From contig JBGPHH010000003.1 of the NCBI GenBank assembly GCA_041484265.1, forward strand, positions 1 through 38,699: 38,699 nt of DNA, in the 5' to 3' direction. The position numbers and the translations under genes were made by a program. How positions within the stretch are numbered: position 1 is the stretch's first letter; each line of letters starts with the position of its first letter. The notes beneath the pieces were generated by a model. That model did no database searches and was not told the DNA's origin. It saw only the letters and a list, made by a program, of their open reading frames with translations. Source of the stretch: Vicinamibacteria bacterium (GTDB lineage Bacteria > Acidobacteriota > Vicinamibacteria > Vicinamibacterales > CAVVIG01). This document shows, piece after piece, positions 1 through 38,699 of this stretch.

Positions 1-1
1 G

Positions 2-1105
2 TCGATCGAGGTGTCGATCATCGAGCGCGCCTTTGACGAAGGCTGGGTGACGGCGAGGCCGCCCGCGTCCCGCACGGGCAAACGCGTCGCCGTGGTCGGA
101 TCGGGACCGGCAGGTCTCTCAGCCGCCGATCAGCTGAACCGCGCCGGCCACACGGTGACCGTGTTCGAGCGTGCCGATCGTATCGGCGGGCTGCTGCGGT
201 ACGGCATCCCCGAGTTCAAGATGGAGAAGCGGTTTCTCGACCGCCGGCTCGCTCTGATGCGCGAAGAAGGCGTCATGTTCCGCATCAACTGCAACGTGGG
301 CGTGAGCATCACGCTCGACGAGCTCCATCGCGAACACGACGCGATCGTGATTGCGGGCGGCGCGACGGCCCCACGCGACCTGCCGGTGCCGGGCCGCGAT
401 CTCAGGGGCATCCATTTCGCGATGGACTACCTGACCGAGTCGAACCAGCGGTGCGAGGGCGACGCCGTGCCGGCGCTGGACGATGACCGCGCGCTTACGG
501 CGAGGGACAAGCACGTGATCATCATCGGCGGCGGCGACACGGGCGCCGACTGTCTGGGCACGGCTCATCGTCAGGGCGCCAGCGCCATTCATCAGCTCGA
601 GCTCCTGTCGCGCCCGCCCGACGAGCGGGCGTCCGACAACCCGTGGCCGACGTGGCCGAATATCTTTCGCGTGTCCGGAGCGCACGAGGAGGGCGGCCAG
701 CGTCTCTTTTCGATCTCCACGCAGCGGTTCTCTGGCGATGCGAACGGTCGAGTCGCGGCGCTGCATGCGGTCAAAGTGGAGATGGTCAGAAGGAACGGCC
801 GACTCTCGTTCGAGCCGCTTCCGGCCAGCGAGCTCGAGCTGAAGGCGGACCTGGTCCTGCTCGCGATGGGCTTCCTCGGACCCGAGCGCAACGGGATGCT
901 CGAACTGCTGGGCGTCAAGCTGACCGATCGCGGCAACGTGTGGCGCGATGAGAACTGGATGACCAGCGTCCCCGGCGTCTTCACCGCCGGCGACATGCAG
1001 CGCGGCCAGTCGCTCATCGTGTGGGCGATCGCCGAAGGCCGAAGCGCTGCCCGCGGTGTCGACACGTACCTGATGGGCCGATCAGATCTGCCGGCCCCAC
1101 TCTAG
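2..1105 (+). CDS. gltD: Glutamate synthase small (beta) subunit, 5'-truncated by the window edge
   Basis: Frame open from nt 2 (SIEVSIIERAFDEGW). GSGPAG FAD motif, GGLLRYGIPEFKMEK, GGGDTGADC and C-terminal GDMQRGQSLIVWAIAEGR are GltD signatures. Confidence 0.95.
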   Translation, partial: SIEVSIIERAFDEGWVTARPPASRTGKRVAVVGSGPAGLSAADQLNRAGHTVTVFERADRIGGLLRYGIPEFKMEKRFLDRRLALMREEGVMFRINCNVGVSITLDELHREHDAIVIAGGATAPRDLPVPGRDLRGIHFAMDYLTESNQRCEGDAVPALDDDRALTARDKHVIIIGGGDTGADCLGTAHRQGASAIHQLELLSRPPDERASDNPWPTWPNIFRVSGAHEEGGQRLFSISTQRFSGDANGRVAALHAVKVEMVRRNGRLSFEPLPASELELKADLVLLAMGFLGPERNGMLELLGVKLTDRGNVWRDENWMTSVPGVFTAGDMQRGQSLIVWAIAEGRSAARGVDTYLMGRSDLPAPL

Positions 1106-1184
1106 TAAAGTCGGGAGGACGCTTGAGGAAGGGTGTGCTGATTAGCTCGTAAGGCGAAGTCCGTCCGCCGAGCGCTGCTGACGA

Positions 1185-2237
1185 TCACTTGCTCAGCGAG
1201 GCCATGTCGATTACAAAGCGATACTTCACGTCGCTTCGGAGCATTCTCTCGTAGGCCGCGTCGATCGTCTGGATCGGGATCTGCTCGATATCCGAAATAA
1301 TATTGCGTTCGGCGCAGAAGTCCAGCATCTCCTGTGTCTCGGGAATGCCGCCGATGATCGAGCCGGCGATCCGGCGCCGCTTGAGGAGCAGGTTGAAGAT
1401 GGCGGGAGACGGGTGCGGCTGTGCCGGCGCGCCAACGAGCACAAGCGTTCCGTCGCGCTTGAGGAGCGACGTGTACGCGTCGAGGTTGTGCGACGCTGCG
1501 ACCGTGTCGAGGATGAGGTCGAAACTGTTCGCGTGCTTCGCCATCGCCTCGGCGTCCTTCGAGATGACGACCTGGTCTGCGCCCAGTCGCTTCGCGTCCG
1601 CCGCCTTGCCGGGTGAGGTGGTGAACAGCACCGTGTGGGCGCCGAAGGCGTGAGAGAACTTGACGCCCATGTGTCCGAGGCCGCCGAGCCCGACGATGCC
1701 GACCTTCGTTCCTTTGGCCGCGCCCCAGTGTTTGAGTGGCGAGTAGGTCGTGATCCCTGCGCACAGCAGTGGTGCGGCCCCGGCCAGATCGAGCTTTTCG
1801 GAAACGCGCAGGCAGAATCCCTCCTCAACAACGATCTGGCTGGAGTAGCCGCCGTAAGTCACCTTGCCCGGCAGGTGTTTGTCGGGGCTGTTATAGGTGA
1901 GGGTCATCCCGTTATCGCAGTACTGCTCGAGGCCGGCCCGACAATCCCCGCAGCTTCCGCACGAATCAACCATGCAGCCGACCGCCGCACGGTCGCCGAC
2001 CTTGAAGCGCGTCACCTCCAGACCGACCTTCGTCACTCGACCGACGATCTCGTGCCCGGGCACGCAGGGGTAGACGGTACCCGGCCACTCGCTGCGAGCG
2101 GTGTGCAGGTCGGAGTGGCAGACGCCGCAAAAGAGAATGTCGAACTGGACGTCGCGCGGCCCGGGTTCCCGGCGCTCGAGGCGGAATGGGCCAAGGGGCG
2201 ACGTCGGGTCGAAGGCGGCGTACGCGCGTGATTGCAT
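1185..2237 (-). CDS. Zn-dependent NAD(P)-linked alcohol dehydrogenase (cinnamyl-ADH/YahK-like MDR family)
   Basis: CGVCHSD and GHEIVG catalytic Zn motifs, CGSCGDC...YC structural Zn, APLLCAGITTYSPL, GLGGLG, C-terminal DVKYRFVID. Confidence 0.93.
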   Translation of the reverse strand: MQSRAYAAFDPTSPLGPFRLERREPGPRDVQFDILFCGVCHSDLHTARSEWPGTVYPCVPGHEIVGRVTKVGLEVTRFKVGDRAAVGCMVDSCGSCGDCRAGLEQYCDNGMTLTYNSPDKHLPGKVTYGGYSSQIVVEEGFCLRVSEKLDLAGAAPLLCAGITTYSPLKHWGAAKGTKVGIVGLGGLGHMGVKFSHAFGAHTVLFTTSPGKAADAKRLGADQVVISKDAEAMAKHANSFDLILDTVAASHNLDAYTSLLKRDGTLVLVGAPAQPHPSPAIFNLLLKRRRIAGSIIGGIPETQEMLDFCAERNIISDIEQIPIQTIDAAYERMLRSDVKYRFVIDMASLSK

Positions 2238-2273
2238 CGGGGCGCCGATTCTATCAGAACCGATCGCGCCCTT

Positions 2274-3317
<1,044 letters not shown>

Positions 3318-3323
3318 AGTGCC

Positions 3324-3548
3324 TCAAGCCTCGCGCAGTGTGTCGAACTCGGGAATCTCCTGCCGCAGCGCCGCCTCGACGCCCACGTGGAGCGTCATGT
3401 GAGCGCTTGGACAGCCGGCGCAGAGCCCGGTGAGTCGCACGTCCGCGGAATTGCCGTGGACCGCCACCAGGACAATGTCCCCTCCGTCGGCCTGCAGAAA
3501 CGGCCGCACACGATTGAGCACCGCTTCGACCTGCTCTCTTGCGATCAT
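3324..3548 (-). CDS. NifU C-terminal (Nfu) domain Fe-S carrier protein
   Basis: VRPFLQADGGDIVLV...RLTGLCAGCPSAHMTL; CxxC Nfu motif; AGGAG RBS at 3557-3561. Confidence 0.92.
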   Translation of the reverse strand: MIAREQVEAVLNRVRPFLQADGGDIVLVAVHGNSADVRLTGLCAGCPSAHMTLHVGVEAALRQEIPEFDTLREA

Positions 3549-3567
3549 TTGCGATCTCCTTGGTCAC

Positions 3568-3591
3568 GGTCCGCCTCAAGGCGGACGCTAC
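3568..3591. repeat. REP-like palindrome (GTAG family) GGTCCGCCTCAAGGCGGACGCTAC
   Basis: Perfect 7-bp stem GTCCGCC-TCAA-GGCGGAC, preceded on the minus strand by GTAG. Resembles the 'VRLK(A/P)D(T/A)T'-encoding intergenic repeat I recall from Vicinamibacteria. Single copy in this window. Confidence 0.6.
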
Positions 3592-3605
3592 GGCGGCCCG
3601 TAGCG

Positions 3606-3620
3606 GCAACGGCCGTGCCG
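3606..3620 (-). promoter_or_regulatory. Sigma54 (-24/-12) promoter for the nfu-bEBP operon
   Basis: Minus strand CGGCAC-GGCCG-TTGC, exact GG-N10-GC spacing, about 58 nt upstream of the nfu ATG. Confidence 0.75.
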
Positions 3621-3734
3621 GCCGAAGATCGCCGAATTCCCGTAAATCTGGCGGGATTCCGACAGCACGCCGCAGGGAGCGATTAGGGGGAGGGGATTAT
3701 TCCGCAGCGCGAGGGGAGAAACTCGCGTCCACGC

Positions 3735-5837
3735 CTACCAGTAGTAGGTGAGCCGGCCCGACAGCGTGTTGGCGGTGTACGGACGGGCAAGGTACCCCAT
3801 CATCAGAAAGGACGGCTGCGCAAGGCTCGTCAGCGTCGACGCGCTCTGCGCGAAGTCATTGACGATATAGCGGTCGTACCAGTAGACGACGCCGGCAGCC
3901 AGCTTCGGAGTGAAATGGTATCGAACGTCCAGCGTGCCGCGCTGCAGCTCGTTCGACACCACTGGCAGCTGAACGACGGGCGCCAACGTGGTGTTGGGCG
4001 CCAACCCGTACAGGTACTGCGATTCCGCGCGGCTGTAGTCGTACGCCATCCTCACATCGGTCTTCGGCCACGCCTTGAGCAGATCGAGGGATGCCGACAG
4101 CGTTTGCACGGTGTCGGTGCTGTTGGTCGTCCAATCCCGCGTTGGATCGTTGAACTGCACCCCCGGATTCGCCTGCCTCGACGCTTGGAGCGCCGTATAC
4201 CACTCTCGCTCGAACGTGATGCCCATCGACACGGCGTCGCGCGGCACGAAATCCACGCCGGCGGAGTACGCATGATTGTTGTTGCTTCGAAGACCGAATC
4301 CGGAACCGGGACGATCCTCGCTGCCGACTGACACAGAGGCGTTCACCGCAAGTTGCGAGAGAGGCGTCACCTGTGCAATGGCTGAGAATCGATCGGCCGT
4401 CCGGTCTGAAATATCGAACTGGCGCAGAGATACCTGCTCGCCTATCTCGTCGAGCGCCTGCTCGTCGAACCCCGAACCGACACGCTTGGCGTGCTCGTAC
4501 ACGCCCCTCAGCGTCAACCAGGTCACGGCCGTCGTGTCGGCCGATACACGGAACGTGTCTTCCGTCGTGGTATCGAAGTACCGGACGGTCTGATCAACTT
4601 GCTCGCGTGTATACCCGGCGCGGAACGACCCGTACTTGAATGGCATCAGCATCAGGTCGGCGTCGAACGTCCGCCGCGTGTAGCTGAGGGGACTCGTGCC
4701 GCCGCCCGCGAACGCGGCGACGGTTGTGTCGTACGACACGGTGGTCGGGACGTTAAAGACGGCCGTCCGGTTCTTGTAATCGTAAGACCGGTAGCGCGCG
4801 GTGTAGTACACGAGATCCGTCGGTCTCGAGTTGAAGCTGTAGTTCATGCTCGTGATCCGCGCGTCGGCATTCGCGGTCGGCCGATCGAGCGGAATCGTCG
4901 CGAGCGCGCTGTTGATGGTGAATGGGATCAGCGGATCGTTCTGGGACCAGTCGGCCACGGAAATGTACGCCGTCGCGTGGCTGCGCGCCGGCAGCGAAAG
5001 CGACCCCATGGCGCTGCCCGTGTGCATGTCGCTGTTGGGCCACAACGACATCCGACCCTGCAAGGGTCCCGCTGCCGCCGAATCGGTCGCCCGAAGCGGA
5101 TTGTCCCAGACGAGCGTGCTGACGTTGTTGCTGAAGAACGATCCGTCGTACGCCAGACGCGCCATGGTCCGCCCGTTGGCCCACTCAATCCCCGCGCCGA
5201 GATCCGTCGTTCTCGTATCGACCGGCACGGGAAGCTCGACGGCGTCGCTGAAGCCGAAGGTGCCGGCCCACGGCTGATTCCCGGTTTTCGCCGTGCTCTT
5301 GAGCGATATCTTGAAATCGACGTGCTCGGTGGCGCTGTACGTCATCTTGAAATCTGCGACGTCGCGCCTGACGCGCAGATCAAACGGGTGCGCCTGAGAA
5401 ACCGCCGAGCCGAGCGTGGTGGTGCCCCCCTGCAGGCCTGCCTGAATCGCGTCGTCGATGCGCAGCACGCCTCTCGAGGTCGAGAACAGGGTCTTAGTGT
5501 CCTCGTTGAAAAATAACGGGGTCTGATTCCAGTCGAAGGAGACCTTGAACCGGCCGAACTCGTTCCAGGCGGCGGCGTAGTGCTGGTCGAGGTACCCGAC
5601 ATGATCGGCCTGCAGGCTGAACCGGCGCATCTCGGTGTCTTTCCCGAACGTGAACGCGTCGAGCGTGAGCCCGTTGCGCGTGTCCCGATAGCGCTGGCTT
5701 CGCGCCTCGTCCGAACCAGCGGCAAACGCCGTCGCGCGGCCGCCGAAATCGACGGAGTTCGCCGGCAGGCCCTGCCCCAGCACACTTGCTGGGAGCAGGA
5801 GGAGCGCGGCAGCGATCAGACAAAGAGTGGTCCGCAT
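3735..5837 (-). CDS. mtrB: MtrB/PioB-family decaheme-associated outer-membrane beta-barrel porin
   Basis: About 700 aa. Signal peptide MRTTLCLIAAALLLLPASVLG (ATG 5837, AGGAG 7 nt upstream), ELPVPVDTRTT, WDNP and LWPNSD motifs, beta-strand periodicity, C-terminal aromatic YYW. Lies directly after a decaheme cytochrome. Confidence 0.88.
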   Translation of the reverse strand: MRTTLCLIAAALLLLPASVLGQGLPANSVDFGGRATAFAAGSDEARSQRYRDTRNGLTLDAFTFGKDTEMRRFSLQADHVGYLDQHYAAAWNEFGRFKVSFDWNQTPLFFNEDTKTLFSTSRGVLRIDDAIQAGLQGGTTTLGSAVSQAHPFDLRVRRDVADFKMTYSATEHVDFKISLKSTAKTGNQPWAGTFGFSDAVELPVPVDTRTTDLGAGIEWANGRTMARLAYDGSFFSNNVSTLVWDNPLRATDSAAAGPLQGRMSLWPNSDMHTGSAMGSLSLPARSHATAYISVADWSQNDPLIPFTINSALATIPLDRPTANADARITSMNYSFNSRPTDLVYYTARYRSYDYKNRTAVFNVPTTVSYDTTVAAFAGGGTSPLSYTRRTFDADLMLMPFKYGSFRAGYTREQVDQTVRYFDTTTEDTFRVSADTTAVTWLTLRGVYEHAKRVGSGFDEQALDEIGEQVSLRQFDISDRTADRFSAIAQVTPLSQLAVNASVSVGSEDRPGSGFGLRSNNNHAYSAGVDFVPRDAVSMGITFEREWYTALQASRQANPGVQFNDPTRDWTTNSTDTVQTLSASLDLLKAWPKTDVRMAYDYSRAESQYLYGLAPNTTLAPVVQLPVVSNELQRGTLDVRYHFTPKLAAGVVYWYDRYIVNDFAQSASTLTSLAQPSFLMMGYLARPYTANTLSGRLTYYW

Positions 5838-5853
5838 GTGCATGCTCCTGCCG

Positions 5854-6816
5854 TTATCGAAGGAAGGCGTTCCCCGCCGGACTGTTCGACCCATGAATCT
5901 GAGCGTGGCAGTTCACGCAGCCACGTCCGATCAGCCGGCTGCTGCGGGCCACGAGCTGGGTGCCGTCGTAGATGGTCGAGGGATGTTTCGTGCCAATGTG
6001 GCATCGCTGACAGAGCATCGGCAGTTTCGCCACCAGCATTCGCTCGTTGTTCGATCCGTGCGGATCGTGGCAGGTATTGCACGCCTCGCGAACCGGCGCG
6101 TGGTCCCAGAGGTACGGACCGCGCTTCTCGGTGTGACAGCTGACGCACGCTTCATTCACCCAATTCCCCACCTTGAGCAAGCGGACGTTGGTGGATCCGT
6201 GCGGGTTGTGACACGCCGTGCAGTCCATCTTGCCTTCGCGAACCGGCATATGCCCGAAGCGCTGCAGCTTGGCGACTTCCGTCTTGTGGCACCCGGCGCA
6301 GGTCGCAATGACCGACACCGCCTTGAGCTGTGCCTTCGCAGCCTTCGGGCTATGGACCGAGTGACACGTCACGCACGACAGGTTACGGGCATCGTGCGTA
6401 CTCCCATTCCAATTCGCGTGGTCCCCTCGGTTGTGGCAGGTCAGACAGGTCGCAGAGATGTCGCGGGCCGCCATCGCGGTAAATCGCTTGATCTTTTCTG
6501 GCTCCCCGCCGCTGTCAACGTGCGCCCGACCCGGCCCGTGACACGTTTCACACCCCTGGGTTGCCGCCGGAGAACGGGGATTCTCGGTCTTGCCGTGCAA
6601 TGTCTTCCGGAGACTTTGGCCCTCGGTGTCATGGCATGTCACGCACACCGCCGTACCAACATAGTCGTTGGTCTGGGCCGCCGCTGGCCACCCGCCGCGC
6701 AGGCCGGCCGCGAGCGCCCATGCAAACCCACTGGCGATGAGCAACCGTAGAGGAATTCCGATGATGTGTCTTCGCATACGCGTCCGTAACAACTCGAACA
6801 GATTTGGAGCACTCAT
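5854..6816 (-). CDS. mtrA: Periplasmic decaheme c-type cytochrome, MtrA/DmsE/PioA/MtoA family
   Basis: Exactly 10 CxxCH motifs (CVTCH, CETCH, CLTCH, CVTCH, CAGCH, CTACH, CVSCH, CNTCH, CQRCH, CVNCH); EKRGPYLWDHAPV; C-terminal IHGSNSPAGNAFLR; signal peptide. Confidence 0.95.
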   Translation of the reverse strand: MSAPNLFELLRTRMRRHIIGIPLRLLIASGFAWALAAGLRGGWPAAAQTNDYVGTAVCVTCHDTEGQSLRKTLHGKTENPRSPAATQGCETCHGPGRAHVDSGGEPEKIKRFTAMAARDISATCLTCHNRGDHANWNGSTHDARNLSCVTCHSVHSPKAAKAQLKAVSVIATCAGCHKTEVAKLQRFGHMPVREGKMDCTACHNPHGSTNVRLLKVGNWVNEACVSCHTEKRGPYLWDHAPVREACNTCHDPHGSNNERMLVAKLPMLCQRCHIGTKHPSTIYDGTQLVARSSRLIGRGCVNCHAQIHGSNSPAGNAFLR

Positions 6817-8231
6817 TTCAGAGCGCTGATGTAAGCCATGAGCAGCCTGAGATCGTCGTCCGGGATATCGAGCGGCATCATTCCACCGTCGGCCATCTTC
6901 TTGGTGGGCATCTTGAGGAGTCGCTGCAGCTCGTCGGCCGGGTGTTTGGCCGCGATGTCAATGAGCGCCGGGGCACCCTGCGTGCCTTGTCCGGCGTCGC
7001 CGTGACACGCGTCGCAGGATTGCGCGTTGTAGACGGCCTTGCCGCGCGTCATGGCGGGATCGACAAGAGCCGCTTTGGCCGTCTTGAGTGAGGCTGGCGA
7101 CTCTTCCGGTGCGAACGGCTCCGCCGTAAACCGCCGATCGGCTTCCCGCTGCGCAGCCAGCTGTTCCGCGATCGCAGGGTCACGACGATCCTCCATCGCG
7201 CTCAGCACGCCCAGAAGCACGAGCGACAGCAGTACGGCCGCAAACGCGCCGACGGTGACGGGGCGTTTCGAGGGAGCCCGCTCCGGGCTCCGGTCGAAGA
7301 ACGGCAGCCCCACGAACAGGAGGGCGAGCACGGCCGGGATAATCACAATCCCGACGACCGCGCTCGAGCCCTTCCAGTACTTGAGCCACTGGAACACTGG
7401 CACGTAGTACCACTCCGGCCGCGGCAGAAAACGCGTGTCGGCAGGATTGGCCTCGGGTCCAAGTTCGGCCGGCCACAACCAGGCGATCGCTCCGAGGCAG
7501 ACGATGATCGTCAGCGCGAACCCGACGTCCATCAGCACCTGACGCGGATAGAACAGCTCGGTCCGCTGACGGCCTGCGTCGATCGACGGTGGGCCGGCAG
7601 CCCCGGCCTTCCGGAACAGGTACACGTGAAGTCCGACAAATGCGAAGATAGCCGCCGGAATGAGGAAAACGTGGGCCACGAAGAACCGCGAGACTGTCAG
7701 CGTGCCCATGTCGGCGCCGCCCCGGACCAGCCGTTGCAGCCCGGCACCAATAAGGGGCACTTCACCGAGGATGTTGGTGCCGACGGCGGTTGCGAAGTAC
7801 GCCTTCTGATCCCAGGGCAGCAGGTAGCCGGTGAACGCCATGCCGAGCATGAGCGCGAGCAGCACGCATCCAGCCATCCAGAGGATCTCGCGGACCCCCT
7901 TATACGAGCCATAGATGACCGTCTGCGCCACGTGCAGCAGCATGACGATGATCATGGCGCTCGAGCCATAGGCGTGAAGACTTCGCAGAAAGGATCCCGA
8001 CGAGACTTCCTTGACGATGTACGCGACCGTCACGTGGGCGTGATCCGCGGATGGGACGTAGTAGAGCGCGAGGAACACGCCCGTGATGACTTGGGAAATG
8101 AAGATCAGCAGCAGGCCGGACCCGAACACATAGGCGAACCGCGCCCCACCGGGAATGGGTTCGCCGAGCGCCTCGTGCAACAAGCGCCGGACGCCTGTGC
8201 GGCGATCCAGCCAGTCGACGAAGCGGCTCAC
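6813..8231 (-). CDS. Cytochrome b (bc/b6 family) fused to a C-terminal monoheme cytochrome c
   Basis: Four heme-b His (SLH...LLH; VAH...GLH), FTGYLLPWDQKAYFA, PEWY Qo motif, C-terminal CDACH and GMM. GTG 8231 overlaps the Rieske stop (GTGA); its TGA overlaps the mtrA ATG. Confidence 0.92.
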   Translation of the reverse strand: MSRFVDWLDRRTGVRRLLHEALGEPIPGGARFAYVFGSGLLLIFISQVITGVFLALYYVPSADHAHVTVAYIVKEVSSGSFLRSLHAYGSSAMIIVMLLHVAQTVIYGSYKGVREILWMAGCVLLALMLGMAFTGYLLPWDQKAYFATAVGTNILGEVPLIGAGLQRLVRGGADMGTLTVSRFFVAHVFLIPAAIFAFVGLHVYLFRKAGAAGPPSIDAGRQRTELFYPRQVLMDVGFALTIIVCLGAIAWLWPAELGPEANPADTRFLPRPEWYYVPVFQWLKYWKGSSAVVGIVIIPAVLALLFVGLPFFDRSPERAPSKRPVTVGAFAAVLLSLVLLGVLSAMEDRRDPAIAEQLAAQREADRRFTAEPFAPEESPASLKTAKAALVDPAMTRGKAVYNAQSCDACHGDAGQGTQGAPALIDIAAKHPADELQRLLKMPTKKMADGGMMPLDIPDDDLRLLMAYISALK

Positions 8232-8737
8232 GCGACGATCTCTCGCGTCGCGACCAGCTGGCGGAAGTACTGGTAGCGCACTTTCAGGCGCCCGGCATCG
8301 ACTGTGCTGTCGAGCTCGTCCATCGCACGAGGTGGAGGTCCGGACACCAACGCGCCGTCTTCCCCGAAGACGCCAGCATGGCACGGACAGACAAACTGTT
8401 TTCGGCTCTCGTTCCAGGCCACGCTGCATCCGAGATGCGGGCATACGGCGGACAGCACTCGCAGACGGCCCTGCGCAGTTCGCATCACGTACACCGGTTT
8501 GGTGGATACCATCTTCCGCCAGCCGTCGCGCTGTTCGACCTCAACGAGTACTTTCATGGGCGCGGCCAGCGAGGCCATGTCGTTTGCAGACCCGACATCG
8601 GACCAGACAACGTCCCCCGTCTTGCGCCAGAGAGGATATGACACGAATCTGGCCAGCGGCGCGGCCAGCAACGCGCCGACGCTCGATGCGCCGAGTGCCA
8701 GGAGCGCACCGAGAAACGACCGCCGTTCAGCGCTCAC
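8228..8737 (-). CDS. Rieske [2Fe-2S] subunit of a quinol:cytochrome c oxidoreductase
   Basis: Tat motif RRSFL, TM helix, CPHLGC and CPCH boxes, GPPPR. Confidence 0.93.
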   Translation of the reverse strand: MSAERRSFLGALLALGASSVGALLAAPLARFVSYPLWRKTGDVVWSDVGSANDMASLAAPMKVLVEVEQRDGWRKMVSTKPVYVMRTAQGRLRVLSAVCPHLGCSVAWNESRKQFVCPCHAGVFGEDGALVSGPPPRAMDELDSTVDAGRLKVRYQYFRQLVATREIVA

Positions 8738-8740
8738 CGC

Positions 8741-9073
8741 TCACTTCCCTGTGAGCGACTGCAGGTAAGCGACCAATGCGTCGACGTCGTCCTTCTTCAG
8801 GTCGAATTGCTTCATCGCAGGCGTGCGCGTCGCCTTGGTCTTCTCAGCCATCGTTTTCGCATCAATGATCCAATGGCGAATGTCTTCAGCCGACACCTTA
8901 CGCCCGACGTCGTCCAGCGGACCTTTCTTATTGCCCTTGTCGCCAACCGAGTGGCAAAGGGTACATTTCTGGTCGACAAACACCTTTTCCCCTCTGGCCT
9001 TTGCGTCCTGAGCGGACGGTATTGCCACTGCCAGAGCCAAAAATCCGGCAGCGAGAAACCCCGTGCGAACCAT
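8741..9073 (-). CDS. Small periplasmic monoheme class I cytochrome c
   Basis: Signal peptide MVRTGFLAAGFLALAVAIPSAQ (ATG 9073, GGAGG RBS), CTLCH, GPLD, distal Met in PAMK. Confidence 0.88.
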   Translation of the reverse strand: MVRTGFLAAGFLALAVAIPSAQDAKARGEKVFVDQKCTLCHSVGDKGNKKGPLDDVGRKVSAEDIRHWIIDAKTMAEKTKATRTPAMKQFDLKKDDVDALVAYLQSLTGK

Positions 9074-9246
9074 GCAAGCCTCCTCAGTCACGTCGGGCTG
9101 AGCAATTTGACGGACCATGCTCAACCCGGGGTGGCAGACAGGATACACTGCCCACGATTCGATTGGGGGGCGGACTTTTCCCCGCGCATCCGCGAAATCG
9201 CCCACCTCGGACTTGTTGAACCACGGCGGTGTACGGTGTGCACCTC

Positions 9247-9262
9247 AGGTACGTGAATTGCT
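9247..9262 (+). promoter_or_regulatory. Possible sigma54 promoter upstream of the DHOD-like gene
   Basis: AGGTAC-GTGAA-TTGC with GG-N10-GC spacing. It is very close to the ATG, so the predicted +1 would fall after the RBS. Confidence 0.35.
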
Positions 9263-9277
9263 CAGGGAGCTGTGAAG

Positions 9278-10270
9278 ATGGATACCGCGACCTCGTATCT
9301 CGGGTTACGTCTGCCCCATCCCTTTATCGCGGGCGCGTGTCCGCTCGGGTGGCACCTCGACACCATCAAACGGCTCGAAGACAGCGGAGCCGCGGCCATC
9401 GTGCTCCCGTCGCTGTTCGAAGAGCAAATCACGCTGGCGACGGAACGCCGCATCCGACATATGGACCCGTTTGAAGAGGAATTCGCAGGGGCCCTCGCGA
9501 GCTATCCGCCGGCCAGCGACTACACGCTGGCACCCGACCAGTATGCGGAACACATCACGCGTGCGAAGCAGGCCGTCAAGATCCCAATCATCGGCTCGCT
9601 CAACGGCACGTCGGCTGAGTCGTGGCTGCGGTTCTCCCGCATCATCCAGCAGGCGGGCGCCGACGCACTCGAGTTGAACATCTACGAAGTGGTCACCGAT
9701 CTCGACATGCCGGGCTCCGTCGTCGAGCACCAGTTGTCTCACATCGTCAGGGACCTGAAAGACGCGATCAAGATCCCGGTTGCAGTCAAACTGGCACCAT
9801 TCTTTGCGGCCTTCGGCAACGTGGCGCGGCAGCTCGATGACGCCGGCGCTGACGCGCTGGTGCTGTTCAACCGCTTCTACCAGCCCGATATCGACATCAA
9901 GACGATGACGGCGTCGCCGATGGTTGAGCTGTCGACCAGTGCCGAGCTCCTTTTGCGATTGCGATGGCTCGCCATTCTCCACGGCCGCGTTCGAGCGGGA
10001 CTCGCCGTCACCGGCGGCGTGTCCACACCGAACGACGGCATCAAGGCGATCCTCGCGGGTGCCGACGCGGTACAAATGGTGTCGGCAATCCTGCGACACG
10101 GGCCCCCGTACCTGGCCGCCATGCGGCAAGGCCTTGAGCGCTGGATGGAATGGCACCGGCTGGCGAGCCTCAGCGAGGTGAAGGGTCGCGTGAGCCTGGC
10201 GCGCGCCGCCGATCCGGCCGCGTTCGAGCGTGCGAACTACATTCGGACGCTGCAGAGCTGGAAGTGCTGA
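9278..10270 (+). CDS. Dihydroorotate dehydrogenase-like FMN protein (DHOD_like)
   Basis: YLGLRLPHPFIA, PSLFEEQI, IPIIGSLNG, ALELNIY, VAVKLAP, LFNRFYQPDIDI, TGGV, AGADAVQMVSA. ATG 9278 with GGGAG RBS. Confidence 0.88.
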   Translation: MDTATSYLGLRLPHPFIAGACPLGWHLDTIKRLEDSGAAAIVLPSLFEEQITLATERRIRHMDPFEEEFAGALASYPPASDYTLAPDQYAEHITRAKQAVKIPIIGSLNGTSAESWLRFSRIIQQAGADALELNIYEVVTDLDMPGSVVEHQLSHIVRDLKDAIKIPVAVKLAPFFAAFGNVARQLDDAGADALVLFNRFYQPDIDIKTMTASPMVELSTSAELLLRLRWLAILHGRVRAGLAVTGGVSTPNDGIKAILAGADAVQMVSAILRHGPPYLAAMRQGLERWMEWHRLASLSEVKGRVSLARAADPAAFERANYIRTLQSWKC

Positions 10271-10274
10271 CCCC

Positions 10275-11843
10275 ATGCAGGCGCGGCTTGTCGCGTCGCT
10301 CGCCAATCCGGCGATCTATCCGGGCGACGTCGCGCACGTCGACGTCATCGAAACGCACATCTCGTACATCCTGCTGACCGGGCGATACGCGTACAAGATC
10401 AAGAAATCGGTCAACCTGGAGTTCCTGGACTTCACGACGCTGGCCGCGCGCCGTCTCGATTGCGAGGATGAGCTGCGGCTCAACCGTCCTCTTGCACCGT
10501 CTATCTATCTCGGCGTCGTCGCGATCACGGGCACTGTGGGTGAGCCCGCCATTGACGGTGACGGCCCGGTGCTCGAGTACGCCGTCAAGATGCGCCAATT
10601 TCCGCAGGAGGTGCTCCTCTCTCACCTGATCTCGGCGGGCACGCTCACCCTCGCCGACATCGACGCGCTGGCGGCGGCCGTGGCGTCATTTCACGGCCGC
10701 GCGGACGTGGCTGGCCCGGACACCGCGTTTGGAACGGCCGCGCACGTGCTGGAGACGGCGCGGCAGAATTTCAGTCAGATCCGCCCACGCCTCGACGCTG
10801 GCATCGATCGGACGGAGCTCGAGGCGATCGCCGAGTGGACGGAGCGTGAACATGCCAGTCGAATTGCCGACTTTGACAAGCGGCGTCGCGACGGGTTCGT
10901 CCGGGAATGTCACGGCGACCTCCATCTGGACAACATCGTGCGGCTGGACGGGCAGATCACGCCCTTCGACCGCCTCGAATTCAATCCATCGATGCGCTGG
11001 ATCGATGTCATGAGCGATGTGGCCTTTCTCGTGATGGACCTCCAGTACCGCGGGCGAACCGACATGGCATTTCGGGTGTTGAACGCGTACCTGGAGAAGA
11101 CGGCAGACTACGGCGGGCTGAGCGTGCTTCGCTTCTATCTCGCCTATCGCGCGATGGTCCGGGCCAAGGTCGCGTCCTTCCGGGCCGGCCAGATCGGCTC
11201 GAGTGGCGGGGGGCAGGCGTCCGACGCCTGCATGACGGAGTACCGCGAATATGTGAAGCTGGCCGCCCGCTATTCCTGCCGGCCGCGGCCAGCCCTTGTC
11301 CTTATGCACGGCTTGTCGGGCTGTGGCAAGACCACCTTGTCGCAGGCGCTCGTCGAATCGGTTGGTGCCATTCGGGTGCGGACCGACGTCGAGCGCAAGC
11401 GCCTTCATGGGCTCGGTCCCGAAGCCGACAGCCATTCGTCAATCGATGCCGGCCTGTACGCACCGGACGGCACGCAGCAGACATACCTCCGCGTCCGGGA
11501 GCTGGCGCATCGTGTCCTGGCAGCCGGTTACATCGCTGTCGTCGACGGCGCGTTTCTTCAGCGCTGGCAGCGTGACCTGTTCTGCGACCTCGCCAACGAG
11601 CTCGGAATTCCGTTTGTGATTATCGATCTCACAGTGGACGCCGCGACCTTGCGAGAGCGCATCACGAAACGCCTCGCGGGCGGACATGACGCCTCGGAGG
11701 CGGGCCTCGCGGTTCTCGATCGCCAGATAGCGACCGAGCAGCCGATCGCGCCAGACGAGCAGCGATTTGCGGTCCAGTGCGATGCTGGGAAAGCGGCGGT
11801 CCTGCCGGAAATCCGTCGACTGAGGCCGGATCTCGGCTGGTAA
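10275..11843 (+). CDS. Bifunctional aminoglycoside-phosphotransferase-like / AAA_33 P-loop kinase protein (COG2187+COG0645 type)
   Basis: IETHISYILLTG-AYKIKK, ECHGDLHLDNI, FDRLEFN...RWIDVMSD, then GLSGCGKT P-loop, RTDVERKRL and DASEA. Confidence 0.88.
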   Translation: MQARLVASLANPAIYPGDVAHVDVIETHISYILLTGRYAYKIKKSVNLEFLDFTTLAARRLDCEDELRLNRPLAPSIYLGVVAITGTVGEPAIDGDGPVLEYAVKMRQFPQEVLLSHLISAGTLTLADIDALAAAVASFHGRADVAGPDTAFGTAAHVLETARQNFSQIRPRLDAGIDRTELEAIAEWTEREHASRIADFDKRRRDGFVRECHGDLHLDNIVRLDGQITPFDRLEFNPSMRWIDVMSDVAFLVMDLQYRGRTDMAFRVLNAYLEKTADYGGLSVLRFYLAYRAMVRAKVASFRAGQIGSSGGGQASDACMTEYREYVKLAARYSCRPRPALVLMHGLSGCGKTTLSQALVESVGAIRVRTDVERKRLHGLGPEADSHSSIDAGLYAPDGTQQTYLRVRELAHRVLAAGYIAVVDGAFLQRWQRDLFCDLANELGIPFVIIDLTVDAATLRERITKRLAGGHDASEAGLAVLDRQIATEQPIAPDEQRFAVQCDAGKAAVLPEIRRLRPDLGW

Positions 11844-11879
11844 ATAGGCAAAAAAAGGGACTTCTACGACTTGGGAGCT

Positions 11880-11894
11880 CGGCACTGCGCTTGC
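11880..11894 (+). promoter_or_regulatory. Sigma54 (-24/-12) promoter for the dioxygenase-DUF6644 operon
   Basis: CGGCAC-TGCGC-TTGC, exact GG-N10-GC, about 50 nt upstream of ATG 11945. Confidence 0.72.
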
Positions 11895-11944
11895 GAAGGG
11901 CTACCTCACGACCGGAGGGCACCGGAAGTTCTGAGGAGCCAGGC

Positions 11945-12841
11945 ATGAAGCAGACGCAAGTCGTGGCACGACGCCGCACCACCGAAGACGACATCACTGC
12001 AGAAGTGCTGCGCCGCCTCGACAGCGCCCAGGACGCTCGGCTCCGCCGGATCATGCTCAGCTTGATCCAGCACCTTCATCACTTCATCAAGGACGTGGAG
12101 TTGACTGAGGCCGAGTGGTTGCAAGGGATTCAGTTCCTGACCGACACCGGCAAGATGTCCTCGGACACTCGTCAGGAATTCATCCTGCTGTCGGATACGT
12201 TGGGCGTCTCCATGGTGGTGGATCTCATCAACCATCGCATGCCCGAGGGCGCCACCGAATCCACCGTCTTCGGGCCGTGTCACCACGACGGCGCGCCCGA
12301 ACTGGCCACCGGCTCGAATCTGGCGCCGACCGACACCGCTGGCATGCCGACCGTCGTCAGCGGGCGGGTCCTCGATCTGCAGGGCCGGCCCATTGCCGGT
12401 GCGTTGCTCGACACCCGGCAATACGATTCGACGGGCCGCCACGACCAGCCATACGAGGACAAGAGCAGGATCCGCATGCGCGGTATGTACCACACCGGCA
12501 AGGACGGGCGGTTCGTCATCCGGACCTCCCGACCAGTGGCCTACGAGATCCCGAACGACGGCCCCGTGGGCAAGCTCCTACGGGCGACGGACCGGCATGC
12601 CTGGAGACCGGCCCATATCCACTTCGTTGTCTCCGCTGAGGGCTTCGCGCCGGTCACCACCCACATCTTCGATTCCGTCGACAAGTATCTGGAATCCGAC
12701 GCCGTCTTTGCCGTCAAAGAGTCGCTCATCTGCACGTTCACCGAGCATCACACGCGCGACGAAGCCGCGAAGCAATTCAACATCGAGCCGCCGTTCTGTA
12801 CGGCGGAATTCGACTTCGTGCTCAAACCGGCTCGCCGCTGA
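11945..12841 (+). CDS. Intradiol ring-cleavage dioxygenase (hydroxyquinol/catechol 1,2-dioxygenase family) with atypical active-site residues
   Basis: RQEFILLSDTLGVS, ATESTVFGP, YEIPNDGPVG, WRPAHIHF, YLESDAVFAVKESLI; GAGGAG RBS. Confidence 0.88.
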   Translation: MKQTQVVARRRTTEDDITAEVLRRLDSAQDARLRRIMLSLIQHLHHFIKDVELTEAEWLQGIQFLTDTGKMSSDTRQEFILLSDTLGVSMVVDLINHRMPEGATESTVFGPCHHDGAPELATGSNLAPTDTAGMPTVVSGRVLDLQGRPIAGALLDTRQYDSTGRHDQPYEDKSRIRMRGMYHTGKDGRFVIRTSRPVAYEIPNDGPVGKLLRATDRHAWRPAHIHFVVSAEGFAPVTTHIFDSVDKYLESDAVFAVKESLICTFTEHHTRDEAAKQFNIEPPFCTAEFDFVLKPARR

Positions 12842-12863
12842 AGGCGGCAAAGGACCATAGGTC

Positions 12864-13460
12864 ATGACATCGGTTCTGGAGTGGCTCGAGAGTACGTGGC
12901 TTTCCACGACGTTGCGCGATTCGCCCAACGTGTTCCTCTATCCGACGATTCTCGCCTTCCACACGCTTGGACTGGCGTTCTTCGTGGGGATCAGTTCGGC
13001 GATCGCGTTGCGGATCCTCGGCGTGGCGCCGACCGTGCCGCTGGCCCCACTCAAGAAGTTCTACCCCATCATGTGGATCGGCTTCCTCTTCAATGCCGTG
13101 TCCGGCACGCTGCTATTGATCATCGAGCCGACCAAGTTTCTGATGATGTTCGATTTCTATGTCAAGCTGCTGGCCATCGCGGGGGCCGTCTACTGCAATC
13201 GAGTGCTGTACATCAGGCGGTTCCGCCATCCGGCGGCTGTGGACCCCAACCCCCTGCCGGCGGGCGACAAGGCCTTGGCGGTCACGATCCTCATCTTGTG
13301 GGGCGCATCGATCACAGCGGGGCGGCTGACGGCGTATGACGACGCCAATACGCAGTGGCAGACGGCGCTTGGCACCCTTGGCGTGACGACAGCGCTCCTC
13401 GTCGTTGGGTACGTCTCGGTCAAACTCTTTGGATGGATCCGCCAAACTGTACAGGGGTGA
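12864..13460 (+). CDS. Integral membrane protein, DUF6644-like
   Basis: WLESTWLS...YPTILAFHTLG...LRILG...SGTLL...FYVKL...W..SITAGRLTAY; 4-5 hydrophobic segments. Confidence 0.6.
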   Translation: MTSVLEWLESTWLSTTLRDSPNVFLYPTILAFHTLGLAFFVGISSAIALRILGVAPTVPLAPLKKFYPIMWIGFLFNAVSGTLLLIIEPTKFLMMFDFYVKLLAIAGAVYCNRVLYIRRFRHPAAVDPNPLPAGDKALAVTILILWGASITAGRLTAYDDANTQWQTALGTLGVTTALLVVGYVSVKLFGWIRQTVQG

Positions 13461-13464
13461 CGTT

Positions 13465-13983
13465 GTGGAACAGTTTCTTAGATATTGGATGCGCTGGCCC
13501 AGCGTTGAACACCTCATCTACAAGTACCTCTGGGCCTGGGGAGTCGCCCAGAGCCTGCATTTCGTCGGAATGGTCCTCCTCATCGGCACGGTTGGACTGT
13601 TGGACCTGCGCCTGTTGGGCATGGCCAAGCAATTGCCGGTCGCCGCCGTGAAGCGGCTCGTCCCTTGGGGCATCCTCGGATTCGTGATCTGTCTCGCCAC
13701 CGGCATATTTTTCGTGACGGGGATCTGGGCGAACATCAACGTTCACCCATACGTGGTCCTGATGAGCGACGTCTTTCTTCAAATCAAGTTCGTCTTCATA
13801 TTCCTCGCGGGACTCAATGTCCTGGCCTTCTATGTCACGGGTATGTCCAGCGTGGTCGACCGTCTGGGCCCTGGCGACGATGCACCGCCCTTGGCCAAAG
13901 TGTTCGCGGGCGCATCGCTGTTCTTCTGGATAGCCGTCATGTACTTTGCTCGGTTGATACCGTCCGGGAAATTCCAGCCTTAG
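13465..13983 (+). CDS. Integral membrane protein, DUF6644-like (paralog of the upstream gene)
   Basis: WAWGVAQSLHFVG...LLDLRLLG...ATG...QIK...ASLFFWIAVMYFARLI; GTG start 4 nt after the upstream stop. Confidence 0.6.
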   Translation: MEQFLRYWMRWPSVEHLIYKYLWAWGVAQSLHFVGMVLLIGTVGLLDLRLLGMAKQLPVAAVKRLVPWGILGFVICLATGIFFVTGIWANINVHPYVVLMSDVFLQIKFVFIFLAGLNVLAFYVTGMSSVVDRLGPGDDAPPLAKVFAGASLFFWIAVMYFARLIPSGKFQP

Positions 13984-14056
13984 GATACGGGGGCGATACG
14001 GCACCACGTGGCGCCCTTCCTCGTCATCCGTTGACTGTGTTACCTTCACGGCGCGG

Positions 14057-15658
14057 ATGGACTCGAGATTCGATGTCGTGATTGCAGGCGGCGGGCTCGC
14101 CGGCCTGACGCTGGCCAGACAGCTGCACTTCGAGGCTCCCCACGCGCGGGTGCTCGTGTGCGAGAAGCGCCGACACCCGGTGCCGGAAGCGGCCTTCAAA
14201 GTCGGTGAGTCATCGGTCGAGATCGGCGCGCACTACTTCAAGACCATCGTCAAGCTCGACGCCCTGCTCGAGCGCGATCACCTGCCGAAACTGGGTCTGC
14301 GTTACTTCTTCCCGTACGAGCACAACCGCGATATCACCACGCGCGTCGAGCTCGGCACCAACGTCTTCCCGCCGGTGCCGTCGTTCCAGCTCGATCGCGG
14401 ACGCCTCGAGAACTCGTTGCTGACGCTGGCCCGCGAGTCGGGCGCGTCCGTGCTCGACGGCTGTGCGGTGCGTGAGATCGATCTGGGCGACCGCGAGCAC
14501 AGGGTAGTGGTCGACACCGCCGACGGTCCGCACACGGTCACCACGAGATGGATCATCGATTCGAGCGGACGCGCGGGTCTGCTGAAGAGGAAGCTCGGGC
14601 TAAGGCGTCCGTCTTCGCATGCCGCCAATGCCTGCTGGTTCCGCTTTCCAACCCGGCTCAAGGTGGACGACTGGTCGGACGATCCCGTCTGGTGCGCGCG
14701 CGTACCCGAACGTCAGCGCTGGCTGAGTACGAACCATTTGATGGGGGCGGGCTATTGGGTGTGGCTCATTCCCCTCGGGTCGGGCAGCACGAGCGTTGGG
14801 ATCGTGGCCGACCCGGCGCTGCACCCGTTTCACCGACTCAGTCGTTTCGATCGCGCGGTCGACTGGCTGCGTGAGTTCGAACCGCAGTGCGCCGATGTCG
14901 TCGAGGCGCACGCACCGCAGCTCGAAGACTTTCTGGCGCTTCAACACTTCGCGCACGGCTGCGAGCGCGTCTTCTCCCCCAATCGCTGGGCCATGACCGG
15001 AGAGTCCGGCGTCTTCACAGACCCGTTCTATTCGCCAGGGTCCGACTTCATCGCGATCGGCAACGACTTCGCGACTGATCTGATCATCCGCGACCTCGGC
15101 GGCGAAGACGTGCGCGAGCGGGCCGAGATCTTCAACGCCACGCACCTGCGATTATTCGACGCCTTTCTGAAGCTGTACGACGGCCAGTATCCGCTGATGG
15201 GCAATGCACAGGTCATGACAGCCAAGGTGGCCTGGGACAACGCGTCGTACTGGAGCGTCACGGCCCTGCTCTTCTTCCAGCGCCGGCTGCGGCGTCCGGA
15301 GTTCATGGCGTCGATCGATCCGCTGATGCGCCGGTTCTTCGTGCTGCACGCGCGCATGCAGCAACTGTTCGCGGCGTGGGGCCGTACCGACCATGCCTCA
15401 TATGGGTACTCGCGCGCCAACGTGATGGATGTCGAGCGGCTGCGGCACCTGCAGGCCAGTCTGGACGGCCCGATCATGGACGACGACGCGCTCCGCGAGC
15501 GGCTGGAGCGTAACTACCTCTGGCTGGAATCGATGGCACGCGCGTGGCAGCGGCTTGCGGCCGAGCACGACCCAGCGCTGACGCGGTTCGTCGCCCCTGG
15601 CGATGCCGAATACGTGGACCTGGAGCCGCTGAAGCTAACGCACTGCATAGCAGATTGA
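14057..15658 (+). CDS. Flavin-dependent halogenase-like FAD oxidoreductase
   Basis: GGGLAG FAD motif, KVGES, FQLDRGRLE, YWVWLIP (WxWxIP halogenase motif), FTDPFYSPGSD. Confidence 0.8.
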   Translation: MDSRFDVVIAGGGLAGLTLARQLHFEAPHARVLVCEKRRHPVPEAAFKVGESSVEIGAHYFKTIVKLDALLERDHLPKLGLRYFFPYEHNRDITTRVELGTNVFPPVPSFQLDRGRLENSLLTLARESGASVLDGCAVREIDLGDREHRVVVDTADGPHTVTTRWIIDSSGRAGLLKRKLGLRRPSSHAANACWFRFPTRLKVDDWSDDPVWCARVPERQRWLSTNHLMGAGYWVWLIPLGSGSTSVGIVADPALHPFHRLSRFDRAVDWLREFEPQCADVVEAHAPQLEDFLALQHFAHGCERVFSPNRWAMTGESGVFTDPFYSPGSDFIAIGNDFATDLIIRDLGGEDVRERAEIFNATHLRLFDAFLKLYDGQYPLMGNAQVMTAKVAWDNASYWSVTALLFFQRRLRRPEFMASIDPLMRRFFVLHARMQQLFAAWGRTDHASYGYSRANVMDVERLRHLQASLDGPIMDDDALRERLERNYLWLESMARAWQRLAAEHDPALTRFVAPGDAEYVDLEPLKLTHCIAD

Positions 15659-15669
15659 AGATGCCAGCG

Positions 15670-16890
15670 TCAGTTCCCGAAGGCTCGGATCACGAGCGCC
15701 GAGTCGTTCCCCCCGAATGCCAGCGAGGTCGAGACGCCACACCGCACGCGCTGTTCGCGTGCGGTGTTGGCCACGATGTCGATCGCGCAATCGGGATCGG
15801 TCTCGCCGTGATGGATCGTCGGCGGAATCACGCCGCGGGCAACCGTCAACGTCAGGGCCGCGGCCTCGACGGCTCCGGCTGCGCCAAGGCAGTGACCGAT
15901 CATGGCCTTGAGAGAGGTCACCGGCACGCGTGCGATGCGCTCGCCGAAGATGCGCCGGAACGCGCGCGCCTCCGCCGCATCGTTCTGCGGCGTCGCCGTC
16001 CCATGCGCGTTCAGATGATCGACGTCGGCAGCGGCGAGGCCCGCGTCCTGCAGGGCCGCCGCAATCACGGCGGCCACGGGACGGCCTTCCGGCTCCGGAG
16101 CCGTCGGATGATAGGCCTCGCATCCCAGCGCAAATCCGGCGAGCTCGGCGTAAATCCGAGCGCCCCGGCGGCGGGCGCGATCGAGATCCTCGAGCACGAG
16201 AATCCCGGCGCCTTCGCCGATGTTCATGCCGGCGCGGGTCCGATCGAAGGGGCGACACGGCGCCTGATCCATCAGCTTCAGTTGATTGAATCCGCTGAAC
16301 GTCAGGCGGGCGAGCGCGTCGGTGCCGCCGGCCAGGACGGCGTCGGCCCGGCCCTGCCGGATGGCGTCGGCGGCGCGTCCGATCGCGATCGTGCTCGACG
16401 AGCAGGCGGCCACGACGCAGGCACGAGGACCCTCGAAGCCGAAGCGTTCGGCGATCAGGTCAACCGGCGTGCTGAGAAAATGATTCCAGACATCGGACGG
16501 GCGCGCCCGCTCGATGCCCTCTGCCATCCACGTCTGGTAGAAGACCTCATTGCGCAGCAGGTCTGCGGTGCCTGCTCCCAGAAAAATCCCGACCCGCGCG
16601 GCGTCGACGCCCCCATCCTGTAATCCCGCGTCGTCTATCGCCTCGGCCGCTGCGTGCAGACCGATGCGATCGCCTCGGGATAGACGACGCCGCTCGAGCG
16701 CGGTGAGCGATGCGTCGATGTCCCGCATCGGGACTTGGGCCGCGATCCGGCTGCGATACCCCTCGGCATCGAACACCGTCGCCGGACCGATCCCGCACTC
16801 GCCCGCAACCATGCGGCGCCACGACTCTTCACGCGTGGCGCCGAGCGCGGTCACGAGACCGATGCCGGTGATGGCAACACGGGGCGTCAT
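15670..16890 (-). CDS. Beta-ketoacyl-ACP synthase (FabF-like, catalytically intact KS)
   Basis: Cys-His-His triad in AACSSS, NAHGTAT and IGHCLGAAG; CRPFD; GEGAG; SLAFGG. Confidence 0.93.
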   Translation of the reverse strand: MTPRVAITGIGLVTALGATREESWRRMVAGECGIGPATVFDAEGYRSRIAAQVPMRDIDASLTALERRRLSRGDRIGLHAAAEAIDDAGLQDGGVDAARVGIFLGAGTADLLRNEVFYQTWMAEGIERARPSDVWNHFLSTPVDLIAERFGFEGPRACVVAACSSSTIAIGRAADAIRQGRADAVLAGGTDALARLTFSGFNQLKLMDQAPCRPFDRTRAGMNIGEGAGILVLEDLDRARRRGARIYAELAGFALGCEAYHPTAPEPEGRPVAAVIAAALQDAGLAAADVDHLNAHGTATPQNDAAEARAFRRIFGERIARVPVTSLKAMIGHCLGAAGAVEAAALTLTVARGVIPPTIHHGETDPDCAIDIVANTAREQRVRCGVSTSLAFGGNDSALVIRAFGN

Positions 16891-16906
16891 CGTTGCGCGT
16901 GCACGG

Positions 16907-19852
16907 TTATCGCAGGGGCTTCAGGATCAGAATCTGGAGATTATACGACCCGACCGTCTGATATCGGGCCGGCAGCAGGCTCCTGCCGAAGTCGGCACGG
17001 AGGATCGTATTCTTGGGCGCCCGGAAATTGACCGCGATGCCGAGCCCGGTAATCGGCTGCCAGCTGGCGTCGATCGAACGGTCACGGCCCCAGGCCCGCT
17101 CGAGGAAGAGGTCGAGCCGATACTGCTCGAGAATGTTCAGGGAGTAGGAGGCCCGCGCCATCGCCAGGTCGCCGAAGCGGACGCCGGACGCCGGCACGCC
17201 GTGGATGCGGGTGTCATCGAAGAGCCCGAACTGGTACTTGGAGAATCGATCGAGGTCGTTCCCGCCGAACCAGGCACCGTTCAGATGAATCTTCTGGAAC
17301 ACATTGAAATAAAAGTCGCGTGACAAACTGGCGCTGTACTTTTCATAGCTCTGCTGTTTCGAGCTGTCCGGGAGCGTACCGTCGGAGGCCGACGGCGTGC
17401 CCCACGCACGCCACGTGACCCGACCAAACCGGGTGCCGCTCAGGAGCAGGCTGTACCCGCCGCGCCGGTACTCCCACGACAGGCCGGTTCCGTTGGTCAC
17501 GGTGCTCGACGGAAGCGTAAACGCGTCGCTCGTGGTCGTGTCGTGCACGAAGGCGTCGAAACGGAACTGATACTGCGCGGTCACCTTCTGAAACGGCGTG
17601 TACTGCCATCCGACGTTGAGGCCGGTCGACAGCGGCCAGGTCAGCACGCGCTCGCCCTGACGCTCGGCCGTCGCGTCGTAGATCCGATCGCTCGACGGCA
17701 CGCCGATGCCAAAGAAGTCGACGCTGGCGTCAAACGGCGTCGACCCGAGCTTGGGCCGCTGAATATTCCCGGCGGCCAGCACGCCGGCAAAGAGCAGCGC
17801 GAGCTGCGAATTGGGCCCGCCGAAATTGAAGTCGAGGTAGTTGATCCCAAAGATAGGCAGCGGGAACGCGTACGAAGGATCGAGCGTCACGCCCATGGCC
17901 ATCGCCCTGGCTCTTTGCGTGGCGCCGTCGCTCGTCACGCGCGCCCCGCCCTCCTTCACGTAGTAACGCAAACCTCGATCGGTCTCGCGGAACATGATCC
18001 GGTCGCTCGACCGCGCCGCGCCCCGTTGCGCCTCGAAGTCGGTCTCGTTCACGTGCACCTCCTCGAACGTGACGCTCTTCTCGACAAGCAGATTGCGCCC
18101 GGCAATCAGCATGATCTGTCGTGCGGTGAGACGGCTCAGCAGATGCACCGGCTGGCCGTTGACCATCACCGGCGGCGCGTACTCCTGAATCTCCTCATTC
18201 GAGACCACCGGGGCGGGCAGTCCACTCTGTACGGCTTGAACGCGGATGCGCGCGAAGGTCTGCCGATCGATCCAGACGGTGCCGCGGTAAAGCGACGGGT
18301 CGCTCCTGACCGGCTCGAACCGTACGACGTAGCAGTCGTATCCGGCGACGCGGTCGCTGCCGTCCAGGCGATACCGGTACCCCTCGTCGAACCGCAGCTG
18401 CAGGGGCAATGACAGCACCTTCTCCGGCTGCAGCAGCGGAAACGGCGGTCGATCGGCTCCCCAGCGCGACCCGTTGACCGAGAAGGACAGCTCCTCCCAC
18501 TCCACCTCGGTCCCTGCCACGAAGTACCGGTTTTCGCTGACGACGTCGTAGCCGGGATCGGCGGCCGTGGGACGGAAATGCTGCTCCATCCGGGCGTGTG
18601 CGACGTAGTTCCGCACGAGCCCATCCTGCACGCGCTGACGCGCCTGGTGACGGGCGATGATCTCATCGACCGACAGGCCGCGGTCGGCCGTCACGCGGCT
18701 GCGCTCGCCGAACACGTCGATCGCACCGCGACTGAAATCAAACAGCATGGGTCCGCCGGAGAGCGGTGCACGCAGGCGCGTCGTGCGTGTCGAGGCATCA
18801 CGGGAGAATCCCTCGACCGCTCGCTCGGCGCCGGCCATCAGGTCGTACACGACCGGCGTGCCCTCGATGGTGAGCCGAATCGAAACATCGAGCGGCTCAG
18901 CGCGCCCGTCTCCCCAGTACGCGAGCAAGGTACCGAACGTCTGGTTGTCGAAGAGTAGTCGGTGCGGGATCGTGCGGCTGGCATCGGCCCCATCCACCGA
19001 CAACCGCAGGGCCGCGGCCGAATCTTCCAGGTCCGCGACGTCGTGTGTCAGCAGGATCGCGACCGGCGCCACCGCCTGAAGGGACGGGACCAGCGCCTCG
19101 TCGCCGACGCAGGCGAAGAGTGCGACCTTCGAGCCCGCGAACCGCAGGATCGCGTCCGTCACCGCCCGCTTGCTATCGGCGATACCCGGCCCGGTGGCCA
19201 GCGTCACGACCAGCGCGGCGGTCGGGTCCACCCGCGAGAGCCACGCGGCCGAACGCTCAGCCTCGGCGGCTGGAATTGACAACAGATCGACGTACGGCGC
19301 CAGATCGCCGGTGTAGATCTCGGAGCGACTGACTTCGCTCACCATCCGGTCGCCGCCGATGGCGACGCGGATCGCGGCCCCCGTCGTCGCGCGCGCTTCG
19401 GTGGACGCGAGCCGCACCGCGTACGTCGCAAGCGGCGCCGGCTGATCGCCGACGATGATTTCGAGGATCGTCAGCGCGGCTGCGTGGCGGGCCAGAATCT
19501 GACCGAGCGTAACGCGCCACGCTTCGACGTCTTCCACGCGGGCCGGGGCGGGCACAGCGAGCCAGATCGGTATCTGACGGCCGGCCAGTTCCGTCAACGA
19601 CTCATCGAGCCCGGAGCCGGTCTCGAGTCCGGACGCCCCGGAAGCAACGACCCGGACGGCGACTCTGAAGGGTAATGTTCCCGCCTCCTCGAGAATCCGG
19701 GCGGCCGTTGTCGCAGCGCCGGCCTCAATGGCGATGCGCACGGGAACGGTCTCGCTGCCGGGCCCTCGCTGGCCGAACGCGAACGAGGCCGAGCCCGCAA
19801 TCGCGCTCATCACGACCGTGAGCGCGAAGCAGGCGGCAGGACGGAGGCTCAC
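16907..19852 (-). CDS. Large secreted/outer-membrane protein (~980 aa): unknown N-terminal domain, LolA/RseB-like middle, probable C-terminal beta-barrel
   Basis: GTG 19852 overlaps the deacetylase stop; signal-peptide-like N-terminus. YRYRLDG..RVAGYDCYVVRFEP...RGTVWIDRQTFARIRVQ resembles lipoprotein-sorting folds. The C-terminal ~330 aa show aromatic/alternating beta-strand patterns. Confidence 0.6.
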   Translation of the reverse strand: MSLRPAACFALTVVMSAIAGSASFAFGQRGPGSETVPVRIAIEAGAATTAARILEEAGTLPFRVAVRVVASGASGLETGSGLDESLTELAGRQIPIWLAVPAPARVEDVEAWRVTLGQILARHAAALTILEIIVGDQPAPLATYAVRLASTEARATTGAAIRVAIGGDRMVSEVSRSEIYTGDLAPYVDLLSIPAAEAERSAAWLSRVDPTAALVVTLATGPGIADSKRAVTDAILRFAGSKVALFACVGDEALVPSLQAVAPVAILLTHDVADLEDSAAALRLSVDGADASRTIPHRLLFDNQTFGTLLAYWGDGRAEPLDVSIRLTIEGTPVVYDLMAGAERAVEGFSRDASTRTTRLRAPLSGGPMLFDFSRGAIDVFGERSRVTADRGLSVDEIIARHQARQRVQDGLVRNYVAHARMEQHFRPTAADPGYDVVSENRYFVAGTEVEWEELSFSVNGSRWGADRPPFPLLQPEKVLSLPLQLRFDEGYRYRLDGSDRVAGYDCYVVRFEPVRSDPSLYRGTVWIDRQTFARIRVQAVQSGLPAPVVSNEEIQEYAPPVMVNGQPVHLLSRLTARQIMLIAGRNLLVEKSVTFEEVHVNETDFEAQRGAARSSDRIMFRETDRGLRYYVKEGGARVTSDGATQRARAMAMGVTLDPSYAFPLPIFGINYLDFNFGGPNSQLALLFAGVLAAGNIQRPKLGSTPFDASVDFFGIGVPSSDRIYDATAERQGERVLTWPLSTGLNVGWQYTPFQKVTAQYQFRFDAFVHDTTTSDAFTLPSSTVTNGTGLSWEYRRGGYSLLLSGTRFGRVTWRAWGTPSASDGTLPDSSKQQSYEKYSASLSRDFYFNVFQKIHLNGAWFGGNDLDRFSKYQFGLFDDTRIHGVPASGVRFGDLAMARASYSLNILEQYRLDLFLERAWGRDRSIDASWQPITGLGIAVNFRAPKNTILRADFGRSLLPARYQTVGSYNLQILILKPLR

Positions 19853-20727
19853 GCTTCGGCCGAAGCAGCCGGCACAATTCGTCCAATGGGACCGAAGTGG
19901 CCGCCGGCAAGGATGGTGCGAAGCCGATCGGCGAATCCGCCGAGGCGGAAGTAGTGGGCGAAGTGGAGGCGGGCAGGCAGTCGCACGCGTGGCGGGTCGG
20001 GATCGACTTCCCACGGGTGCACCGTGAGCACGGCGGGCTGACCGTGCCGGTTCGCCCGTTCGATCGCGTCGAGCACCCGGCGTGGCGAGCTCATGCGCAG
20101 TCCCCAGCCCCAGCCGAGGGGCATCACCTGTCCGAACCGGTCGGCCACGAGCGGCGGCACCTCGACGATCGGCCCCGCTGCCGTCTGCCGCACGTGCGGA
20201 TACCGCGGAAAGCGGAGCGATCCGACCATCGTCAACGGGGCCATACTCGCGTCGAGTCGAAAGCCCTCTTCAACGAGCACGTCGAGCGCCCAGAGCGAAC
20301 GGTCGTTCAGGGACCATTCGGGCGCCCTGAACAAGGACACATTGCCGACGCCGGCGGCCCTGAGCGCCTGCACGCTCGCCCGGAGGTCGCGCCTGAACGC
20401 CTCACCGTCGAGCTCGTAAACCCGCTGGTGCCTGTGGCTATGCGATCCGATCTCGTGACCCGCGTCGCGCACCGCCTGCACGAGTTCTGGAAACCGCTCG
20501 GCGACCCATCCCACGACAAAGAACGTGGCGCAGACGTTGGCCCGATCGAGCGCGTCGAGCAGCCATCGCGTGGTCGACTCGACTCGCGAGGGGAGCGTCG
20601 CCCAACGTTCGAACCGGAGCGGCTCGACACCGCATACGTGGAACCACTCTTCGAGATCGACGGTGAAGGCGTTCTGCGGCTCGCCAGGTCCGGCCAGGGG
20701 CGGAGCCGGCGACGATTCCGCGGTCAT
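19849..20727 (-). CDS. Polysaccharide deacetylase (CE4) with DUF3473-like C-terminus
   Basis: FTVDLEEWF, ATFFVVGWVAE, HEIGSHSHRH, FRAPEWS, HPWEVDP. Confidence 0.88.
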   Translation of the reverse strand: MTAESSPAPPLAGPGEPQNAFTVDLEEWFHVCGVEPLRFERWATLPSRVESTTRWLLDALDRANVCATFFVVGWVAERFPELVQAVRDAGHEIGSHSHRHQRVYELDGEAFRRDLRASVQALRAAGVGNVSLFRAPEWSLNDRSLWALDVLVEEGFRLDASMAPLTMVGSLRFPRYPHVRQTAAGPIVEVPPLVADRFGQVMPLGWGWGLRMSSPRRVLDAIERANRHGQPAVLTVHPWEVDPDPPRVRLPARLHFAHYFRLGGFADRLRTILAGGHFGPIGRIVPAASAEA

Positions 20728-20999
20728 GCGGGCTCTGTGCTGCCCTGCGCTCTAATGTACTCAGCGATGGCATCGACCGAGCGCAGCACCTTCATCCCGG
20801 TCTCTTCGTCTCGGATCGCGACGCCGAACGAACGCTCGATCTCCAGTACCAGTTCCAGCACGTCGATGGAGTCGAGCCCGAGGCCGCCCTCGAACAACGG
20901 GGTCGCATCGCCTATTTCTTCCCAGGCGATGGGAAGCCGGAGGCTGCGCACGATACCCTGTTTGATCTGCACCTTCAGCGGGTCAGCCGTTTCTGTCAT
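20724..20999 (-). CDS. Acyl carrier protein (aryl-polyene-type ACP)
   Basis: PLFEGGLGLDSIDVLEL with the phosphopantetheine Ser; acidic, ~91 aa; alternative GTG start at 21002. Confidence 0.92.
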   Translation of the reverse strand: MTETADPLKVQIKQGIVRSLRLPIAWEEIGDATPLFEGGLGLDSIDVLELVLEIERSFGVAIRDEETGMKVLRSVDAIAEYIRAQGSTEPA

Positions 21000-21013
21000 C
21001 ACGCGTTCCTATG

Positions 21014-21772
21014 TTACAGCAGCCCACCATCGACGCCGATGACCTGTCCGGTGATGTAGCTCGCCGCATCCGACGCCAGAAACGCCACCAGAGAGGCCAC
21101 TTCGCGCGGCGTGCCGGTCCGCCCAAGCGGAACGGACGCGACGAGCGACGACCGCACCTCGGGCGTCACCTTCTTCAGCATGTCAGTCTCGATGAGTCCC
21201 GGCGACACGGCGTTCACCAGGATGCCCTTCGGCGCCAGATCGCGCGACAACGCACGCGTGAATCCCTCGAGCCCGGCCTTGGACGCCGCATACGCTGTCT
21301 GGCCCGGCAGCGGCATCTGCGCACTCGGCGAAGAGATGTTGAGGATGCGCCCCCAGCGGCGCAGCAGCATGCCGCGAACGACTGCTCGGACACACAGGTA
21401 GGCGGCGCGCAGGTTCACGTTGAGCACGCTGTCCCATCGTGCGGTGTCGAGAAACGCCACATGGACGTCGTGGACAATGCCGGCGTTGTTCACCAGAATG
21501 TCCACGGGTCCGAGCTCGGCCGCGACTCGAACAAAGAACTCGTTGACCGCCGCCTCATCTGCGACGTCACACTGCGCCGCCAGCGCCCTTCCGCCACGCT
21601 CTCGAATTGCGCCTTCGAGGGTCCGCGCCGGCGCTTCCTGCTGGTTGAACGCAAACCCGACGGCGGCGCCGCGCTCGGCCAGCAGGTCGACGATGCCGGC
21701 GCCGATGCCGCGGGAGCCGCCGGTGACGACGGCAACGCGGCCCTTCAGAGAAACGTCAGGAGAGTCGGACAC
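21014..21772 (-). CDS. fabG: 3-oxoacyl-ACP reductase (FabG-like SDR)
   Basis: TGGSRGIG, LVNNAG, YAASKAG, NAVSPGLIETDM, YITGQVIGVDGG. GTG start inferred at 21772. Confidence 0.9.
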   Translation of the reverse strand: MSDSPDVSLKGRVAVVTGGSRGIGAGIVDLLAERGAAVGFAFNQQEAPARTLEGAIRERGGRALAAQCDVADEAAVNEFFVRVAAELGPVDILVNNAGIVHDVHVAFLDTARWDSVLNVNLRAAYLCVRAVVRGMLLRRWGRILNISSPSAQMPLPGQTAYAASKAGLEGFTRALSRDLAPKGILVNAVSPGLIETDMLKKVTPEVRSSLVASVPLGRTGTPREVASLVAFLASDAASYITGQVIGVDGGLL

Positions 21773-22970
21773 GGAGCACCACGCTGAACAACGCGCCGCC
21801 GCTGGCGAAGCTGTTGACAAGGACGATCGGTCCAGGAGCCGCGACCGATGCTGACGCCAGGTTCAGCCCTGCCGCGGCCGGATCGGGAACCTCGAGACCC
21901 GCAATCGGCGGCACCCGCCCTGCGCGCCCGCACAGAAATGCCGCGGCACACGACGCGGCGCCCGAGACGCCAGACTCTCCGAGTGCACCCTTCACTGACG
22001 TGACCACCGTGCGTGATCCGGCGAAGAGGGCGTTCAACGCCGCTGCCTCGGTCGCGTCCAGCGTGCGCGTGGCGTTGGCGGATGCGTAGACCACGTCGAC
22101 ATCCGCCGCAGTCAATCCGGCATCCTCCAAGGCCAGCGTCATCGTCCGGACGAGCGCGTCCGGCTTGTCGGGCCAGGCGTTCAACGGCACGGCGGCACCG
22201 GCAGCGGCCGCCCCGAGTATCTGTCCGTGCCGGGAGACCGTGCCACAATCCCGCTCGAGCCACAGACCGAAGGCGCCCTCGCCGAGGACAAAGCCGGACC
22301 GTTCCACATCGAACGGTGCCACTCGACGGGAAAATGTCGGTTCGGCTGACATGACCTTGAAGCGATCGTACGCCTTGAAGAACGTCTCGTAGACGGCGTC
22401 GACGCCACCGGCGATCACGTGCGCGACACGCCCGGCACGCAGCAGCTCGACTCCGGCGACGATGGCGGCGAGACCCGATGCTTCCTTGTGGCTGACGGTG
22501 GCGTTCGGGCCTCGCAGCTTGAACTCCATGCCCGACAGGCTGGCCGCCGCGTTCCCGACGGTGCTTTCAAAAAGGAGCGCCGGCGCGTTGGCCGGGCCGC
22601 CGCTGAAGAGCGCCGCGAGGTACTGCTGTGTCGACTGTCCCCCGGCTGTCCACGTCCCGAGAACCACGCCAGATTGATCGTCGCCATCCGGCTGTGGCGC
22701 GCGTCCGCCATCTTCGAACGCGAGGCGCGTCAGCGCCACGGCATAGACACCCGTGCGGTCGAGCCGTCGCAGCTTCATGGGTGAGATCCACGCGGTGGGC
22801 TCGAAGCCACATGCCTGGGCGGCGATTCGTGTCCGGCAGCCGCCGGTGTCGAACCCGACAATCGGCGCGATCGCGCTGCGCCCTTCGAGAAGCGCGCTCA
22901 CGAAGGCCGCGTGTGTGGTGCCGAACGCGGACACCACGCCGAGACCGGACACGCTGACGGGGGGCTGCAC
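21756..22970 (-). CDS. Catalytically inactive ketosynthase / chain-length factor (CLF)
   Basis: KS fold (VSGLGVVSAFG, PFD..RSGFVLGEGA, NSFASGG) with the triad replaced: HKEASG (Cys to Glu), ASANAT (His lost), LGESG (His to Glu). Start GTG 22970 or ATG 22988. Confidence 0.85.
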   Translation of the reverse strand: MQPPVSVSGLGVVSAFGTTHAAFVSALLEGRSAIAPIVGFDTGGCRTRIAAQACGFEPTAWISPMKLRRLDRTGVYAVALTRLAFEDGGRAPQPDGDDQSGVVLGTWTAGGQSTQQYLAALFSGGPANAPALLFESTVGNAAASLSGMEFKLRGPNATVSHKEASGLAAIVAGVELLRAGRVAHVIAGGVDAVYETFFKAYDRFKVMSAEPTFSRRVAPFDVERSGFVLGEGAFGLWLERDCGTVSRHGQILGAAAAGAAVPLNAWPDKPDALVRTMTLALEDAGLTAADVDVVYASANATRTLDATEAAALNALFAGSRTVVTSVKGALGESGVSGAASCAAAFLCGRAGRVPPIAGLEVPDPAAAGLNLASASVAAPGPIVLVNSFASGGALFSVVLRVRLS

Positions 22971-22978
22971 GGCCGCGT

Positions 22979-22988
22979 ACGTTACCAT
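22979..22988. promoter_or_regulatory. Overlapping divergent -10 elements (probable leaderless promoters) for the CLF operon and lolA-like gene
   Basis: Plus-strand TACCAT lies 6 nt before ATG 22995; minus-strand TGGTAACGT lies 8 nt before GTG 22970. No SD sequences. Confidence 0.45.
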
Positions 22989-22994
22989 GAGCCG

Positions 22995-23672
22995 ATGAGG
23001 CCTCACACGACCGCACGATGGTCGGCCCGGCGGCGACGGACCGTCGCATCGGTCGTCATGGTGTTCGCGGCGGCGGCCCTCCTGACGGCGCAGCGGAAGT
23101 CCGCCGCGGATGATGCCTTCGACTCCCTCTATCGTCACGGATCCGAGATCAACGCGAGCCTCAAGACGCTCACCGCGCGGTTCACCGAGACGACGACCTC
23201 CTCGCTCCTGACGCGTCCGCTCGTCGCGCGTGGCACGCTCGCCGTCGTCCGGCCCTCGCGCGTGATCCTGCGCTACATCGAACCGGACACCCGCATCGTG
23301 CTGATCGATGGCAATCGGATGACGATGTCGTGGCCGAGCCGGAGCATCCGGCAAGTGACCGACATCGGCGCCGCGCAGGGACGCATTCAGAAGTACTTCG
23401 TGAACGGCTCGGTCGAGGACCTGCGGCACGAGTTCGAGATCGACGATCACGGGGCGAGCGACCGTCGCGGCACGTATCACGTGAGCCTGGTGCCGAAGCG
23501 GAAGCAGATTCGCGAGACGCTGGCGCGACTTGACCTGTGGGTGGGTCAATCATCGCTGCTGCTCGAGACGCTGCAGATGACGTTCGCCAACGGCGACACC
23601 AAAGAGATGGCGTTCGAGGACGTGGTGCCAAACGCGTCGATCGACCCGGCCGCGTTTAGCGTCGACCGATAA
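22995..23672 (+). CDS. LolA-like outer-membrane lipoprotein/lipid carrier
   Basis: Signal/TM segment, then LTARFTETTTSSLLTRPLVARGTL..RPSRVILRYIEPD..LIDG, and LETLQMTFANGDTKEMAFEDV..N..IDPAAF. Confidence 0.82.
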   Translation: MRPHTTARWSARRRRTVASVVMVFAAAALLTAQRKSAADDAFDSLYRHGSEINASLKTLTARFTETTTSSLLTRPLVARGTLAVVRPSRVILRYIEPDTRIVLIDGNRMTMSWPSRSIRQVTDIGAAQGRIQKYFVNGSVEDLRHEFEIDDHGASDRRGTYHVSLVPKRKQIRETLARLDLWVGQSSLLLETLQMTFANGDTKEMAFEDVVPNASIDPAAFSVDR

Positions 23673-25134
23673 CCTCTAGCGGGAGCGCGGCCGGTGAGAC
23701 GGCCGGGCGCGCCAGGAGCGCGTGCGCCGACGGCGCGAGATCGTACTCGCGGAGATAGTGCTCCACGTCCATCAGCCGCTGGGTCCGGCGAAGCGCTCGG
23801 AGCAGGAACAGAGCATTCCGCCACTCGACTTCGCGCAGCCACTGGTCCAACCTCTTCCGGCCTTTCAGATTGAGCGCCGAGCGCCGCCACGTCTCGCAGT
23901 ACAGCTCAAAAAACCGGCGCGCACCAAGGGCCGGTTCCCACAGCAGGTGGTGCATGTCGAAATGCGCCCAGCGTGTGGCGCGCAGCCTCGCCTTCATCTC
24001 CTCGAAATAGGCGGTGCCGGGCAGCGGTGTCAGGATCGTGAACCCGGCCTGAAAGAGCTGGTGCCGCTCCACAAAAGCCCAGAGGCGCTCAAAATCGGCT
24101 TCGTTCCACGACAGATCGATGACGAAGTTGCCGGTGACGCCGTACCCGTAGTGCCGCGCGATCTCCACGCCGCGCGCGGTCTCCTCGACCGTTTGGTCCT
24201 TCGTGAGTCCGTCAAGCCCTTCGTTGGTCGCCGCCTCGAGCCCGAAGAAGACGTCGAACGTCCGCGCGAGCGGGCGCCAGGCCTCGAGCAGTTCCGGGTG
24301 CCGCGCCACAAGGTCGACGCGGCTCTGCACCAACACCCACTCCTTCCCGATGCCGCGACGCCTGAGCTCGTGGGCCAGCTCCAGGCTCCGGGACGGATGG
24401 TGCCAGAACAGATCGTCGGCCACGAAGACGTGATCGCCCACCGACGCGAAGTCGCGGCACACCGCATCAACCGATCGTTCGCGTACGACGCGCGCGTGCA
24501 GTTGCCAAATGGAGCAGAACGAACAGCGGAACGGACAGCCGCGAGCCGTCTCGACGAGCCAGGCCGGGCGATGGGCGAAGCACGCGTACTCACGGCGCCA
24601 CGGCGCGACCAGATGCCTCGCGGGGAGCGGCACTTCGTCGAGCGTTAAGGTCCCGGTCTCTCCTGCCGTGCGGACGACGGCGCCGCCTGGGTCTGCCAGC
24701 GCCAGCCCTGGCACCGTGCTCAGCGATCGGCCGCTCTCGAGCGCGTCGCAGATGCCCGGCAGCGCCCGCTCCCCGTCGTCGAGAACGACCGCGGCGACTT
24801 CAGGGACGAGGAATGGGTCTGGATACGCGGCCGCCGTGTGGCCGCCGACCACGATCGGCACGTCGGGAGAACGCTCACGCACGCGCCGCGCGAGCGCCAC
24901 CACGTCGTCGGTCTCGAGCGCGTGCATCGCGGCAATGCCGACGAGCGCCGGTCGCTCCACGCGCATCATGGACTCGAGCGAGCGACTGAACCGCAAGTCG
25001 GCGATCGTCACCCGGTGTCCGCGGGCTTCGAGCGCCGCCGCGATGTACTCCATCCCGAGCGGCTCGATGCGAAAGAACGGCCCGAGGCCGAAGCGTTCGT
25101 TGCCGGGGACCGGACGAAGCAGCAACACGTTCAT
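23656..25134 (-). CDS. Cobalamin-binding radical SAM protein (class B methyltransferase, HpnR-like)
   Basis: N-terminal B12-binding domain (EPLGMEYIAAAL..GH, VVGGHTA), RGCPFRCSFC, VADD, FGLEA, TPLPGT, FDMHH. Confidence 0.88.
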   Translation of the reverse strand: MNVLLLRPVPGNERFGLGPFFRIEPLGMEYIAAALEARGHRVTIADLRFSRSLESMMRVERPALVGIAAMHALETDDVVALARRVRERSPDVPIVVGGHTAAAYPDPFLVPEVAAVVLDDGERALPGICDALESGRSLSTVPGLALADPGGAVVRTAGETGTLTLDEVPLPARHLVAPWRREYACFAHRPAWLVETARGCPFRCSFCSIWQLHARVVRERSVDAVCRDFASVGDHVFVADDLFWHHPSRSLELAHELRRRGIGKEWVLVQSRVDLVARHPELLEAWRPLARTFDVFFGLEAATNEGLDGLTKDQTVEETARGVEIARHYGYGVTGNFVIDLSWNEADFERLWAFVERHQLFQAGFTILTPLPGTAYFEEMKARLRATRWAHFDMHHLLWEPALGARRFFELYCETWRRSALNLKGRKRLDQWLREVEWRNALFLLRALRRTQRLMDVEHYLREYDLAPSAHALLARPAVSPAALPLEVIGRR

Positions 25135-25223
25135 GGCGGGACGTGAATGTAACACACCCATGCGGCTGCTATACTTCGCGGCGCGAGGGCCCAGGGCTCC
25201 GCCATTCCGCTGTGGCTTTCTCG

Positions 25224-27668
25224 ATGTCCGCAATCGTGGCCTGGGCGCATCGCCACCGCGCGCTCGTGGTCGGTCTGGTGCTCGGCGCGCTGGTCGGCGC
25301 TATCGCCGGCGCGCGGCGGCTGACCTTTGACGCCGACGTGCTGTCGCTACTGCCGCGCGACAGCGCCGTCGTTCAGTCCTTCCGCCAGTTTCTCGCCCGC
25401 TTCGGAAGCCTGGATCAACTGTACGTGGTGTTCACCGCGCCCGAAGGGCATGCGGTCTCGGAGTACAACACCGAGATCAACCTGTGGGTCGACCGCCTTC
25501 GATCGGCTCCTGAGATAGCCCGTGTCGATGCGGGCGTCGCCGACCGCACGCGTGACTTTGGCTGGCTCGCCGACCGTCAGCTGCTCGTGTTGCAGGGGCG
25601 CTCGCTCGACGAGGCGCTGCGGCGACTGCGACCGGAAGGCATGGGAAACGCCGTGGCCGCCAGGCGCGAGCTGCTGACCGTACCCTCGACGGACGTCGCC
25701 GAACTGATCCGTCAGGACCCGGCCGGACTCTTCGATGTCTTGCGCGACGCACTCGGGGGCGCACAGGCCGGCTCCATGCTCGGCGTGTCCGAGAACGGCT
25801 ACGTGACGGCGGACGGCCACAGCCGGCTGGTGATCGCGCGGCCCAAGAGGCCGCCCTACGACGCGGCGTTTTCGCGAGCGCTCGACGCCCGGCTGCGCGA
25901 GATCCAAACGTCGATGCGCTCGAGCGGCGCGACGCCGCACGAGAGCGACGCCGACTCGTTGCCGCCGCTCACCGTGGTGTTCGCCGGCGGCCATCGCATC
26001 GCGGTCGAGACGGAAGCCTTCGTCCGGCGAGAGAGCATCATGAATACGGTTGGATCGCTCGCCATGATCCTGCCCCTCTTGTTTGTCGTCTTCCGGAGTT
26101 TCTGGCTGGTCGTGGTCGGCTCGCTCCCGTCGGCGCTCTCCCTCGTCATGACTCTTGGCGTGCTCGGATTCAGCGGCGCGCGGTTGTCGGCTGCGGCGAC
26201 CGGCGCCGCCGCGATGCTCTTCGGTCTTGGTGTCGACGGCGTGGTGCTGCTGTACGTCGCCTATCGATCGGCGATTGCCGAGAACCCCTCGGCCGATGTG
26301 CCGGCAGCGATTTCCGGGCCATCCACCAGCATGCTCCTCGGGATGTGGACGACGGCCGCGACATTTTACGGATTGATCTTCGTCGACTTCCCCAGCCTGC
26401 AGCAGCTCGGTCTGCTCATCGGTCACAGCATGGTGTTCTGCGGCCTGCTGACGCTGGTGATGGTGCCGGCGCTCCTGCCGCGCCGCCCGCCCGTGCGACG
26501 CGTGCGGCCGTTGCGGATGCCAGGCGTCGCCGCGTGGATCGAGCGCCGCCACCGTGTTGTGCTCGTCGCCGCGCTCGTCTGCACCGCCGTCCTGGGCTAT
26601 TTTGCGACGCGCATCCGGATCGATCCGACCCTTGATCGCCTCCGCTCCACAACCGAGGCCGCGCAGCTCGAAACGAAGATCGGCACGGCGTTCGGTCTTC
26701 CGGGCGATGTGTCCGTCGTGTTGGCGGAGGGGCCGCAACTCGAAACGCTGCTGCAGACTAGTGAAGAACTGGCGCGGAGGCTCGAGGGCGAGCTTCCCGG
26801 CCTTGCGTTTGCGTCGCCGAGCCGGCTGCTGCCGTCGGCCGCGATGCAGGCACGCACGGCCGCGCACATTGCGCGAGCGGGACTCTCGCCGGCGACCGTG
26901 CGTCAGACCCTCGAAGCCGCCCGAGTCGCCAACGGGTTCACGCCGGGCGCGTTCGATCCGTTCGCGGCGCGGCTGCCGCGCCTCCTTGACGGCGATGCGC
27001 GAATCACGTACGACGGCTATGTGTCGCACGGGTTGCAGGATGTGATCGACCGGTTCGTGGTCCACGACGGGGATCGCTGGACGCTCGCCACCTATATCTT
27101 TCCGTCCTCCGATGCACAAGCGACGCGCATTCACGCCATCGTTGACGCCGTCGACTCCACGCAGTCACTCACGGGGCTGGCCCTGGTCAACCGTGAGCTC
27201 TCCCGGCTCTTTCTCCCGCAATTCATCCGAGGTCTCGTCATTGGCAGCGTCATCGTCATCCTGCTTGTTGTCGCGGCGTTCCGGGATGTGAAGCTCTCGT
27301 TCTTCGCGCTGCTCCCGACAGCGATCGGCCTCGTCTGGACCGTCGGCGCACTGGCCATCGCCGGCGTCGAGCTGGATCTGTTCGCCGTTTTTGCAGTCGT
27401 CACCCTCGTCGGGATCGGGGTGGACTACGGCGTCCATCTGGTCCACCGGTACCAGGAGCGCGGCGACGCGACGAGCGCCACGGCGGAGCTCGCACCGGTC
27501 ATTCTGATCGCGGCCGCAATTACGCTCCTTGGCTACGGCACGCTGGTCACGTCCTCGTACCCTCCGCTTCGGTCGATCGGCCTCGTGTCCACGGTCAGCG
27601 TGGTCGCGCTGGCGGTGGCGTCGGTGTGTGTGCTGCCGGCGTTGCTCCTCAGACACGCGCGGCACTGA
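25224..27668 (+). CDS. MMPL/RND-family lipid exporter
   Basis: Two TM repeats with GLGVDGVV and GIGVDYGVHL motifs, large periplasmic loops, FPSLQQLG and YPPLRSIG. Confidence 0.9.
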   Translation: MSAIVAWAHRHRALVVGLVLGALVGAIAGARRLTFDADVLSLLPRDSAVVQSFRQFLARFGSLDQLYVVFTAPEGHAVSEYNTEINLWVDRLRSAPEIARVDAGVADRTRDFGWLADRQLLVLQGRSLDEALRRLRPEGMGNAVAARRELLTVPSTDVAELIRQDPAGLFDVLRDALGGAQAGSMLGVSENGYVTADGHSRLVIARPKRPPYDAAFSRALDARLREIQTSMRSSGATPHESDADSLPPLTVVFAGGHRIAVETEAFVRRESIMNTVGSLAMILPLLFVVFRSFWLVVVGSLPSALSLVMTLGVLGFSGARLSAAATGAAAMLFGLGVDGVVLLYVAYRSAIAENPSADVPAAISGPSTSMLLGMWTTAATFYGLIFVDFPSLQQLGLLIGHSMVFCGLLTLVMVPALLPRRPPVRRVRPLRMPGVAAWIERRHRVVLVAALVCTAVLGYFATRIRIDPTLDRLRSTTEAAQLETKIGTAFGLPGDVSVVLAEGPQLETLLQTSEELARRLEGELPGLAFASPSRLLPSAAMQARTAAHIARAGLSPATVRQTLEAARVANGFTPGAFDPFAARLPRLLDGDARITYDGYVSHGLQDVIDRFVVHDGDRWTLATYIFPSSDAQATRIHAIVDAVDSTQSLTGLALVNRELSRLFLPQFIRGLVIGSVIVILLVVAAFRDVKLSFFALLPTAIGLVWTVGALAIAGVELDLFAVFAVVTLVGIGVDYGVHLVHRYQERGDATSATAELAPVILIAAAITLLGYGTLVTSSYPPLRSIGLVSTVSVVALAVASVCVLPALLLRHARH

Positions 27669-27670
27669 CC

Positions 27671-28342
27671 ATGCGGGCAGTCGCACTGATCCCGGCCTTC
27701 AACGAAGCGCACGCGATCGCCGACGTCGTCACGGGGCTGCGCGGCATCGTCTCGCACGTCCTGGTCGTGGACGATGGGTCGACCGACCAGACGGCGGAGA
27801 GAGCGCGGGCGGCAGGGGCGGAGGTCGTGTCGCACGAGTCGAACTGCGGAAAGGGCCAGGCGGTGCGGACCGGCCTCGCGCATGTCTTCGACGGCGATTT
27901 TTCGCACGTGCTGCTCCTCGACGGAGACATGCAGCATCGGCCGAGCGAGGCCGCGCGGCTGCTCGACGCCGCGGATCGGACCGGCGCCGATCTGGTGCTT
28001 GGCGAGCGGCAGTTCAGTCGCGAGCGCATGCCGGCGGCCCGCTATCACGCGAATCGGATCGGCAGCCGGGCTCTGTCGTGGTTCGTCGGCGCTCCCGTGC
28101 AGGACTCCCAATGCGGGTTCCGCGTGTGCCGGCTCGACGCGCTGCGACACCTGCCGCTCAGGGCGCGCGGCTACGACATCGAAACAGAGATGCTCGTGAA
28201 GCTCCGTCGGAAAGGTGCGCGGCTGGAGCGCATCCCGATCACGGCGGTCTATGCCGCCGAGCGCAGCAACCTTCGTCCGGTCCGCGATACGACGCGGACC
28301 TGTTTTCTGGCGGTGTACTATCGGTTCCTCGAACGCATCTGA
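27671..28342 (+). CDS. Glycosyltransferase family 2 (DPM-synthase-like)
   Basis: LIPAFNE, VVDDGSTD, NCGKGQA, LDGDMQH, DSQCGFR. Confidence 0.92.
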   Translation: MRAVALIPAFNEAHAIADVVTGLRGIVSHVLVVDDGSTDQTAERARAAGAEVVSHESNCGKGQAVRTGLAHVFDGDFSHVLLLDGDMQHRPSEAARLLDAADRTGADLVLGERQFSRERMPAARYHANRIGSRALSWFVGAPVQDSQCGFRVCRLDALRHLPLRARGYDIETEMLVKLRRKGARLERIPITAVYAAERSNLRPVRDTTRTCFLAVYYRFLERI

Positions 28343-28358
28343 CGAACCCGCGGGCACC

Positions 28359-29327
28359 GTGCCTGTGTCGCAGGAAGCGGCGCGTAGGACGATCGAGCCG
28401 CGCCGGTGGACGCTGCACGGCCTCAACAACGGCGCGATTTTCAGGACGACGTGCGCCGCCGTGCGCGTTCTGCCGAAAGCCGTGTCGTATGCGATCGGTG
28501 ACGGCGCCACCTGGGTGGCGTTCGGTCTCATGCCGGCGACGCGCGCGGCGATCGCAGACAACCTGCGGGCGGTGTTTCCGGAGGACTCCCCCCGAGCGCT
28601 CGAGCGCCGCGCCCGGCGAACATTACAAGCCTACGCGCGCGATACGATCGATTTCCTTCGCGCGCTCTCGCTCGACGGCGAGCGCGCGACGGCGCTGTTC
28701 GAGCCGCCGCCTGAGTATCTGCCGCGAATCAACCAGGTGCTCGCGCAGGGTCGCGGCGCGATTCTCGTCACCGGTCACTACGGCAATTGGGAGATTGGCA
28801 GTGTGCTCATGAGCCGGGTGCTGCACCTGCCTCTGGCGATCGTCGCCATGGCCGAGGCGAGCGCGGACGTAAACCGGCGGCGACGGGAGATCCGCGATCG
28901 GCTGGGCGTCGATACCATCGAGGTCCGCCAATCCCTCGACACCGCCCTGCAGATCCGGCGGCGGCTCTCCGACAACGGCATCGTCGCGATGTTGATGGAT
29001 CGGCACCTGGGTCGGGATCGCGTGCAGGTGACGCTGCTCGGGCGACCGGCCTGGTTCCTGCGGACGCCGGCACTGATGGGGTACCTGTGTGGCGCACCGC
29101 TGATGCCCTGCTTCATCCAACGCACGGAGGGCCACCCCCCCTTTTCGTGCCTTCTCGGAGATCCGATCGTGGTGGCGACCGATCGACCGCGCGACGAAGC
29201 CATTCAGCAGGCCACGCAGCAGTTTGCGGATCAGTTGAGCGCGCGCATCCGGCAGCACCCCGAGTACTGGTATCAGTTCTATCGATACTGGGATGCGCAG
29301 CAGGATTCGTACGAAGGGCTCGCCTGA
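28359..29327 (+). CDS. Lysophospholipid / lipid A lauroyl-type acyltransferase (LpxL/HtrB family)
   Basis: VTGHYGNWE (HxxxxE), LMDR, IRQHPEYWYQFYRYW. Start approximate. Confidence 0.88.
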   Translation: MPVSQEAARRTIEPRRWTLHGLNNGAIFRTTCAAVRVLPKAVSYAIGDGATWVAFGLMPATRAAIADNLRAVFPEDSPRALERRARRTLQAYARDTIDFLRALSLDGERATALFEPPPEYLPRINQVLAQGRGAILVTGHYGNWEIGSVLMSRVLHLPLAIVAMAEASADVNRRRREIRDRLGVDTIEVRQSLDTALQIRRRLSDNGIVAMLMDRHLGRDRVQVTLLGRPAWFLRTPALMGYLCGAPLMPCFIQRTEGHPPFSCLLGDPIVVATDRPRDEAIQQATQQFADQLSARIRQHPEYWYQFYRYWDAQQDSYEGLA

Positions 29328-29342
29328 GGGCGGACATCCGTC

Positions 29343-30380
29343 ATGGACCCCATCTCACACGCGATCTTCGGACAAACGGTGGCGACGGCGCTCGGCCGAC
29401 AGGCGTCGCCCCTCCGGGGCCGCGTGATGGCCGGTGTCCTCGGTGCCCTCGCGCCTGACGCGGATGCCGTGTTGATGCCGTTCGGCTGGGACATCTACCT
29501 TCGCGCCCACGAAGTCGGCACGCACTCCCTCGCCGGTAGCGTTGCCGTCGCAGCTGCCGCCGCGCTCATCGCCCGCGCCTTTGCCCGCGATAGCCGGTCG
29601 TCCGACCTGTTCGCCGCGGCGTGGCTCGGTTGTCTCAGCCACATCGCGCTCGACCTCGTGTCGGGTGCGCGCCTCCAGATTGCGTGGCCGTTCGTGACGG
29701 GGCACGTCGGCCTGCCGCTCGTCGCGATGGCAGAGCCGTGGCTCCTGGCCATCTTCGCGGTCGGCGCGGTCGCGCTGGCGATGATGCGGCATCGCCCCCG
29801 CGGGACCGCTTTCGGCGTTGTTGCCGGCGTCGCGGCATTCCTTGGCGTGAAGGCGGTGCTGCTGGCACGCGCGCTGCCCGATTCAAGCGTGGTTTCGCGC
29901 ATCGAGCAGAGTCCGCTGCTCACGCGGATTGTCGAAGCGCGATGGGCGAGCCTGACCGAGTGGTACATGTTCGATCGCCGCGCGGACTCGTTGACCGAGT
30001 GGCAGATCGAGGCCGGACGGTCTCCGATCCTCCTGCTGTCATGGCCAGTGGTGGCGGACTCGCCCCTGGTCCACGACTCGCGCTCGCTCGGCACGGTGCG
30101 GAATTTTCTCGACGTGCACGAGGTCGCCTTCGCGGGCGAGATACCGGCTGGCGACGAGGGGTCGACGGTGCTCTGGTCCGATCTGCGATATTGCTGGCGG
30201 CCTGACGTGGCCGGCGGCGAGGCAAGCCCCGATCCGGTGTTCTCTGCGAGCACGCCGACTGGGCCGGCGCGAATCGCATGTGGGCTGTGGTTTGGCGGCG
30301 CCTTCGACCGGAAGGGCCGCGCGATTAGACAGCTTGTAAAGGTCGGTGGGTGGTGGCAGACGCGTGCGCCGGAACCGTAA
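29343..30380 (+). CDS. Membrane-bound metal-dependent hydrolase (YdjM/YbcI-like)
   Basis: MDPISHA, APDAD, HEVGTHSL, SHIALD, WPF. Confidence 0.8.
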   Translation: MDPISHAIFGQTVATALGRQASPLRGRVMAGVLGALAPDADAVLMPFGWDIYLRAHEVGTHSLAGSVAVAAAAALIARAFARDSRSSDLFAAAWLGCLSHIALDLVSGARLQIAWPFVTGHVGLPLVAMAEPWLLAIFAVGAVALAMMRHRPRGTAFGVVAGVAAFLGVKAVLLARALPDSSVVSRIEQSPLLTRIVEARWASLTEWYMFDRRADSLTEWQIEAGRSPILLLSWPVVADSPLVHDSRSLGTVRNFLDVHEVAFAGEIPAGDEGSTVLWSDLRYCWRPDVAGGEASPDPVFSASTPTGPARIACGLWFGGAFDRKGRAIRQLVKVGGWWQTRAPEP

Positions 30381-31485
30381 CCCGGAAGAGCACGTTGGCG
30401 AACGGCGTGCCCGCACCCATCGGCCGCACCTCTCCCGCCAATCCATGCGAGGCGAAACAGGCGAGCCACTCGTCGGGCGTGCGGAAATGAAACCGCTGTC
30501 GCCAGCGACCAAACGCTAGCGCCTTCACCCTGTTTCCAAGACGCAGGACGGCGAACCGCCAGCCGCCAGACGCGTCGGCTTCACGGATGAGCACCACACC
30601 GCCGGGTTCGAGCGCAGCAGAGACGGTCGCCAGGAGCGCTTCCTGCTCGTGGACCCGCAGCAAATGCAGCACGTCGAAAAGCAGCACGGCTCGGCACGGC
30701 CCGATATCCGCCGTGCGAGCGTCGCCATGCACGATGGTGGCGTCCGATCCAAGCGCCTCCCGTGCTACGGCGGCGGGACGCGACCGCGTTTCGATGCCGA
30801 TCAGGCGGTCGAACTGAGGCGGCCGATTCCAGCCGGCTGGCCAGAACCCCTTGCTGTACCTCGCTCGTGCCTCGGCGAGCATTGCCAGCGCCAGTCCGCC
30901 GCCGCAGCCAATGTCCACGAGCGTGCCGCCAGAAGGCAGCAGCGCTCCGCAGACTGTCGCTCGATACAGTGGGTCGCCACGCAGTTTGCCGCGTGCGAAC
31001 TCCCAGGCGGTAATGCTCGCCGTCGTATAGCGATCCGACGCGTCGTGCACCAGATCGAGGAACACGGCATCGTTCACGGTTCCCCGGATCGAGAGGTACG
31101 TGACCAGCCCGAGCGCCGCACCGAGCGTCGCGCCGAGCGCCAGGCTGCCGGCGAGAATGTCGAGGGCGAAAACGGACAGGTCGGTGGTCTTCGCGGTCTG
31201 CAGCGTCAGCGCGTGAAAGGCCCCGCGCCGGAGCCAGGCGCCGGTCTGCAATTCAGTGAAGAGCAGCGTAGGCGCGACGAGGGGATTCGAAATGTTTGCA
31301 GCGAGATAGGTCTTCAGCCGGTTCAATCCGAACAGCCAGCCGGTGATCCAGCACAGCAGCAGGTGGAAGCCGTAGAACGGCAGACACCCGATGAAGAACC
31401 CGACGCCGACGGCCGTGGCCTCGCGGCCAGCGCCCGCGCCCTCCGTGCGAAGGCCGTAAAACAACCGTCGAACGGTTGCGCGCAT
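30325..31485 (-). CDS. DUF2062 membrane domain fused to a class I SAM-dependent methyltransferase
   Basis: N-terminal VGFFIGCLPFYGFH...LNR...ANISNP (DUF2062); C-terminal KLRGDP, LVDIGCGGG, FDVLHLL, LEPGG. Confidence 0.8.
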   Translation of the reverse strand: MRATVRRLFYGLRTEGAGAGREATAVGVGFFIGCLPFYGFHLLLCWITGWLFGLNRLKTYLAANISNPLVAPTLLFTELQTGAWLRRGAFHALTLQTAKTTDLSVFALDILAGSLALGATLGAALGLVTYLSIRGTVNDAVFLDLVHDASDRYTTASITAWEFARGKLRGDPLYRATVCGALLPSGGTLVDIGCGGGLALAMLAEARARYSKGFWPAGWNRPPQFDRLIGIETRSRPAAVAREALGSDATIVHGDARTADIGPCRAVLLFDVLHLLRVHEQEALLATVSAALEPGGVVLIREADASGGWRFAVLRLGNRVKALAFGRWRQRFHFRTPDEWLACFASHGLAGEVRPMGAGTPFANVLFRVTVPAHASATTHRPLQAV

Positions 31486-31506
31486 CGCGTCATTGTGCCA
31501 TGCGCG

Positions 31507-31917
31507 TTAACTCGCGAGCGTCAGGCTGCCGGACGCGACGAGCCGACCGTCGGCGGTGACCTCGCCTTCGATCTTGATCAAACGTCCCAGCCTGCCGACG
31601 ACGCGCGCGCGCGCCTCGAGGACTTCGCCGGGGCCCGCCGCAGCAGGGAACTTGCAGGGACCGATTCCCGCGATGTGCAGCGCCACCGGCGTGGCCTCGT
31701 CAAACGCGCTGGCCGCGGCGATGCCGCCGGCCTGTGCCAGCATTTCCACCAGAATCACGGCGGGCACCACGGGCCGGCCGGGAAAGTGGCCCTGAAAATA
31801 GAAGTCGTCTGCGGCGGCCGTTCGTCGTCCGACGGCGCTCACTCCGGGCGTGACGTCAGTCACAGCCTCCAGCAGCCGCATCGGCGGGTGATGCGGAAGT
31901 CGATCGAGCCATGTCAT
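31507..31917 (-). CDS. 3-hydroxyacyl-ACP dehydratase (FabZ/FabA hot-dog fold)
   Basis: LPHHPPMRLL, FQGHFPGRPVVPAVILVEMLAQ (His/Glu catalytic pair). Confidence 0.9.
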   Translation of the reverse strand: MTWLDRLPHHPPMRLLEAVTDVTPGVSAVGRRTAAADDFYFQGHFPGRPVVPAVILVEMLAQAGGIAAASAFDEATPVALHIAGIGPCKFPAAAGPGEVLEARARVVGRLGRLIKIEGEVTADGRLVASGSLTLAS

Positions 31918-31928
31918 CGCGGGGCCAC

Positions 31929-31936
31929 AGTATACT
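31929..31936. promoter_or_regulatory. Palindromic bidirectional -10 element AGTATACT between the divergent dehydratase and AMP-ligase genes
   Basis: TATACT on both strands, 9 and 11 nt from the two start codons, in a 28-nt intergenic gap with no SD sequence. Confidence 0.5.
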
Positions 31937-31945
31937 TTCCAGCTC

Positions 31946-33391
31946 GTGAAGGCCATCGTCGATCGGTTCGCCGGCGTCCGCCGCAGCGATCCTCAGCGAC
32001 CCCTCATCCATCTGCCCACCACGAATCGGACGCTGACGGCATCCGACGTCGACGACCGCTGTCGGCAGTATCAGCATCTGCTCGCGTCGATGGGCATCGA
32101 GGCCGGCGACCTGGTGCTGTCTGCGAGCGGCAACCGCGCTGGAACCTTTCCCCTTCTGCTCGCCTGTTGGACGATCGGTGCCCCGGTTCTTCCGGTCGAC
32201 GGCGCGACGCCCATCGCCGAGGTGCTCGAGCTCGCCGAGCAGTTCCATGCGTCAGCCGTCGTGGTGCCGACAAGGGTGGCCGACGGATCGAGTGTTCGAC
32301 CGCTCGACCATGAGCTGTCGGTGCTTTCGCGGGATGCGTCGCCCGACCCGTCGTATCGCGGCGCGGCACTCCTGAAACTGACATCCGGATCGACCGGTGT
32401 GCCCAAGGCCGTGCTCGCGACGGAGGTGCAGCTGGTAGCCGACACCGAACACCTCGTGTCCGCGATGGGTATCACCGCCGCTGACGTGCAGCTGGCGGCC
32501 ATTCCACTCTCGCATACATACGCGTTCGGGACGCTCGTGATGCCACTGCTGCTCCAAGGGACGTCGATCGTGCTCCGCGAGTCGTTCGTGCCGCAGGAGC
32601 TTGTGGCCGACGCCCGGCAGTATGGGGCGCGGGCGTTTCACGGCGTGCCATTCATGTATCAACACTACCTCGCGCATCCGCCGGCCGGCGGCTGGCCGCC
32701 CACGCTGACGCTCCTGGTATCTGCGGGCGCCCGCCTCGCACTCGAGACCGTCCGCGGCTTTTACGAGCGTTTTGGCCTGAAGATCCACTCGCTCTACGGC
32801 ACGACTGAAACGGGCGGCATCACGTTCGACACCGACGACGATCGGGACGATGTGCCCACGGTCGGCCGGCCACTATCAGAAGTAACGATCGACCTGCGGC
32901 CGGACGCGGGCGTGCCCCCGGGGCACGGCCGCATCCACGTGCGCGGCCCGGCCGTGTGTCCACGATATGTCGGCGACGCCGCTGAGAGCGGCGAACTGAG
33001 CGTCGGAGGCTTTCTGACAGGCGACTACGGGCGCCTGCTCGCTGACGGCCGGCTCGTCCTGGCCGGCCGCGTGTCGTCGTTCATCAATGTCGCGGGACGC
33101 AAGGTGCAGCCGGGTGAGGTCGAGCGCGTCTTGCGAGAAATGGACGGCGTCGCCGATGCGCGAGTGTTGGCAGCCACCGACGTGGCGCGCGGGGAACAGG
33201 TCACGGCAGTCGTCGCCGGACCGCCCGGCCTGACACTCGCAGCGGTCCGGCAGCACTGCACCCGCCGGCTGGCGGCGTACAAGATCCCGAGAATCGTGGT
33301 GGTCGTCGACCGGTTGCCACTGACGTCCAGGGGGAAAACGGACTACCGCGCGCTCGATGCGCTCGTGAGAGCGCACCGGACAGTTCAATAG
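31946..33391 (+). CDS. Adenylate-forming acyl-CoA/acyl-ACP ligase (probable starter-loading enzyme)
   Basis: LTSGSTGVPK, YGTTETG, GFLTGDYG, GR..FINVAGRKV.P.EVE, LPLTSRGK. Confidence 0.9.
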   Translation: MKAIVDRFAGVRRSDPQRPLIHLPTTNRTLTASDVDDRCRQYQHLLASMGIEAGDLVLSASGNRAGTFPLLLACWTIGAPVLPVDGATPIAEVLELAEQFHASAVVVPTRVADGSSVRPLDHELSVLSRDASPDPSYRGAALLKLTSGSTGVPKAVLATEVQLVADTEHLVSAMGITAADVQLAAIPLSHTYAFGTLVMPLLLQGTSIVLRESFVPQELVADARQYGARAFHGVPFMYQHYLAHPPAGGWPPTLTLLVSAGARLALETVRGFYERFGLKIHSLYGTTETGGITFDTDDDRDDVPTVGRPLSEVTIDLRPDAGVPPGHGRIHVRGPAVCPRYVGDAAESGELSVGGFLTGDYGRLLADGRLVLAGRVSSFINVAGRKVQPGEVERVLREMDGVADARVLAATDVARGEQVTAVVAGPPGLTLAAVRQHCTRRLAAYKIPRIVVVVDRLPLTSRGKTDYRALDALVRAHRTVQ

Positions 33392-34074
33392 ACGTAGGGG
33401 ACAAGGCGCCAGCGCACGCGGACCGCATAGCGCGCGTACTCCTCACCGAACAGACCCGCGAGCGACCGTTCCTCCATCGGAACGGCCACCAACACGTAGA
33501 CGGACGTGACGACCGCGAACAGCAGGCGGTCGGCGGTCATGAGCGGCGTTCCGAACACACAGAGCAACCAACCGAGGTACAGAGGATGGCGCACCCACCG
33601 GTACGGACCACCGACGTGCAGCGCTCTTGATAGATCCGCGGATCTGATGCCGGCCAGCTCGAGTCCGTCGAGCTTCGCGACCGAGAACACAATCAATCCC
33701 AGGCCGGCGAGTTGAATCCCGGCGTGGCCGACAGCGAGCCATCCGCTCACCTGATAGACATGGCCGCCTATCGGCTGCCAGAGCGCCAGCACGAGAAACA
33801 GGAGCAGACTCGCCGTCCACACGTACACCGATCGGAGAAGTCGGTCGGGGACGACACGCGCCATCTGCGCTTTCACCCGTGGACGCGCGAACACGCTGTG
33901 ATGAAGCGCAAATAAGGCGAACAACAGGATGTCGCTCACTGCTGCCGTCATGTCGAAGGTCAGTCGTGTTGGCGTCTCCCACGTGACGAGATAGCGATAG
34001 ACACAGGCGGAGAGAGAGCCGGCGAAGAGCCCGCCGCCAATCCACACAAACACCCACTCAAGCAATCGGATCAT
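33385..34074 (-). CDS. ICMT/PEMT-family membrane methyltransferase, MddA/nurim-like
   Basis: FALHHSVFAR, RSVYVWTAS, WQPI, GPYRWVRHPLYLG, EERSL...GEEY..Y...V..RLVP. Confidence 0.72.
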   Translation of the reverse strand: MIRLLEWVFVWIGGGLFAGSLSACVYRYLVTWETPTRLTFDMTAAVSDILLFALFALHHSVFARPRVKAQMARVVPDRLLRSVYVWTASLLLFLVLALWQPIGGHVYQVSGWLAVGHAGIQLAGLGLIVFSVAKLDGLELAGIRSADLSRALHVGGPYRWVRHPLYLGWLLCVFGTPLMTADRLLFAVVTSVYVLVAVPMEERSLAGLFGEEYARYAVRVRWRLVPYVY

Positions 34075-34205
34075 TTGGACGTGATGCGGCAAGATTGTAA
34101 GCCGAGAATCGCGGGGAGTCGCAATGCTCGGCCCAAAGTGATTGCCTACTCGGGACTCCTCCGCGGTGCTATCATGCCGCCGACTGATGTGGGAGTAGAT
34201 GGCGT

Positions 34206-36128
34206 ATGAGCCTTTGGAAGCCGGTCGAGCTCGCCCTGACGGGCGGCGCTCGGCTCGCGTGGCCGATATTTCAGGCAGTCAACAGGCGGTTCGAGGGTAA
34301 GTCGTTCCAGCCGCGGTGGTCCGACGCGCCGCTCATGAAGAGCCGCGAGCGGTCGAGCCCGTCGCTCGGATGGCCGCGAACGACCGACTCGCTCTGCCCC
34401 ACCTGCGTGCGGGAGACGCGCGCACGCATCCTTTCGGGCGAACAGTCGATCGAGTCGCTGGTCAATCAGCACGTCGGCGAAATCCCGGCCTCCATCGTCG
34501 AACGGGACGGCAAGATCGTGGTCGAGAAGACCTGCCCGATTCACGGCACGTTTACCGACACGCTCGCGATCAATCCGGATTTCCTCAAGCGCATCGAGTC
34601 GCTCTTCCCCGGGCGCGACTTCGACGCGGTGACCGATCGCCTCCACAATCACGGCACCTCCTCGATCAAGCATGGCCGTGGCGCCGTGCTCACTATCGAT
34701 CTCACGAACCGCTGCAACATGATGTGCGATCCGTGTTTCATGGACGCCAATCAGGTCGGGTACGTCCACGAGCTGACGTTGGACGAAGTCAAGCAGCTCC
34801 TCGACGACGCGGTGAGCATCAAGCCGCGCCGGCAGATGACCGTGCAGTTCTCGGGCGGCGAGCCGACGATCTCGCCGATCTTCCTCGACGCCGTCCGATA
34901 CGCCAGACACGTCGGCTACTTCAGCGTGCAGGCGGCGACCAACGGTATCCGCTTTGCGCAGGAACCGGCGTTCGCGCAGGAGGCGCGCGAGGCGGGTCTC
35001 CGGATCGCTTACCTGCAGTTTGATGGCGTGTCGGAGCAGGCCAACGCGCACCGCAAGGTCGCCAATCTGTTCGACGTGAAGCTGCGCGCGATCGAGAATC
35101 TGCACGCGGCCGGCATCGACGTCTGCCTCGTGGTCACGATCGTGAACACGGTCAACGATCAGCAGGTCGGGCCGATCGTCAAGTTCGCCCTGCAGAACTG
35201 CGACAAGATCAGTTTCGTCTCGTTCCAGCCCGTCTCGTTCACGGGGCGCGACGAAGACATCTCAGACGAGGAGCGCCACGCCAAGCGCTACACCTTGTCG
35301 CACCTCGCAGAAGACCTAAAGCGACAGACAGGAGTGACCGAGCCGCTGCGCGACTGGTTCCCCCTCTCTGCCTCGAGCGTCCTGTCCGATGTCACCGACC
35401 TGCTGCAGGGTCCGGGCGCCGACTGGGGCACGCTCAAGTGCGGCTGCCATCCGGACTGCGGCGTGGGCATGGGGTTCATGGTCAGCAAGAAGACCAAGGA
35501 GTGGGCGCCAGTCTCGGCGTTCATCAACGTCGACCGCGTGCTGCAGGACGCCAAAGTGATCGCCGACACAGCGCGCGGCCGGTGGCTGACGACGGCGCAG
35601 ACGGCGTTGAGCCTGCTGCGCAACTACTCTCCGCTGAGCGCGCCGAAAGGCTTCAATCTGATCGATCTGGTGCGCAAGTTCGACAAGCAGAGCGGTGGAC
35701 AGCTCGGCGGGCGGCTCGGCGCGTGCGAGGACGGAAAACGGAAGAACGACGAGTGGCTGTTGATGTTCGTCGCCGGCATGTGGTTCCAGGATCTCTGGAC
35801 CTACGACTTCCGGCGCACCGAAATGTGCATCATCCCCTACGCGACGCAAATGGGCGAGATCTCCTTCTGCGCCTACAACACGGGCGTCGGATGGCGACAG
35901 ATCGTCGAACAAATGTACCAGAACGCGACCGTCGCCGACTGGTACCGCGAGCACGGCAAGCACCCGGTTTACGCGCACGCCCAGAAGGCCGTGCCGTTGC
36001 CGTCGATGGGGCAGCCCGTGACGCTGCAAATCCCGAAAAACGGCCGCCTCGTGGAATGGTCGCCCAAAGCGGCGCCGGTCGGTGTGCCCGACCTGGCGCT
36101 CGCGTGTGAAGCGTCGGGCCCGGAATAG
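34206..36128 (+). CDS. tes: Radical SAM protein homologous to tetraether lipid synthase Tes/GDGT-MAS (MJ0619 family)
   Basis: TDSLCPTC...KTCPIHG N-terminal metal site; IDLTNRCNMMCDPCF; QFSGGEPT; ATNG; YLQFDG; FQPVSFTGR; CHPDCG; MWFQD..YD; CIIPYAT...SFCAYN. Confidence 0.78.
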   Translation: MSLWKPVELALTGGARLAWPIFQAVNRRFEGKSFQPRWSDAPLMKSRERSSPSLGWPRTTDSLCPTCVRETRARILSGEQSIESLVNQHVGEIPASIVERDGKIVVEKTCPIHGTFTDTLAINPDFLKRIESLFPGRDFDAVTDRLHNHGTSSIKHGRGAVLTIDLTNRCNMMCDPCFMDANQVGYVHELTLDEVKQLLDDAVSIKPRRQMTVQFSGGEPTISPIFLDAVRYARHVGYFSVQAATNGIRFAQEPAFAQEAREAGLRIAYLQFDGVSEQANAHRKVANLFDVKLRAIENLHAAGIDVCLVVTIVNTVNDQQVGPIVKFALQNCDKISFVSFQPVSFTGRDEDISDEERHAKRYTLSHLAEDLKRQTGVTEPLRDWFPLSASSVLSDVTDLLQGPGADWGTLKCGCHPDCGVGMGFMVSKKTKEWAPVSAFINVDRVLQDAKVIADTARGRWLTTAQTALSLLRNYSPLSAPKGFNLIDLVRKFDKQSGGQLGGRLGACEDGKRKNDEWLLMFVAGMWFQDLWTYDFRRTEMCIIPYATQMGEISFCAYNTGVGWRQIVEQMYQNATVADWYREHGKHPVYAHAQKAVPLPSMGQPVTLQIPKNGRLVEWSPKAAPVGVPDLALACEASGPE

Positions 36129-36147
36129 CGGCCCGCCAGAGCCTTCC

Positions 36148-36789
36148 TTATTTGAAATACCAGTGAGCTAGCGCGACGAACCCGGGGCCGCCGACGCTGC
36201 CAACCCCGGCATACGGGTTATTGCTTGGTGTGAACTCGAGCTCGCCGCTCACCCCGAGCTTGGGCACCTGCGGGAAAAACATTTCAACGCCACCAAGAAT
36301 CAGCACGTTGGTGTCGGTCGTGTCGGCAAAGCTGAAGTTCGCAAAGCCTGGATACGACGATTGAATGATGCTGAGGCCGCCACCCACGAAGGGGCGAATC
36401 GAGAGCGGCGCATCCACTTGAAGGGGTGCGAATTCGTAGAGGACGGCGGGCGTGAACTGGGTCGAGGAGTAACCGACGTACCCGTAGTGAGACAGGCCCA
36501 CCTGAAATCCCCAGGGAGACTGGAACCAGGAGCGCAGCGACGCGCCAATGCCGAAGCCGAAGCCGCCGGTCCGGAGGCCGACCCCGAGCTTGCGTTCGTC
36601 GGTGGCCGCAGGCTTCGCGGTTCCCCGACGAACCTGAAAGAGAAACTCAGGGGTCGCCGCGGGCGGGACCACGAGGCTCTGAGCCACCTTTGAGGCATCG
36701 AAGGTGAAGACTTCCTGTGCCGAGGCTGGCGCGACCGCCGCACCGAGCACAACCATCAGGACGCTTCCACCGATCGCCGTCAGACGCAT
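36148..36789 (-). CDS. Small outer-membrane beta-barrel protein (8-strand, OmpA/OmpW-like)
   Basis: Signal peptide ending ASA-Q, AAGGAG RBS, PFVGGG strand, C-terminal HWYFK. Confidence 0.65.
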   Translation of the reverse strand: MRLTAIGGSVLMVVLGAAVAPASAQEVFTFDASKVAQSLVVPPAATPEFLFQVRRGTAKPAATDERKLGVGLRTGGFGFGIGASLRSWFQSPWGFQVGLSHYGYVGYSSTQFTPAVLYEFAPLQVDAPLSIRPFVGGGLSIIQSSYPGFANFSFADTTDTNVLILGGVEMFFPQVPKLGVSGELEFTPSNNPYAGVGSVGGPGFVALAHWYFK

Positions 36790-36865
36790 ACACACGCTCC
36801 TTCAATTAATCCCATCCACGTTCGGCCCTCATCTGCCGCTCAGCCTATCCACCGCAAACCAAACC

Positions 36866-36880
36866 TGTCAATGACATTGA
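36866..36880. promoter_or_regulatory. Nested palindromes TGTCA-A-TGACA and TCAATG-A-CATTGA (candidate operator)
   Basis: Two perfect overlapping inverted repeats in the AT-richer divergent gap between the two OMP genes, about 30 nt before TAATAAT. Confidence 0.4.
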
Positions 36881-36953
36881 GAAACCGGGGATCGGCGGAA
36901 GAATGTGGTTAATAATCGATCTGCTGACTCACGGTCTTCCTGATGGAGCCCAC

Positions 36954-37421
36954 ATGAACACGTCTGCAACACGCACGGTTGTACTGCTCGCCTGTCTGCT
37001 GGTAGGCCTTTCGGCGAGATCCGCTCAGGCGCAAAGCCTCACGGAGATCGGCGGCCGGCTCGGTGTGAGCGGCGATCCGACGCAGTTTTACATCGGCGGT
37101 CACGGCGACTTCGGTCCGGTGATCGACAAGCTCTCGTTCCGTCCGAACCTCGAGCTCGGCGTCGGCGACAATGTCACGGAACTCGGATTCAACTTCGAGT
37201 TCGCGTACAAGATCCCCGTGCCGAACCGGCCGGTGACGGCCTACATCGGAGCCGGACCGGCGCTCGTGATAGCCCACACCACGAATAACACCGACACAGG
37301 AGGTGGATTCAACATCCTGTTCGGCGCGCAGCATTCCAATGGGCTCTTTAGTGAAATCAAGTTCGGGATCCACGCCAGCCCGACCTTCAAGTTCGGTATC
37401 GGCTATTCGTGGAAGCATTGA
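36954..37421 (+). CDS. Small outer-membrane beta-barrel protein
   Basis: Signal peptide ending AQA-Q, GGAG RBS, FRPNLELG, YIGAGPAL, C-terminal FGIGYSW. Confidence 0.65.
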   Translation: MNTSATRTVVLLACLLVGLSARSAQAQSLTEIGGRLGVSGDPTQFYIGGHGDFGPVIDKLSFRPNLELGVGDNVTELGFNFEFAYKIPVPNRPVTAYIGAGPALVIAHTTNNTDTGGGFNILFGAQHSNGLFSEIKFGIHASPTFKFGIGYSWKH

Positions 37422-37431
37422 AATCCTGAGG

Positions 37432-38699
37432 TCAGTGCTCGCGCTCGATCTGCTGGCGCAGCGCCCGCATGAGAGGCTCGGACCCGGTAAAGAGGCCTTC
37501 CGGAAAGCGGCGGTACTTGATGATGTCGCCGTAGATCCGGTCGCTCTCGTACCGTTCTAAGCCCAGTCCCGCCAGGTACTGCAGCCGCAGATCGTTGTCG
37601 TGGTTGATCGAGGCATCCTTCATCCACTCGCTGAGGTCGGCCGCCCGGCCGGCGTACGTCGCAAAGAGATCAACGGCCGACGTGATGCCGATTTCGCGGA
37701 GTGATTGTGCGACGGCGGCGTACGCCGGCTGCTTGAGGCGCGCGTCCACGTCATCGAGGTCGATGCGCGTGGGCTCCGCCTGCCCCACCAGGACCATGTC
37801 GTACCCGACGCCCCTGAACGTGTTACCCGCGATGACCCCGTTCGGAAAGACGTCAAAGAAGGTTGCGACCTCGCTCTTGACGGCTTCTGGCGTGCTCTCG
37901 TAGAGCTGGACGAACAACGTGACGATGCCGCCGGGGTTGAGGTGCGCTTTGGCCGCTTCGAAGAACTCCTTGGTGTAGAGCGTCGCCGCACCCTTCACCC
38001 AGGGATCGAGTGGATCGGACGTGATCCCATCAAACTTTTCCCGGCTGGTGAGCAGGAAGTGCCGCGCATCATCAATCTGCACGTGCACCTTGGGGTTGCC
38101 GACGACGTTGTAGTTGTGTTCGCCGAAGTACTTTGAGACGACCTGCGGGACGAGCGGCTCAATTTCGGCGATCGTGACGCGTTCGACCTGCGGGCTGATG
38201 CTGACCGCGCCGGCTGTCACGCCGGCGCCGCATCCGATGACGAGCACAGACCGCGGACTCTTCGGCACAAGGGTCGTCAGGTGCCCGAGCATCCGCTGCA
38301 GTCGCATGTCTTCGGGCTCGCTCGAGGCCTGAATCTTGCCGGCGTTGTGATAGCCGAGCCTGCCGCTCGGCAGACGCGAGACGGCGACTGAAGAATTGAG
38401 TCCCTCGCCCACGTAGAAGATGTCGCCCGTCTGACCGAGAACGGTGGCGGCGTACCGGCCGTAGGCGACGAGAATACCCGGCACTGGCCGCACGCTTCCG
38501 ACGAGAACGCCCGTGGCGCCGAGCGCGACGAGGACGACCAGGACGCCGGCCCATTGGAATCGGGCGGGGCGTTGAGGCGGATTGGCGTCGTGTGCCGCTT
38601 CAGCCCGACCATTCACGAAAGCCGGCCCCAGGCTAAATGCGCCGGCGAGCGCCGACACCACCAAAAAACCCAGCAGCGCATGCAGCGAGCCGACCCACA
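37432..38699 (-). CDS. Fused membrane (MFS-like)/spermidine-synthase-like SAM-fold protein, 5'-truncated by the window edge
   Basis: Frame open to the window end. TM segments, then EGLNSSVAV, VLVIGCGAGVT, AEIEP, DDARHFL, FDGITSDP, LYTKEFF...HLNPGG. Confidence 0.85.
   Translation of the reverse strand, partial: WVGSLHALLGFLVVSALAGAFSLGPAFVNGRAEAAHDANPPQRPARFQWAGVLVVLVALGATGVLVGSVRPVPGILVAYGRYAATVLGQTGDIFYVGEGLNSSVAVSRLPSGRLGYHNAGKIQASSEPEDMRLQRMLGHLTTLVPKSPRSVLVIGCGAGVTAGAVSISPQVERVTIAEIEPLVPQVVSKYFGEHNYNVVGNPKVHVQIDDARHFLLTSREKFDGITSDPLDPWVKGAATLYTKEFFEAAKAHLNPGGIVTLFVQLYESTPEAVKSEVATFFDVFPNGVIAGNTFRGVGYDMVLVGQAEPTRIDLDDVDARLKQPAYAAVAQSLREIGITSAVDLFATYAGRAADLSEWMKDASINHDNDLRLQYLAGLGLERYESDRIYGDIIKYRRFPEGLFTGSEPLMRALRQQIEREH

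What the first reader, a model, noticed from the sequence alone, without database searches (positions are those of the whole stretch)
3735..9073. MtrAB-type porin-cytochrome conduit with a dedicated Rieske/cytochrome b-c complex
Seen: one tightly coupled operon (3-nt gap, GTGA and ATGA overlaps, 16-nt gap) of cyt c, Rieske, cyt b::cyt c, decaheme and porin, with no MtrC/OmcA, DmsAB or CymA/NapC gene. Established: in Shewanella Mtr and Sideroxydans Mto the quinone link is a NapC/NirT-type protein, and MtrAB without MtrC typifies PioAB/MtoAB. Inference: a self-contained quinone-to-cell-surface wire whose inner-membrane step could run a proton-motive Q-cycle. That would mean energy-conserving extracellular electron transfer (Fe/humics reduction, or electron uptake by reverse flow) in a probable acidobacterium.
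Basis: partly seen in the sequence, partly recalled or inferred. Interest (0 to 1): 0.85.

Follow-up and report, generated by a model that had tools for sequence, protein, structure and literature searches.

The report
Rieske/cytochrome b complex wired to MtrAB conduit
A soil and sediment acidobacterium carries one operon that joins a respiratory Rieske/cytochrome b complex to an outer-membrane electron conduit, which suggests an unusual and possibly energy-conserving way of exchanging electrons with minerals.

Summary
Window 9073..3735 (minus strand) holds five tightly packed genes: monohaem cyt c, Rieske protein, cyt b fused to a monohaem cyt c, an MtrA/MtoA-type decahaem, and an MtrB/PioB porin. 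The organism is a Vicinamibacterales MAG, 72% complete.

This bc complex is accessory: the genome has two other Rieske/cyt b loci. The five-gene order recurs in both other genomes of the genus, in one further MAG, and in all 7 metagenome loci with cyt b at least 67% identical.

In sister genera a membrane pentahaem NapC/NirT/NrfH-like cytochrome sits between the same small cyt c and the decahaem. That protein was not found in the three genomes of this genus. A second, unrelated cyt b clade, with a nonahaem c, also lies beside MtrAB pairs in the order.

So the link between the menaquinone pool and the conduit is well supported by comparison. The direction of flow, Q-cycle energy conservation and expression are untested.

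A 2026 MAG paper notes petB/petC inside such clusters in passing. I rate it a new variant of a known kind, interest 0.62.

The parts
8741..9073 (-). Periplasmic monohaem class I cytochrome c (110 aa) with a Sec-type signal peptide. It has one CXXCH motif and an invariant Pro-x-Met, the probable sixth haem ligand.
   Evidence: Pfam PF00034 8.8e-11. Hydrophobic N-terminus. Alignment of 16 homologues shows CxxCH and P.M invariant. It is 49-64% identical to the cyt c next to decahaem-porin pairs in other Vicinamibacterales genera, but only 29-37% identical to the cyt c heading Acidobacteriaceae bc modules.
8228..8737 (-). Rieske 2Fe-2S subunit (169 aa) with a twin-arginine signal/anchor and both cluster-binding boxes. 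The Ser and Tyr that follow box II in b6f/bc1 are replaced by Gly and Phe.
   Evidence: PF00355 7.4e-13. The best NCBIfam hits are b6f PetC types, all below cut-off. PDB alignments to b6f Rieske show CPCH-A-G-V-F against CPCH-G-S-Q-Y. Sequence read.
6813..8231 (-). Cytochrome b (b6 plus subunit IV in one chain, 7 predicted TM helices) fused to a C-terminal periplasmic monohaem cytochrome c domain (472 aa).
   Evidence: PF00033 2.9e-46, PF00032 1.5e-11, PF13442 1.3e-08. Haem b ligands are H86/H100 and H187/H202, PEWY is at 272-275, and CXXCH is at 406. PDB cyt b 8smr_I 4.8e-48. ExtP model 187 bits, below its cut-off of 290.
5854..6816 (-). MtrA/MtoA/DmsE-family periplasmic decahaem cytochrome c (320 aa, 10 CXXCH).
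   Evidence: TIGR03508 263.8 bits, above the cut-off of 192.2. Ten CXXCH motifs. Matches MtrA of the solved Mtr complex, 6r2q_A, at E 1.5e-59 over residues 54-317.
3735..5843 (-). MtrB/PioB-family outer-membrane beta-barrel porin (702 aa; alternative ATG at 5837), with a signal peptide and a C-terminal aromatic residue.
   Evidence: PF11854 2.7e-86, model positions 5-635 of 635. 6r2q_B by sequence 3.8e-12. AlphaFold model pLDDT 81.2, pTM 0.75. Foldseek top hit 6r2q_B at E 7.2e-35, TM 0.79/0.85; every other listed hit has TMq 0.42 or less and TMt 0.48 or less.
9074..9271 (-). Upstream intergenic region, shared with the divergent DHO_dh-like gene. The promoter is presumably here, but none was identified.
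   Evidence: The sigma-70 scan found nothing here. The sigma-54 -24/-12 search was inconclusive.
2274..3317 (-). Sigma-54-dependent activator (AAA+ and HTH_8 domains, no N-terminal sensor domain in this frame), downstream of the porin. It is a possible regulator, and its membership of the system is uncertain.
   Evidence: PF00158 9.9e-68, PF02954 2.6e-11. Conserved downstream of the porin in G001 (88% identity) but not found in the fetched G002 locus.

Best explanation
The five genes encode one electron path between the menaquinone pool and the cell surface. The inner-membrane module is an accessory Rieske/cytochrome b complex with its cytochrome c fused to cyt b. It exchanges electrons with a small periplasmic monohaem cyt c. 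That cyt c exchanges them with an MtrA-type decahaem sheathed in an MtrB-type porin.

The Rieske/cyt b pair takes the role played by NapC/NirT-type cytochromes (CymA, ImoA) in Shewanella and Sideroxydans, and by a NapC/NirT/NrfH-like pentahaem in sister genera.

I commit to forward operation as the most likely mode. Menaquinol is oxidised at Qo, with a Q-cycle that conserves energy. Electrons leave through cyt c and the conduit to a fairly high-potential extracellular acceptor, such as Mn(III/IV) oxides, chelated or poorly crystalline Fe(III), or oxidised humics, when oxygen is short.

Shown: gene identities, operon packing, conservation of the linkage, the slot equivalence, and accessory status. 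Inferred: physical electron transfer between the parts, the direction, and Q-cycle coupling. My odds are about 0.8 that the bc complex and the conduit work in one system, and about 0.4 that it runs as the outward series wire described.
For: (1) Tight operon: 3-nt gap, two 4-nt overlaps, then a 10- or 16-nt gap.

(2) The same five-gene order occurs in G001 and G002 (same genus; the cyt b gene is 86-87% identical), in MAG locus L015 (1 of 80 genome-contig loci), and in 7 of 7 metagenome loci whose cyt b is at least 67% identical (L118-L124 of 80 loci). L161 shows a divergent head-to-head version. G002 shares none of the flanking genes tested, so there the five genes sit in a different context.

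(3) Slot equivalence. In G010 and G020, which hold the closest porin orthologues outside the genus (59-61%), the order is small cyt c, membrane pentahaem, decahaem, porin. The pentahaem scores PF03264 24.2 bits and NrfH model 49.9 bits. That pentahaem lies beside decahaem-porin pairs in 7 of the 20 fetched relatives' loci and in L124. It was not found in G000, G001 or G002, which are 72, 97 and 100% complete. PF03264 was not found there either.

(4) Chimeric make-up. The small cyt c groups with conduit-associated cyt c of Vicinamibacterales (49-64%). Rieske and cyt b::c group with stand-alone modules of Acidobacteriaceae (53-57% and 60-64%). The close cyt b::c type was found in 2 of 401 sampled genomes of the class.

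(5) A second cyt b clade (SH-aLRT 100), followed by a nonahaem c, lies 0.3-8 kb from decahaem-porin pairs in 7 loci. This includes a same-strand decahaem-porin-Rieske-cyt b-nonahaem run in G034.

(6) The complex is accessory: two more Rieske/cyt b loci sit on C195 and C238.

(7) Catalytic residues are intact: four haem-b His, PEWY, and both Rieske boxes.

(8) For the forward direction: Rieske/cyt b complexes are natively quinol oxidases (established knowledge). RuBisCO was not found in 5 of 5 genomes, including the three of the genus, so no need for uphill flow is apparent. Futalosine-pathway menaquinone genes are present in 3 of 3 genomes.
Against: - There are no expression data, and no RNA run was listed. 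No promoter or terminator was identified.
- Both characterised MtrAB homologues that lack MtrC and an external reductase (PioAB, MtoAB) take electrons up (passages).
- The cluster's make-up is that of the Mto cluster of an iron oxidiser.
- A Rieske centre, even a low-potential one, is expected to be more positive than most haems of known MtrA/MtoA (+100 to -400 mV quoted for MtoA). Outward flow therefore needs a strongly oxidising acceptor, or unusually positive haems.
- No extracellular cytochrome was found to reach solids.
- L124 and G008, G014 and G015 carry both a pentahaem and a Rieske/cyt b cluster, so the two modules are not simply alternatives.
- The MAG is 72% complete.
- In 10 of the 20 fetched loci no Rieske/cyt b lies near the conduit, though some contigs are short.
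Confidence: 0.4

Rival explanations
1. This is an Mto/Pio-like electron uptake system with the bc complex run in reverse. Extracellular Fe(II), Fe(II) minerals or other reduced solids are oxidised by the decahaem in its porin. The small cyt c carries the electrons inward. The Rieske/cyt b complex uses proton-motive force to push some of them uphill into the menaquinone pool, as proposed for the petI bc1 complex of Acidithiobacillus ferrooxidans.
For: - Conduit without MtrC, as in PioAB and MtoAB.
- The gene content parallels mtoA-mtoB-monohaem cyt c-inner membrane cytochrome (passages).
- A dedicated bc1 complex for uphill flow is an accepted model in At. ferrooxidans (passages).
- Near-identical DNA occurs in sediment metagenomes.
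Against: - RuBisCO was not found in 5 of 5 genomes, including all three of the genus. Other carbon-fixation pathways were not tested.
- By my reckoning (inference), reverse flow into menaquinone costs as much proton-motive force as a quinol-dependent reductase would return.
- The closest relatives of this Rieske/cyt b::c are stand-alone modules of Acidobacteriaceae, with variable neighbours such as cytochrome bd.
Confidence: 0.2
2. The two modules are parallel inputs to one cytochrome c. The conduit oxidises extracellular Fe(II) and the bc complex oxidises menaquinol in the normal forward direction. Both reduce the same small cyt c, which feeds a terminal oxidase or a periplasmic reductase encoded elsewhere. 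The bc complex and the conduit are co-expressed because they share a carrier, not because electrons pass from one to the other.
For: - The small cyt c is the common denominator of all cluster types in the order: it lies beside conduit pairs, beside the pentahaem, and at the head of the second bc clade in G029.
- CxxCH and Pro-x-Met are invariant in it, the usual marks of a His/Met class I cytochrome c of aerobic chains (the ligand rule is recalled).
- This model needs neither reverse bc operation nor an uphill step from the Rieske centre to the decahaem.
Against: - No oxidase gene lies in or beside the operon in the window.
- A NapC/NirT-like protein in the same slot in sister genera is more usual in series wires.
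- His/Met monohaem cytochromes can be low-potential (PmcA, -143 mV).
Confidence: 0.2
3. The adjacency has no functional link. The Rieske/cyt b::c complex is an ordinary respiratory complex III that was inserted by transfer next to an unrelated conduit.
For: The Rieske/cyt b::c module is a common stand-alone unit in other Acidobacteriota: 78 of 80 genome-contig loci show Rieske beside cyt b, and only 1 of the 80 has a conduit. The module looks recently acquired in this genus.
Against: - It was inserted exactly between the conduit's own cyt c and the decahaem, with overlapping stop and start codons.
- The arrangement is kept across cyt b divergence down to 67% identity.
- A second, unrelated cyt b clade is also linked to conduits.
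- Housekeeping-type complexes exist elsewhere in the genome.
Confidence: 0.1

Closest known systems
Mto cluster of Sideroxydans lithotrophicus ES-1 (mtoA, mtoB, mtoD, imoA/cymA, pmcA)
   Same: It has a decahaem plus MtrB-type porin without MtrC. A small periplasmic monohaem cytochrome c and an inner-membrane quinone-reactive module sit in the same cluster (passages).
   Different: Here the inner-membrane module is a Rieske/cyt b::c complex, not a NapC/NirT-type tetrahaem. The small cyt c shows no sequence match to MtoD among solved structures at E up to 1, and PmcA could not be compared. The host is a heterotroph-like acidobacterium in which RuBisCO was not found. Sister genera with the pentahaem resemble Mto more closely.
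PioABC of Rhodopseudomonas palustris TIE-1
   Same: An MtrAB-type conduit without MtrC plus a small periplasmic carrier. Electrons are thought to reach the bc1 complex (passages).
   Different: PioC is a HiPIP, not a cytochrome c. The bc1 genes are not in the pio operon. PioA carries a long N-terminal extension (recalled), whereas this decahaem is 320 aa.
MtrCAB with CymA of Shewanella (solved Mtr complex 6R2Q)
   Same: The decahaem matches 6r2q_A at 1.5e-59 and the porin model matches 6r2q_B at TM 0.79/0.85.
   Different: MtrC/OmcA, CymA and multihaem periplasmic carriers were not found. The quinone link is a Rieske/cyt b complex.
Geobacter sulfurreducens extHIJKLMNOPQS
   Same: [quoted passage not shown] The cyt b here scores 187 bits on the ExtP model.
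   Different: The score is below the ExtP cut-off of 290. ExtI is a small porin unrelated to MtrB. There is no rhodanese and no selenocysteine cytochrome. The cytochromes differ in haem number.
petI operon (cycA1-sdrA1-petA1B1C1) of Acidithiobacillus ferrooxidans
   Same: It is a second, dedicated bc complex, encoded with its own periplasmic cytochrome c and tied to exchange of electrons with extracellular iron (passages).
   Different: The outer-membrane component there is Cyc2, in another operon. Its cyt c1 is a separate subunit, its cyt c4 is dihaem, and an sdrA gene is present. It uses ubiquinone and works at acid pH.
Porin-cytochrome clusters with petB/petC in karst MAGs (FEMS Microbiol Ecol 2026, PMC13264449)
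   Same: The paper describes small decahaem cytochromes next to 25-36-strand porins, and says that several clusters also contain cytochrome b and Fe-S subunit genes (section 18 read in full).
   Different: It is only a one-sentence mention. There is no analysis of which bc type, of conservation, of the slot shared with NapC/NirT-like genes, or of function. The taxonomy of those MAGs is in a figure and a supplementary table that I could not see.
mto operon of the Gallionellaceae sp. in culture KS, with 'Cytbc'
   Same: The mtoAB genes are followed by two small periplasmic cyt c genes and an inner-membrane cyt b fused to a c-type cytochrome, proposed as the quinone link (passage).
   Different: That b domain is cytochrome b561-type with a dihaem c, and there is no Rieske protein. 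It is therefore not a Q-cycle complex.

Membership tests
MtrAB/MtoAB/PioAB-type porin-cytochrome conduit | Periplasmic decahaem c-type cytochrome of the MtrA/DmsE family (10 CXXCH, about 300-350 aa) | tested here: met
   10 CXXCH motifs. TIGR03508 263.8 bits, above the 192.2 cut-off. 6r2q_A 1.5e-59 over nearly full length.
MtrAB/MtoAB/PioAB-type porin-cytochrome conduit | MtrB/PioB-family large beta-barrel porin encoded directly after the decahaem | tested here: met
   PF11854 291 bits over model positions 5-635 of 635. The model matches 6r2q_B at TM 0.79/0.85 and E 7.2e-35. The gap to the decahaem is 10-16 nt. The stricter TIGR03509 scores 219.9, below its 240.05 cut-off.
MtrAB/MtoAB/PioAB-type porin-cytochrome conduit | [quoted passage not shown] | not testable with these tools
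   This needs proteoliposome, electrode or genetic assays.
MtrCAB (Shewanella type) | Extracellular MtrC/OmcA-family decahaem beside mtrAB | tested here: not met
   PF22113 found nothing in the own genome, which is 72% complete. No MtrC-like gene appears among the scanned window ORFs.
Mto cluster (Sideroxydans type) | Inner-membrane NapC/NirT-type multihaem quinone oxidoreductase (CymA/ImoA) in the cluster | tested here: not met
   PF03264 was not found in G000, G001 or G002. The sister-genus pentahaem was not found in these three genomes. Its place is taken by Rieske plus cyt b::c.
Mto cluster (Sideroxydans type) | Small periplasmic monohaem cytochrome c homologous to MtoD or PmcA | tested here: inconclusive
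   A monohaem class I cyt c is present. No MtoD entry appears among PDB sequence matches at E up to 1. No PmcA sequence was available for comparison.
Rieske/cytochrome b complexes (bc1/b6f superfamily) | Rieske subunit with both 2Fe-2S binding boxes and a Tat signal/anchor | tested here: met
   PF00355. The boxes align with b6f Rieske proteins. The twin-arginine motif was read.
Rieske/cytochrome b complexes (bc1/b6f superfamily) | Cytochrome b with four haem-ligand histidines on helices B and D, and the PEWY Qo motif | tested here: met
   H86, H100, H187, H202 and P272-Y275 are invariant in 18 homologues. They lie on predicted TM helices. PF00033 and PF00032 match.
Rieske/cytochrome b complexes (bc1/b6f superfamily) | c-type cytochrome as third redox subunit | tested here: met
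   A monohaem c domain is fused to the C-terminus of cyt b, after a seventh TM helix. This is not a cyt c1 or cyt f, so it is a variant architecture.
Rieske/cytochrome b complexes (bc1/b6f superfamily) | Proton-motive Q-cycle | not testable with these tools
   It is inferred only from intact Qo residues and haem ligands.
Geobacter ExtOP-type bc module | Score above the curated ExtP model cut-off | tested here: not met
   NF040969 187.2 bits, cut-off 290.

The most novel reading that the evidence does not exclude
In this lineage a Q-cycle Rieske/cytochrome b complex has replaced the non-electrogenic NapC/NirT-type quinol dehydrogenase of an MtrAB-type conduit. Extracellular respiration itself then pumps charge at the quinol-oxidising step, which the CymA-type route does not do. 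This would restrict the pathway to high-potential acceptors such as Mn(III/IV) oxides. It would also make common soil Vicinamibacterales facultative mineral respirers.
Probability: 0.3. Interest if true: 0.8.

Novelty: new variant of a known kind. Interest (0 to 1): 0.62.

Why it matters
In the studied EET models named here (Shewanella CymA, Sideroxydans ImoA) the quinone step is a NapC/NirT-type cytochrome, which by recalled knowledge conserves no energy at that step. A Rieske/cyt b complex hard-wired to an MtrAB-type conduit would be a different solution. It could conserve energy in the outward direction, or it could be a built-in uphill pump in the inward direction.

The comparison within one bacterial order makes the question testable. 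The order holds a pentahaem version, a Rieske/cyt b::c version, a version with both, and a Rieske/cyt b/nonahaem version. These natural variants can be expressed side by side in a Shewanella chassis, as was done for ImoA.

It also bears on the ecology of Vicinamibacterales. These are abundant soil and sediment bacteria, known from culture as aerobic heterotrophs (recalled). The conduit porin was found in 30 of 41 related genomes searched.

Tried and rejected
**Promoters and terminators.** The sigma-70 and terminator scan of 2000-9600 gave counts at or below the shuffle expectation, with nothing at the operon ends.

**Sigma-54 promoter.** G002 has a 9-of-12 match and G001 an 8-of-12 match upstream of the cyt c gene. 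The window's copy has one extra base between the GG and GC elements, so I do not claim a sigma-54 promoter.

**Expression.** No RNA holder was listed for the stretch, so co-transcription could not be examined. The reads laid were contigs only.

**MtoD homology.** No match to MtoD appeared among solved structures at E up to 1.

**Membership of the ExtP family.** The score is below the cut-off.

**Autotrophy as a reason for uphill flow.** RuBisCO large subunit was not found in 5 of 5 genomes. Other carbon-fixation pathways were not tested.

**Menaquinone route.** The classical MenB model scored below its cut-off in 3 of 3 genomes. The futalosine-pathway family was above its cut-off in 3 of 3.

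**MtoA versus MtrA versus PioA versus DmsE phylogeny.** It was not done.

**Complex prediction.** It was not used: transient carrier pairs and the textbook MtrA-MtrB pair are poor uses of the job.

**Literature.** Five searches found no paper that analyses a Rieske/cyt b complex in an MtrAB operon. The nearest is the one-sentence mention in PMC13264449. In PMC8805035 the words bc1, Rieske and cytochrome b occur 0 times. In PMC6295460 they also occur 0 times. In PMC11475568 all six search terms occur 0 times. Subscription journals are not in the library.

**Supplements and figures.** Supplements were closed and I did not ask for them. Fig. 6 and Table S2 of PMC13264449 may show the same arrangement in named taxa.

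Full report
**1. What is there**

The minus strand of window 9073..3735 carries five ORFs in one direction.
- A 110-aa monohaem cytochrome c (9073..8741).
- A 169-aa Rieske protein (8737..8228).
- A 472-aa cytochrome b with a C-terminal monohaem cytochrome c domain (8231..6813).
- A 320-aa decahaem cytochrome (6816..5854).
- A roughly 700-aa porin (5843 or 5837..3735).

The spacings are a 3-nt gap, a GTGA overlap, an ATGA overlap, and a 10- or 16-nt gap.

Family assignments are strong:
- cyt c: PF00034.
- Rieske: PF00355.
- cyt b::c: PF00033, PF00032 and PF13442.
- decahaem: TIGR03508, 263.8 bits against a cut-off of 192.2.
- porin: PF11854, 291 bits. The narrower TIGR03509 porin model scores 219.9, just under its cut-off of 240.05.

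The decahaem aligns over almost its whole length with MtrA of the solved Mtr complex (6r2q_A, 1.5e-59). The porin matches MtrB by sequence (6r2q_B, 3.8e-12). An AlphaFold model built on 21 homologues (pLDDT 81.2, pTM 0.75) has 6r2q_B as its top structural match. That match has E 7.2e-35 and TM 0.79/0.85. Every other listed hit has TMq 0.42 or less and TMt 0.48 or less.

**2. Anatomy of the bc part**

The cytochrome b has seven predicted TM helices, so the fused c domain ends up in the periplasm.
- The haem-b histidines (H86/H100 on helix B, H187/H202 on helix D) are invariant in 18 homologues. So is the PEWY motif at 272-275.
- The histidine spacing, 13 and 14, is the b6-like one (recalled rule).
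- The Rieske protein has a twin-arginine signal/anchor and both cluster boxes.
- Aligned with b6f Rieske proteins, the Ser and Tyr after box II are Gly and Phe here. In mutational work that I recall but did not read here, loss of these hydrogen-bond donors lowers the cluster potential, as in menaquinol-oxidising complexes.
- The genus has futalosine-pathway menaquinone genes: PF02621 is above its cut-off in 3 of 3 genomes.
- The small cyt c and its 15 aligned relatives keep CxxCH and a Pro-x-Met.

**3. Organism and genome context**

The window is a whole contig (C3) of a MAG of 4.05 Mb in 353 contigs, 72% complete. Proteins 86-88% identical to the cyt b::c are named Acidobacteria / Vicinamibacterales by their sources.

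The genome holds other copies of both module types.
- A second decahaem-porin pair lies on C192 (44% and 26% identity).
- A Rieske/cyt b locus on C195 sits behind a GltD-like NAD(P)/FAD/FeS oxidoreductase and before a tetrahaem c.
- A Rieske/cyt b locus on C238 has Rieske, b6, subunit IV and an octahaem c.

The C238 type recurs in nearly all of the 41 relatives, so it looks like the housekeeping complex. The operon's complex is therefore accessory.

PF03264 (NapC/NirT) and PF22113 (MtrC) were not found in the genome. PF03264 was also not found in the two other genomes of the genus, which are 97% and 100% complete.

The rest of the window is unrelated. One side holds redox enzymes and a sigma-54 activator. 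The other holds a lipid or polyene-type biosynthetic cluster.

**4. Is the adjacency conserved?**

It is, at several levels.

(a) Both other genomes of the genus have the same five genes in the same order and packing. The cyt b gene is 86-87% identical, Rieske 78%, cyt c 72-76%, and the decahaem 70-81%. G001 shares the flanking genes, but none of the tested flanks was found in the G002 locus.

(b) Of 80 loci in species-representative genomes that encode a relative of the cyt b::c, 78 have a Rieske gene beside it. Only one has the conduit: L015, a Vicinamibacterales MAG with cyt b 71% identical and all five genes present.

(c) Of 80 metagenome loci, all 7 with cyt b at least 67% identical (L118-L124) have the five-gene order. 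Four of them end inside the decahaem or the porin gene, and L118 and L119 look like the same sequence from two samples. L161 (64%) has porin and decahaem head-to-head with cyt c, Rieske and cyt b::c. The loci at 61-65% have no conduit. 58 of the 80 have at least 1 kb of downstream flank.

(d) In a sample of 401 genomes of the class (163 genera), the close cyt b::c type (E no higher than 1e-120) was found only in G000 and G001. G002 was not drawn.

**5. How the operon was built**

- In Acidobacteriaceae loci the unit cyt c, Rieske, cyt b::c stands alone with varying neighbours: cytochrome bd, a UbiA-family gene, a cupredoxin.
- A tree of 37 cyt b sequences puts the four operon-linked ones in one clade (SH-aLRT 99). 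That clade nests inside this acidobacterial cyt b::c group (98).
- The operon's small cyt c is only 29-37% identical to the cyt c of those modules. It is 49-64% identical to the cyt c that accompanies decahaem-porin pairs in other Vicinamibacterales genera.
- So Rieske and cyt b::c appear to have been inserted between a conduit's own cyt c and its decahaem.

What occupies that place elsewhere? In G010 and G020 (closest porins outside the genus, 59-61%) the order is small cyt c, a 400-460-aa membrane-anchored pentahaem, decahaem, porin. The pentahaem has a NapC/NirT/NrfH-like N-terminal part: PF03264 scores 24.2 bits against a cut-off of 24.1 in G020 but 19.5 in G010, and the NrfH model scores 49.9 and 43.0, below its cut-off.

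The same pentahaem lies beside the pair in 7 of the 20 fetched relatives' loci (L098, L099, L100, L103, L104, L109, L110) and in metagenome locus L124. It was not found in G000, G001 or G002. In G013 the cyt c is followed directly by the decahaem.

L124 has both the pentahaem and Rieske/cyt b::c. G008, G014 and G015 have the pentahaem plus a second kind of bc cluster nearby. The modules can therefore coexist as well as replace each other.

**6. A second, independent bc-conduit linkage**

The porin was found in 30 of 41 related genomes. In 10 of those 30, a cyt b hit lies within 10 kb of a porin hit on the same contig. This count is my own comparison.

I then fetched 20 loci around porin homologues, and I chose 10 of them because of that co-location.
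- 19 of the 20 have the decahaem beside the porin. The exception is cut by the contig end.
- 11 have a small cyt c at least 49% identical.
- 7 (L095-L101) carry a different cyt b clade (34-37% identical, SH-aLRT 100). In the four examined (L095, L096, L097, L099), three have a 9-CXXCH ORF after the cyt b. In L096 only a weak multihaem-like match (24%) was seen there.
- In G034 the run decahaem, porin, Rieske, cyt b, nonahaem lies on one strand, with a gap of about 0.3 kb.
- L102 has yet another cyt b type, grouping with the own genome's C195 and C238.

Two or three cyt b lineages beside the same conduit family argue for function rather than accident.

**7. Independent assemblies and expression**

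Near-identical DNA occurs in three further sediment-metagenome runs of three studies, with word shares of 0.62-0.94. A contig of run X2 bridges porin start, decahaem and cyt b with no differences. No RNA holder was listed, so co-transcription remains an inference from the packing.

**8. Mechanism**

What the evidence supports well (my odds about 0.8) is that the Rieske/cyt b::c complex, the small cyt c and the conduit belong to one system, with the bc complex as the link to the menaquinone pool.

Direction is open. I favour forward operation (0.4): menaquinol, Qo, Rieske, fused c, small cyt c, decahaem, then outside. The reasons:
- This is what Rieske/cyt b complexes do natively.
- RuBisCO was not found in the genus, so no need for uphill flow is visible.
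- The nearest relatives of the module are stand-alone complexes in other Acidobacteriota.

The difficulty is thermodynamic. A Rieske centre is expected to be more positive than most haems of known MtrA/MtoA (MtoA +100 to -400 mV). The acceptor would therefore have to be strongly oxidising, such as Mn(III/IV) oxides or chelated Fe(III). These potentials are recalled.

Against my choice:
- Both characterised conduits without MtrC take electrons up.
- The cluster resembles the Mto cluster.

The rivals are:
- uptake with the bc complex in reverse, as in the petI model (0.2);
- parallel inputs of the bc complex and the conduit into the shared small cyt c (0.2);
- mere adjacency (0.1).

**9. Comparison with the literature**

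I read passages or one section, not whole papers.
- Baker et al. 2022 found MtrCAB in Acidobacteriia, with no inner-membrane quinone oxidoreductase nearby. They do not mention bc1, Rieske or cytochrome b.
- PioA/PioB homologues are reported to be widespread in Acidobacteria.
- The Geobacter extHIJKLMNOPQS cluster joins a porin-like protein, cytochromes, a Rieske protein and a cyt b.
- The KS-culture Gallionellaceae mto operon is followed by a cyt b561::dihaem c fusion.
- A June 2026 paper on karst MAGs states that several porin-cytochrome clusters contain petB and petC (section 18 read in full). Its figure and supplementary table, which I could not see, may show this very arrangement.
- The 2026 Mto study gives the current model: PmcA at -143 mV as partner of ImoA and MtoA, and MtoD at +155 mV probably serving an oxidase.

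On that basis this is a new variant of a known kind. The parts are known families and the co-occurrence has been noted once in print. The slot equivalence with NapC/NirT-type genes, the chimeric origin, the recurrence with several cyt b lineages and the accessory status are, as far as my five searches show, not described.

**10. Limits**

- There is no transcript, protein or activity evidence.
- The MAG is incomplete.
- Absences rest on family or protein searches in 1-3 genomes.
- The count of co-located loci depends on contig length.
- The tree is a quick search with SH-aLRT only and has long branches.
- The rules on haem ligands and Rieske potential are recalled.

Noticed in passing
G000:C195 (locus L114) 3543-7997: A second Rieske/cyt b locus lies directly behind a GltD-like NAD(P)-binding FAD/4Fe-4S oxidoreductase (Pyr_redox_2, Fer4_20, Fer4). 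It is followed by an ORF with 4 CXXCH motifs. The make-up recalls the bc complexes with an NAD(P) oxidoreductase subunit discussed for anammox bacteria (recalled).
   Followed up: partly
G000:C192 (locus L113) 3076-6482: A second decahaem plus MtrB/PioB porin pair (44% and 26% identical to the operon's) sits on an 8-kb contig. Upstream is a methyltransferase-like ORF, and no cyt b lies on the contig. Contig ends prevent knowing whether it neighbours C195.
   Followed up: partly
L093 (G001:C43) 4313-6442 versus window 3735-5843: Within the genus the operon is mosaic. Against G001, cyt b is 87% identical, Rieske 78%, cyt c 76% and decahaem 70%, but the porin is only 45%. This is lower than the porins of other genera with the pentahaem version (56-60%). 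It suggests replacement or fast divergence of the porin gene.
   Followed up: no
L124 (metagenome contig) 595-7899: One cluster carries both inner-membrane modules. Its order is small cyt c, NapC/NirT-like pentahaem, second small cyt c, Rieske, cyt b::c, decahaem, porin. It is a possible intermediate between the two operon types.
   Followed up: partly
window 13958-38697: This is a long biosynthetic cluster. It holds two ketoacyl synthases, an MMPL-family exporter, a lipid A-type acyltransferase, an AMP-binding enzyme, B12-binding and other radical SAM enzymes, a halogenase-like flavoprotein and a large protein with a MucB/RseB-like domain. It looks like an aryl-polyene or unusual-lipid pathway (a guess from recalled gene sets).
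   Followed up: no
window 2274-3609 and L093 2786-4053: The sigma-54 activator downstream of the porin starts almost at its AAA+ domain and has no sensor domain in frame. An overlapping ORF in another frame (2980..3609) has its upstream part conserved in G001 (63-67%). Whether this is a separate small gene, a frameshift or an alternative-frame artefact of high G+C was not resolved.
   Followed up: no
L095, L097, L099 (G034, G023, G008): The second conduit-linked bc clade has a 440-490-aa ORF with 9 CXXCH motifs directly after cyt b. This is a Rieske/cyt b complex with a nonahaem c subunit.
   Followed up: partly
L050 and L053 (Chloroflexia and Anaerolineales MAG loci): Relatives of the NapC/NirT-like pentahaem (36-37% identical) lie within about 1.2-3 kb of Rieske/cyt b genes in two Chloroflexota loci.
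   Followed up: no

Follow-up and report, generated by a model that had tools for sequence, protein, structure and literature searches.

A conserved putative lipid gene cluster of the Vicinamibacteria with the layout of an aryl polyene locus and a linked tetraether synthase paralog

The locus raises the question of which kind of lipid is served by a compact set of chain-building, sugar, export and tailoring genes. The window, i.e. the whole stretch of DNA analysed (38,699 nt), comes from an acidobacterium of soil and sediment. The first-pass annotation had placed 15 components at 14057-33391 and assigned them to an aryl-polyene/flexirubin-like family with a polyene product.

Extent and conservation of the cluster

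Profile searches of the ORFs combined with a codon-position GC analysis recovered all 15 functions within 14057-33391; the GT2 and LolA genes were detected only after the latter analysis since longer spurious ORFs overlie both. The right-hand boundary had to be moved: the conserved unit extends past 33391 to 36128 and takes in a Tes-like radical SAM gene that had been missed. Within the class Vicinamibacteria the region 14057-36128 behaves as a single conserved cluster. With the start codons chosen here, 18 genes tile it and no gap exceeds about 115 bp.

14057..15658, +, flavin-dependent halogenase-like flavoprotein, 533 aa (Trp_halogenase 3.8e-08; DAO 2.1e-09)
15670..16890, -, active beta-ketoacyl-ACP synthase (KS), FabF-like, 406 aa (ketoacyl-synt 5.5e-43; second Pfam 2.5e-33)
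16907..19852 (ORF open to 20014), -, predicted secreted outer-membrane fusion protein, 981 aa (domains, signal-like N-terminus)
19849..20727, -, CE4 polysaccharide deacetylase with DUF3473 (Pfam 8e-21 and 4.2e-22)
20724..21002, -, dedicated acyl carrier protein, ACP (PP-binding 8.3e-09)
21014..21772 (ORF open to 21820), -, FabG-type ketoreductase, KR (adh_short_C2 3.8e-67)
21756..22988, -, KS-like chain-length-factor-type partner (CLF), triad lost (ketoacyl-synt 7e-26)
22995..23672 (ORF open from 22911), +, LolA-family carrier, predicted periplasmic (Pfam LolA 1.1e-12)
23656..25134 (ORF to 25233), -, B12-binding radical SAM enzyme (B12-rSAM), class B, HpnR-like, 492 aa (B12-binding 8.6e-16; Radical_SAM 1.3e-11)
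25224..27668 (ORF open from 25143), +, MMPL/HpnN-like RND-type lipid transporter (MMPL 3e-25)
27671..28342 (ORF open from 27626), +, family 2 glycosyltransferase, GT2 (Glycos_transf_2 2.3e-20; frame analysis)
28359..29327 (ORF open from 28215), +, LpxL/PatA-type acyltransferase (Lip_A_acyltrans 1.6e-30)
29343..30380, +, YdjM-family membrane protein, putative metal-dependent hydrolase (Pfam YdjM 5.8e-23)
30325..31485, -, DUF2062 membrane domain fused to a SAM-dependent methyltransferase (DUF2062 5.3e-15; Methyltransf_23 2.1e-10)
31507..31956, -, FabZ-type 3-hydroxyacyl-ACP dehydratase, DH (1.3e-25; NF000582 90 bits, cut-off 113)
31946..33391, +, AMP-forming ligase, probable starter loader (AMP-binding 1.9e-48)
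33385..34092, -, MddA/ICMT-like membrane methyltransferase (PEMT 4.9e-09; MddA NF045656 134.6 bits, cut-off 270)
34206..36128, +, tetraether synthase (Tes) paralog, Tes/GDGT-MAS-like radical SAM, 640 aa (Radical_SAM 5.8e-20; HMPTM zinc ribbon)

NCBIfam scores mostly lay under the curated cut-offs (Tes NF045702, 318 vs 450 bits; HpnR TIGR04367, 204.7 vs 650; fabF TIGR03150, 391 vs 494; CmlS, 60 vs 900).

The gene order was kept in all six relatives examined (within 20 kb on either side). It also recurred in most of the 58 named loci whose flanks reach 9 kb or more, so the grouping goes beyond chance. Relatives thus keep these genes together. KS, fusion protein, CE4, ACP, KR, CLF, LolA, MMPL, GT2, acyltransferase and YdjM were common to all six. 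Among the named loci CLF, ACP and LolA were each present in 50 of 58, MMPL in 46, CE4 in 45, KR in 43 and B12-rSAM in 31; KS, counted over 63 loci, was found in 55. The fusion protein was confirmed at 257 loci, the best 80 of which are almost all Vicinamibacteria MAGs, and its ortholog occurred in 47 of the 400 genomes of a class sample. No cluster of identical composition was found among the characterised clusters compared.

Chain-building enzymes and comparison with aryl polyene loci

The KS retains the Cys/His/His motifs (ACSSS, HGTAT and GHCLGAAG), whereas its partner carries EASGL, ANATR and GESGVSG at these positions, which correspond to the catalytic ones of FabF. The cluster thus encodes one active KS only, as had been proposed, and likewise one ACP and one DH. 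In the PDB the CLF-like partner matched 6kxd (134.8 bits) and 9s5h_C (125.3 bits). The ACP contains a DSID motif and scored 56.8 bits against NF006617 (cut-off 70), the KR exceeded the cut-off of the FabG subfamily NF009466 (258 vs 222 bits), and the top PDB matches of the DH were FabZ proteins, with 3d6x first at 2.7e-18. The ligase matched best a long-chain-fatty-acid-CoA ligase family (NF004837, 208.6 vs 476 bits) and, in the PDB, generic ANL enzymes. Enoyl reductase, ammonia-lyase, thioesterase and DarAB families had been reported missing and none was found among the 18 genes. The assignment as a lipid cluster of type II, with KS/CLF working on an ACP, was supported.

In the genes for anchoring and export, namely GT2, the LpxL/PatA-type acyltransferase, MMPL and LolA, the locus resembles the aryl-polyene scheme, and this part of the earlier interpretation stood. 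In aryl polyene lipids the chain is borne on a GalNAc-phosphate-glycerolipid (10.1101/2020.12.19.423268), and these compounds are placed in the outer membrane (PMC13532178). However, the aryl polyene/flexirubin family has two each of KS, ACP and DH, in contrast to one each in this cluster. The KS is also closer to FabF proteins than to ApeR or ApeO: it scored 311 bits with anammox amxFabF2 (best PDB match, 9s5h_B) and about 290 with FabFs, but 177 with ApeR and 159 with chain B of the ApeO-ApeC entry. No aryl-starter gene was found within the cluster. Membership of the family was not supported; judged from its sequence, the locus is laid out like an aryl-polyene locus yet is not a member of the family.

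A polyene product is possible, as the cluster has KR and DH and no enoyl reductase. This missing reductase was the sole basis of the earlier polyene assignment, which was not upheld, since the house FAS could provide the activity.

Radical SAM pair and other tailoring genes

The sole PDB match of the Tes paralog was GDGT-MAS (7tol, 5.3e-62), covering residues 90-583, i.e. nearly the full length, with CX3CX2C aligned. A Tes-like gene lies directly after the ligase gene in three relatives (G004, G005 and G008). The MddA/ICMT-like gene is absent between the two in these three relatives; it sits inside the cluster here and is not conserved with it. A second copy, 64 % identical, is present on another contig. 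Four cluster-linked Tes copies formed one clade (SH-aLRT 98), apart from an approximately 60 % identical copy common in the phylum, and the genome studied carries both types. In the class sample the paralog was present in 27 of 400 genomes, all among the 47 with the fusion gene, and in 20 of the 27 it was on the contig of that gene, 3-18 kb away. The characterised relative of Tes couples saturated lipid tails through their terminal sp3 carbons. A chain of alkyl type whose terminal methyl is free is therefore favoured over an aryl head by the conserved link to this paralog, and the product is probably an alkyl rather than an aryl lipid.

The B12-rSAM was found in 20 of the 400 class genomes, 19 of them cluster-bearing and 17 also with the Tes paralog; in three genomes (G592, G410 and G463) it occurred with no Tes paralog passing the threshold, and in two (G641 and G350) it was located away from the cluster. 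Among named clusters, Tes was close by in five of five with the B12 enzyme vs one of five without it. The top PDB match of the latter was 9ccb (8.7e-12), named QCMT in PMC12931638. A role as hopanoid methylase was rejected: squalene-hopene cyclase above cut-off was found in none of five cluster-bearing genomes, four of which are 96-100 % complete. As SD6 cultures also produce no hopanoids (PMC5462960), a non-hopanoid substrate is indicated.

The flavoprotein contains GxGxxG and WVWLIP (WxWxIP), and 12 of its 13 PDB matches were halogenases, Lys78 aligning with the Lys of CmlS and 3nix; its CmlS family match (1.4e-16) was far under the cut-off. It does look like a flavin-dependent halogenase, in agreement with the initial assignment. 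The gene adjoins KS in 25 of 63 loci and does not in 38. The DUF2062-methyltransferase, with no match in the PDB, was present in G004, G005, G270 and G123 and was not found in G008. Since Tes is missing from 20 and B12-rSAM from 28 of the 47 cluster-bearing genomes, and the halogenase is not KS-adjacent in 38 loci, the tailoring lies outside the core chemistry.

Putative export proteins and the proposed pathway

The large ORF previously read as LolA-like does contain such a domain (18670-18050; MucB_RseB 1.6e-06, LolA_like 7.9e-05), but the protein is a fusion whose other parts had been missed: a PslG-like (beta/alpha) barrel (about 19720-19028), a beta-sandwich (19006-18728) and an Omp85-type beta-barrel of approximately 16 strands (17995-16913). 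The gene starts with a GTG at 19852 that shares the sequence GTGA with the CE4 stop codon, and the N-terminus of the protein resembles a signal peptide. Foldseek on the AF2 model (mean pLDDT 85.9) matched BamA/TamA/CdiB barrels (1.6e-10 to 1e-8) and PslG (1.6e-08), the BamA/TamA-type barrel and the PslG-like part at probability 1.00. No invariant or near-invariant Glu was found in the glycosidase-like N-terminal domain across 44 orthologs, so this domain may only bind sugar. The strand of the separate LolA gene was assigned by codon-position GC, and its N-terminus is Arg-rich and signal-like. The MMPL protein matched HpnN (TIGR03480, 3.8e-40, under cut-off), the acyltransferase a PIM acyltransferase (NF005919, 126.5 vs 209 bits) and the CE4 protein TIGR03006 (208.9 vs 276 bits). 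A polysaccharide-linked role would also be consistent with GT2, the deacetylase of XrtA type and the PslG-like domain.

The favoured product is a specialised alkyl lipid of the envelope. With every enzymatic step assigned from family membership, the ligase would load the dedicated ACP with a carboxylic acid as starter, a fatty acid being the likeliest, and the chain would be extended by the KS/CLF-like heterodimer with KR and DH, any enoyl reductase needed being supplied by the house FAS. GT2 and the CE4 deacetylase would make an amino-sugar lipid acceptor to which the PatA/LpxL-type acyltransferase would transfer the chain from ACP, as in aryl-polyene lipids, in which the chain is ester-linked to the GalNAc-phosphate-glycerolipid. 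The MMPL pump, periplasmic LolA and the fusion protein, with its LolA-like domain on an Omp85-type barrel, would then hand the lipid to the outer membrane. Optional tailoring of the chain would involve the halogenase and the SAM methyltransferase. The Tes paralog, where present (about half of the clusters), would join the ends of alkyl tails by a C-C bond, and the B12 enzyme would act on unactivated carbons in these tails, by methylation or another modification.

The cluster is accordingly read, with a probability of roughly 0.6, as an aryl-polyene-like route to make an alkyl lipid, anchor it to a sugar lipid and export it, tailored by a halogenase, a methylase and the coupling of tails. The Tes paralog and the B12-rSAM are of the same kind as the archaeal enzymes that cross-link and methylate membrane lipids; in archaea, Tes and B12-rSAMs act consecutively on the tails of one and the same lipid (10.1101/2025.10.20.683597).

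Gene content of the putative envelope-lipid cluster

Because the G+C content of the window is 65 %, long spurious ORFs are abundant in it; genes were called from Pfam and NCBIfam scans together with codon-position GC analysis. Eighteen genes tile positions 14057-36128, and the largest gap between them, with the chosen starts, is about 115 bp.

Genes of the cluster (window coordinates, strand, product)
14057-15658, +, halogenase-like flavoprotein
15670-16890, -, active ketosynthase (KS)
16907-19852, -, secreted fusion protein of 981 aa
19849-20727, -, CE4 deacetylase with DUF3473
20724-21002, -, acyl carrier protein (ACP)
21014-21772, -, FabG-type ketoreductase (KR)
21756-22988, -, KS-like protein (CLF)
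22995-23672, +, LolA
23656-25134, -, B12-binding radical SAM enzyme (B12-rSAM)
25224-27668, +, MMPL transporter
27671-28342, +, GT2 glycosyltransferase
28359-29327, +, LpxL/PatA-type acyltransferase
29343-30380, +, YdjM
30325-31485, -, DUF2062-methyltransferase
31507-31956, -, FabZ-type dehydratase (DH)
31946-33391, +, AMP-ligase
33385-34092, -, MddA/ICMT-like methyltransferase
34206-36128, +, radical SAM enzyme resembling tetraether synthase (Tes paralog)

Every component named in the first-pass annotation was recovered by the scans and the codon-position analysis. The right-hand boundary it had set at 33391 was too narrow, since the Tes paralog, which extends to 36128, is tied to the cluster. 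Cys/His/His motifs are intact in the KS, and the KS-like protein has lost all three; the latter is therefore a chain-length-factor-type partner, which bears out the proposal of a single active KS. The start/stop overlaps GTGA (19849-19852) and ATGA (20724-20727) fit a single operon running CLF-KR-ACP-CE4-fusion protein-KS.

The flavoprotein contains the motifs GGGLAG (GxGxxG) and WVWLIP (WxWxIP), the latter being typical of flavin-dependent halogenases. Twelve of its 13 PDB matches are halogenases, among them CmlS, PltA, ChlB4, PltM, tetracycline 7-halogenase and RadH, and the remaining one is an unassigned flavoprotein. Lys78 is aligned to a Lys of CmlS and of 3nix, in a column that presumably holds the catalytic Lys of flavin-dependent halogenases. 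All curated models scored far under their cut-offs (CmlS, 60 bits against 900); for what is a putative halogenase, the label halogenase-like that the protein had already been given is a fair one. A geranylgeranyl-reductase-type enoyl reducer (TIGR02032, 60 bits against a cut-off of 159) was rated less likely because of the WxWxIP motif and the PDB matches.

Contigs from nine DNA runs labelled sediment metagenome match parts of the window, and no RNA runs were listed. Over 17000-36999 these contigs are short: one contig, from a run that may be the source of the window, covers 26444-34724, a 507-bp contig from another study covers 33749-34255, and no listed contig covers the whole interval. Contigs of three to four sediment-metagenome runs differ from the window by four substitutions and a 1-base deletion (29337) within 29252-29348, which comprises the 3' end of the acyltransferase gene and the spacer before ydjM; the deletion falls in none of the called reading frames. 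In all four runs compared, the summed contig depth was 3- to 10-fold higher over two conserved parts of the Tes-like gene, 34342-35008 and 35676-36342, probably because contigs with Tes homologs of other organisms match there at 95 % or more. In that case these homologs would be abundant in the sediments concerned.

The genes bordering the cluster upstream (12864-13983) and downstream (36148-38697) are not kept with it in the relatives G004, G005 and G008.

Other genes of the window (coordinates, strand where assigned, product)
2274-3317, sigma-54 activator
3735-5894, -, MtrB/PioB-like outer-membrane barrel (3e-86)
5854-6816, -, multihaem cytochrome with paired CXXCH motifs
6813-8444, -, cytochrome b fused to a c-type domain
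8741-9205, -, further cytochrome c
12864-13460 and 13405-13983, adjacent small membrane-protein genes with only weak Bax1-I and DUF6644 matches
36148-36795, weak match to an outer-membrane protein beta-barrel
36903-37421, ORF without any family
37432-38697, spermidine-synthase-like protein (three more copies in the same genome)

The minus-strand genes at 3735-9205 form a module of the porin-cytochrome type, which suggests extracellular electron transfer in this acidobacterium. The gene pair at 12864-13983 is repeated at four other sites of the genome (contigs C18, C22, C80 and C197) with 42-49 % identity.

Distribution of the cluster and architecture of the fusion protein

The window is an entire contig of a genome of 4.05 Mb that is 72 % complete. 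Close homologs of its B12-rSAM carry source names that indicate Vicinamibacterales within the Acidobacteriota. In six relatives compared at +/-20 kb (G004, G005, G008, G270, G123 and G330) eleven genes were found in the same order in all six: those for KS, the fusion protein, CE4 deacetylase, ACP, KR, CLF, LolA, MMPL, GT2, acyltransferase and YdjM. Among species-representative genomes, an alignment of the fusion protein yielded 257 confirmed loci, of which the best 80 come from metagenome-assembled genomes labelled Vicinamibacteria, Vicinamibacterales, Luteitalea, Acidobacteria gp6 or Acidobacteriota, apart from four labelled Bifidobacteriaceae (two), Proteobacteria (one) and "uncultured bacterium" (one). 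A protein-atlas look-up returned, at high score, only acidobacterial hypothetical proteins. In the data examined (the best 80 of the 257 loci and the protein atlas) the family thus appears, as far as sequence matches tell, to be confined to Acidobacteriota. The atlas also gave a lead to Gemmatimonadota Omp85-family clusters at 0.79.

Among the 58 loci with at least 9 kb of the relevant flank, CE4 was present in 45, ACP in 50, KR in 43, CLF in 50, LolA in 50, MMPL in 46 and B12-rSAM in 31; 63 loci have 4 kb or more on the opposite side, and of these 55 contain KS and 25 the halogenase-like gene. Partner genes were found only in distant versions at eight of the 58 loci, which looks like a second type of cluster. 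These eight, of which L111 is one, pair the fusion protein with only distant KS, ACP, ligase and GT2. The second type also includes distant paralogs of the fusion protein (31-33 %), comprising only the LolA-like and barrel parts, that were noticed in G357 (contig C13), G663 (C3) and G692 (C1), each 10-14 kb from a B12-rSAM gene of its own (47-50 % identity).

Orthologs of the fusion protein (at least 43 % identity) were found in 47 of 400 other genomes of the class, and about 30 further ones carry a 29-33 % paralog over the LolA-like and barrel parts. The distribution is patchy: the fusion protein is present in 12 of 12 genomes of one family (f18) and was not found in G001, the one same-genus genome of the class sample, and B12-rSAM was absent from both same-genus genomes searched. 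When 300 other genomes from across the phylum were searched, CLF at 45 % identity or more turned up in four, all members of the same order; for this tally the identity column alone was used, as the search threshold of E<=1e-30 was too lax because FabF was also picked up. The class and phylum samples and the named loci were drawn from one collection and overlap, and the counts are therefore not independent. Genomes G188, G063 and G086 are included in the phylum tallies of both Tes homologs (301 genomes) and CLF (300 genomes).

The fusion protein was modelled with AlphaFold2 from 44 orthologs as a 937-residue construct (mean pLDDT 85.9).

Predicted parts of the fusion protein (residues of the AlphaFold2 model)
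about 1-231, N-terminal alternating beta/alpha barrel
239-331, beta-sandwich
351-557, LolA-like half-barrel, where the Pfam LolA_like and MucB_RseB matches fall
603-936, C-terminal barrel of 16-17 strands

In Foldseek searches the predicted C-terminal barrel matched BamA, TamA and CdiB (1.6e-10 to 1e-8, probability 1.00) and the N-terminal part matched PslG (1.6e-08). The Pfam Omp85 and ShlB models gave no match to the protein even at E<=1. A C-terminal barrel of about 16 strands would be common to the fusion protein and the Omp85 superfamily (BamA, TamA, FhaC/CdiB), but the fusion protein is without POTRA domains and its LolA-like domain is preceded instead by the PslG-like barrel and the beta-sandwich. 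Residues 1-331 contain no invariant or near-invariant Glu in the alignment of the 44 orthologs, so a working glycosidase is doubtful. A complex of fusion-protein residues 345-600 and the free LolA, predicted from alignments of 44 and 40 rows, respectively, scored 0.14 against a mark of 0.32 and was given no weight in either direction. The fusion protein would form the outer-membrane end of an export route, with a LolA-like receiver built in, and such a fusion of LolA-like and Omp85-type parts suggests a new mode of placing a special lipid in the outer membrane.

The PslG-like part could also be taken to mean that the cluster lipidates or anchors a surface polysaccharide, with an ACP-made chain being attached to the polymer or its primer and the fusion protein serving as a polysaccharide-handling outer-membrane pore. 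A GT2 is encoded in the cluster, the CE4 deacetylase is nearest to the XrtA-system family TIGR03006 (208.9 bits) and the ligase gives a weak match to TIGR03098, an exosortase-associated ligase (123.5 bits; cut-off 592), all of which would suit this explanation. However, no polymerase, flippase, Wza/Wzc-type protein or further glycosyltransferase was found within the 22 kb, the glycosidase-like domain is devoid of a conserved catalytic Glu, and LolA, the LolA-like domain and MMPL are handlers of lipids. We regard polysaccharide anchoring as very unlikely.

Two radical SAM genes linked to the cluster

The sole solved relative of the Tes-like protein is the archaeal GDGT-MAS (7tol, 5.3e-62). The alignment is nearly full length (residues 90-583 against 33-515) and places the radical SAM motif CX3CX2C (CNMMCDPC) on CNLNCPIC of 7tol. 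The NCBIfam Tes model NF045702 gave 318.4 bits, below its cut-off of 450. Homologs of Tes (E<=1e-40) are present in 177 of 301 genomes of the phylum, mostly at about 60 % identity, and the window's own genome holds a second copy on contig C286 that is 64 % identical and truncated at the contig end. A quick maximum-likelihood tree (34 rows) united the four cluster-linked copies in one clade (SH-aLRT 98) and grouped the C286 copy with those from its own family and order. Five rows make up the sister group of the cluster-linked clade, and its placement rests partly on L025 (G188) and L028 (G063), which come from genomes flagged unpublished.

In G004, G005 and G008 the Tes-like gene directly follows the AMP-ligase gene, with no counterpart of the window's MddA-like gene at that place. 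The paralog (at least 63 % identity, E<=1e-270) was found in 27 of the 400 other genomes in the class sample, all 27 of them among the 47 with the fusion protein; it shares a contig with the fusion gene, 3-18 kb away, in 20 of the 27, and the two are on separate contigs in the other seven. B12-rSAM orthologs (at least 61 % identity) occur in 20 of the 400, 19 of which bear the cluster and 17 of which also have the Tes paralog. B12-rSAM without a Tes paralog at this threshold was seen in G592, G410 and G463 (the last 74 % complete), and ten genomes of the class have the paralog without B12-rSAM. When ten named clusters were checked via their genomes, a paralog was found nearby in five of five with B12-rSAM (79-81 % identity) and in one of five without it. 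The two radical SAM genes are accessory modules that occur almost only with the cluster and usually together.

Two further loci with Tes-like genes deserve mention. At L016 (G005, contig C12, about 111100-115100) a cluster-type and a common-type copy stand in tandem, the second being 89 % identical to the C286 copy; many genes of this locus are in several pieces, which suggests a frameshift-rich assembly. L073 (G257, contig C37, about 50700-55000) belongs to a genome from a different family of the phylum; here a Tes-like gene that falls in the sister clade of the cluster copies has genes for an AMP-ligase (31 %) and a GT2 (42 %) as neighbours, and KS/CLF genes were absent within +/-20 kb.

The B12-rSAM is called HpnR (hopanoid C-3 methylase) in some sources through its orthologs. 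HpnR is indeed its best-scoring named family (TIGR04367, 2.1e-60), yet with 204.7 bits the cut-off of 650 is far from reached. The nearest solved structure is 9ccb (8.7e-12), named QCMT (PMC12931638). Squalene-hopene cyclase (TIGR01507 above cut-off) was found in none of five cluster-bearing genomes, four of them 96-100 % complete and the fifth being the window's own (72 %), and according to the available text of a study of cultured subdivision 6 strains, these produce no hopanoids and have no shc (PMC5462960). Hopanoids are therefore not the substrate of this enzyme, and its identification as HpnR was rejected on the score and on the missing cyclase.

The company of the two enzymes could indicate that the main task of the cluster is the production of membrane-spanning lipids of the iso-diabolic-acid/brGDGT type, with the Tes paralog coupling iso-branched tails, B12-rSAM adding mid-chain methyls and the other genes supplying and placing the precursor lipid. 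Iso-diabolic acid is known from subdivision 6 (PMC13159169, PMC13274423), and the two genes occur together in the 17 genomes counted above. As far as the accessible text of four papers from 2022-2026 goes (PMC8941075, PMC13159169, PMC10087280, PMC13274423), the enzymes of tail coupling and C5/C6 methylation in Acidobacteria have not been identified: coupling by a Tes homolog is only hypothesised, the methylases are unnamed and no activity is reported for acidobacterial Tes copies. Nor is any bacterial Tes homolog shown to be active in that text or in the available text of a 2026 review (PMC13459092). Against such a task, no more than 47 of the 400 class genomes bear the cluster and 27 the Tes paralog, and hence it cannot be a general route to these lipids. 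The natural candidate for bulk iso-diabolic acid is the common Tes copy of about 60 % identity found widely in the phylum, of which the cluster copy is a paralog. Furthermore, no ether-forming gene (Ger, PlsA or Elb) was seen in the cluster, and the coupling of ordinary membrane fatty acids needs no dedicated KS/CLF/ACP set. This explanation is, in our judgement, quite unlikely.

Proposed pathway and comparison with known lipid systems

The genes observed and their conserved order, the catalytically dead partner KS, the link of both radical SAM genes to the cluster and the lack of a hopanoid pathway are best explained, with the predicted fold of the fusion protein, by a pathway resembling that of aryl polyenes (APE) but making an alkyl lipid, with halogenation, methylation and Tes-type tail coupling as optional steps. 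The probability of this explanation is put at about 60 %, the substrates, the order of the steps and the location of the product being as we infer them.

The first-pass annotation had read the locus as a non-canonical member of the aryl-polyene/xanthomonadin/flexirubin group, whose product would be an outer-membrane pigment, a polyene glycolipid that is halogenated and/or C-methylated. The APE clusters of E. coli CFT073, Xenorhabdus doucetiae and Acinetobacter baumannii were used for comparison. They share with the cluster an ACP-dependent KS/CLF pair, KR, DH, the lack of an enoyl reductase, an AMP-ligase-type loader, GT2, an LpxL-type acyltransferase, a methyltransferase, LolA and MMPL. The CLF-like protein has the ishigamide polyene KS 6kxd as its top PDB match, by no more than 0.3 bits over a FabF, the flavoprotein has its halogenase motifs, and a metagenome study rated acidobacterial "arylpolyene" clusters very distant from known ones (PMC8692599). 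The APE lipid is a chain on a GalNAc-phosphate-glycerolipid (10.1101/2020.12.19.423268) and is located in the outer membrane (PMC13532178). On the other hand, the APE core has two KS (ApeO with the CLF ApeC, and ApeR), the ACPs ApeE and ApeF and the dehydratases ApeI and ApeP (10.1101/2020.12.19.423268). The cluster contains one active KS and one CLF-like protein, with no third KS gene in 14057-36128, and one PP-binding and one FabZ-type protein, with no coding space left for another of either. By bit score the KS is much closer to the anammox amxFabF2 (9s5h_B, 311) and to FabF proteins (258-291) than to ApeR (7f27, 177) or a chain of ApeO-ApeC (7f28_B, 159). Pfam and NCBIfam scans found no ammonia-lyase or other aryl-acid gene in the cluster, and a chorismate-derived starter gene, a thioesterase and a DUF3261 protein are likewise missing from it. 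Beyond the APE set it encodes the CE4 deacetylase, YdjM, the LolA-Omp85 fusion, an FDH-type halogenase, B12-rSAM and the Tes paralog; the solved relative of the last joins the ends of saturated tails, and a chain capped by an aryl group has no such end. A true APE-group pigment is thus unlikely. The APE-like architecture and the halogenase-like enzyme of the earlier interpretation stand, and the membership and the boundaries are given up.

The same KS invites a comparison with anammox bacteria, for which it has been proposed that a B12-rSAM cyclises a KS/CLF-made chain to ladderanes. The KS has 9s5h_B as its top PDB match (8e-92), and 9s5h_C is the third match of its partner. This entry is presumably the amxFabF2/amxFabFmut heterodimer of a preprint (10.64898/2026.05.19.726425); a literature search for the entry code 9s5h gave no relevant paper. 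Anammox Cluster I, according to the available part of the preprint, comprises amxACP, amxFabZ, amxFabF2/amxFabFmut, a phytoene-dehydrogenase homolog and B12-rSAM, and the present cluster matches it in having ACP, FabZ, KS, an inactive KS, a flavoprotein and B12-rSAM. Similar FASII-rSAM clusters were described in Kuenenia and in the Deltaproteobacteria Desulfotalea and Geobacter, and these also hold a CoA-ligase, a glycosyltransferase, a deacetylase-like gene and a SAM methyltransferase (Rattray 2009, PMC2649909). The KS with a dead KS paralog, as in Cluster I, was found, but its TIGR04072-type B12-rSAM and phytoene-dehydrogenase homolog were not: the B12-rSAM scored 66.7 bits against the ladderane-context family TIGR04072 (cut-off 360), the flavoprotein is halogenase-like and not phytoene-dehydrogenase-like, and B12-rSAM is missing from 27 of the 58 flanked loci. 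Likeness beyond the KS was rejected, as DH and ACP find their top matches in the PDB among ordinary FabZ and ACP proteins, and none was found there for the methyltransferase. The available text lists neither Lol/MMPL/Omp85 export genes nor a Tes paralog for the anammox cluster, and in the sources at hand the products of the cluster, of Cluster I and of its look-alikes are all unproven. A ladderane-like pathway is considered extremely unlikely.

No description of the cluster was found in the searchable literature, from which subscription papers and supplements are excluded; papers on Vicinamibacter or Luteitalea with arylpolyene or ladderane give genome-mining counts only, and may have counted the cluster under "arylpolyene". 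If the product of the APE-like alkyl-lipid pathway is an ordinary acyl glycolipid, the value of the finding is smaller, a new and widespread orphan cluster family, and it still corrects the labels "hopanoid C-3 methylase" and "arylpolyene" in this lineage. A bolder version, which we consider unlikely, holds that the product is an outer-membrane glycolipid whose tails would be joined end to end by the Tes paralog and then methylated at unactivated carbons by B12-rSAM, with the fusion protein as a new Omp85-based lipid insertase with its own LolA-like receiver. If true, B12-rSAM would be the first candidate for the class of enzymes that add mid-chain methyls to iso-diabolic-acid/brGDGT chains, lipids widely used as palaeothermometers. 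For such work the cluster offers paired candidates, Tes paralog and methylase, with a natural pattern of presence and absence among close relatives.

The closest comparison for the two radical SAM enzymes is with archaeal tailoring (Tes/GDGT-MAS with Grs, Gmm, Cgm/Pgm and Ted) and the bacterial Mss. According to the accessible part of a preprint, the archaeal Tes and the B12-rSAMs Grs, Gmm, Cgm, Pgm and Ted act serially on the same tails (10.1101/2025.10.20.683597). Radical-SAM lipid modification is, in the available text of a 2026 review, almost entirely isoprenoid, with ladderanes and jawsamycin as the only ketoacyl proposals (PMC13459092). As in archaea, Tes-family and B12-rSAM enzymes are here tied genetically to one lipid pathway, which is of the fatty-acid type and present in many soil and sediment Acidobacteria. 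Unlike the archaeal systems, the cluster is bacterial, based on fatty acids and ACP and probably directed to the outer membrane, and its Tes-like score is 318 against 450; if the bolder version is true, it would amount to a bacterial, fatty-acid-based copy of archaeal tetraether tailoring.

What the first reader, a model, noticed from the sequence alone, without database searches (positions are those of the whole stretch)
34206..36128. Bacterial tetraether-synthase (Tes/GDGT-MAS) homolog next to a lipid biosynthesis cluster
Seen: the ordered Tes-like motif set (N-terminal CxxC...CxxH, rSAM CxxxCxxC, FQPVSFTGR, CHPxCG, MxFQD, CxIxYAT, FCxYN). Established: archaeal Tes joins lipid tails by C(sp3)-C(sp3) coupling, and Acidobacteria make membrane-spanning iso-diabolic acid/branched GDGT lipids whose pathway is incompletely resolved. 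Inference: a candidate membrane-spanning lipid synthase. Its position one gene from ACP/KS/acyltransferase/B12-rSAM/MMPL genes suggests a possible pathway that builds, methylates, tail-couples and exports a novel bipolar lipid. The functional link to the cluster is unproven; the gene has its own candidate extended -10 (TGCTATCAT, 34167-34175).
Basis: partly seen in the sequence, partly recalled or inferred. Interest (0 to 1): 0.85.

Follow-up and report, generated by a model that had tools for sequence, protein, structure and literature searches.

The report
Cluster-embedded second tetraether-synthase-like gene
This gene encodes a relative of the archaeal enzyme that welds two lipid tails together, but it is an extra copy that always sits inside a gene cluster for making and exporting a special envelope lipid, so it probably tailors that lipid rather than the general membrane.

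Summary
It matches GDGT-MAS/Tes in sequence (PDB 7TOL, E 5e-62) and in predicted fold (TM 0.87).

It is not an archaeal-type Tes. [quoted passage not shown]

The gene is a second paralog. The same MAG holds the widespread "core" acidobacterial Tes homolog on another contig.

In 401 genomes of the order:
- 41 carry the paralog.
- All 41 carry the cluster's MMPL transporter. None of the 323 genomes lacking that transporter has the paralog.
- In 40 of 40 other carriers it lies beside the cluster.
- 37 genomes have the cluster without the paralog.

The cluster looks aryl-polyene-like: two ketosynthases, KR, ACP, acyl-AMP ligase, GT2, LpxL-type acyltransferase, methyltransferase, MMPL, a LolA-like protein and a halogenase-like flavoprotein.

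Best reading: an accessory radical SAM tailoring enzyme that couples alkyl termini of the cluster's lipid. This is inferred, not shown. Bacterial Tes homologs are already in print, but I found no report of this linkage. The core copy is the better brGDGT candidate.

The parts
34206..36128 (+). Tes/GDGT-MAS-family radical SAM protein, 640 aa; cluster-associated paralog
   Evidence: ORF. Pfam, NCBIfam and PDB matches. Motif positions. AF2 model with pLDDT 87.3. Foldseek to 7TOM/7TOL, TM 0.87. The start Met is conserved in relatives.
34167..34175 (+). TGCTATCAT, candidate extended -10 (pattern only)
   Evidence: The string is present. It was not reported by the consensus promoter scan. It is plausible only because the upstream gene is on the other strand.
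34191..34195 (+). GGGAG, likely ribosome-binding site 10 nt before the ATG
   Evidence: Read from the sequence.
33385..34092 (-). ICMT/PEMT-family membrane methyltransferase (MddA-like), inserted between the AMP-ligase and Tes in this genome only
   Evidence: Pfam PEMT/ICMT. NCBIfam MddA, 134.6 bits against a cut-off of 270. No tblastn hit in the 160 related loci.
31946..33391 (+). Acyl-AMP/CoA/ACP ligase. In relatives it lies directly upstream of the Tes paralog on the same strand.
   Evidence: Pfam AMP-binding. NCBIfam long-chain-fatty-acid-CoA ligase subfamily, 209 bits. Directly upstream in 32 of 40 genomes and in 7 of 7 informative metagenome contigs.
30325..31485 (-). DUF2062 membrane domain fused to a SAM methyltransferase
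   Evidence: Pfam. Orthologs in related clusters.
29343..30380 (+). YdjM-family membrane hydrolase-like protein
   Evidence: Pfam YdjM, E 5.8e-23. Orthologs in related clusters.
28215..29327 (+). LpxL/HtrB-family lipid acyltransferase (true start probably later than the ORF start)
   Evidence: Pfam Lip_A_acyltrans, E 1.6e-30, from residue 80. NCBIfam PIM or lipid A acyltransferase models, all below cut-off.
27626..28342 (+). GT2 glycosyltransferase of the polyprenyl-phosphate-sugar type
   Evidence: Pfam Glycos_transf_2, E 2.3e-20. NCBIfam AglJ/PpgS-like, below cut-off. 54-69% identical orthologs in related clusters.
25143..27668 (+). MMPL/RND lipid transporter
   Evidence: Pfam MMPL. NCBIfam HpnN/BstA-like, below cut-off. 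One ortholog per genome in 40 of 40 paralog carriers.
23656..25233 (-). B12-binding radical SAM protein (variable member of the cluster)
   Evidence: Pfam B12-binding plus Radical_SAM. Best NCBIfam model is HpnR, 205 bits against a cut-off of 650. Ortholog found in 2 of 5 relatives.
21756..23549 (-). Divergent ketosynthase (KS2) with a 196-aa N-terminal stretch matching no family
   Evidence: Pfam ketoacyl-synt N and C domains from residue 197. fabF model 175 bits against a cut-off of 494. N-terminal stretch has no Pfam hit.
21014..21820 (-). 3-oxoacyl-ACP reductase (FabG-like KR)
   Evidence: Pfam adh_short_C2, E 3.8e-67. NCBIfam FabG subfamily NF009466, 258 bits against a cut-off of 222.
20724..21002 (-). 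Acyl carrier protein
   Evidence: Pfam PP-binding, E 8.3e-9.
19849..20727 (-). Polysaccharide-deacetylase-family protein (with DUF3473)
   Evidence: Pfam. NCBIfam XrtA-system deacetylase, 209 bits against a cut-off of 276.
16907..20014 (-). About 1000-aa protein with a LolA/MucB-like segment, of an Acidobacteriota-wide family. The ORF start overlaps the neighbouring gene, so the true start is probably later.
   Evidence: Pfam MucB_RseB/LolA_like at residues 540-596. ESM Atlas clusters. Found in 115 of 299 high-quality genomes of the phylum.
15670..16890 (-). FabF-like ketosynthase (KS1)
   Evidence: Pfam. fabF model 391 bits against a cut-off of 494.
14057..15658 (+). Flavin-dependent halogenase-like oxidoreductase. 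In three relatives it lies directly after the Tes paralog.
   Evidence: Pfam Trp_halogenase/FAD. NCBIfam CmlS halogenase and GG-reductase models, about 60 bits each. GGGLAG and W-V-W-L-I-P in the translation. Lies next to Tes in L004, G222 and G304.

Best explanation
The ORF encodes a Tes/GDGT-MAS-family radical SAM enzyme that is an accessory tailoring enzyme of the adjacent lipid gene cluster.

What the cluster appears to do (inferred):
- It builds an acyl or polyketide chain on an ACP (AMP-ligase, two ketosynthases, KR).
- It decorates the chain (methyltransferase, halogenase-like flavoprotein, sometimes a B12-rSAM).
- It hangs the chain on a glyco- or phospholipid anchor (GT2, deacetylase-like protein, LpxL-type acyltransferase).
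- It exports the product to the outer membrane (MMPL and LolA-like proteins).

What the Tes paralog most likely does (inferred): it uses the same radical chemistry as archaeal Tes.
1. 5'-deoxyadenosyl radical abstracts a hydrogen from a terminal alkyl carbon.
2. The carbon radical is captured on a sulfide of the C-terminal [4Fe-4S] cluster.
3. A second alkyl radical attacks, giving a C(sp3)-C(sp3) bond.
This would join two alkyl termini of the cluster's lipid, producing a dimeric (bipolar) or macrocyclic envelope lipid.

Shown: family membership, the retained cofactor residues, paralogy and the gene linkage.
Inferred: the substrate, the coupling reaction and the product.

The general membrane-spanning lipid role (iso-diabolic acid/brGDGT) more likely belongs to the other, core copy in the genome.
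For: Family and catalytic apparatus:
- PDB GDGT-MAS 7TOL, E 5.3e-62.
- AF2 model with pLDDT 87.3 and pTM 0.89. It superposes on 7TOM/7TOL over 545 columns, TM 0.87 by target. The next best radical SAM folds reach only about 0.5.
- C64, C67, C110, H113, C170, C174, C177, C418, M525, C541 and C555 are aligned and conserved. Lloyd 2022 names the rubredoxin CX2C...CX2H site, the CX3CX2C motif and the labile Met439 of the C-terminal cluster, on which the S-C intermediate forms (passages).

Paralogy:
- G000 has a second copy on C286. It is 78-90% identical to the widespread acidobacterial type but only 62-65% identical to the window's clade.
- 5 of 5 other carriers checked also hold a core copy, in G304 on the same 4.4-Mb contig.
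- In the tree, the paralog clade and the core clade each have SH-aLRT 100.

Linkage, in 401 genomes of the order:
- The paralog is in 41 and the cluster MMPL in 78.
- All 41 paralog carriers have the MMPL. None of the 323 MMPL-less genomes has the paralog.
- In the 40 carriers other than G000, the AMP-ligase lies directly upstream on the same strand in 32, with gaps of 50-320 nt in 30.
- The MMPL is on the same contig within 16 kb in 34. One or the other holds in 40 of 40.
- 7 of 7 metagenome contigs with enough upstream DNA show the AMP-ligase upstream. L094 and L095 have other cluster genes downstream.
- Gene order differs between genomes (G222, G304, L004), yet the paralog stays inside the cluster.
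- Only 1 of 146 core-type loci has any AMP-ligase hit. Core-type loci show no conserved neighbour beyond 16 of 80.

Conservation: the paralog is among the most conserved proteins of the cluster. It is 72-81% identical between genomes (L087 95%), against 43-70% for 11 of the 12 other cluster proteins and 71-80% for the B12-rSAM in its two carriers.
Against: - There is no experimental evidence for any bacterial Tes homolog. Passages in PMC11868695 say the activity is unconfirmed.
- The score is below the NCBIfam Tes cut-off, 318 against 450.
[quoted passage not shown] The cofactor set therefore differs from GDGT-MAS, and the chemistry could differ too.
- If the cluster makes an aryl polyene, as the halogenase-like gene and the APE-like gene set suggest, it is unclear which saturated alkyl terminus would be coupled.
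- No dehydratase, enoyl reductase or thioesterase was recognised in the cluster, so the product cannot be predicted.
- 37 of 78 clusters lack the paralog, so it is dispensable for the core product.
- The carriers are relatives within one order, so the counts are not independent events.
Confidence: 0.55

Rival explanations
1. General membrane-spanning lipid synthase. The enzyme couples iso-C15 chains of ordinary membrane glycerolipids to give iso-diabolic acid or brGDGT, as proposed in print for bacterial Tes homologs and by the first reader. On this view the cluster is only a neighbour in a lipid island.
For: - The protein is in the same family as archaeal Tes.
- Zeng 2022 proposes acidobacterial Tes homologs for brGDGT synthesis (passages).
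- Halamka 2022 proposes one or both of the two S. usitatus homologs (passages).
- iso-Diabolic acid is reported in subdivisions 1, 3, 4 and 6 (passage).
- All conserved cofactor residues are shared with the core copy.
Against: - The genome already has the core copy. That type is present in 24 of 26 same-order genomes of the phylum sample.
- The window's paralog is in only 41 of 401 genomes of the order, and never without the cluster.
- It is placed inside the cluster in 40 of 40 genomes despite rearrangements.
- A PlsA/Ger-type domain (PF06050) was not found in this MAG, but the MAG is only 72% complete.
Confidence: 0.15
2. The scaffold is the same but the radical chemistry differs. The paralog would act on the cluster's product without tail-to-tail coupling, for example by intramolecular ring closure, cross-linking of the chain to the anchor, or another C-H functionalisation.
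For: - The N-terminal [4Fe-4S] ligands of GDGT-MAS are missing. A conserved LHNHG(T/S)S...(K/Q)(H/Y)GRG segment replaces them, and a 22-residue insert follows the CxxC.
- The score is below the Tes equivalog cut-off.
- The family has already diversified. TrsS is its next-best NCBIfam match. The P0128/P0143/P0163 group has lost the C-terminal cluster residues.
- The cluster looks APE-like, with a halogenase-like gene. Such products are not simple saturated tails.
Against: - The residues tied to coupling in GDGT-MAS are invariant: the C-terminal cluster Cys, the Met and the RS motif.
- The M439A variant work and the S-C intermediate place catalysis at the C-terminal cluster, not the N-terminal one (passages).
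- One archaeal-type protein that passes the Tes cut-off (P0212, 584 bits) also lacks the N-terminal Cys. Loss of that cluster therefore need not change the reaction.
Confidence: 0.25
3. There is no functional link. The gene sits next to the cluster through inherited gene order among close relatives.
For: - All carriers belong to one order.
- In this window the gene is separated from the cluster by a gene on the opposite strand, and it lies convergent with its downstream neighbour.
Against: - Linkage survives rearrangements: the AMP-ligase is upstream in most genomes, the halogenase-like gene is downstream in others, and KS or methyltransferase genes are downstream in others.
- The paralog is spread patchily over 8 of 19 families.
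- Flanking genes outside the cluster are not conserved. The three downstream genes have 0 hits in related loci.
- The paralog is in 0 of 323 cluster-less genomes.
Confidence: 0.05

Closest known systems
GDGT-MAS / Tes of Methanocaldococcus jannaschii (MJ0619; PDB 7TOL, 7TOM) and other archaeal Tes
   Same: - Same overall fold: TM 0.87 over 545 columns.
- Sequence E 5e-62.
- Rubredoxin-like CX2C...CX2H site, CX3CX2C radical SAM motif, C-terminal cluster cysteines and the Met aligned with Met439.
   Different: - About 30% identity.
- Below the NCBIfam equivalog cut-off, 318 against 450.
- No Cys where GDGT-MAS has C73/C77/C80 of the N-terminal [4Fe-4S] cluster.
- A 22-residue insert after the CxxC.
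- About 55 extra N-terminal residues, modelled as a helix, and a disordered C-terminal tail.
- Bacterial host, and encoded inside a type II PKS/FAS-like cluster.
Core acidobacterial Tes homologs (the type reported by Zeng et al. 2022 in Acidobacteria, e.g. the Solibacter usitatus MAG locus L061 and Granulicella aggregans L060)
   Same: - Same bacterial clade, SH-aLRT 99.
- About 60% identity.
- Identical set of conserved metal-binding residues, the same insert, and the same lack of N-cluster Cys.
   Different: - Separate, well-supported clade.
- The core type is near-universal in the order (24 of 26 in the phylum sample) and common in the phylum (177 of 299 at E<=1e-40, a threshold that also admits weaker, non-core matches).
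- The core type stands alone, with no conserved neighbour beyond 16 of 80 loci.
- The core type is about 50-60 residues longer.
- The window's type is patchy (41 of 401) and always cluster-linked.
Mss, the membrane-spanning lipid synthase of Thermotoga maritima and Thermoanaerobacter ethanolicus (Sahonero-Canavesi et al. 2022)
   Same: It is a radical SAM enzyme shown to couple fatty-acid tails in bacteria (passages). This is the function proposed here by analogy.
   Different: It is a different radical SAM family according to that paper: no Tes homolog in those organisms, and no mss homolog in the acidobacterial genomes they selected.
Aryl polyene (APE) gene cluster of E. coli CFT073 (Johnston et al. 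2021, Table 1)
   Same: The cluster shares these functional classes: SAM methyltransferase, ketosynthases, ACP, acyl-ACP synthetase (AMP-ligase), ketoreductase, glycosyltransferase, lipid acyltransferase, LolA-like protein and RND/MMPL transporter (one search compared).
   Different: - No dehydratase, thioesterase, DUF3261 or COG4648 gene was recognised here.
- Extra genes are present: Tes paralog, halogenase-like flavoprotein, B12-rSAM, deacetylase-like protein and YdjM.
- The LolA-like protein is about 1000 aa long.
- No orthology test against the APE proteins was run.

Membership tests
Tes / GDGT-MAS (archaeal tetraether synthase) | Radical SAM CX3CX2C motif | tested here: met
   C170, C174 and C177. 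They are invariant in 36 aligned sequences.
Tes / GDGT-MAS (archaeal tetraether synthase) | N-terminal rubredoxin-like site CX2C...CX2H (C9, C12, C33, H36 in MJ0619; Lloyd 2022 passages) | tested here: met
   C64, C67, C110 and H113 are aligned and conserved. The spacer is 42 residues rather than 20.
Tes / GDGT-MAS (archaeal tetraether synthase) | N-terminal auxiliary [4Fe-4S] cluster bound by C73, C77, C80 and a His | tested here: not met
   The aligned segment reads RLHNHGTSSI...KHGRG and contains no Cys. The same holds for all 35 bacterial-clade rows. Most archaeal-type rows have CPxxCGxC...H.
Tes / GDGT-MAS (archaeal tetraether synthase) | C-terminal auxiliary [4Fe-4S] cluster with the labile Met439 | tested here: met
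   M525, C418, C541 and C555 are invariant in alignment A1. That the three Cys are the ligands is my inference. The passages I read name only the Met.
Tes / GDGT-MAS (archaeal tetraether synthase) | Score at or above the NCBIfam equivalog cut-off (NF045702, 450 bits) | tested here: not met
   318.4 bits. Nine of 20 representatives tested pass. The control passes in 3 of 14 named genomes.
Tes / GDGT-MAS (archaeal tetraether synthase) | Overall four-domain fold of GDGT-MAS | tested here: met
   Foldseek to 7TOM: E 1.2e-38, TM 0.87 by target, 545 columns, using a model with pLDDT 87.3. Whether the N-cluster domain is structurally retained was not examined.
Tes / GDGT-MAS (archaeal tetraether synthase) | Catalyses C(sp3)-C(sp3) coupling of lipid tails | not testable with these tools
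   Needs lipid analysis or an enzyme assay.
Bacterial Tes homologs as defined by Zeng et al. 2022 (BLASTP E<1e-50 and identity >20% to an archaeal Tes, length >400 aa) | Similarity threshold to a confirmed archaeal Tes | tested here: met
   Against MJ0619 (7TOL), not their query MA_1486: E 5.3e-62, 29-30% identity, 640 aa.
Aryl-polyene-type gene cluster | KS pair, KR, ACP and acyl-ACP synthetase, plus lipid acyltransferase, glycosyltransferase, and LolA-like and RND export proteins (Table 1 of PMC8253772) | tested here: inconclusive
   Nine functional classes are present by Pfam or NCBIfam. The dehydratases and thioesterase that define polyene formation and release were not found. The APE-specific KS models of antiSMASH were not available.
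Mss (bacterial membrane-spanning lipid synthase) | Homology to the confirmed T. maritima or T. ethanolicus Mss | not tested

The most novel reading that the evidence does not exclude
A subset of Vicinamibacterales clusters has recruited its own Tes-like enzyme. It would weld the alkyl ends of a dedicated, exported, possibly halogenated and methylated envelope lipid. The product would be a new class of bacterial bipolar or macrocyclic outer-membrane lipid, distinct from iso-diabolic acid and brGDGT. If so, tail-to-tail coupling is a modular tailoring reaction in bacterial specialised lipid metabolism. Tes-homolog counts in metagenomes would then mix at least two functions.
Probability: 0.35. 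Interest if true: 0.8.

Novelty: new variant of a known kind. Interest (0 to 1): 0.62.

Why it matters
Bacterial Tes homologs are the leading but untested candidates for making brGDGTs, which are widely used as palaeoclimate proxies.

- **Two lineages, not one.** Showing that Acidobacteriota carry two distinct Tes-like lineages bears on gene-based surveys of brGDGT producers. One lineage is a near-universal stand-alone copy. The other is an accessory copy locked into a biosynthetic cluster. A hit is therefore not automatically a membrane-lipid synthase.
- **A natural experiment.** In the sample, 41 genomes have the cluster with the paralog and 37 have it without. Comparing their lipids could reveal what a bacterial Tes-like enzyme does.
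- **A cofactor question.** The whole bacterial clade lacks the N-terminal auxiliary cluster, which would predict two [4Fe-4S] clusters rather than three. This bears on the unresolved role of that cofactor in GDGT-MAS.

Tried and rejected
- **Expression.** The look-up of sequencing runs listed no RNA holder. This says nothing about expression.
- **Laid contigs.** They confirm only the junction. Depth cannot rank genes.
- **Promoter.** It is neither confirmed nor rejected.
- **Ether-lipid genes.** PF06050 (the PlsA/Ger HGD-D domain) was not found in G000, but the MAG is 72% complete. ElbD, Agps and Grs were not searched.
- **Conserved partners of core-type copies.** All-against-all clustering of ORFs in 80 loci gave nothing beyond an ABC ATPase in 16 loci and a QueG-like protein in 14.
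- **The 1035-aa protein.** Pfam and NCBIfam recognise only a short LolA/MucB-like segment. The Atlas gave Acidobacteriota hypothetical clusters and a weak Omp85/ShlB lead at 0.79, which is only a lead.
- **Unassigned stretches.** No family matched the KS2 N-terminal 196 aa, ORF 23182-23631, or ORFs 36148-36795 and 36903-37421.
- **Tree.** It was built with the quick method (LG+G4, SH-aLRT only) and rooted on a divergent group of my choice. The order of the three bacterial subclades is unresolved, and long archaeal branches were flagged. I draw no conclusion on donor or direction.
- **Recent duplication within the order.** Considered and rejected, because the paralog clade is not nested in the core clade.
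- **Assembly chimera at the junction.** Considered and rejected.
- **Contamination as the source of the second copy.** Considered and rejected, because 5 of 5 other carriers have both copies, and one has them on a single contig.
- **Literature.** Searches found no paper describing a cluster-embedded Tes paralog. The library is partial and supplements were closed. These supplements may already show these clades: Zeng 2022 Supplementary Fig. 4 and Table 2, Halamka 2022 Fig. S10, and Sahonero-Canavesi 2022 table S21.
- **Not run.** Complex prediction, fold search in the other libraries, and a second structure were not needed.
- **Threshold caveat.** The paralog threshold (E<=1e-290) would miss copies split by assembly errors, such as the one in G304. 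The figure of 37 clusters without the paralog is therefore an upper bound.
- **Unpublished genomes.** G145, G023 and G048 are counted in the phylum tally. G145 and G023 are counted. G561 is counted, as a cluster without the paralog. No other claim rests on them.


Full report
**The object**

The ORF listing gives a single long ORF at 34206..36128 on the + strand, 640 aa with an ATG start. The start Met and the first residues are conserved in relatives.

Family matches:
- Pfam finds Radical_SAM and the 'HMPTM' zinc ribbon.
- The best NCBIfam model is tetraether lipid synthase Tes (NF045702): E 7e-95 and 318 bits, below the curated 450. TrsS follows at 222 bits.
- The only strong solved relative is GDGT-MAS (7TOL): E 5.3e-62 over residues 90-583.
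- An AlphaFold2 model built on a 36-sequence alignment (A1) has pLDDT 87.3 and pTM 0.89. It superposes on 7TOM/7TOL with TM 0.87 (normalised by target) over 545 columns at 29-30% identity. The next best hits (SkfB, MoaA, viperin) cover only the radical SAM core.

**Cofactor sites**

Passages of Lloyd et al. 2022 (PMC9433317) describe four metal sites in GDGT-MAS:
- a rubredoxin-like iron bound by C9X2C12X20C33X2H36;
- an N-terminal [4Fe-4S] cluster bound by C73, C77, C80 and a His;
- the radical SAM cluster (CX3CX2C);
- a C-terminal [4Fe-4S] cluster with the labile Met439, on whose sulfide the substrate carbon is captured.

I aligned 54 sequences: the window protein, 11 members of its own clade, 16 core acidobacterial copies, 6 Myxococcota-like copies and 20 library representatives. 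The window protein keeps:
- the rubredoxin-like site (C64, C67, C110, H113), with a 22-residue insert after the CxxC;
- the radical SAM motif;
- M525, C418, C541 and C555, which are invariant in A1.

Where most archaeal-type sequences have CPxxCGxC...H, the window protein and all 35 bacterial-clade rows read LHNHG(T/S)S...(K/Q)(H/Y)GRG and have no cysteine.

So one defining feature of GDGT-MAS, the N-terminal auxiliary cluster, is tested and not met. The cluster tied to catalysis is retained. One representative that passes the Tes cut-off (P0212, 584 bits) also lacks these cysteines, so their loss is not confined to bacteria.

**Place in the family**

The exhaustive representative search found 8283 proteins at E<=1e-3 and 564 at E<=1e-30. 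Of the 20 full-length representatives I scored, nine pass the Tes cut-off.

A quick maximum-likelihood tree (LG+G4, SH-aLRT, 54 rows, rooted on a divergent trio of my choice) shows the following:
- A bacterial clade has support 99. Its sister is the clade holding the Tes-cut-off passers plus P0126 (also 99).
- Within the bacterial clade, the window's clade (12 rows, support 100) and the core acidobacterial clade (16 rows, support 100) are each well supported. The Myxococcota-like rows fall into two separate groups (4 rows and L007/L009, each 100).
- The branching order among them is unresolved.

The protein is therefore in the known 'bacterial Tes homolog' group, not inside the archaeal Tes clade.

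**It is a second copy**

The window's MAG is 4.05 Mb in 353 contigs, 72% complete. It has another Tes homolog at the end of contig C286, where only the first 263 residues are assembled. That fragment is 78-90% identical to the widespread acidobacterial type, including a Solibacter usitatus MAG locus at 80.5%. It is only 62-65% identical to the window's closest relatives.

The window protein shows the reverse pattern. It is 76-81% identical to L004, L005, L006 and L008, and about 60% identical to the widespread type.

Five of five other carriers examined hold both copies. In G304 both lie on one 4.4-Mb contig.

In a sample of 299 high-quality genomes of the phylum:
- 177 have a match at E<=1e-40, a threshold that also admits weaker, non-core matches.
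- 24 of 26 genomes in the window's order have a match.
- Only one genome (G222) has an 80% copy in addition.

Record titles place the closest relatives in Acidobacteriota. L006 is titled Vicinamibacterales and was reported as being in the same order as the window's genome.

**The neighbourhood**

Pfam and NCBIfam scans give this gene set between 14057 and 33391:

| Coordinates | Strand | Gene |
|---|---|---|
| 14057-15658 | + | Flavin-dependent halogenase-like protein, with GGGLAG and W-V-W-L-I-P in the translation. That WxWxIP marks halogenases is recalled, not tested. |
| 15670-16890 | − | FabF-like ketosynthase (KS1) |
| 16907-20014 | − | About 1000-aa protein with a LolA/MucB-like segment |
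| 19849-20727 | − | Polysaccharide-deacetylase-family protein |
| 20724-21002 | − | ACP |
| 21014-21820 | − | FabG-like KR |
| 21756-23549 | − | Divergent ketosynthase (KS2) |
| 23656-25233 | − | B12-binding radical SAM protein (best model HpnR, 205 of 650 bits) |
| 25143-27668 | + | MMPL transporter (HpnN/BstA-like, below cut-off) |
| 27626-28342 | + | GT2 glycosyltransferase |
| 28215-29327 | + | LpxL-family acyltransferase |
| 29343-30380 | + | YdjM-family protein |
| 30325-31485 | − | DUF2062-methyltransferase fusion |
| 31946-33391 | + | Acyl-AMP ligase |

ORF limits are those of the ORF listing. Several starts overlap neighbouring genes and are probably later than listed.

Compared with Table 1 of Johnston et al. 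2021 for the E. coli aryl polyene cluster (PMC8253772, passages), nine functional classes are shared. No dehydratase or thioesterase was recognised. I therefore call the cluster aryl-polyene-like in architecture, not a member of that family.

Between the ligase and the Tes gene lies an ICMT-family, MddA-like methyltransferase gene on the opposite strand (33385-34092). It has no counterpart in any of the 160 related loci. Its presence explains why the Tes gene here would need its own promoter.

**Is the link real?**

Loci fetched around homologs:
- In 3 of the 4 closest genome loci, the ligase lies directly upstream of the paralog on the same strand. In the fourth (L008/G304), cluster genes lie downstream.
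- Among 10 metagenome contigs of the paralog clade (72-95% identity), 7 of the 7 with at least 400 nt of upstream DNA have the ligase upstream. L094 has KS1 downstream and L095 has the methyltransferase downstream. L087 and L089 have too little upstream flank to tell.
- Only 1 of 146 core-type loci has any hit to the ligase.

Sample of 401 genomes of the order:
- The paralog (E<=1e-290, 71-93% identity) is in 41, spread over 8 of 19 families. It was not found in the two other genomes of the window's genus.
- The cluster's MMPL ortholog (E<=1e-90) is in 78.
- All 41 paralog carriers have the MMPL. None of the 323 genomes without it has the paralog.

The 40 carriers other than the window's genome:
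- The ligase is directly upstream on the same strand in 32, with gaps of 50-320 nt in 30.
- The MMPL is on the same contig within 16 kb in 34.
- At least one of these holds in 40 of 40.
- Three of these genomes (G222, G624 = L004's genome, G479 = L006's genome) were already counted above.

Further observations:
- Gene order varies. In G222, G304 and L004 the halogenase-like gene follows the paralog. G222 and five other genomes of family f10 have no ligase match.
- Orthologous clusters without the paralog exist, for example in G082 and G274, where every other gene class is present.
- The B12-rSAM ortholog was found in 2 of 5 relatives.
- The paralog is among the most conserved proteins of the cluster. 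It is 72-81% identical between genomes (L087 95%), against 43-70% for 11 of the 12 other cluster proteins and 71-80% for the B12-rSAM in its two carriers.

The carriers are kin, so these counts are not independent events. Even so, the linkage survives rearrangement and the paralog is never found without the cluster. That makes a functional link the best reading.

**Mechanism**

What is shown:
- the protein is a member of the Tes family;
- it has an intact radical SAM site and C-terminal cluster site;
- it is encoded as an accessory member of an envelope-lipid cluster.

What is inferred: it performs Tes-type coupling of two terminal alkyl carbons on the lipid that the cluster makes, giving a dimeric or macrocyclic lipid that the MMPL and LolA-like proteins export. 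The steps would be hydrogen abstraction by 5'-deoxyadenosyl radical, capture on a cluster sulfide, then attack by a second radical.

I put this at 0.55. The core copy on C286 is the better candidate for the general role.

**What is known**

- Zeng et al. 2022 reported 456 bacterial Tes homologs, including in Acidobacteria, and proposed a brGDGT role (PMC8941075, passages).
- Halamka et al. 2022 noted two homologs in S. usitatus (PMC10087280, passages).
- Sahonero-Canavesi et al. 2022 found Tes homologs in only 3 of 14 iso-diabolic-acid-producing acidobacteria under stringent criteria. They identified the unrelated Mss (PMC13159169, passages).
- A 2025 survey states that bacterial Tes activity is unconfirmed (PMC11868695, passages).
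- A 2026 review treats bacterial Tes homologs only as bioinformatic detections (PMC13459092, passages).

A Tes homolog in an acidobacterium is therefore already known. My five searches found no description of a distinct, cluster-locked paralog. Supplements were closed and may hold relevant trees.

**Verdict**

This is a new variant of a known kind: a cluster-embedded Tes-family paralog.

Noticed in passing
window 3735-9205 (- strand): Four genes form a module that looks like an extracellular-electron-transfer or iron-oxidation system: an MtrB/PioB-type outer-membrane porin (3735-5894), a multihaem cytochrome (5854-6816), a cytochrome b with a fused cytochrome c domain (6813-8444) and a cytochrome c (8741-9205).
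   Followed up: no
window 33385-34092 (- strand): An ICMT-family, MddA-like (methanethiol S-methyltransferase-like) membrane methyltransferase sits between the AMP-ligase and the Tes paralog only in this genome. It has no hit in 160 related loci.
   Followed up: partly
G000 contig C286:3-791 (- strand): This is the core acidobacterial Tes homolog of the same MAG, cut off by the contig end after 263 residues. Next to it lies a pyridine-nucleotide-disulfide-oxidoreductase-like ORF, judged from its N-terminal sequence only.
   Followed up: partly
protein P0212 (library representative): [quoted passage not shown] That cluster is therefore not universal even among Tes-cut-off passers.
   Followed up: no
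proteins P0128, P0143, P0163 (library representatives): This Tes-like group keeps the rubredoxin-like and radical SAM sites. It has lost C418 and C541 (P0128 also C555) of the C-terminal cluster, and P0143 and P0163 have also lost the Met. It is presumably a family with different chemistry.
   Followed up: no
window 34640-34929 and 35800-36089: Summed contig depth in four sediment metagenomes rises 10- to 50-fold over the most conserved Tes segments. This shows that many other organisms in those samples carry Tes-family genes.
   Followed up: no
window 16907-20014 and relatives: The roughly 1000-aa protein with a LolA/MucB-like segment belongs to a family found in 115 of 299 high-quality Acidobacteriota genomes, mostly at 30-35% identity. 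Related export clusters therefore seem common in the phylum.
   Followed up: partly
G304:C2:2411661-2413398: The core Tes copy of this genome is split into several pieces, with TGA stops inside the matches. This may be an assembly error or a pseudogene. Its paralog is also split into two pieces.
   Followed up: no
window 10230-12841: A protein with a C-terminal AAA_33 kinase-like domain and an unassigned 350-aa N-terminus (10230-11843) is followed by an intradiol (catechol-type) dioxygenase (11777-12841).
   Followed up: no
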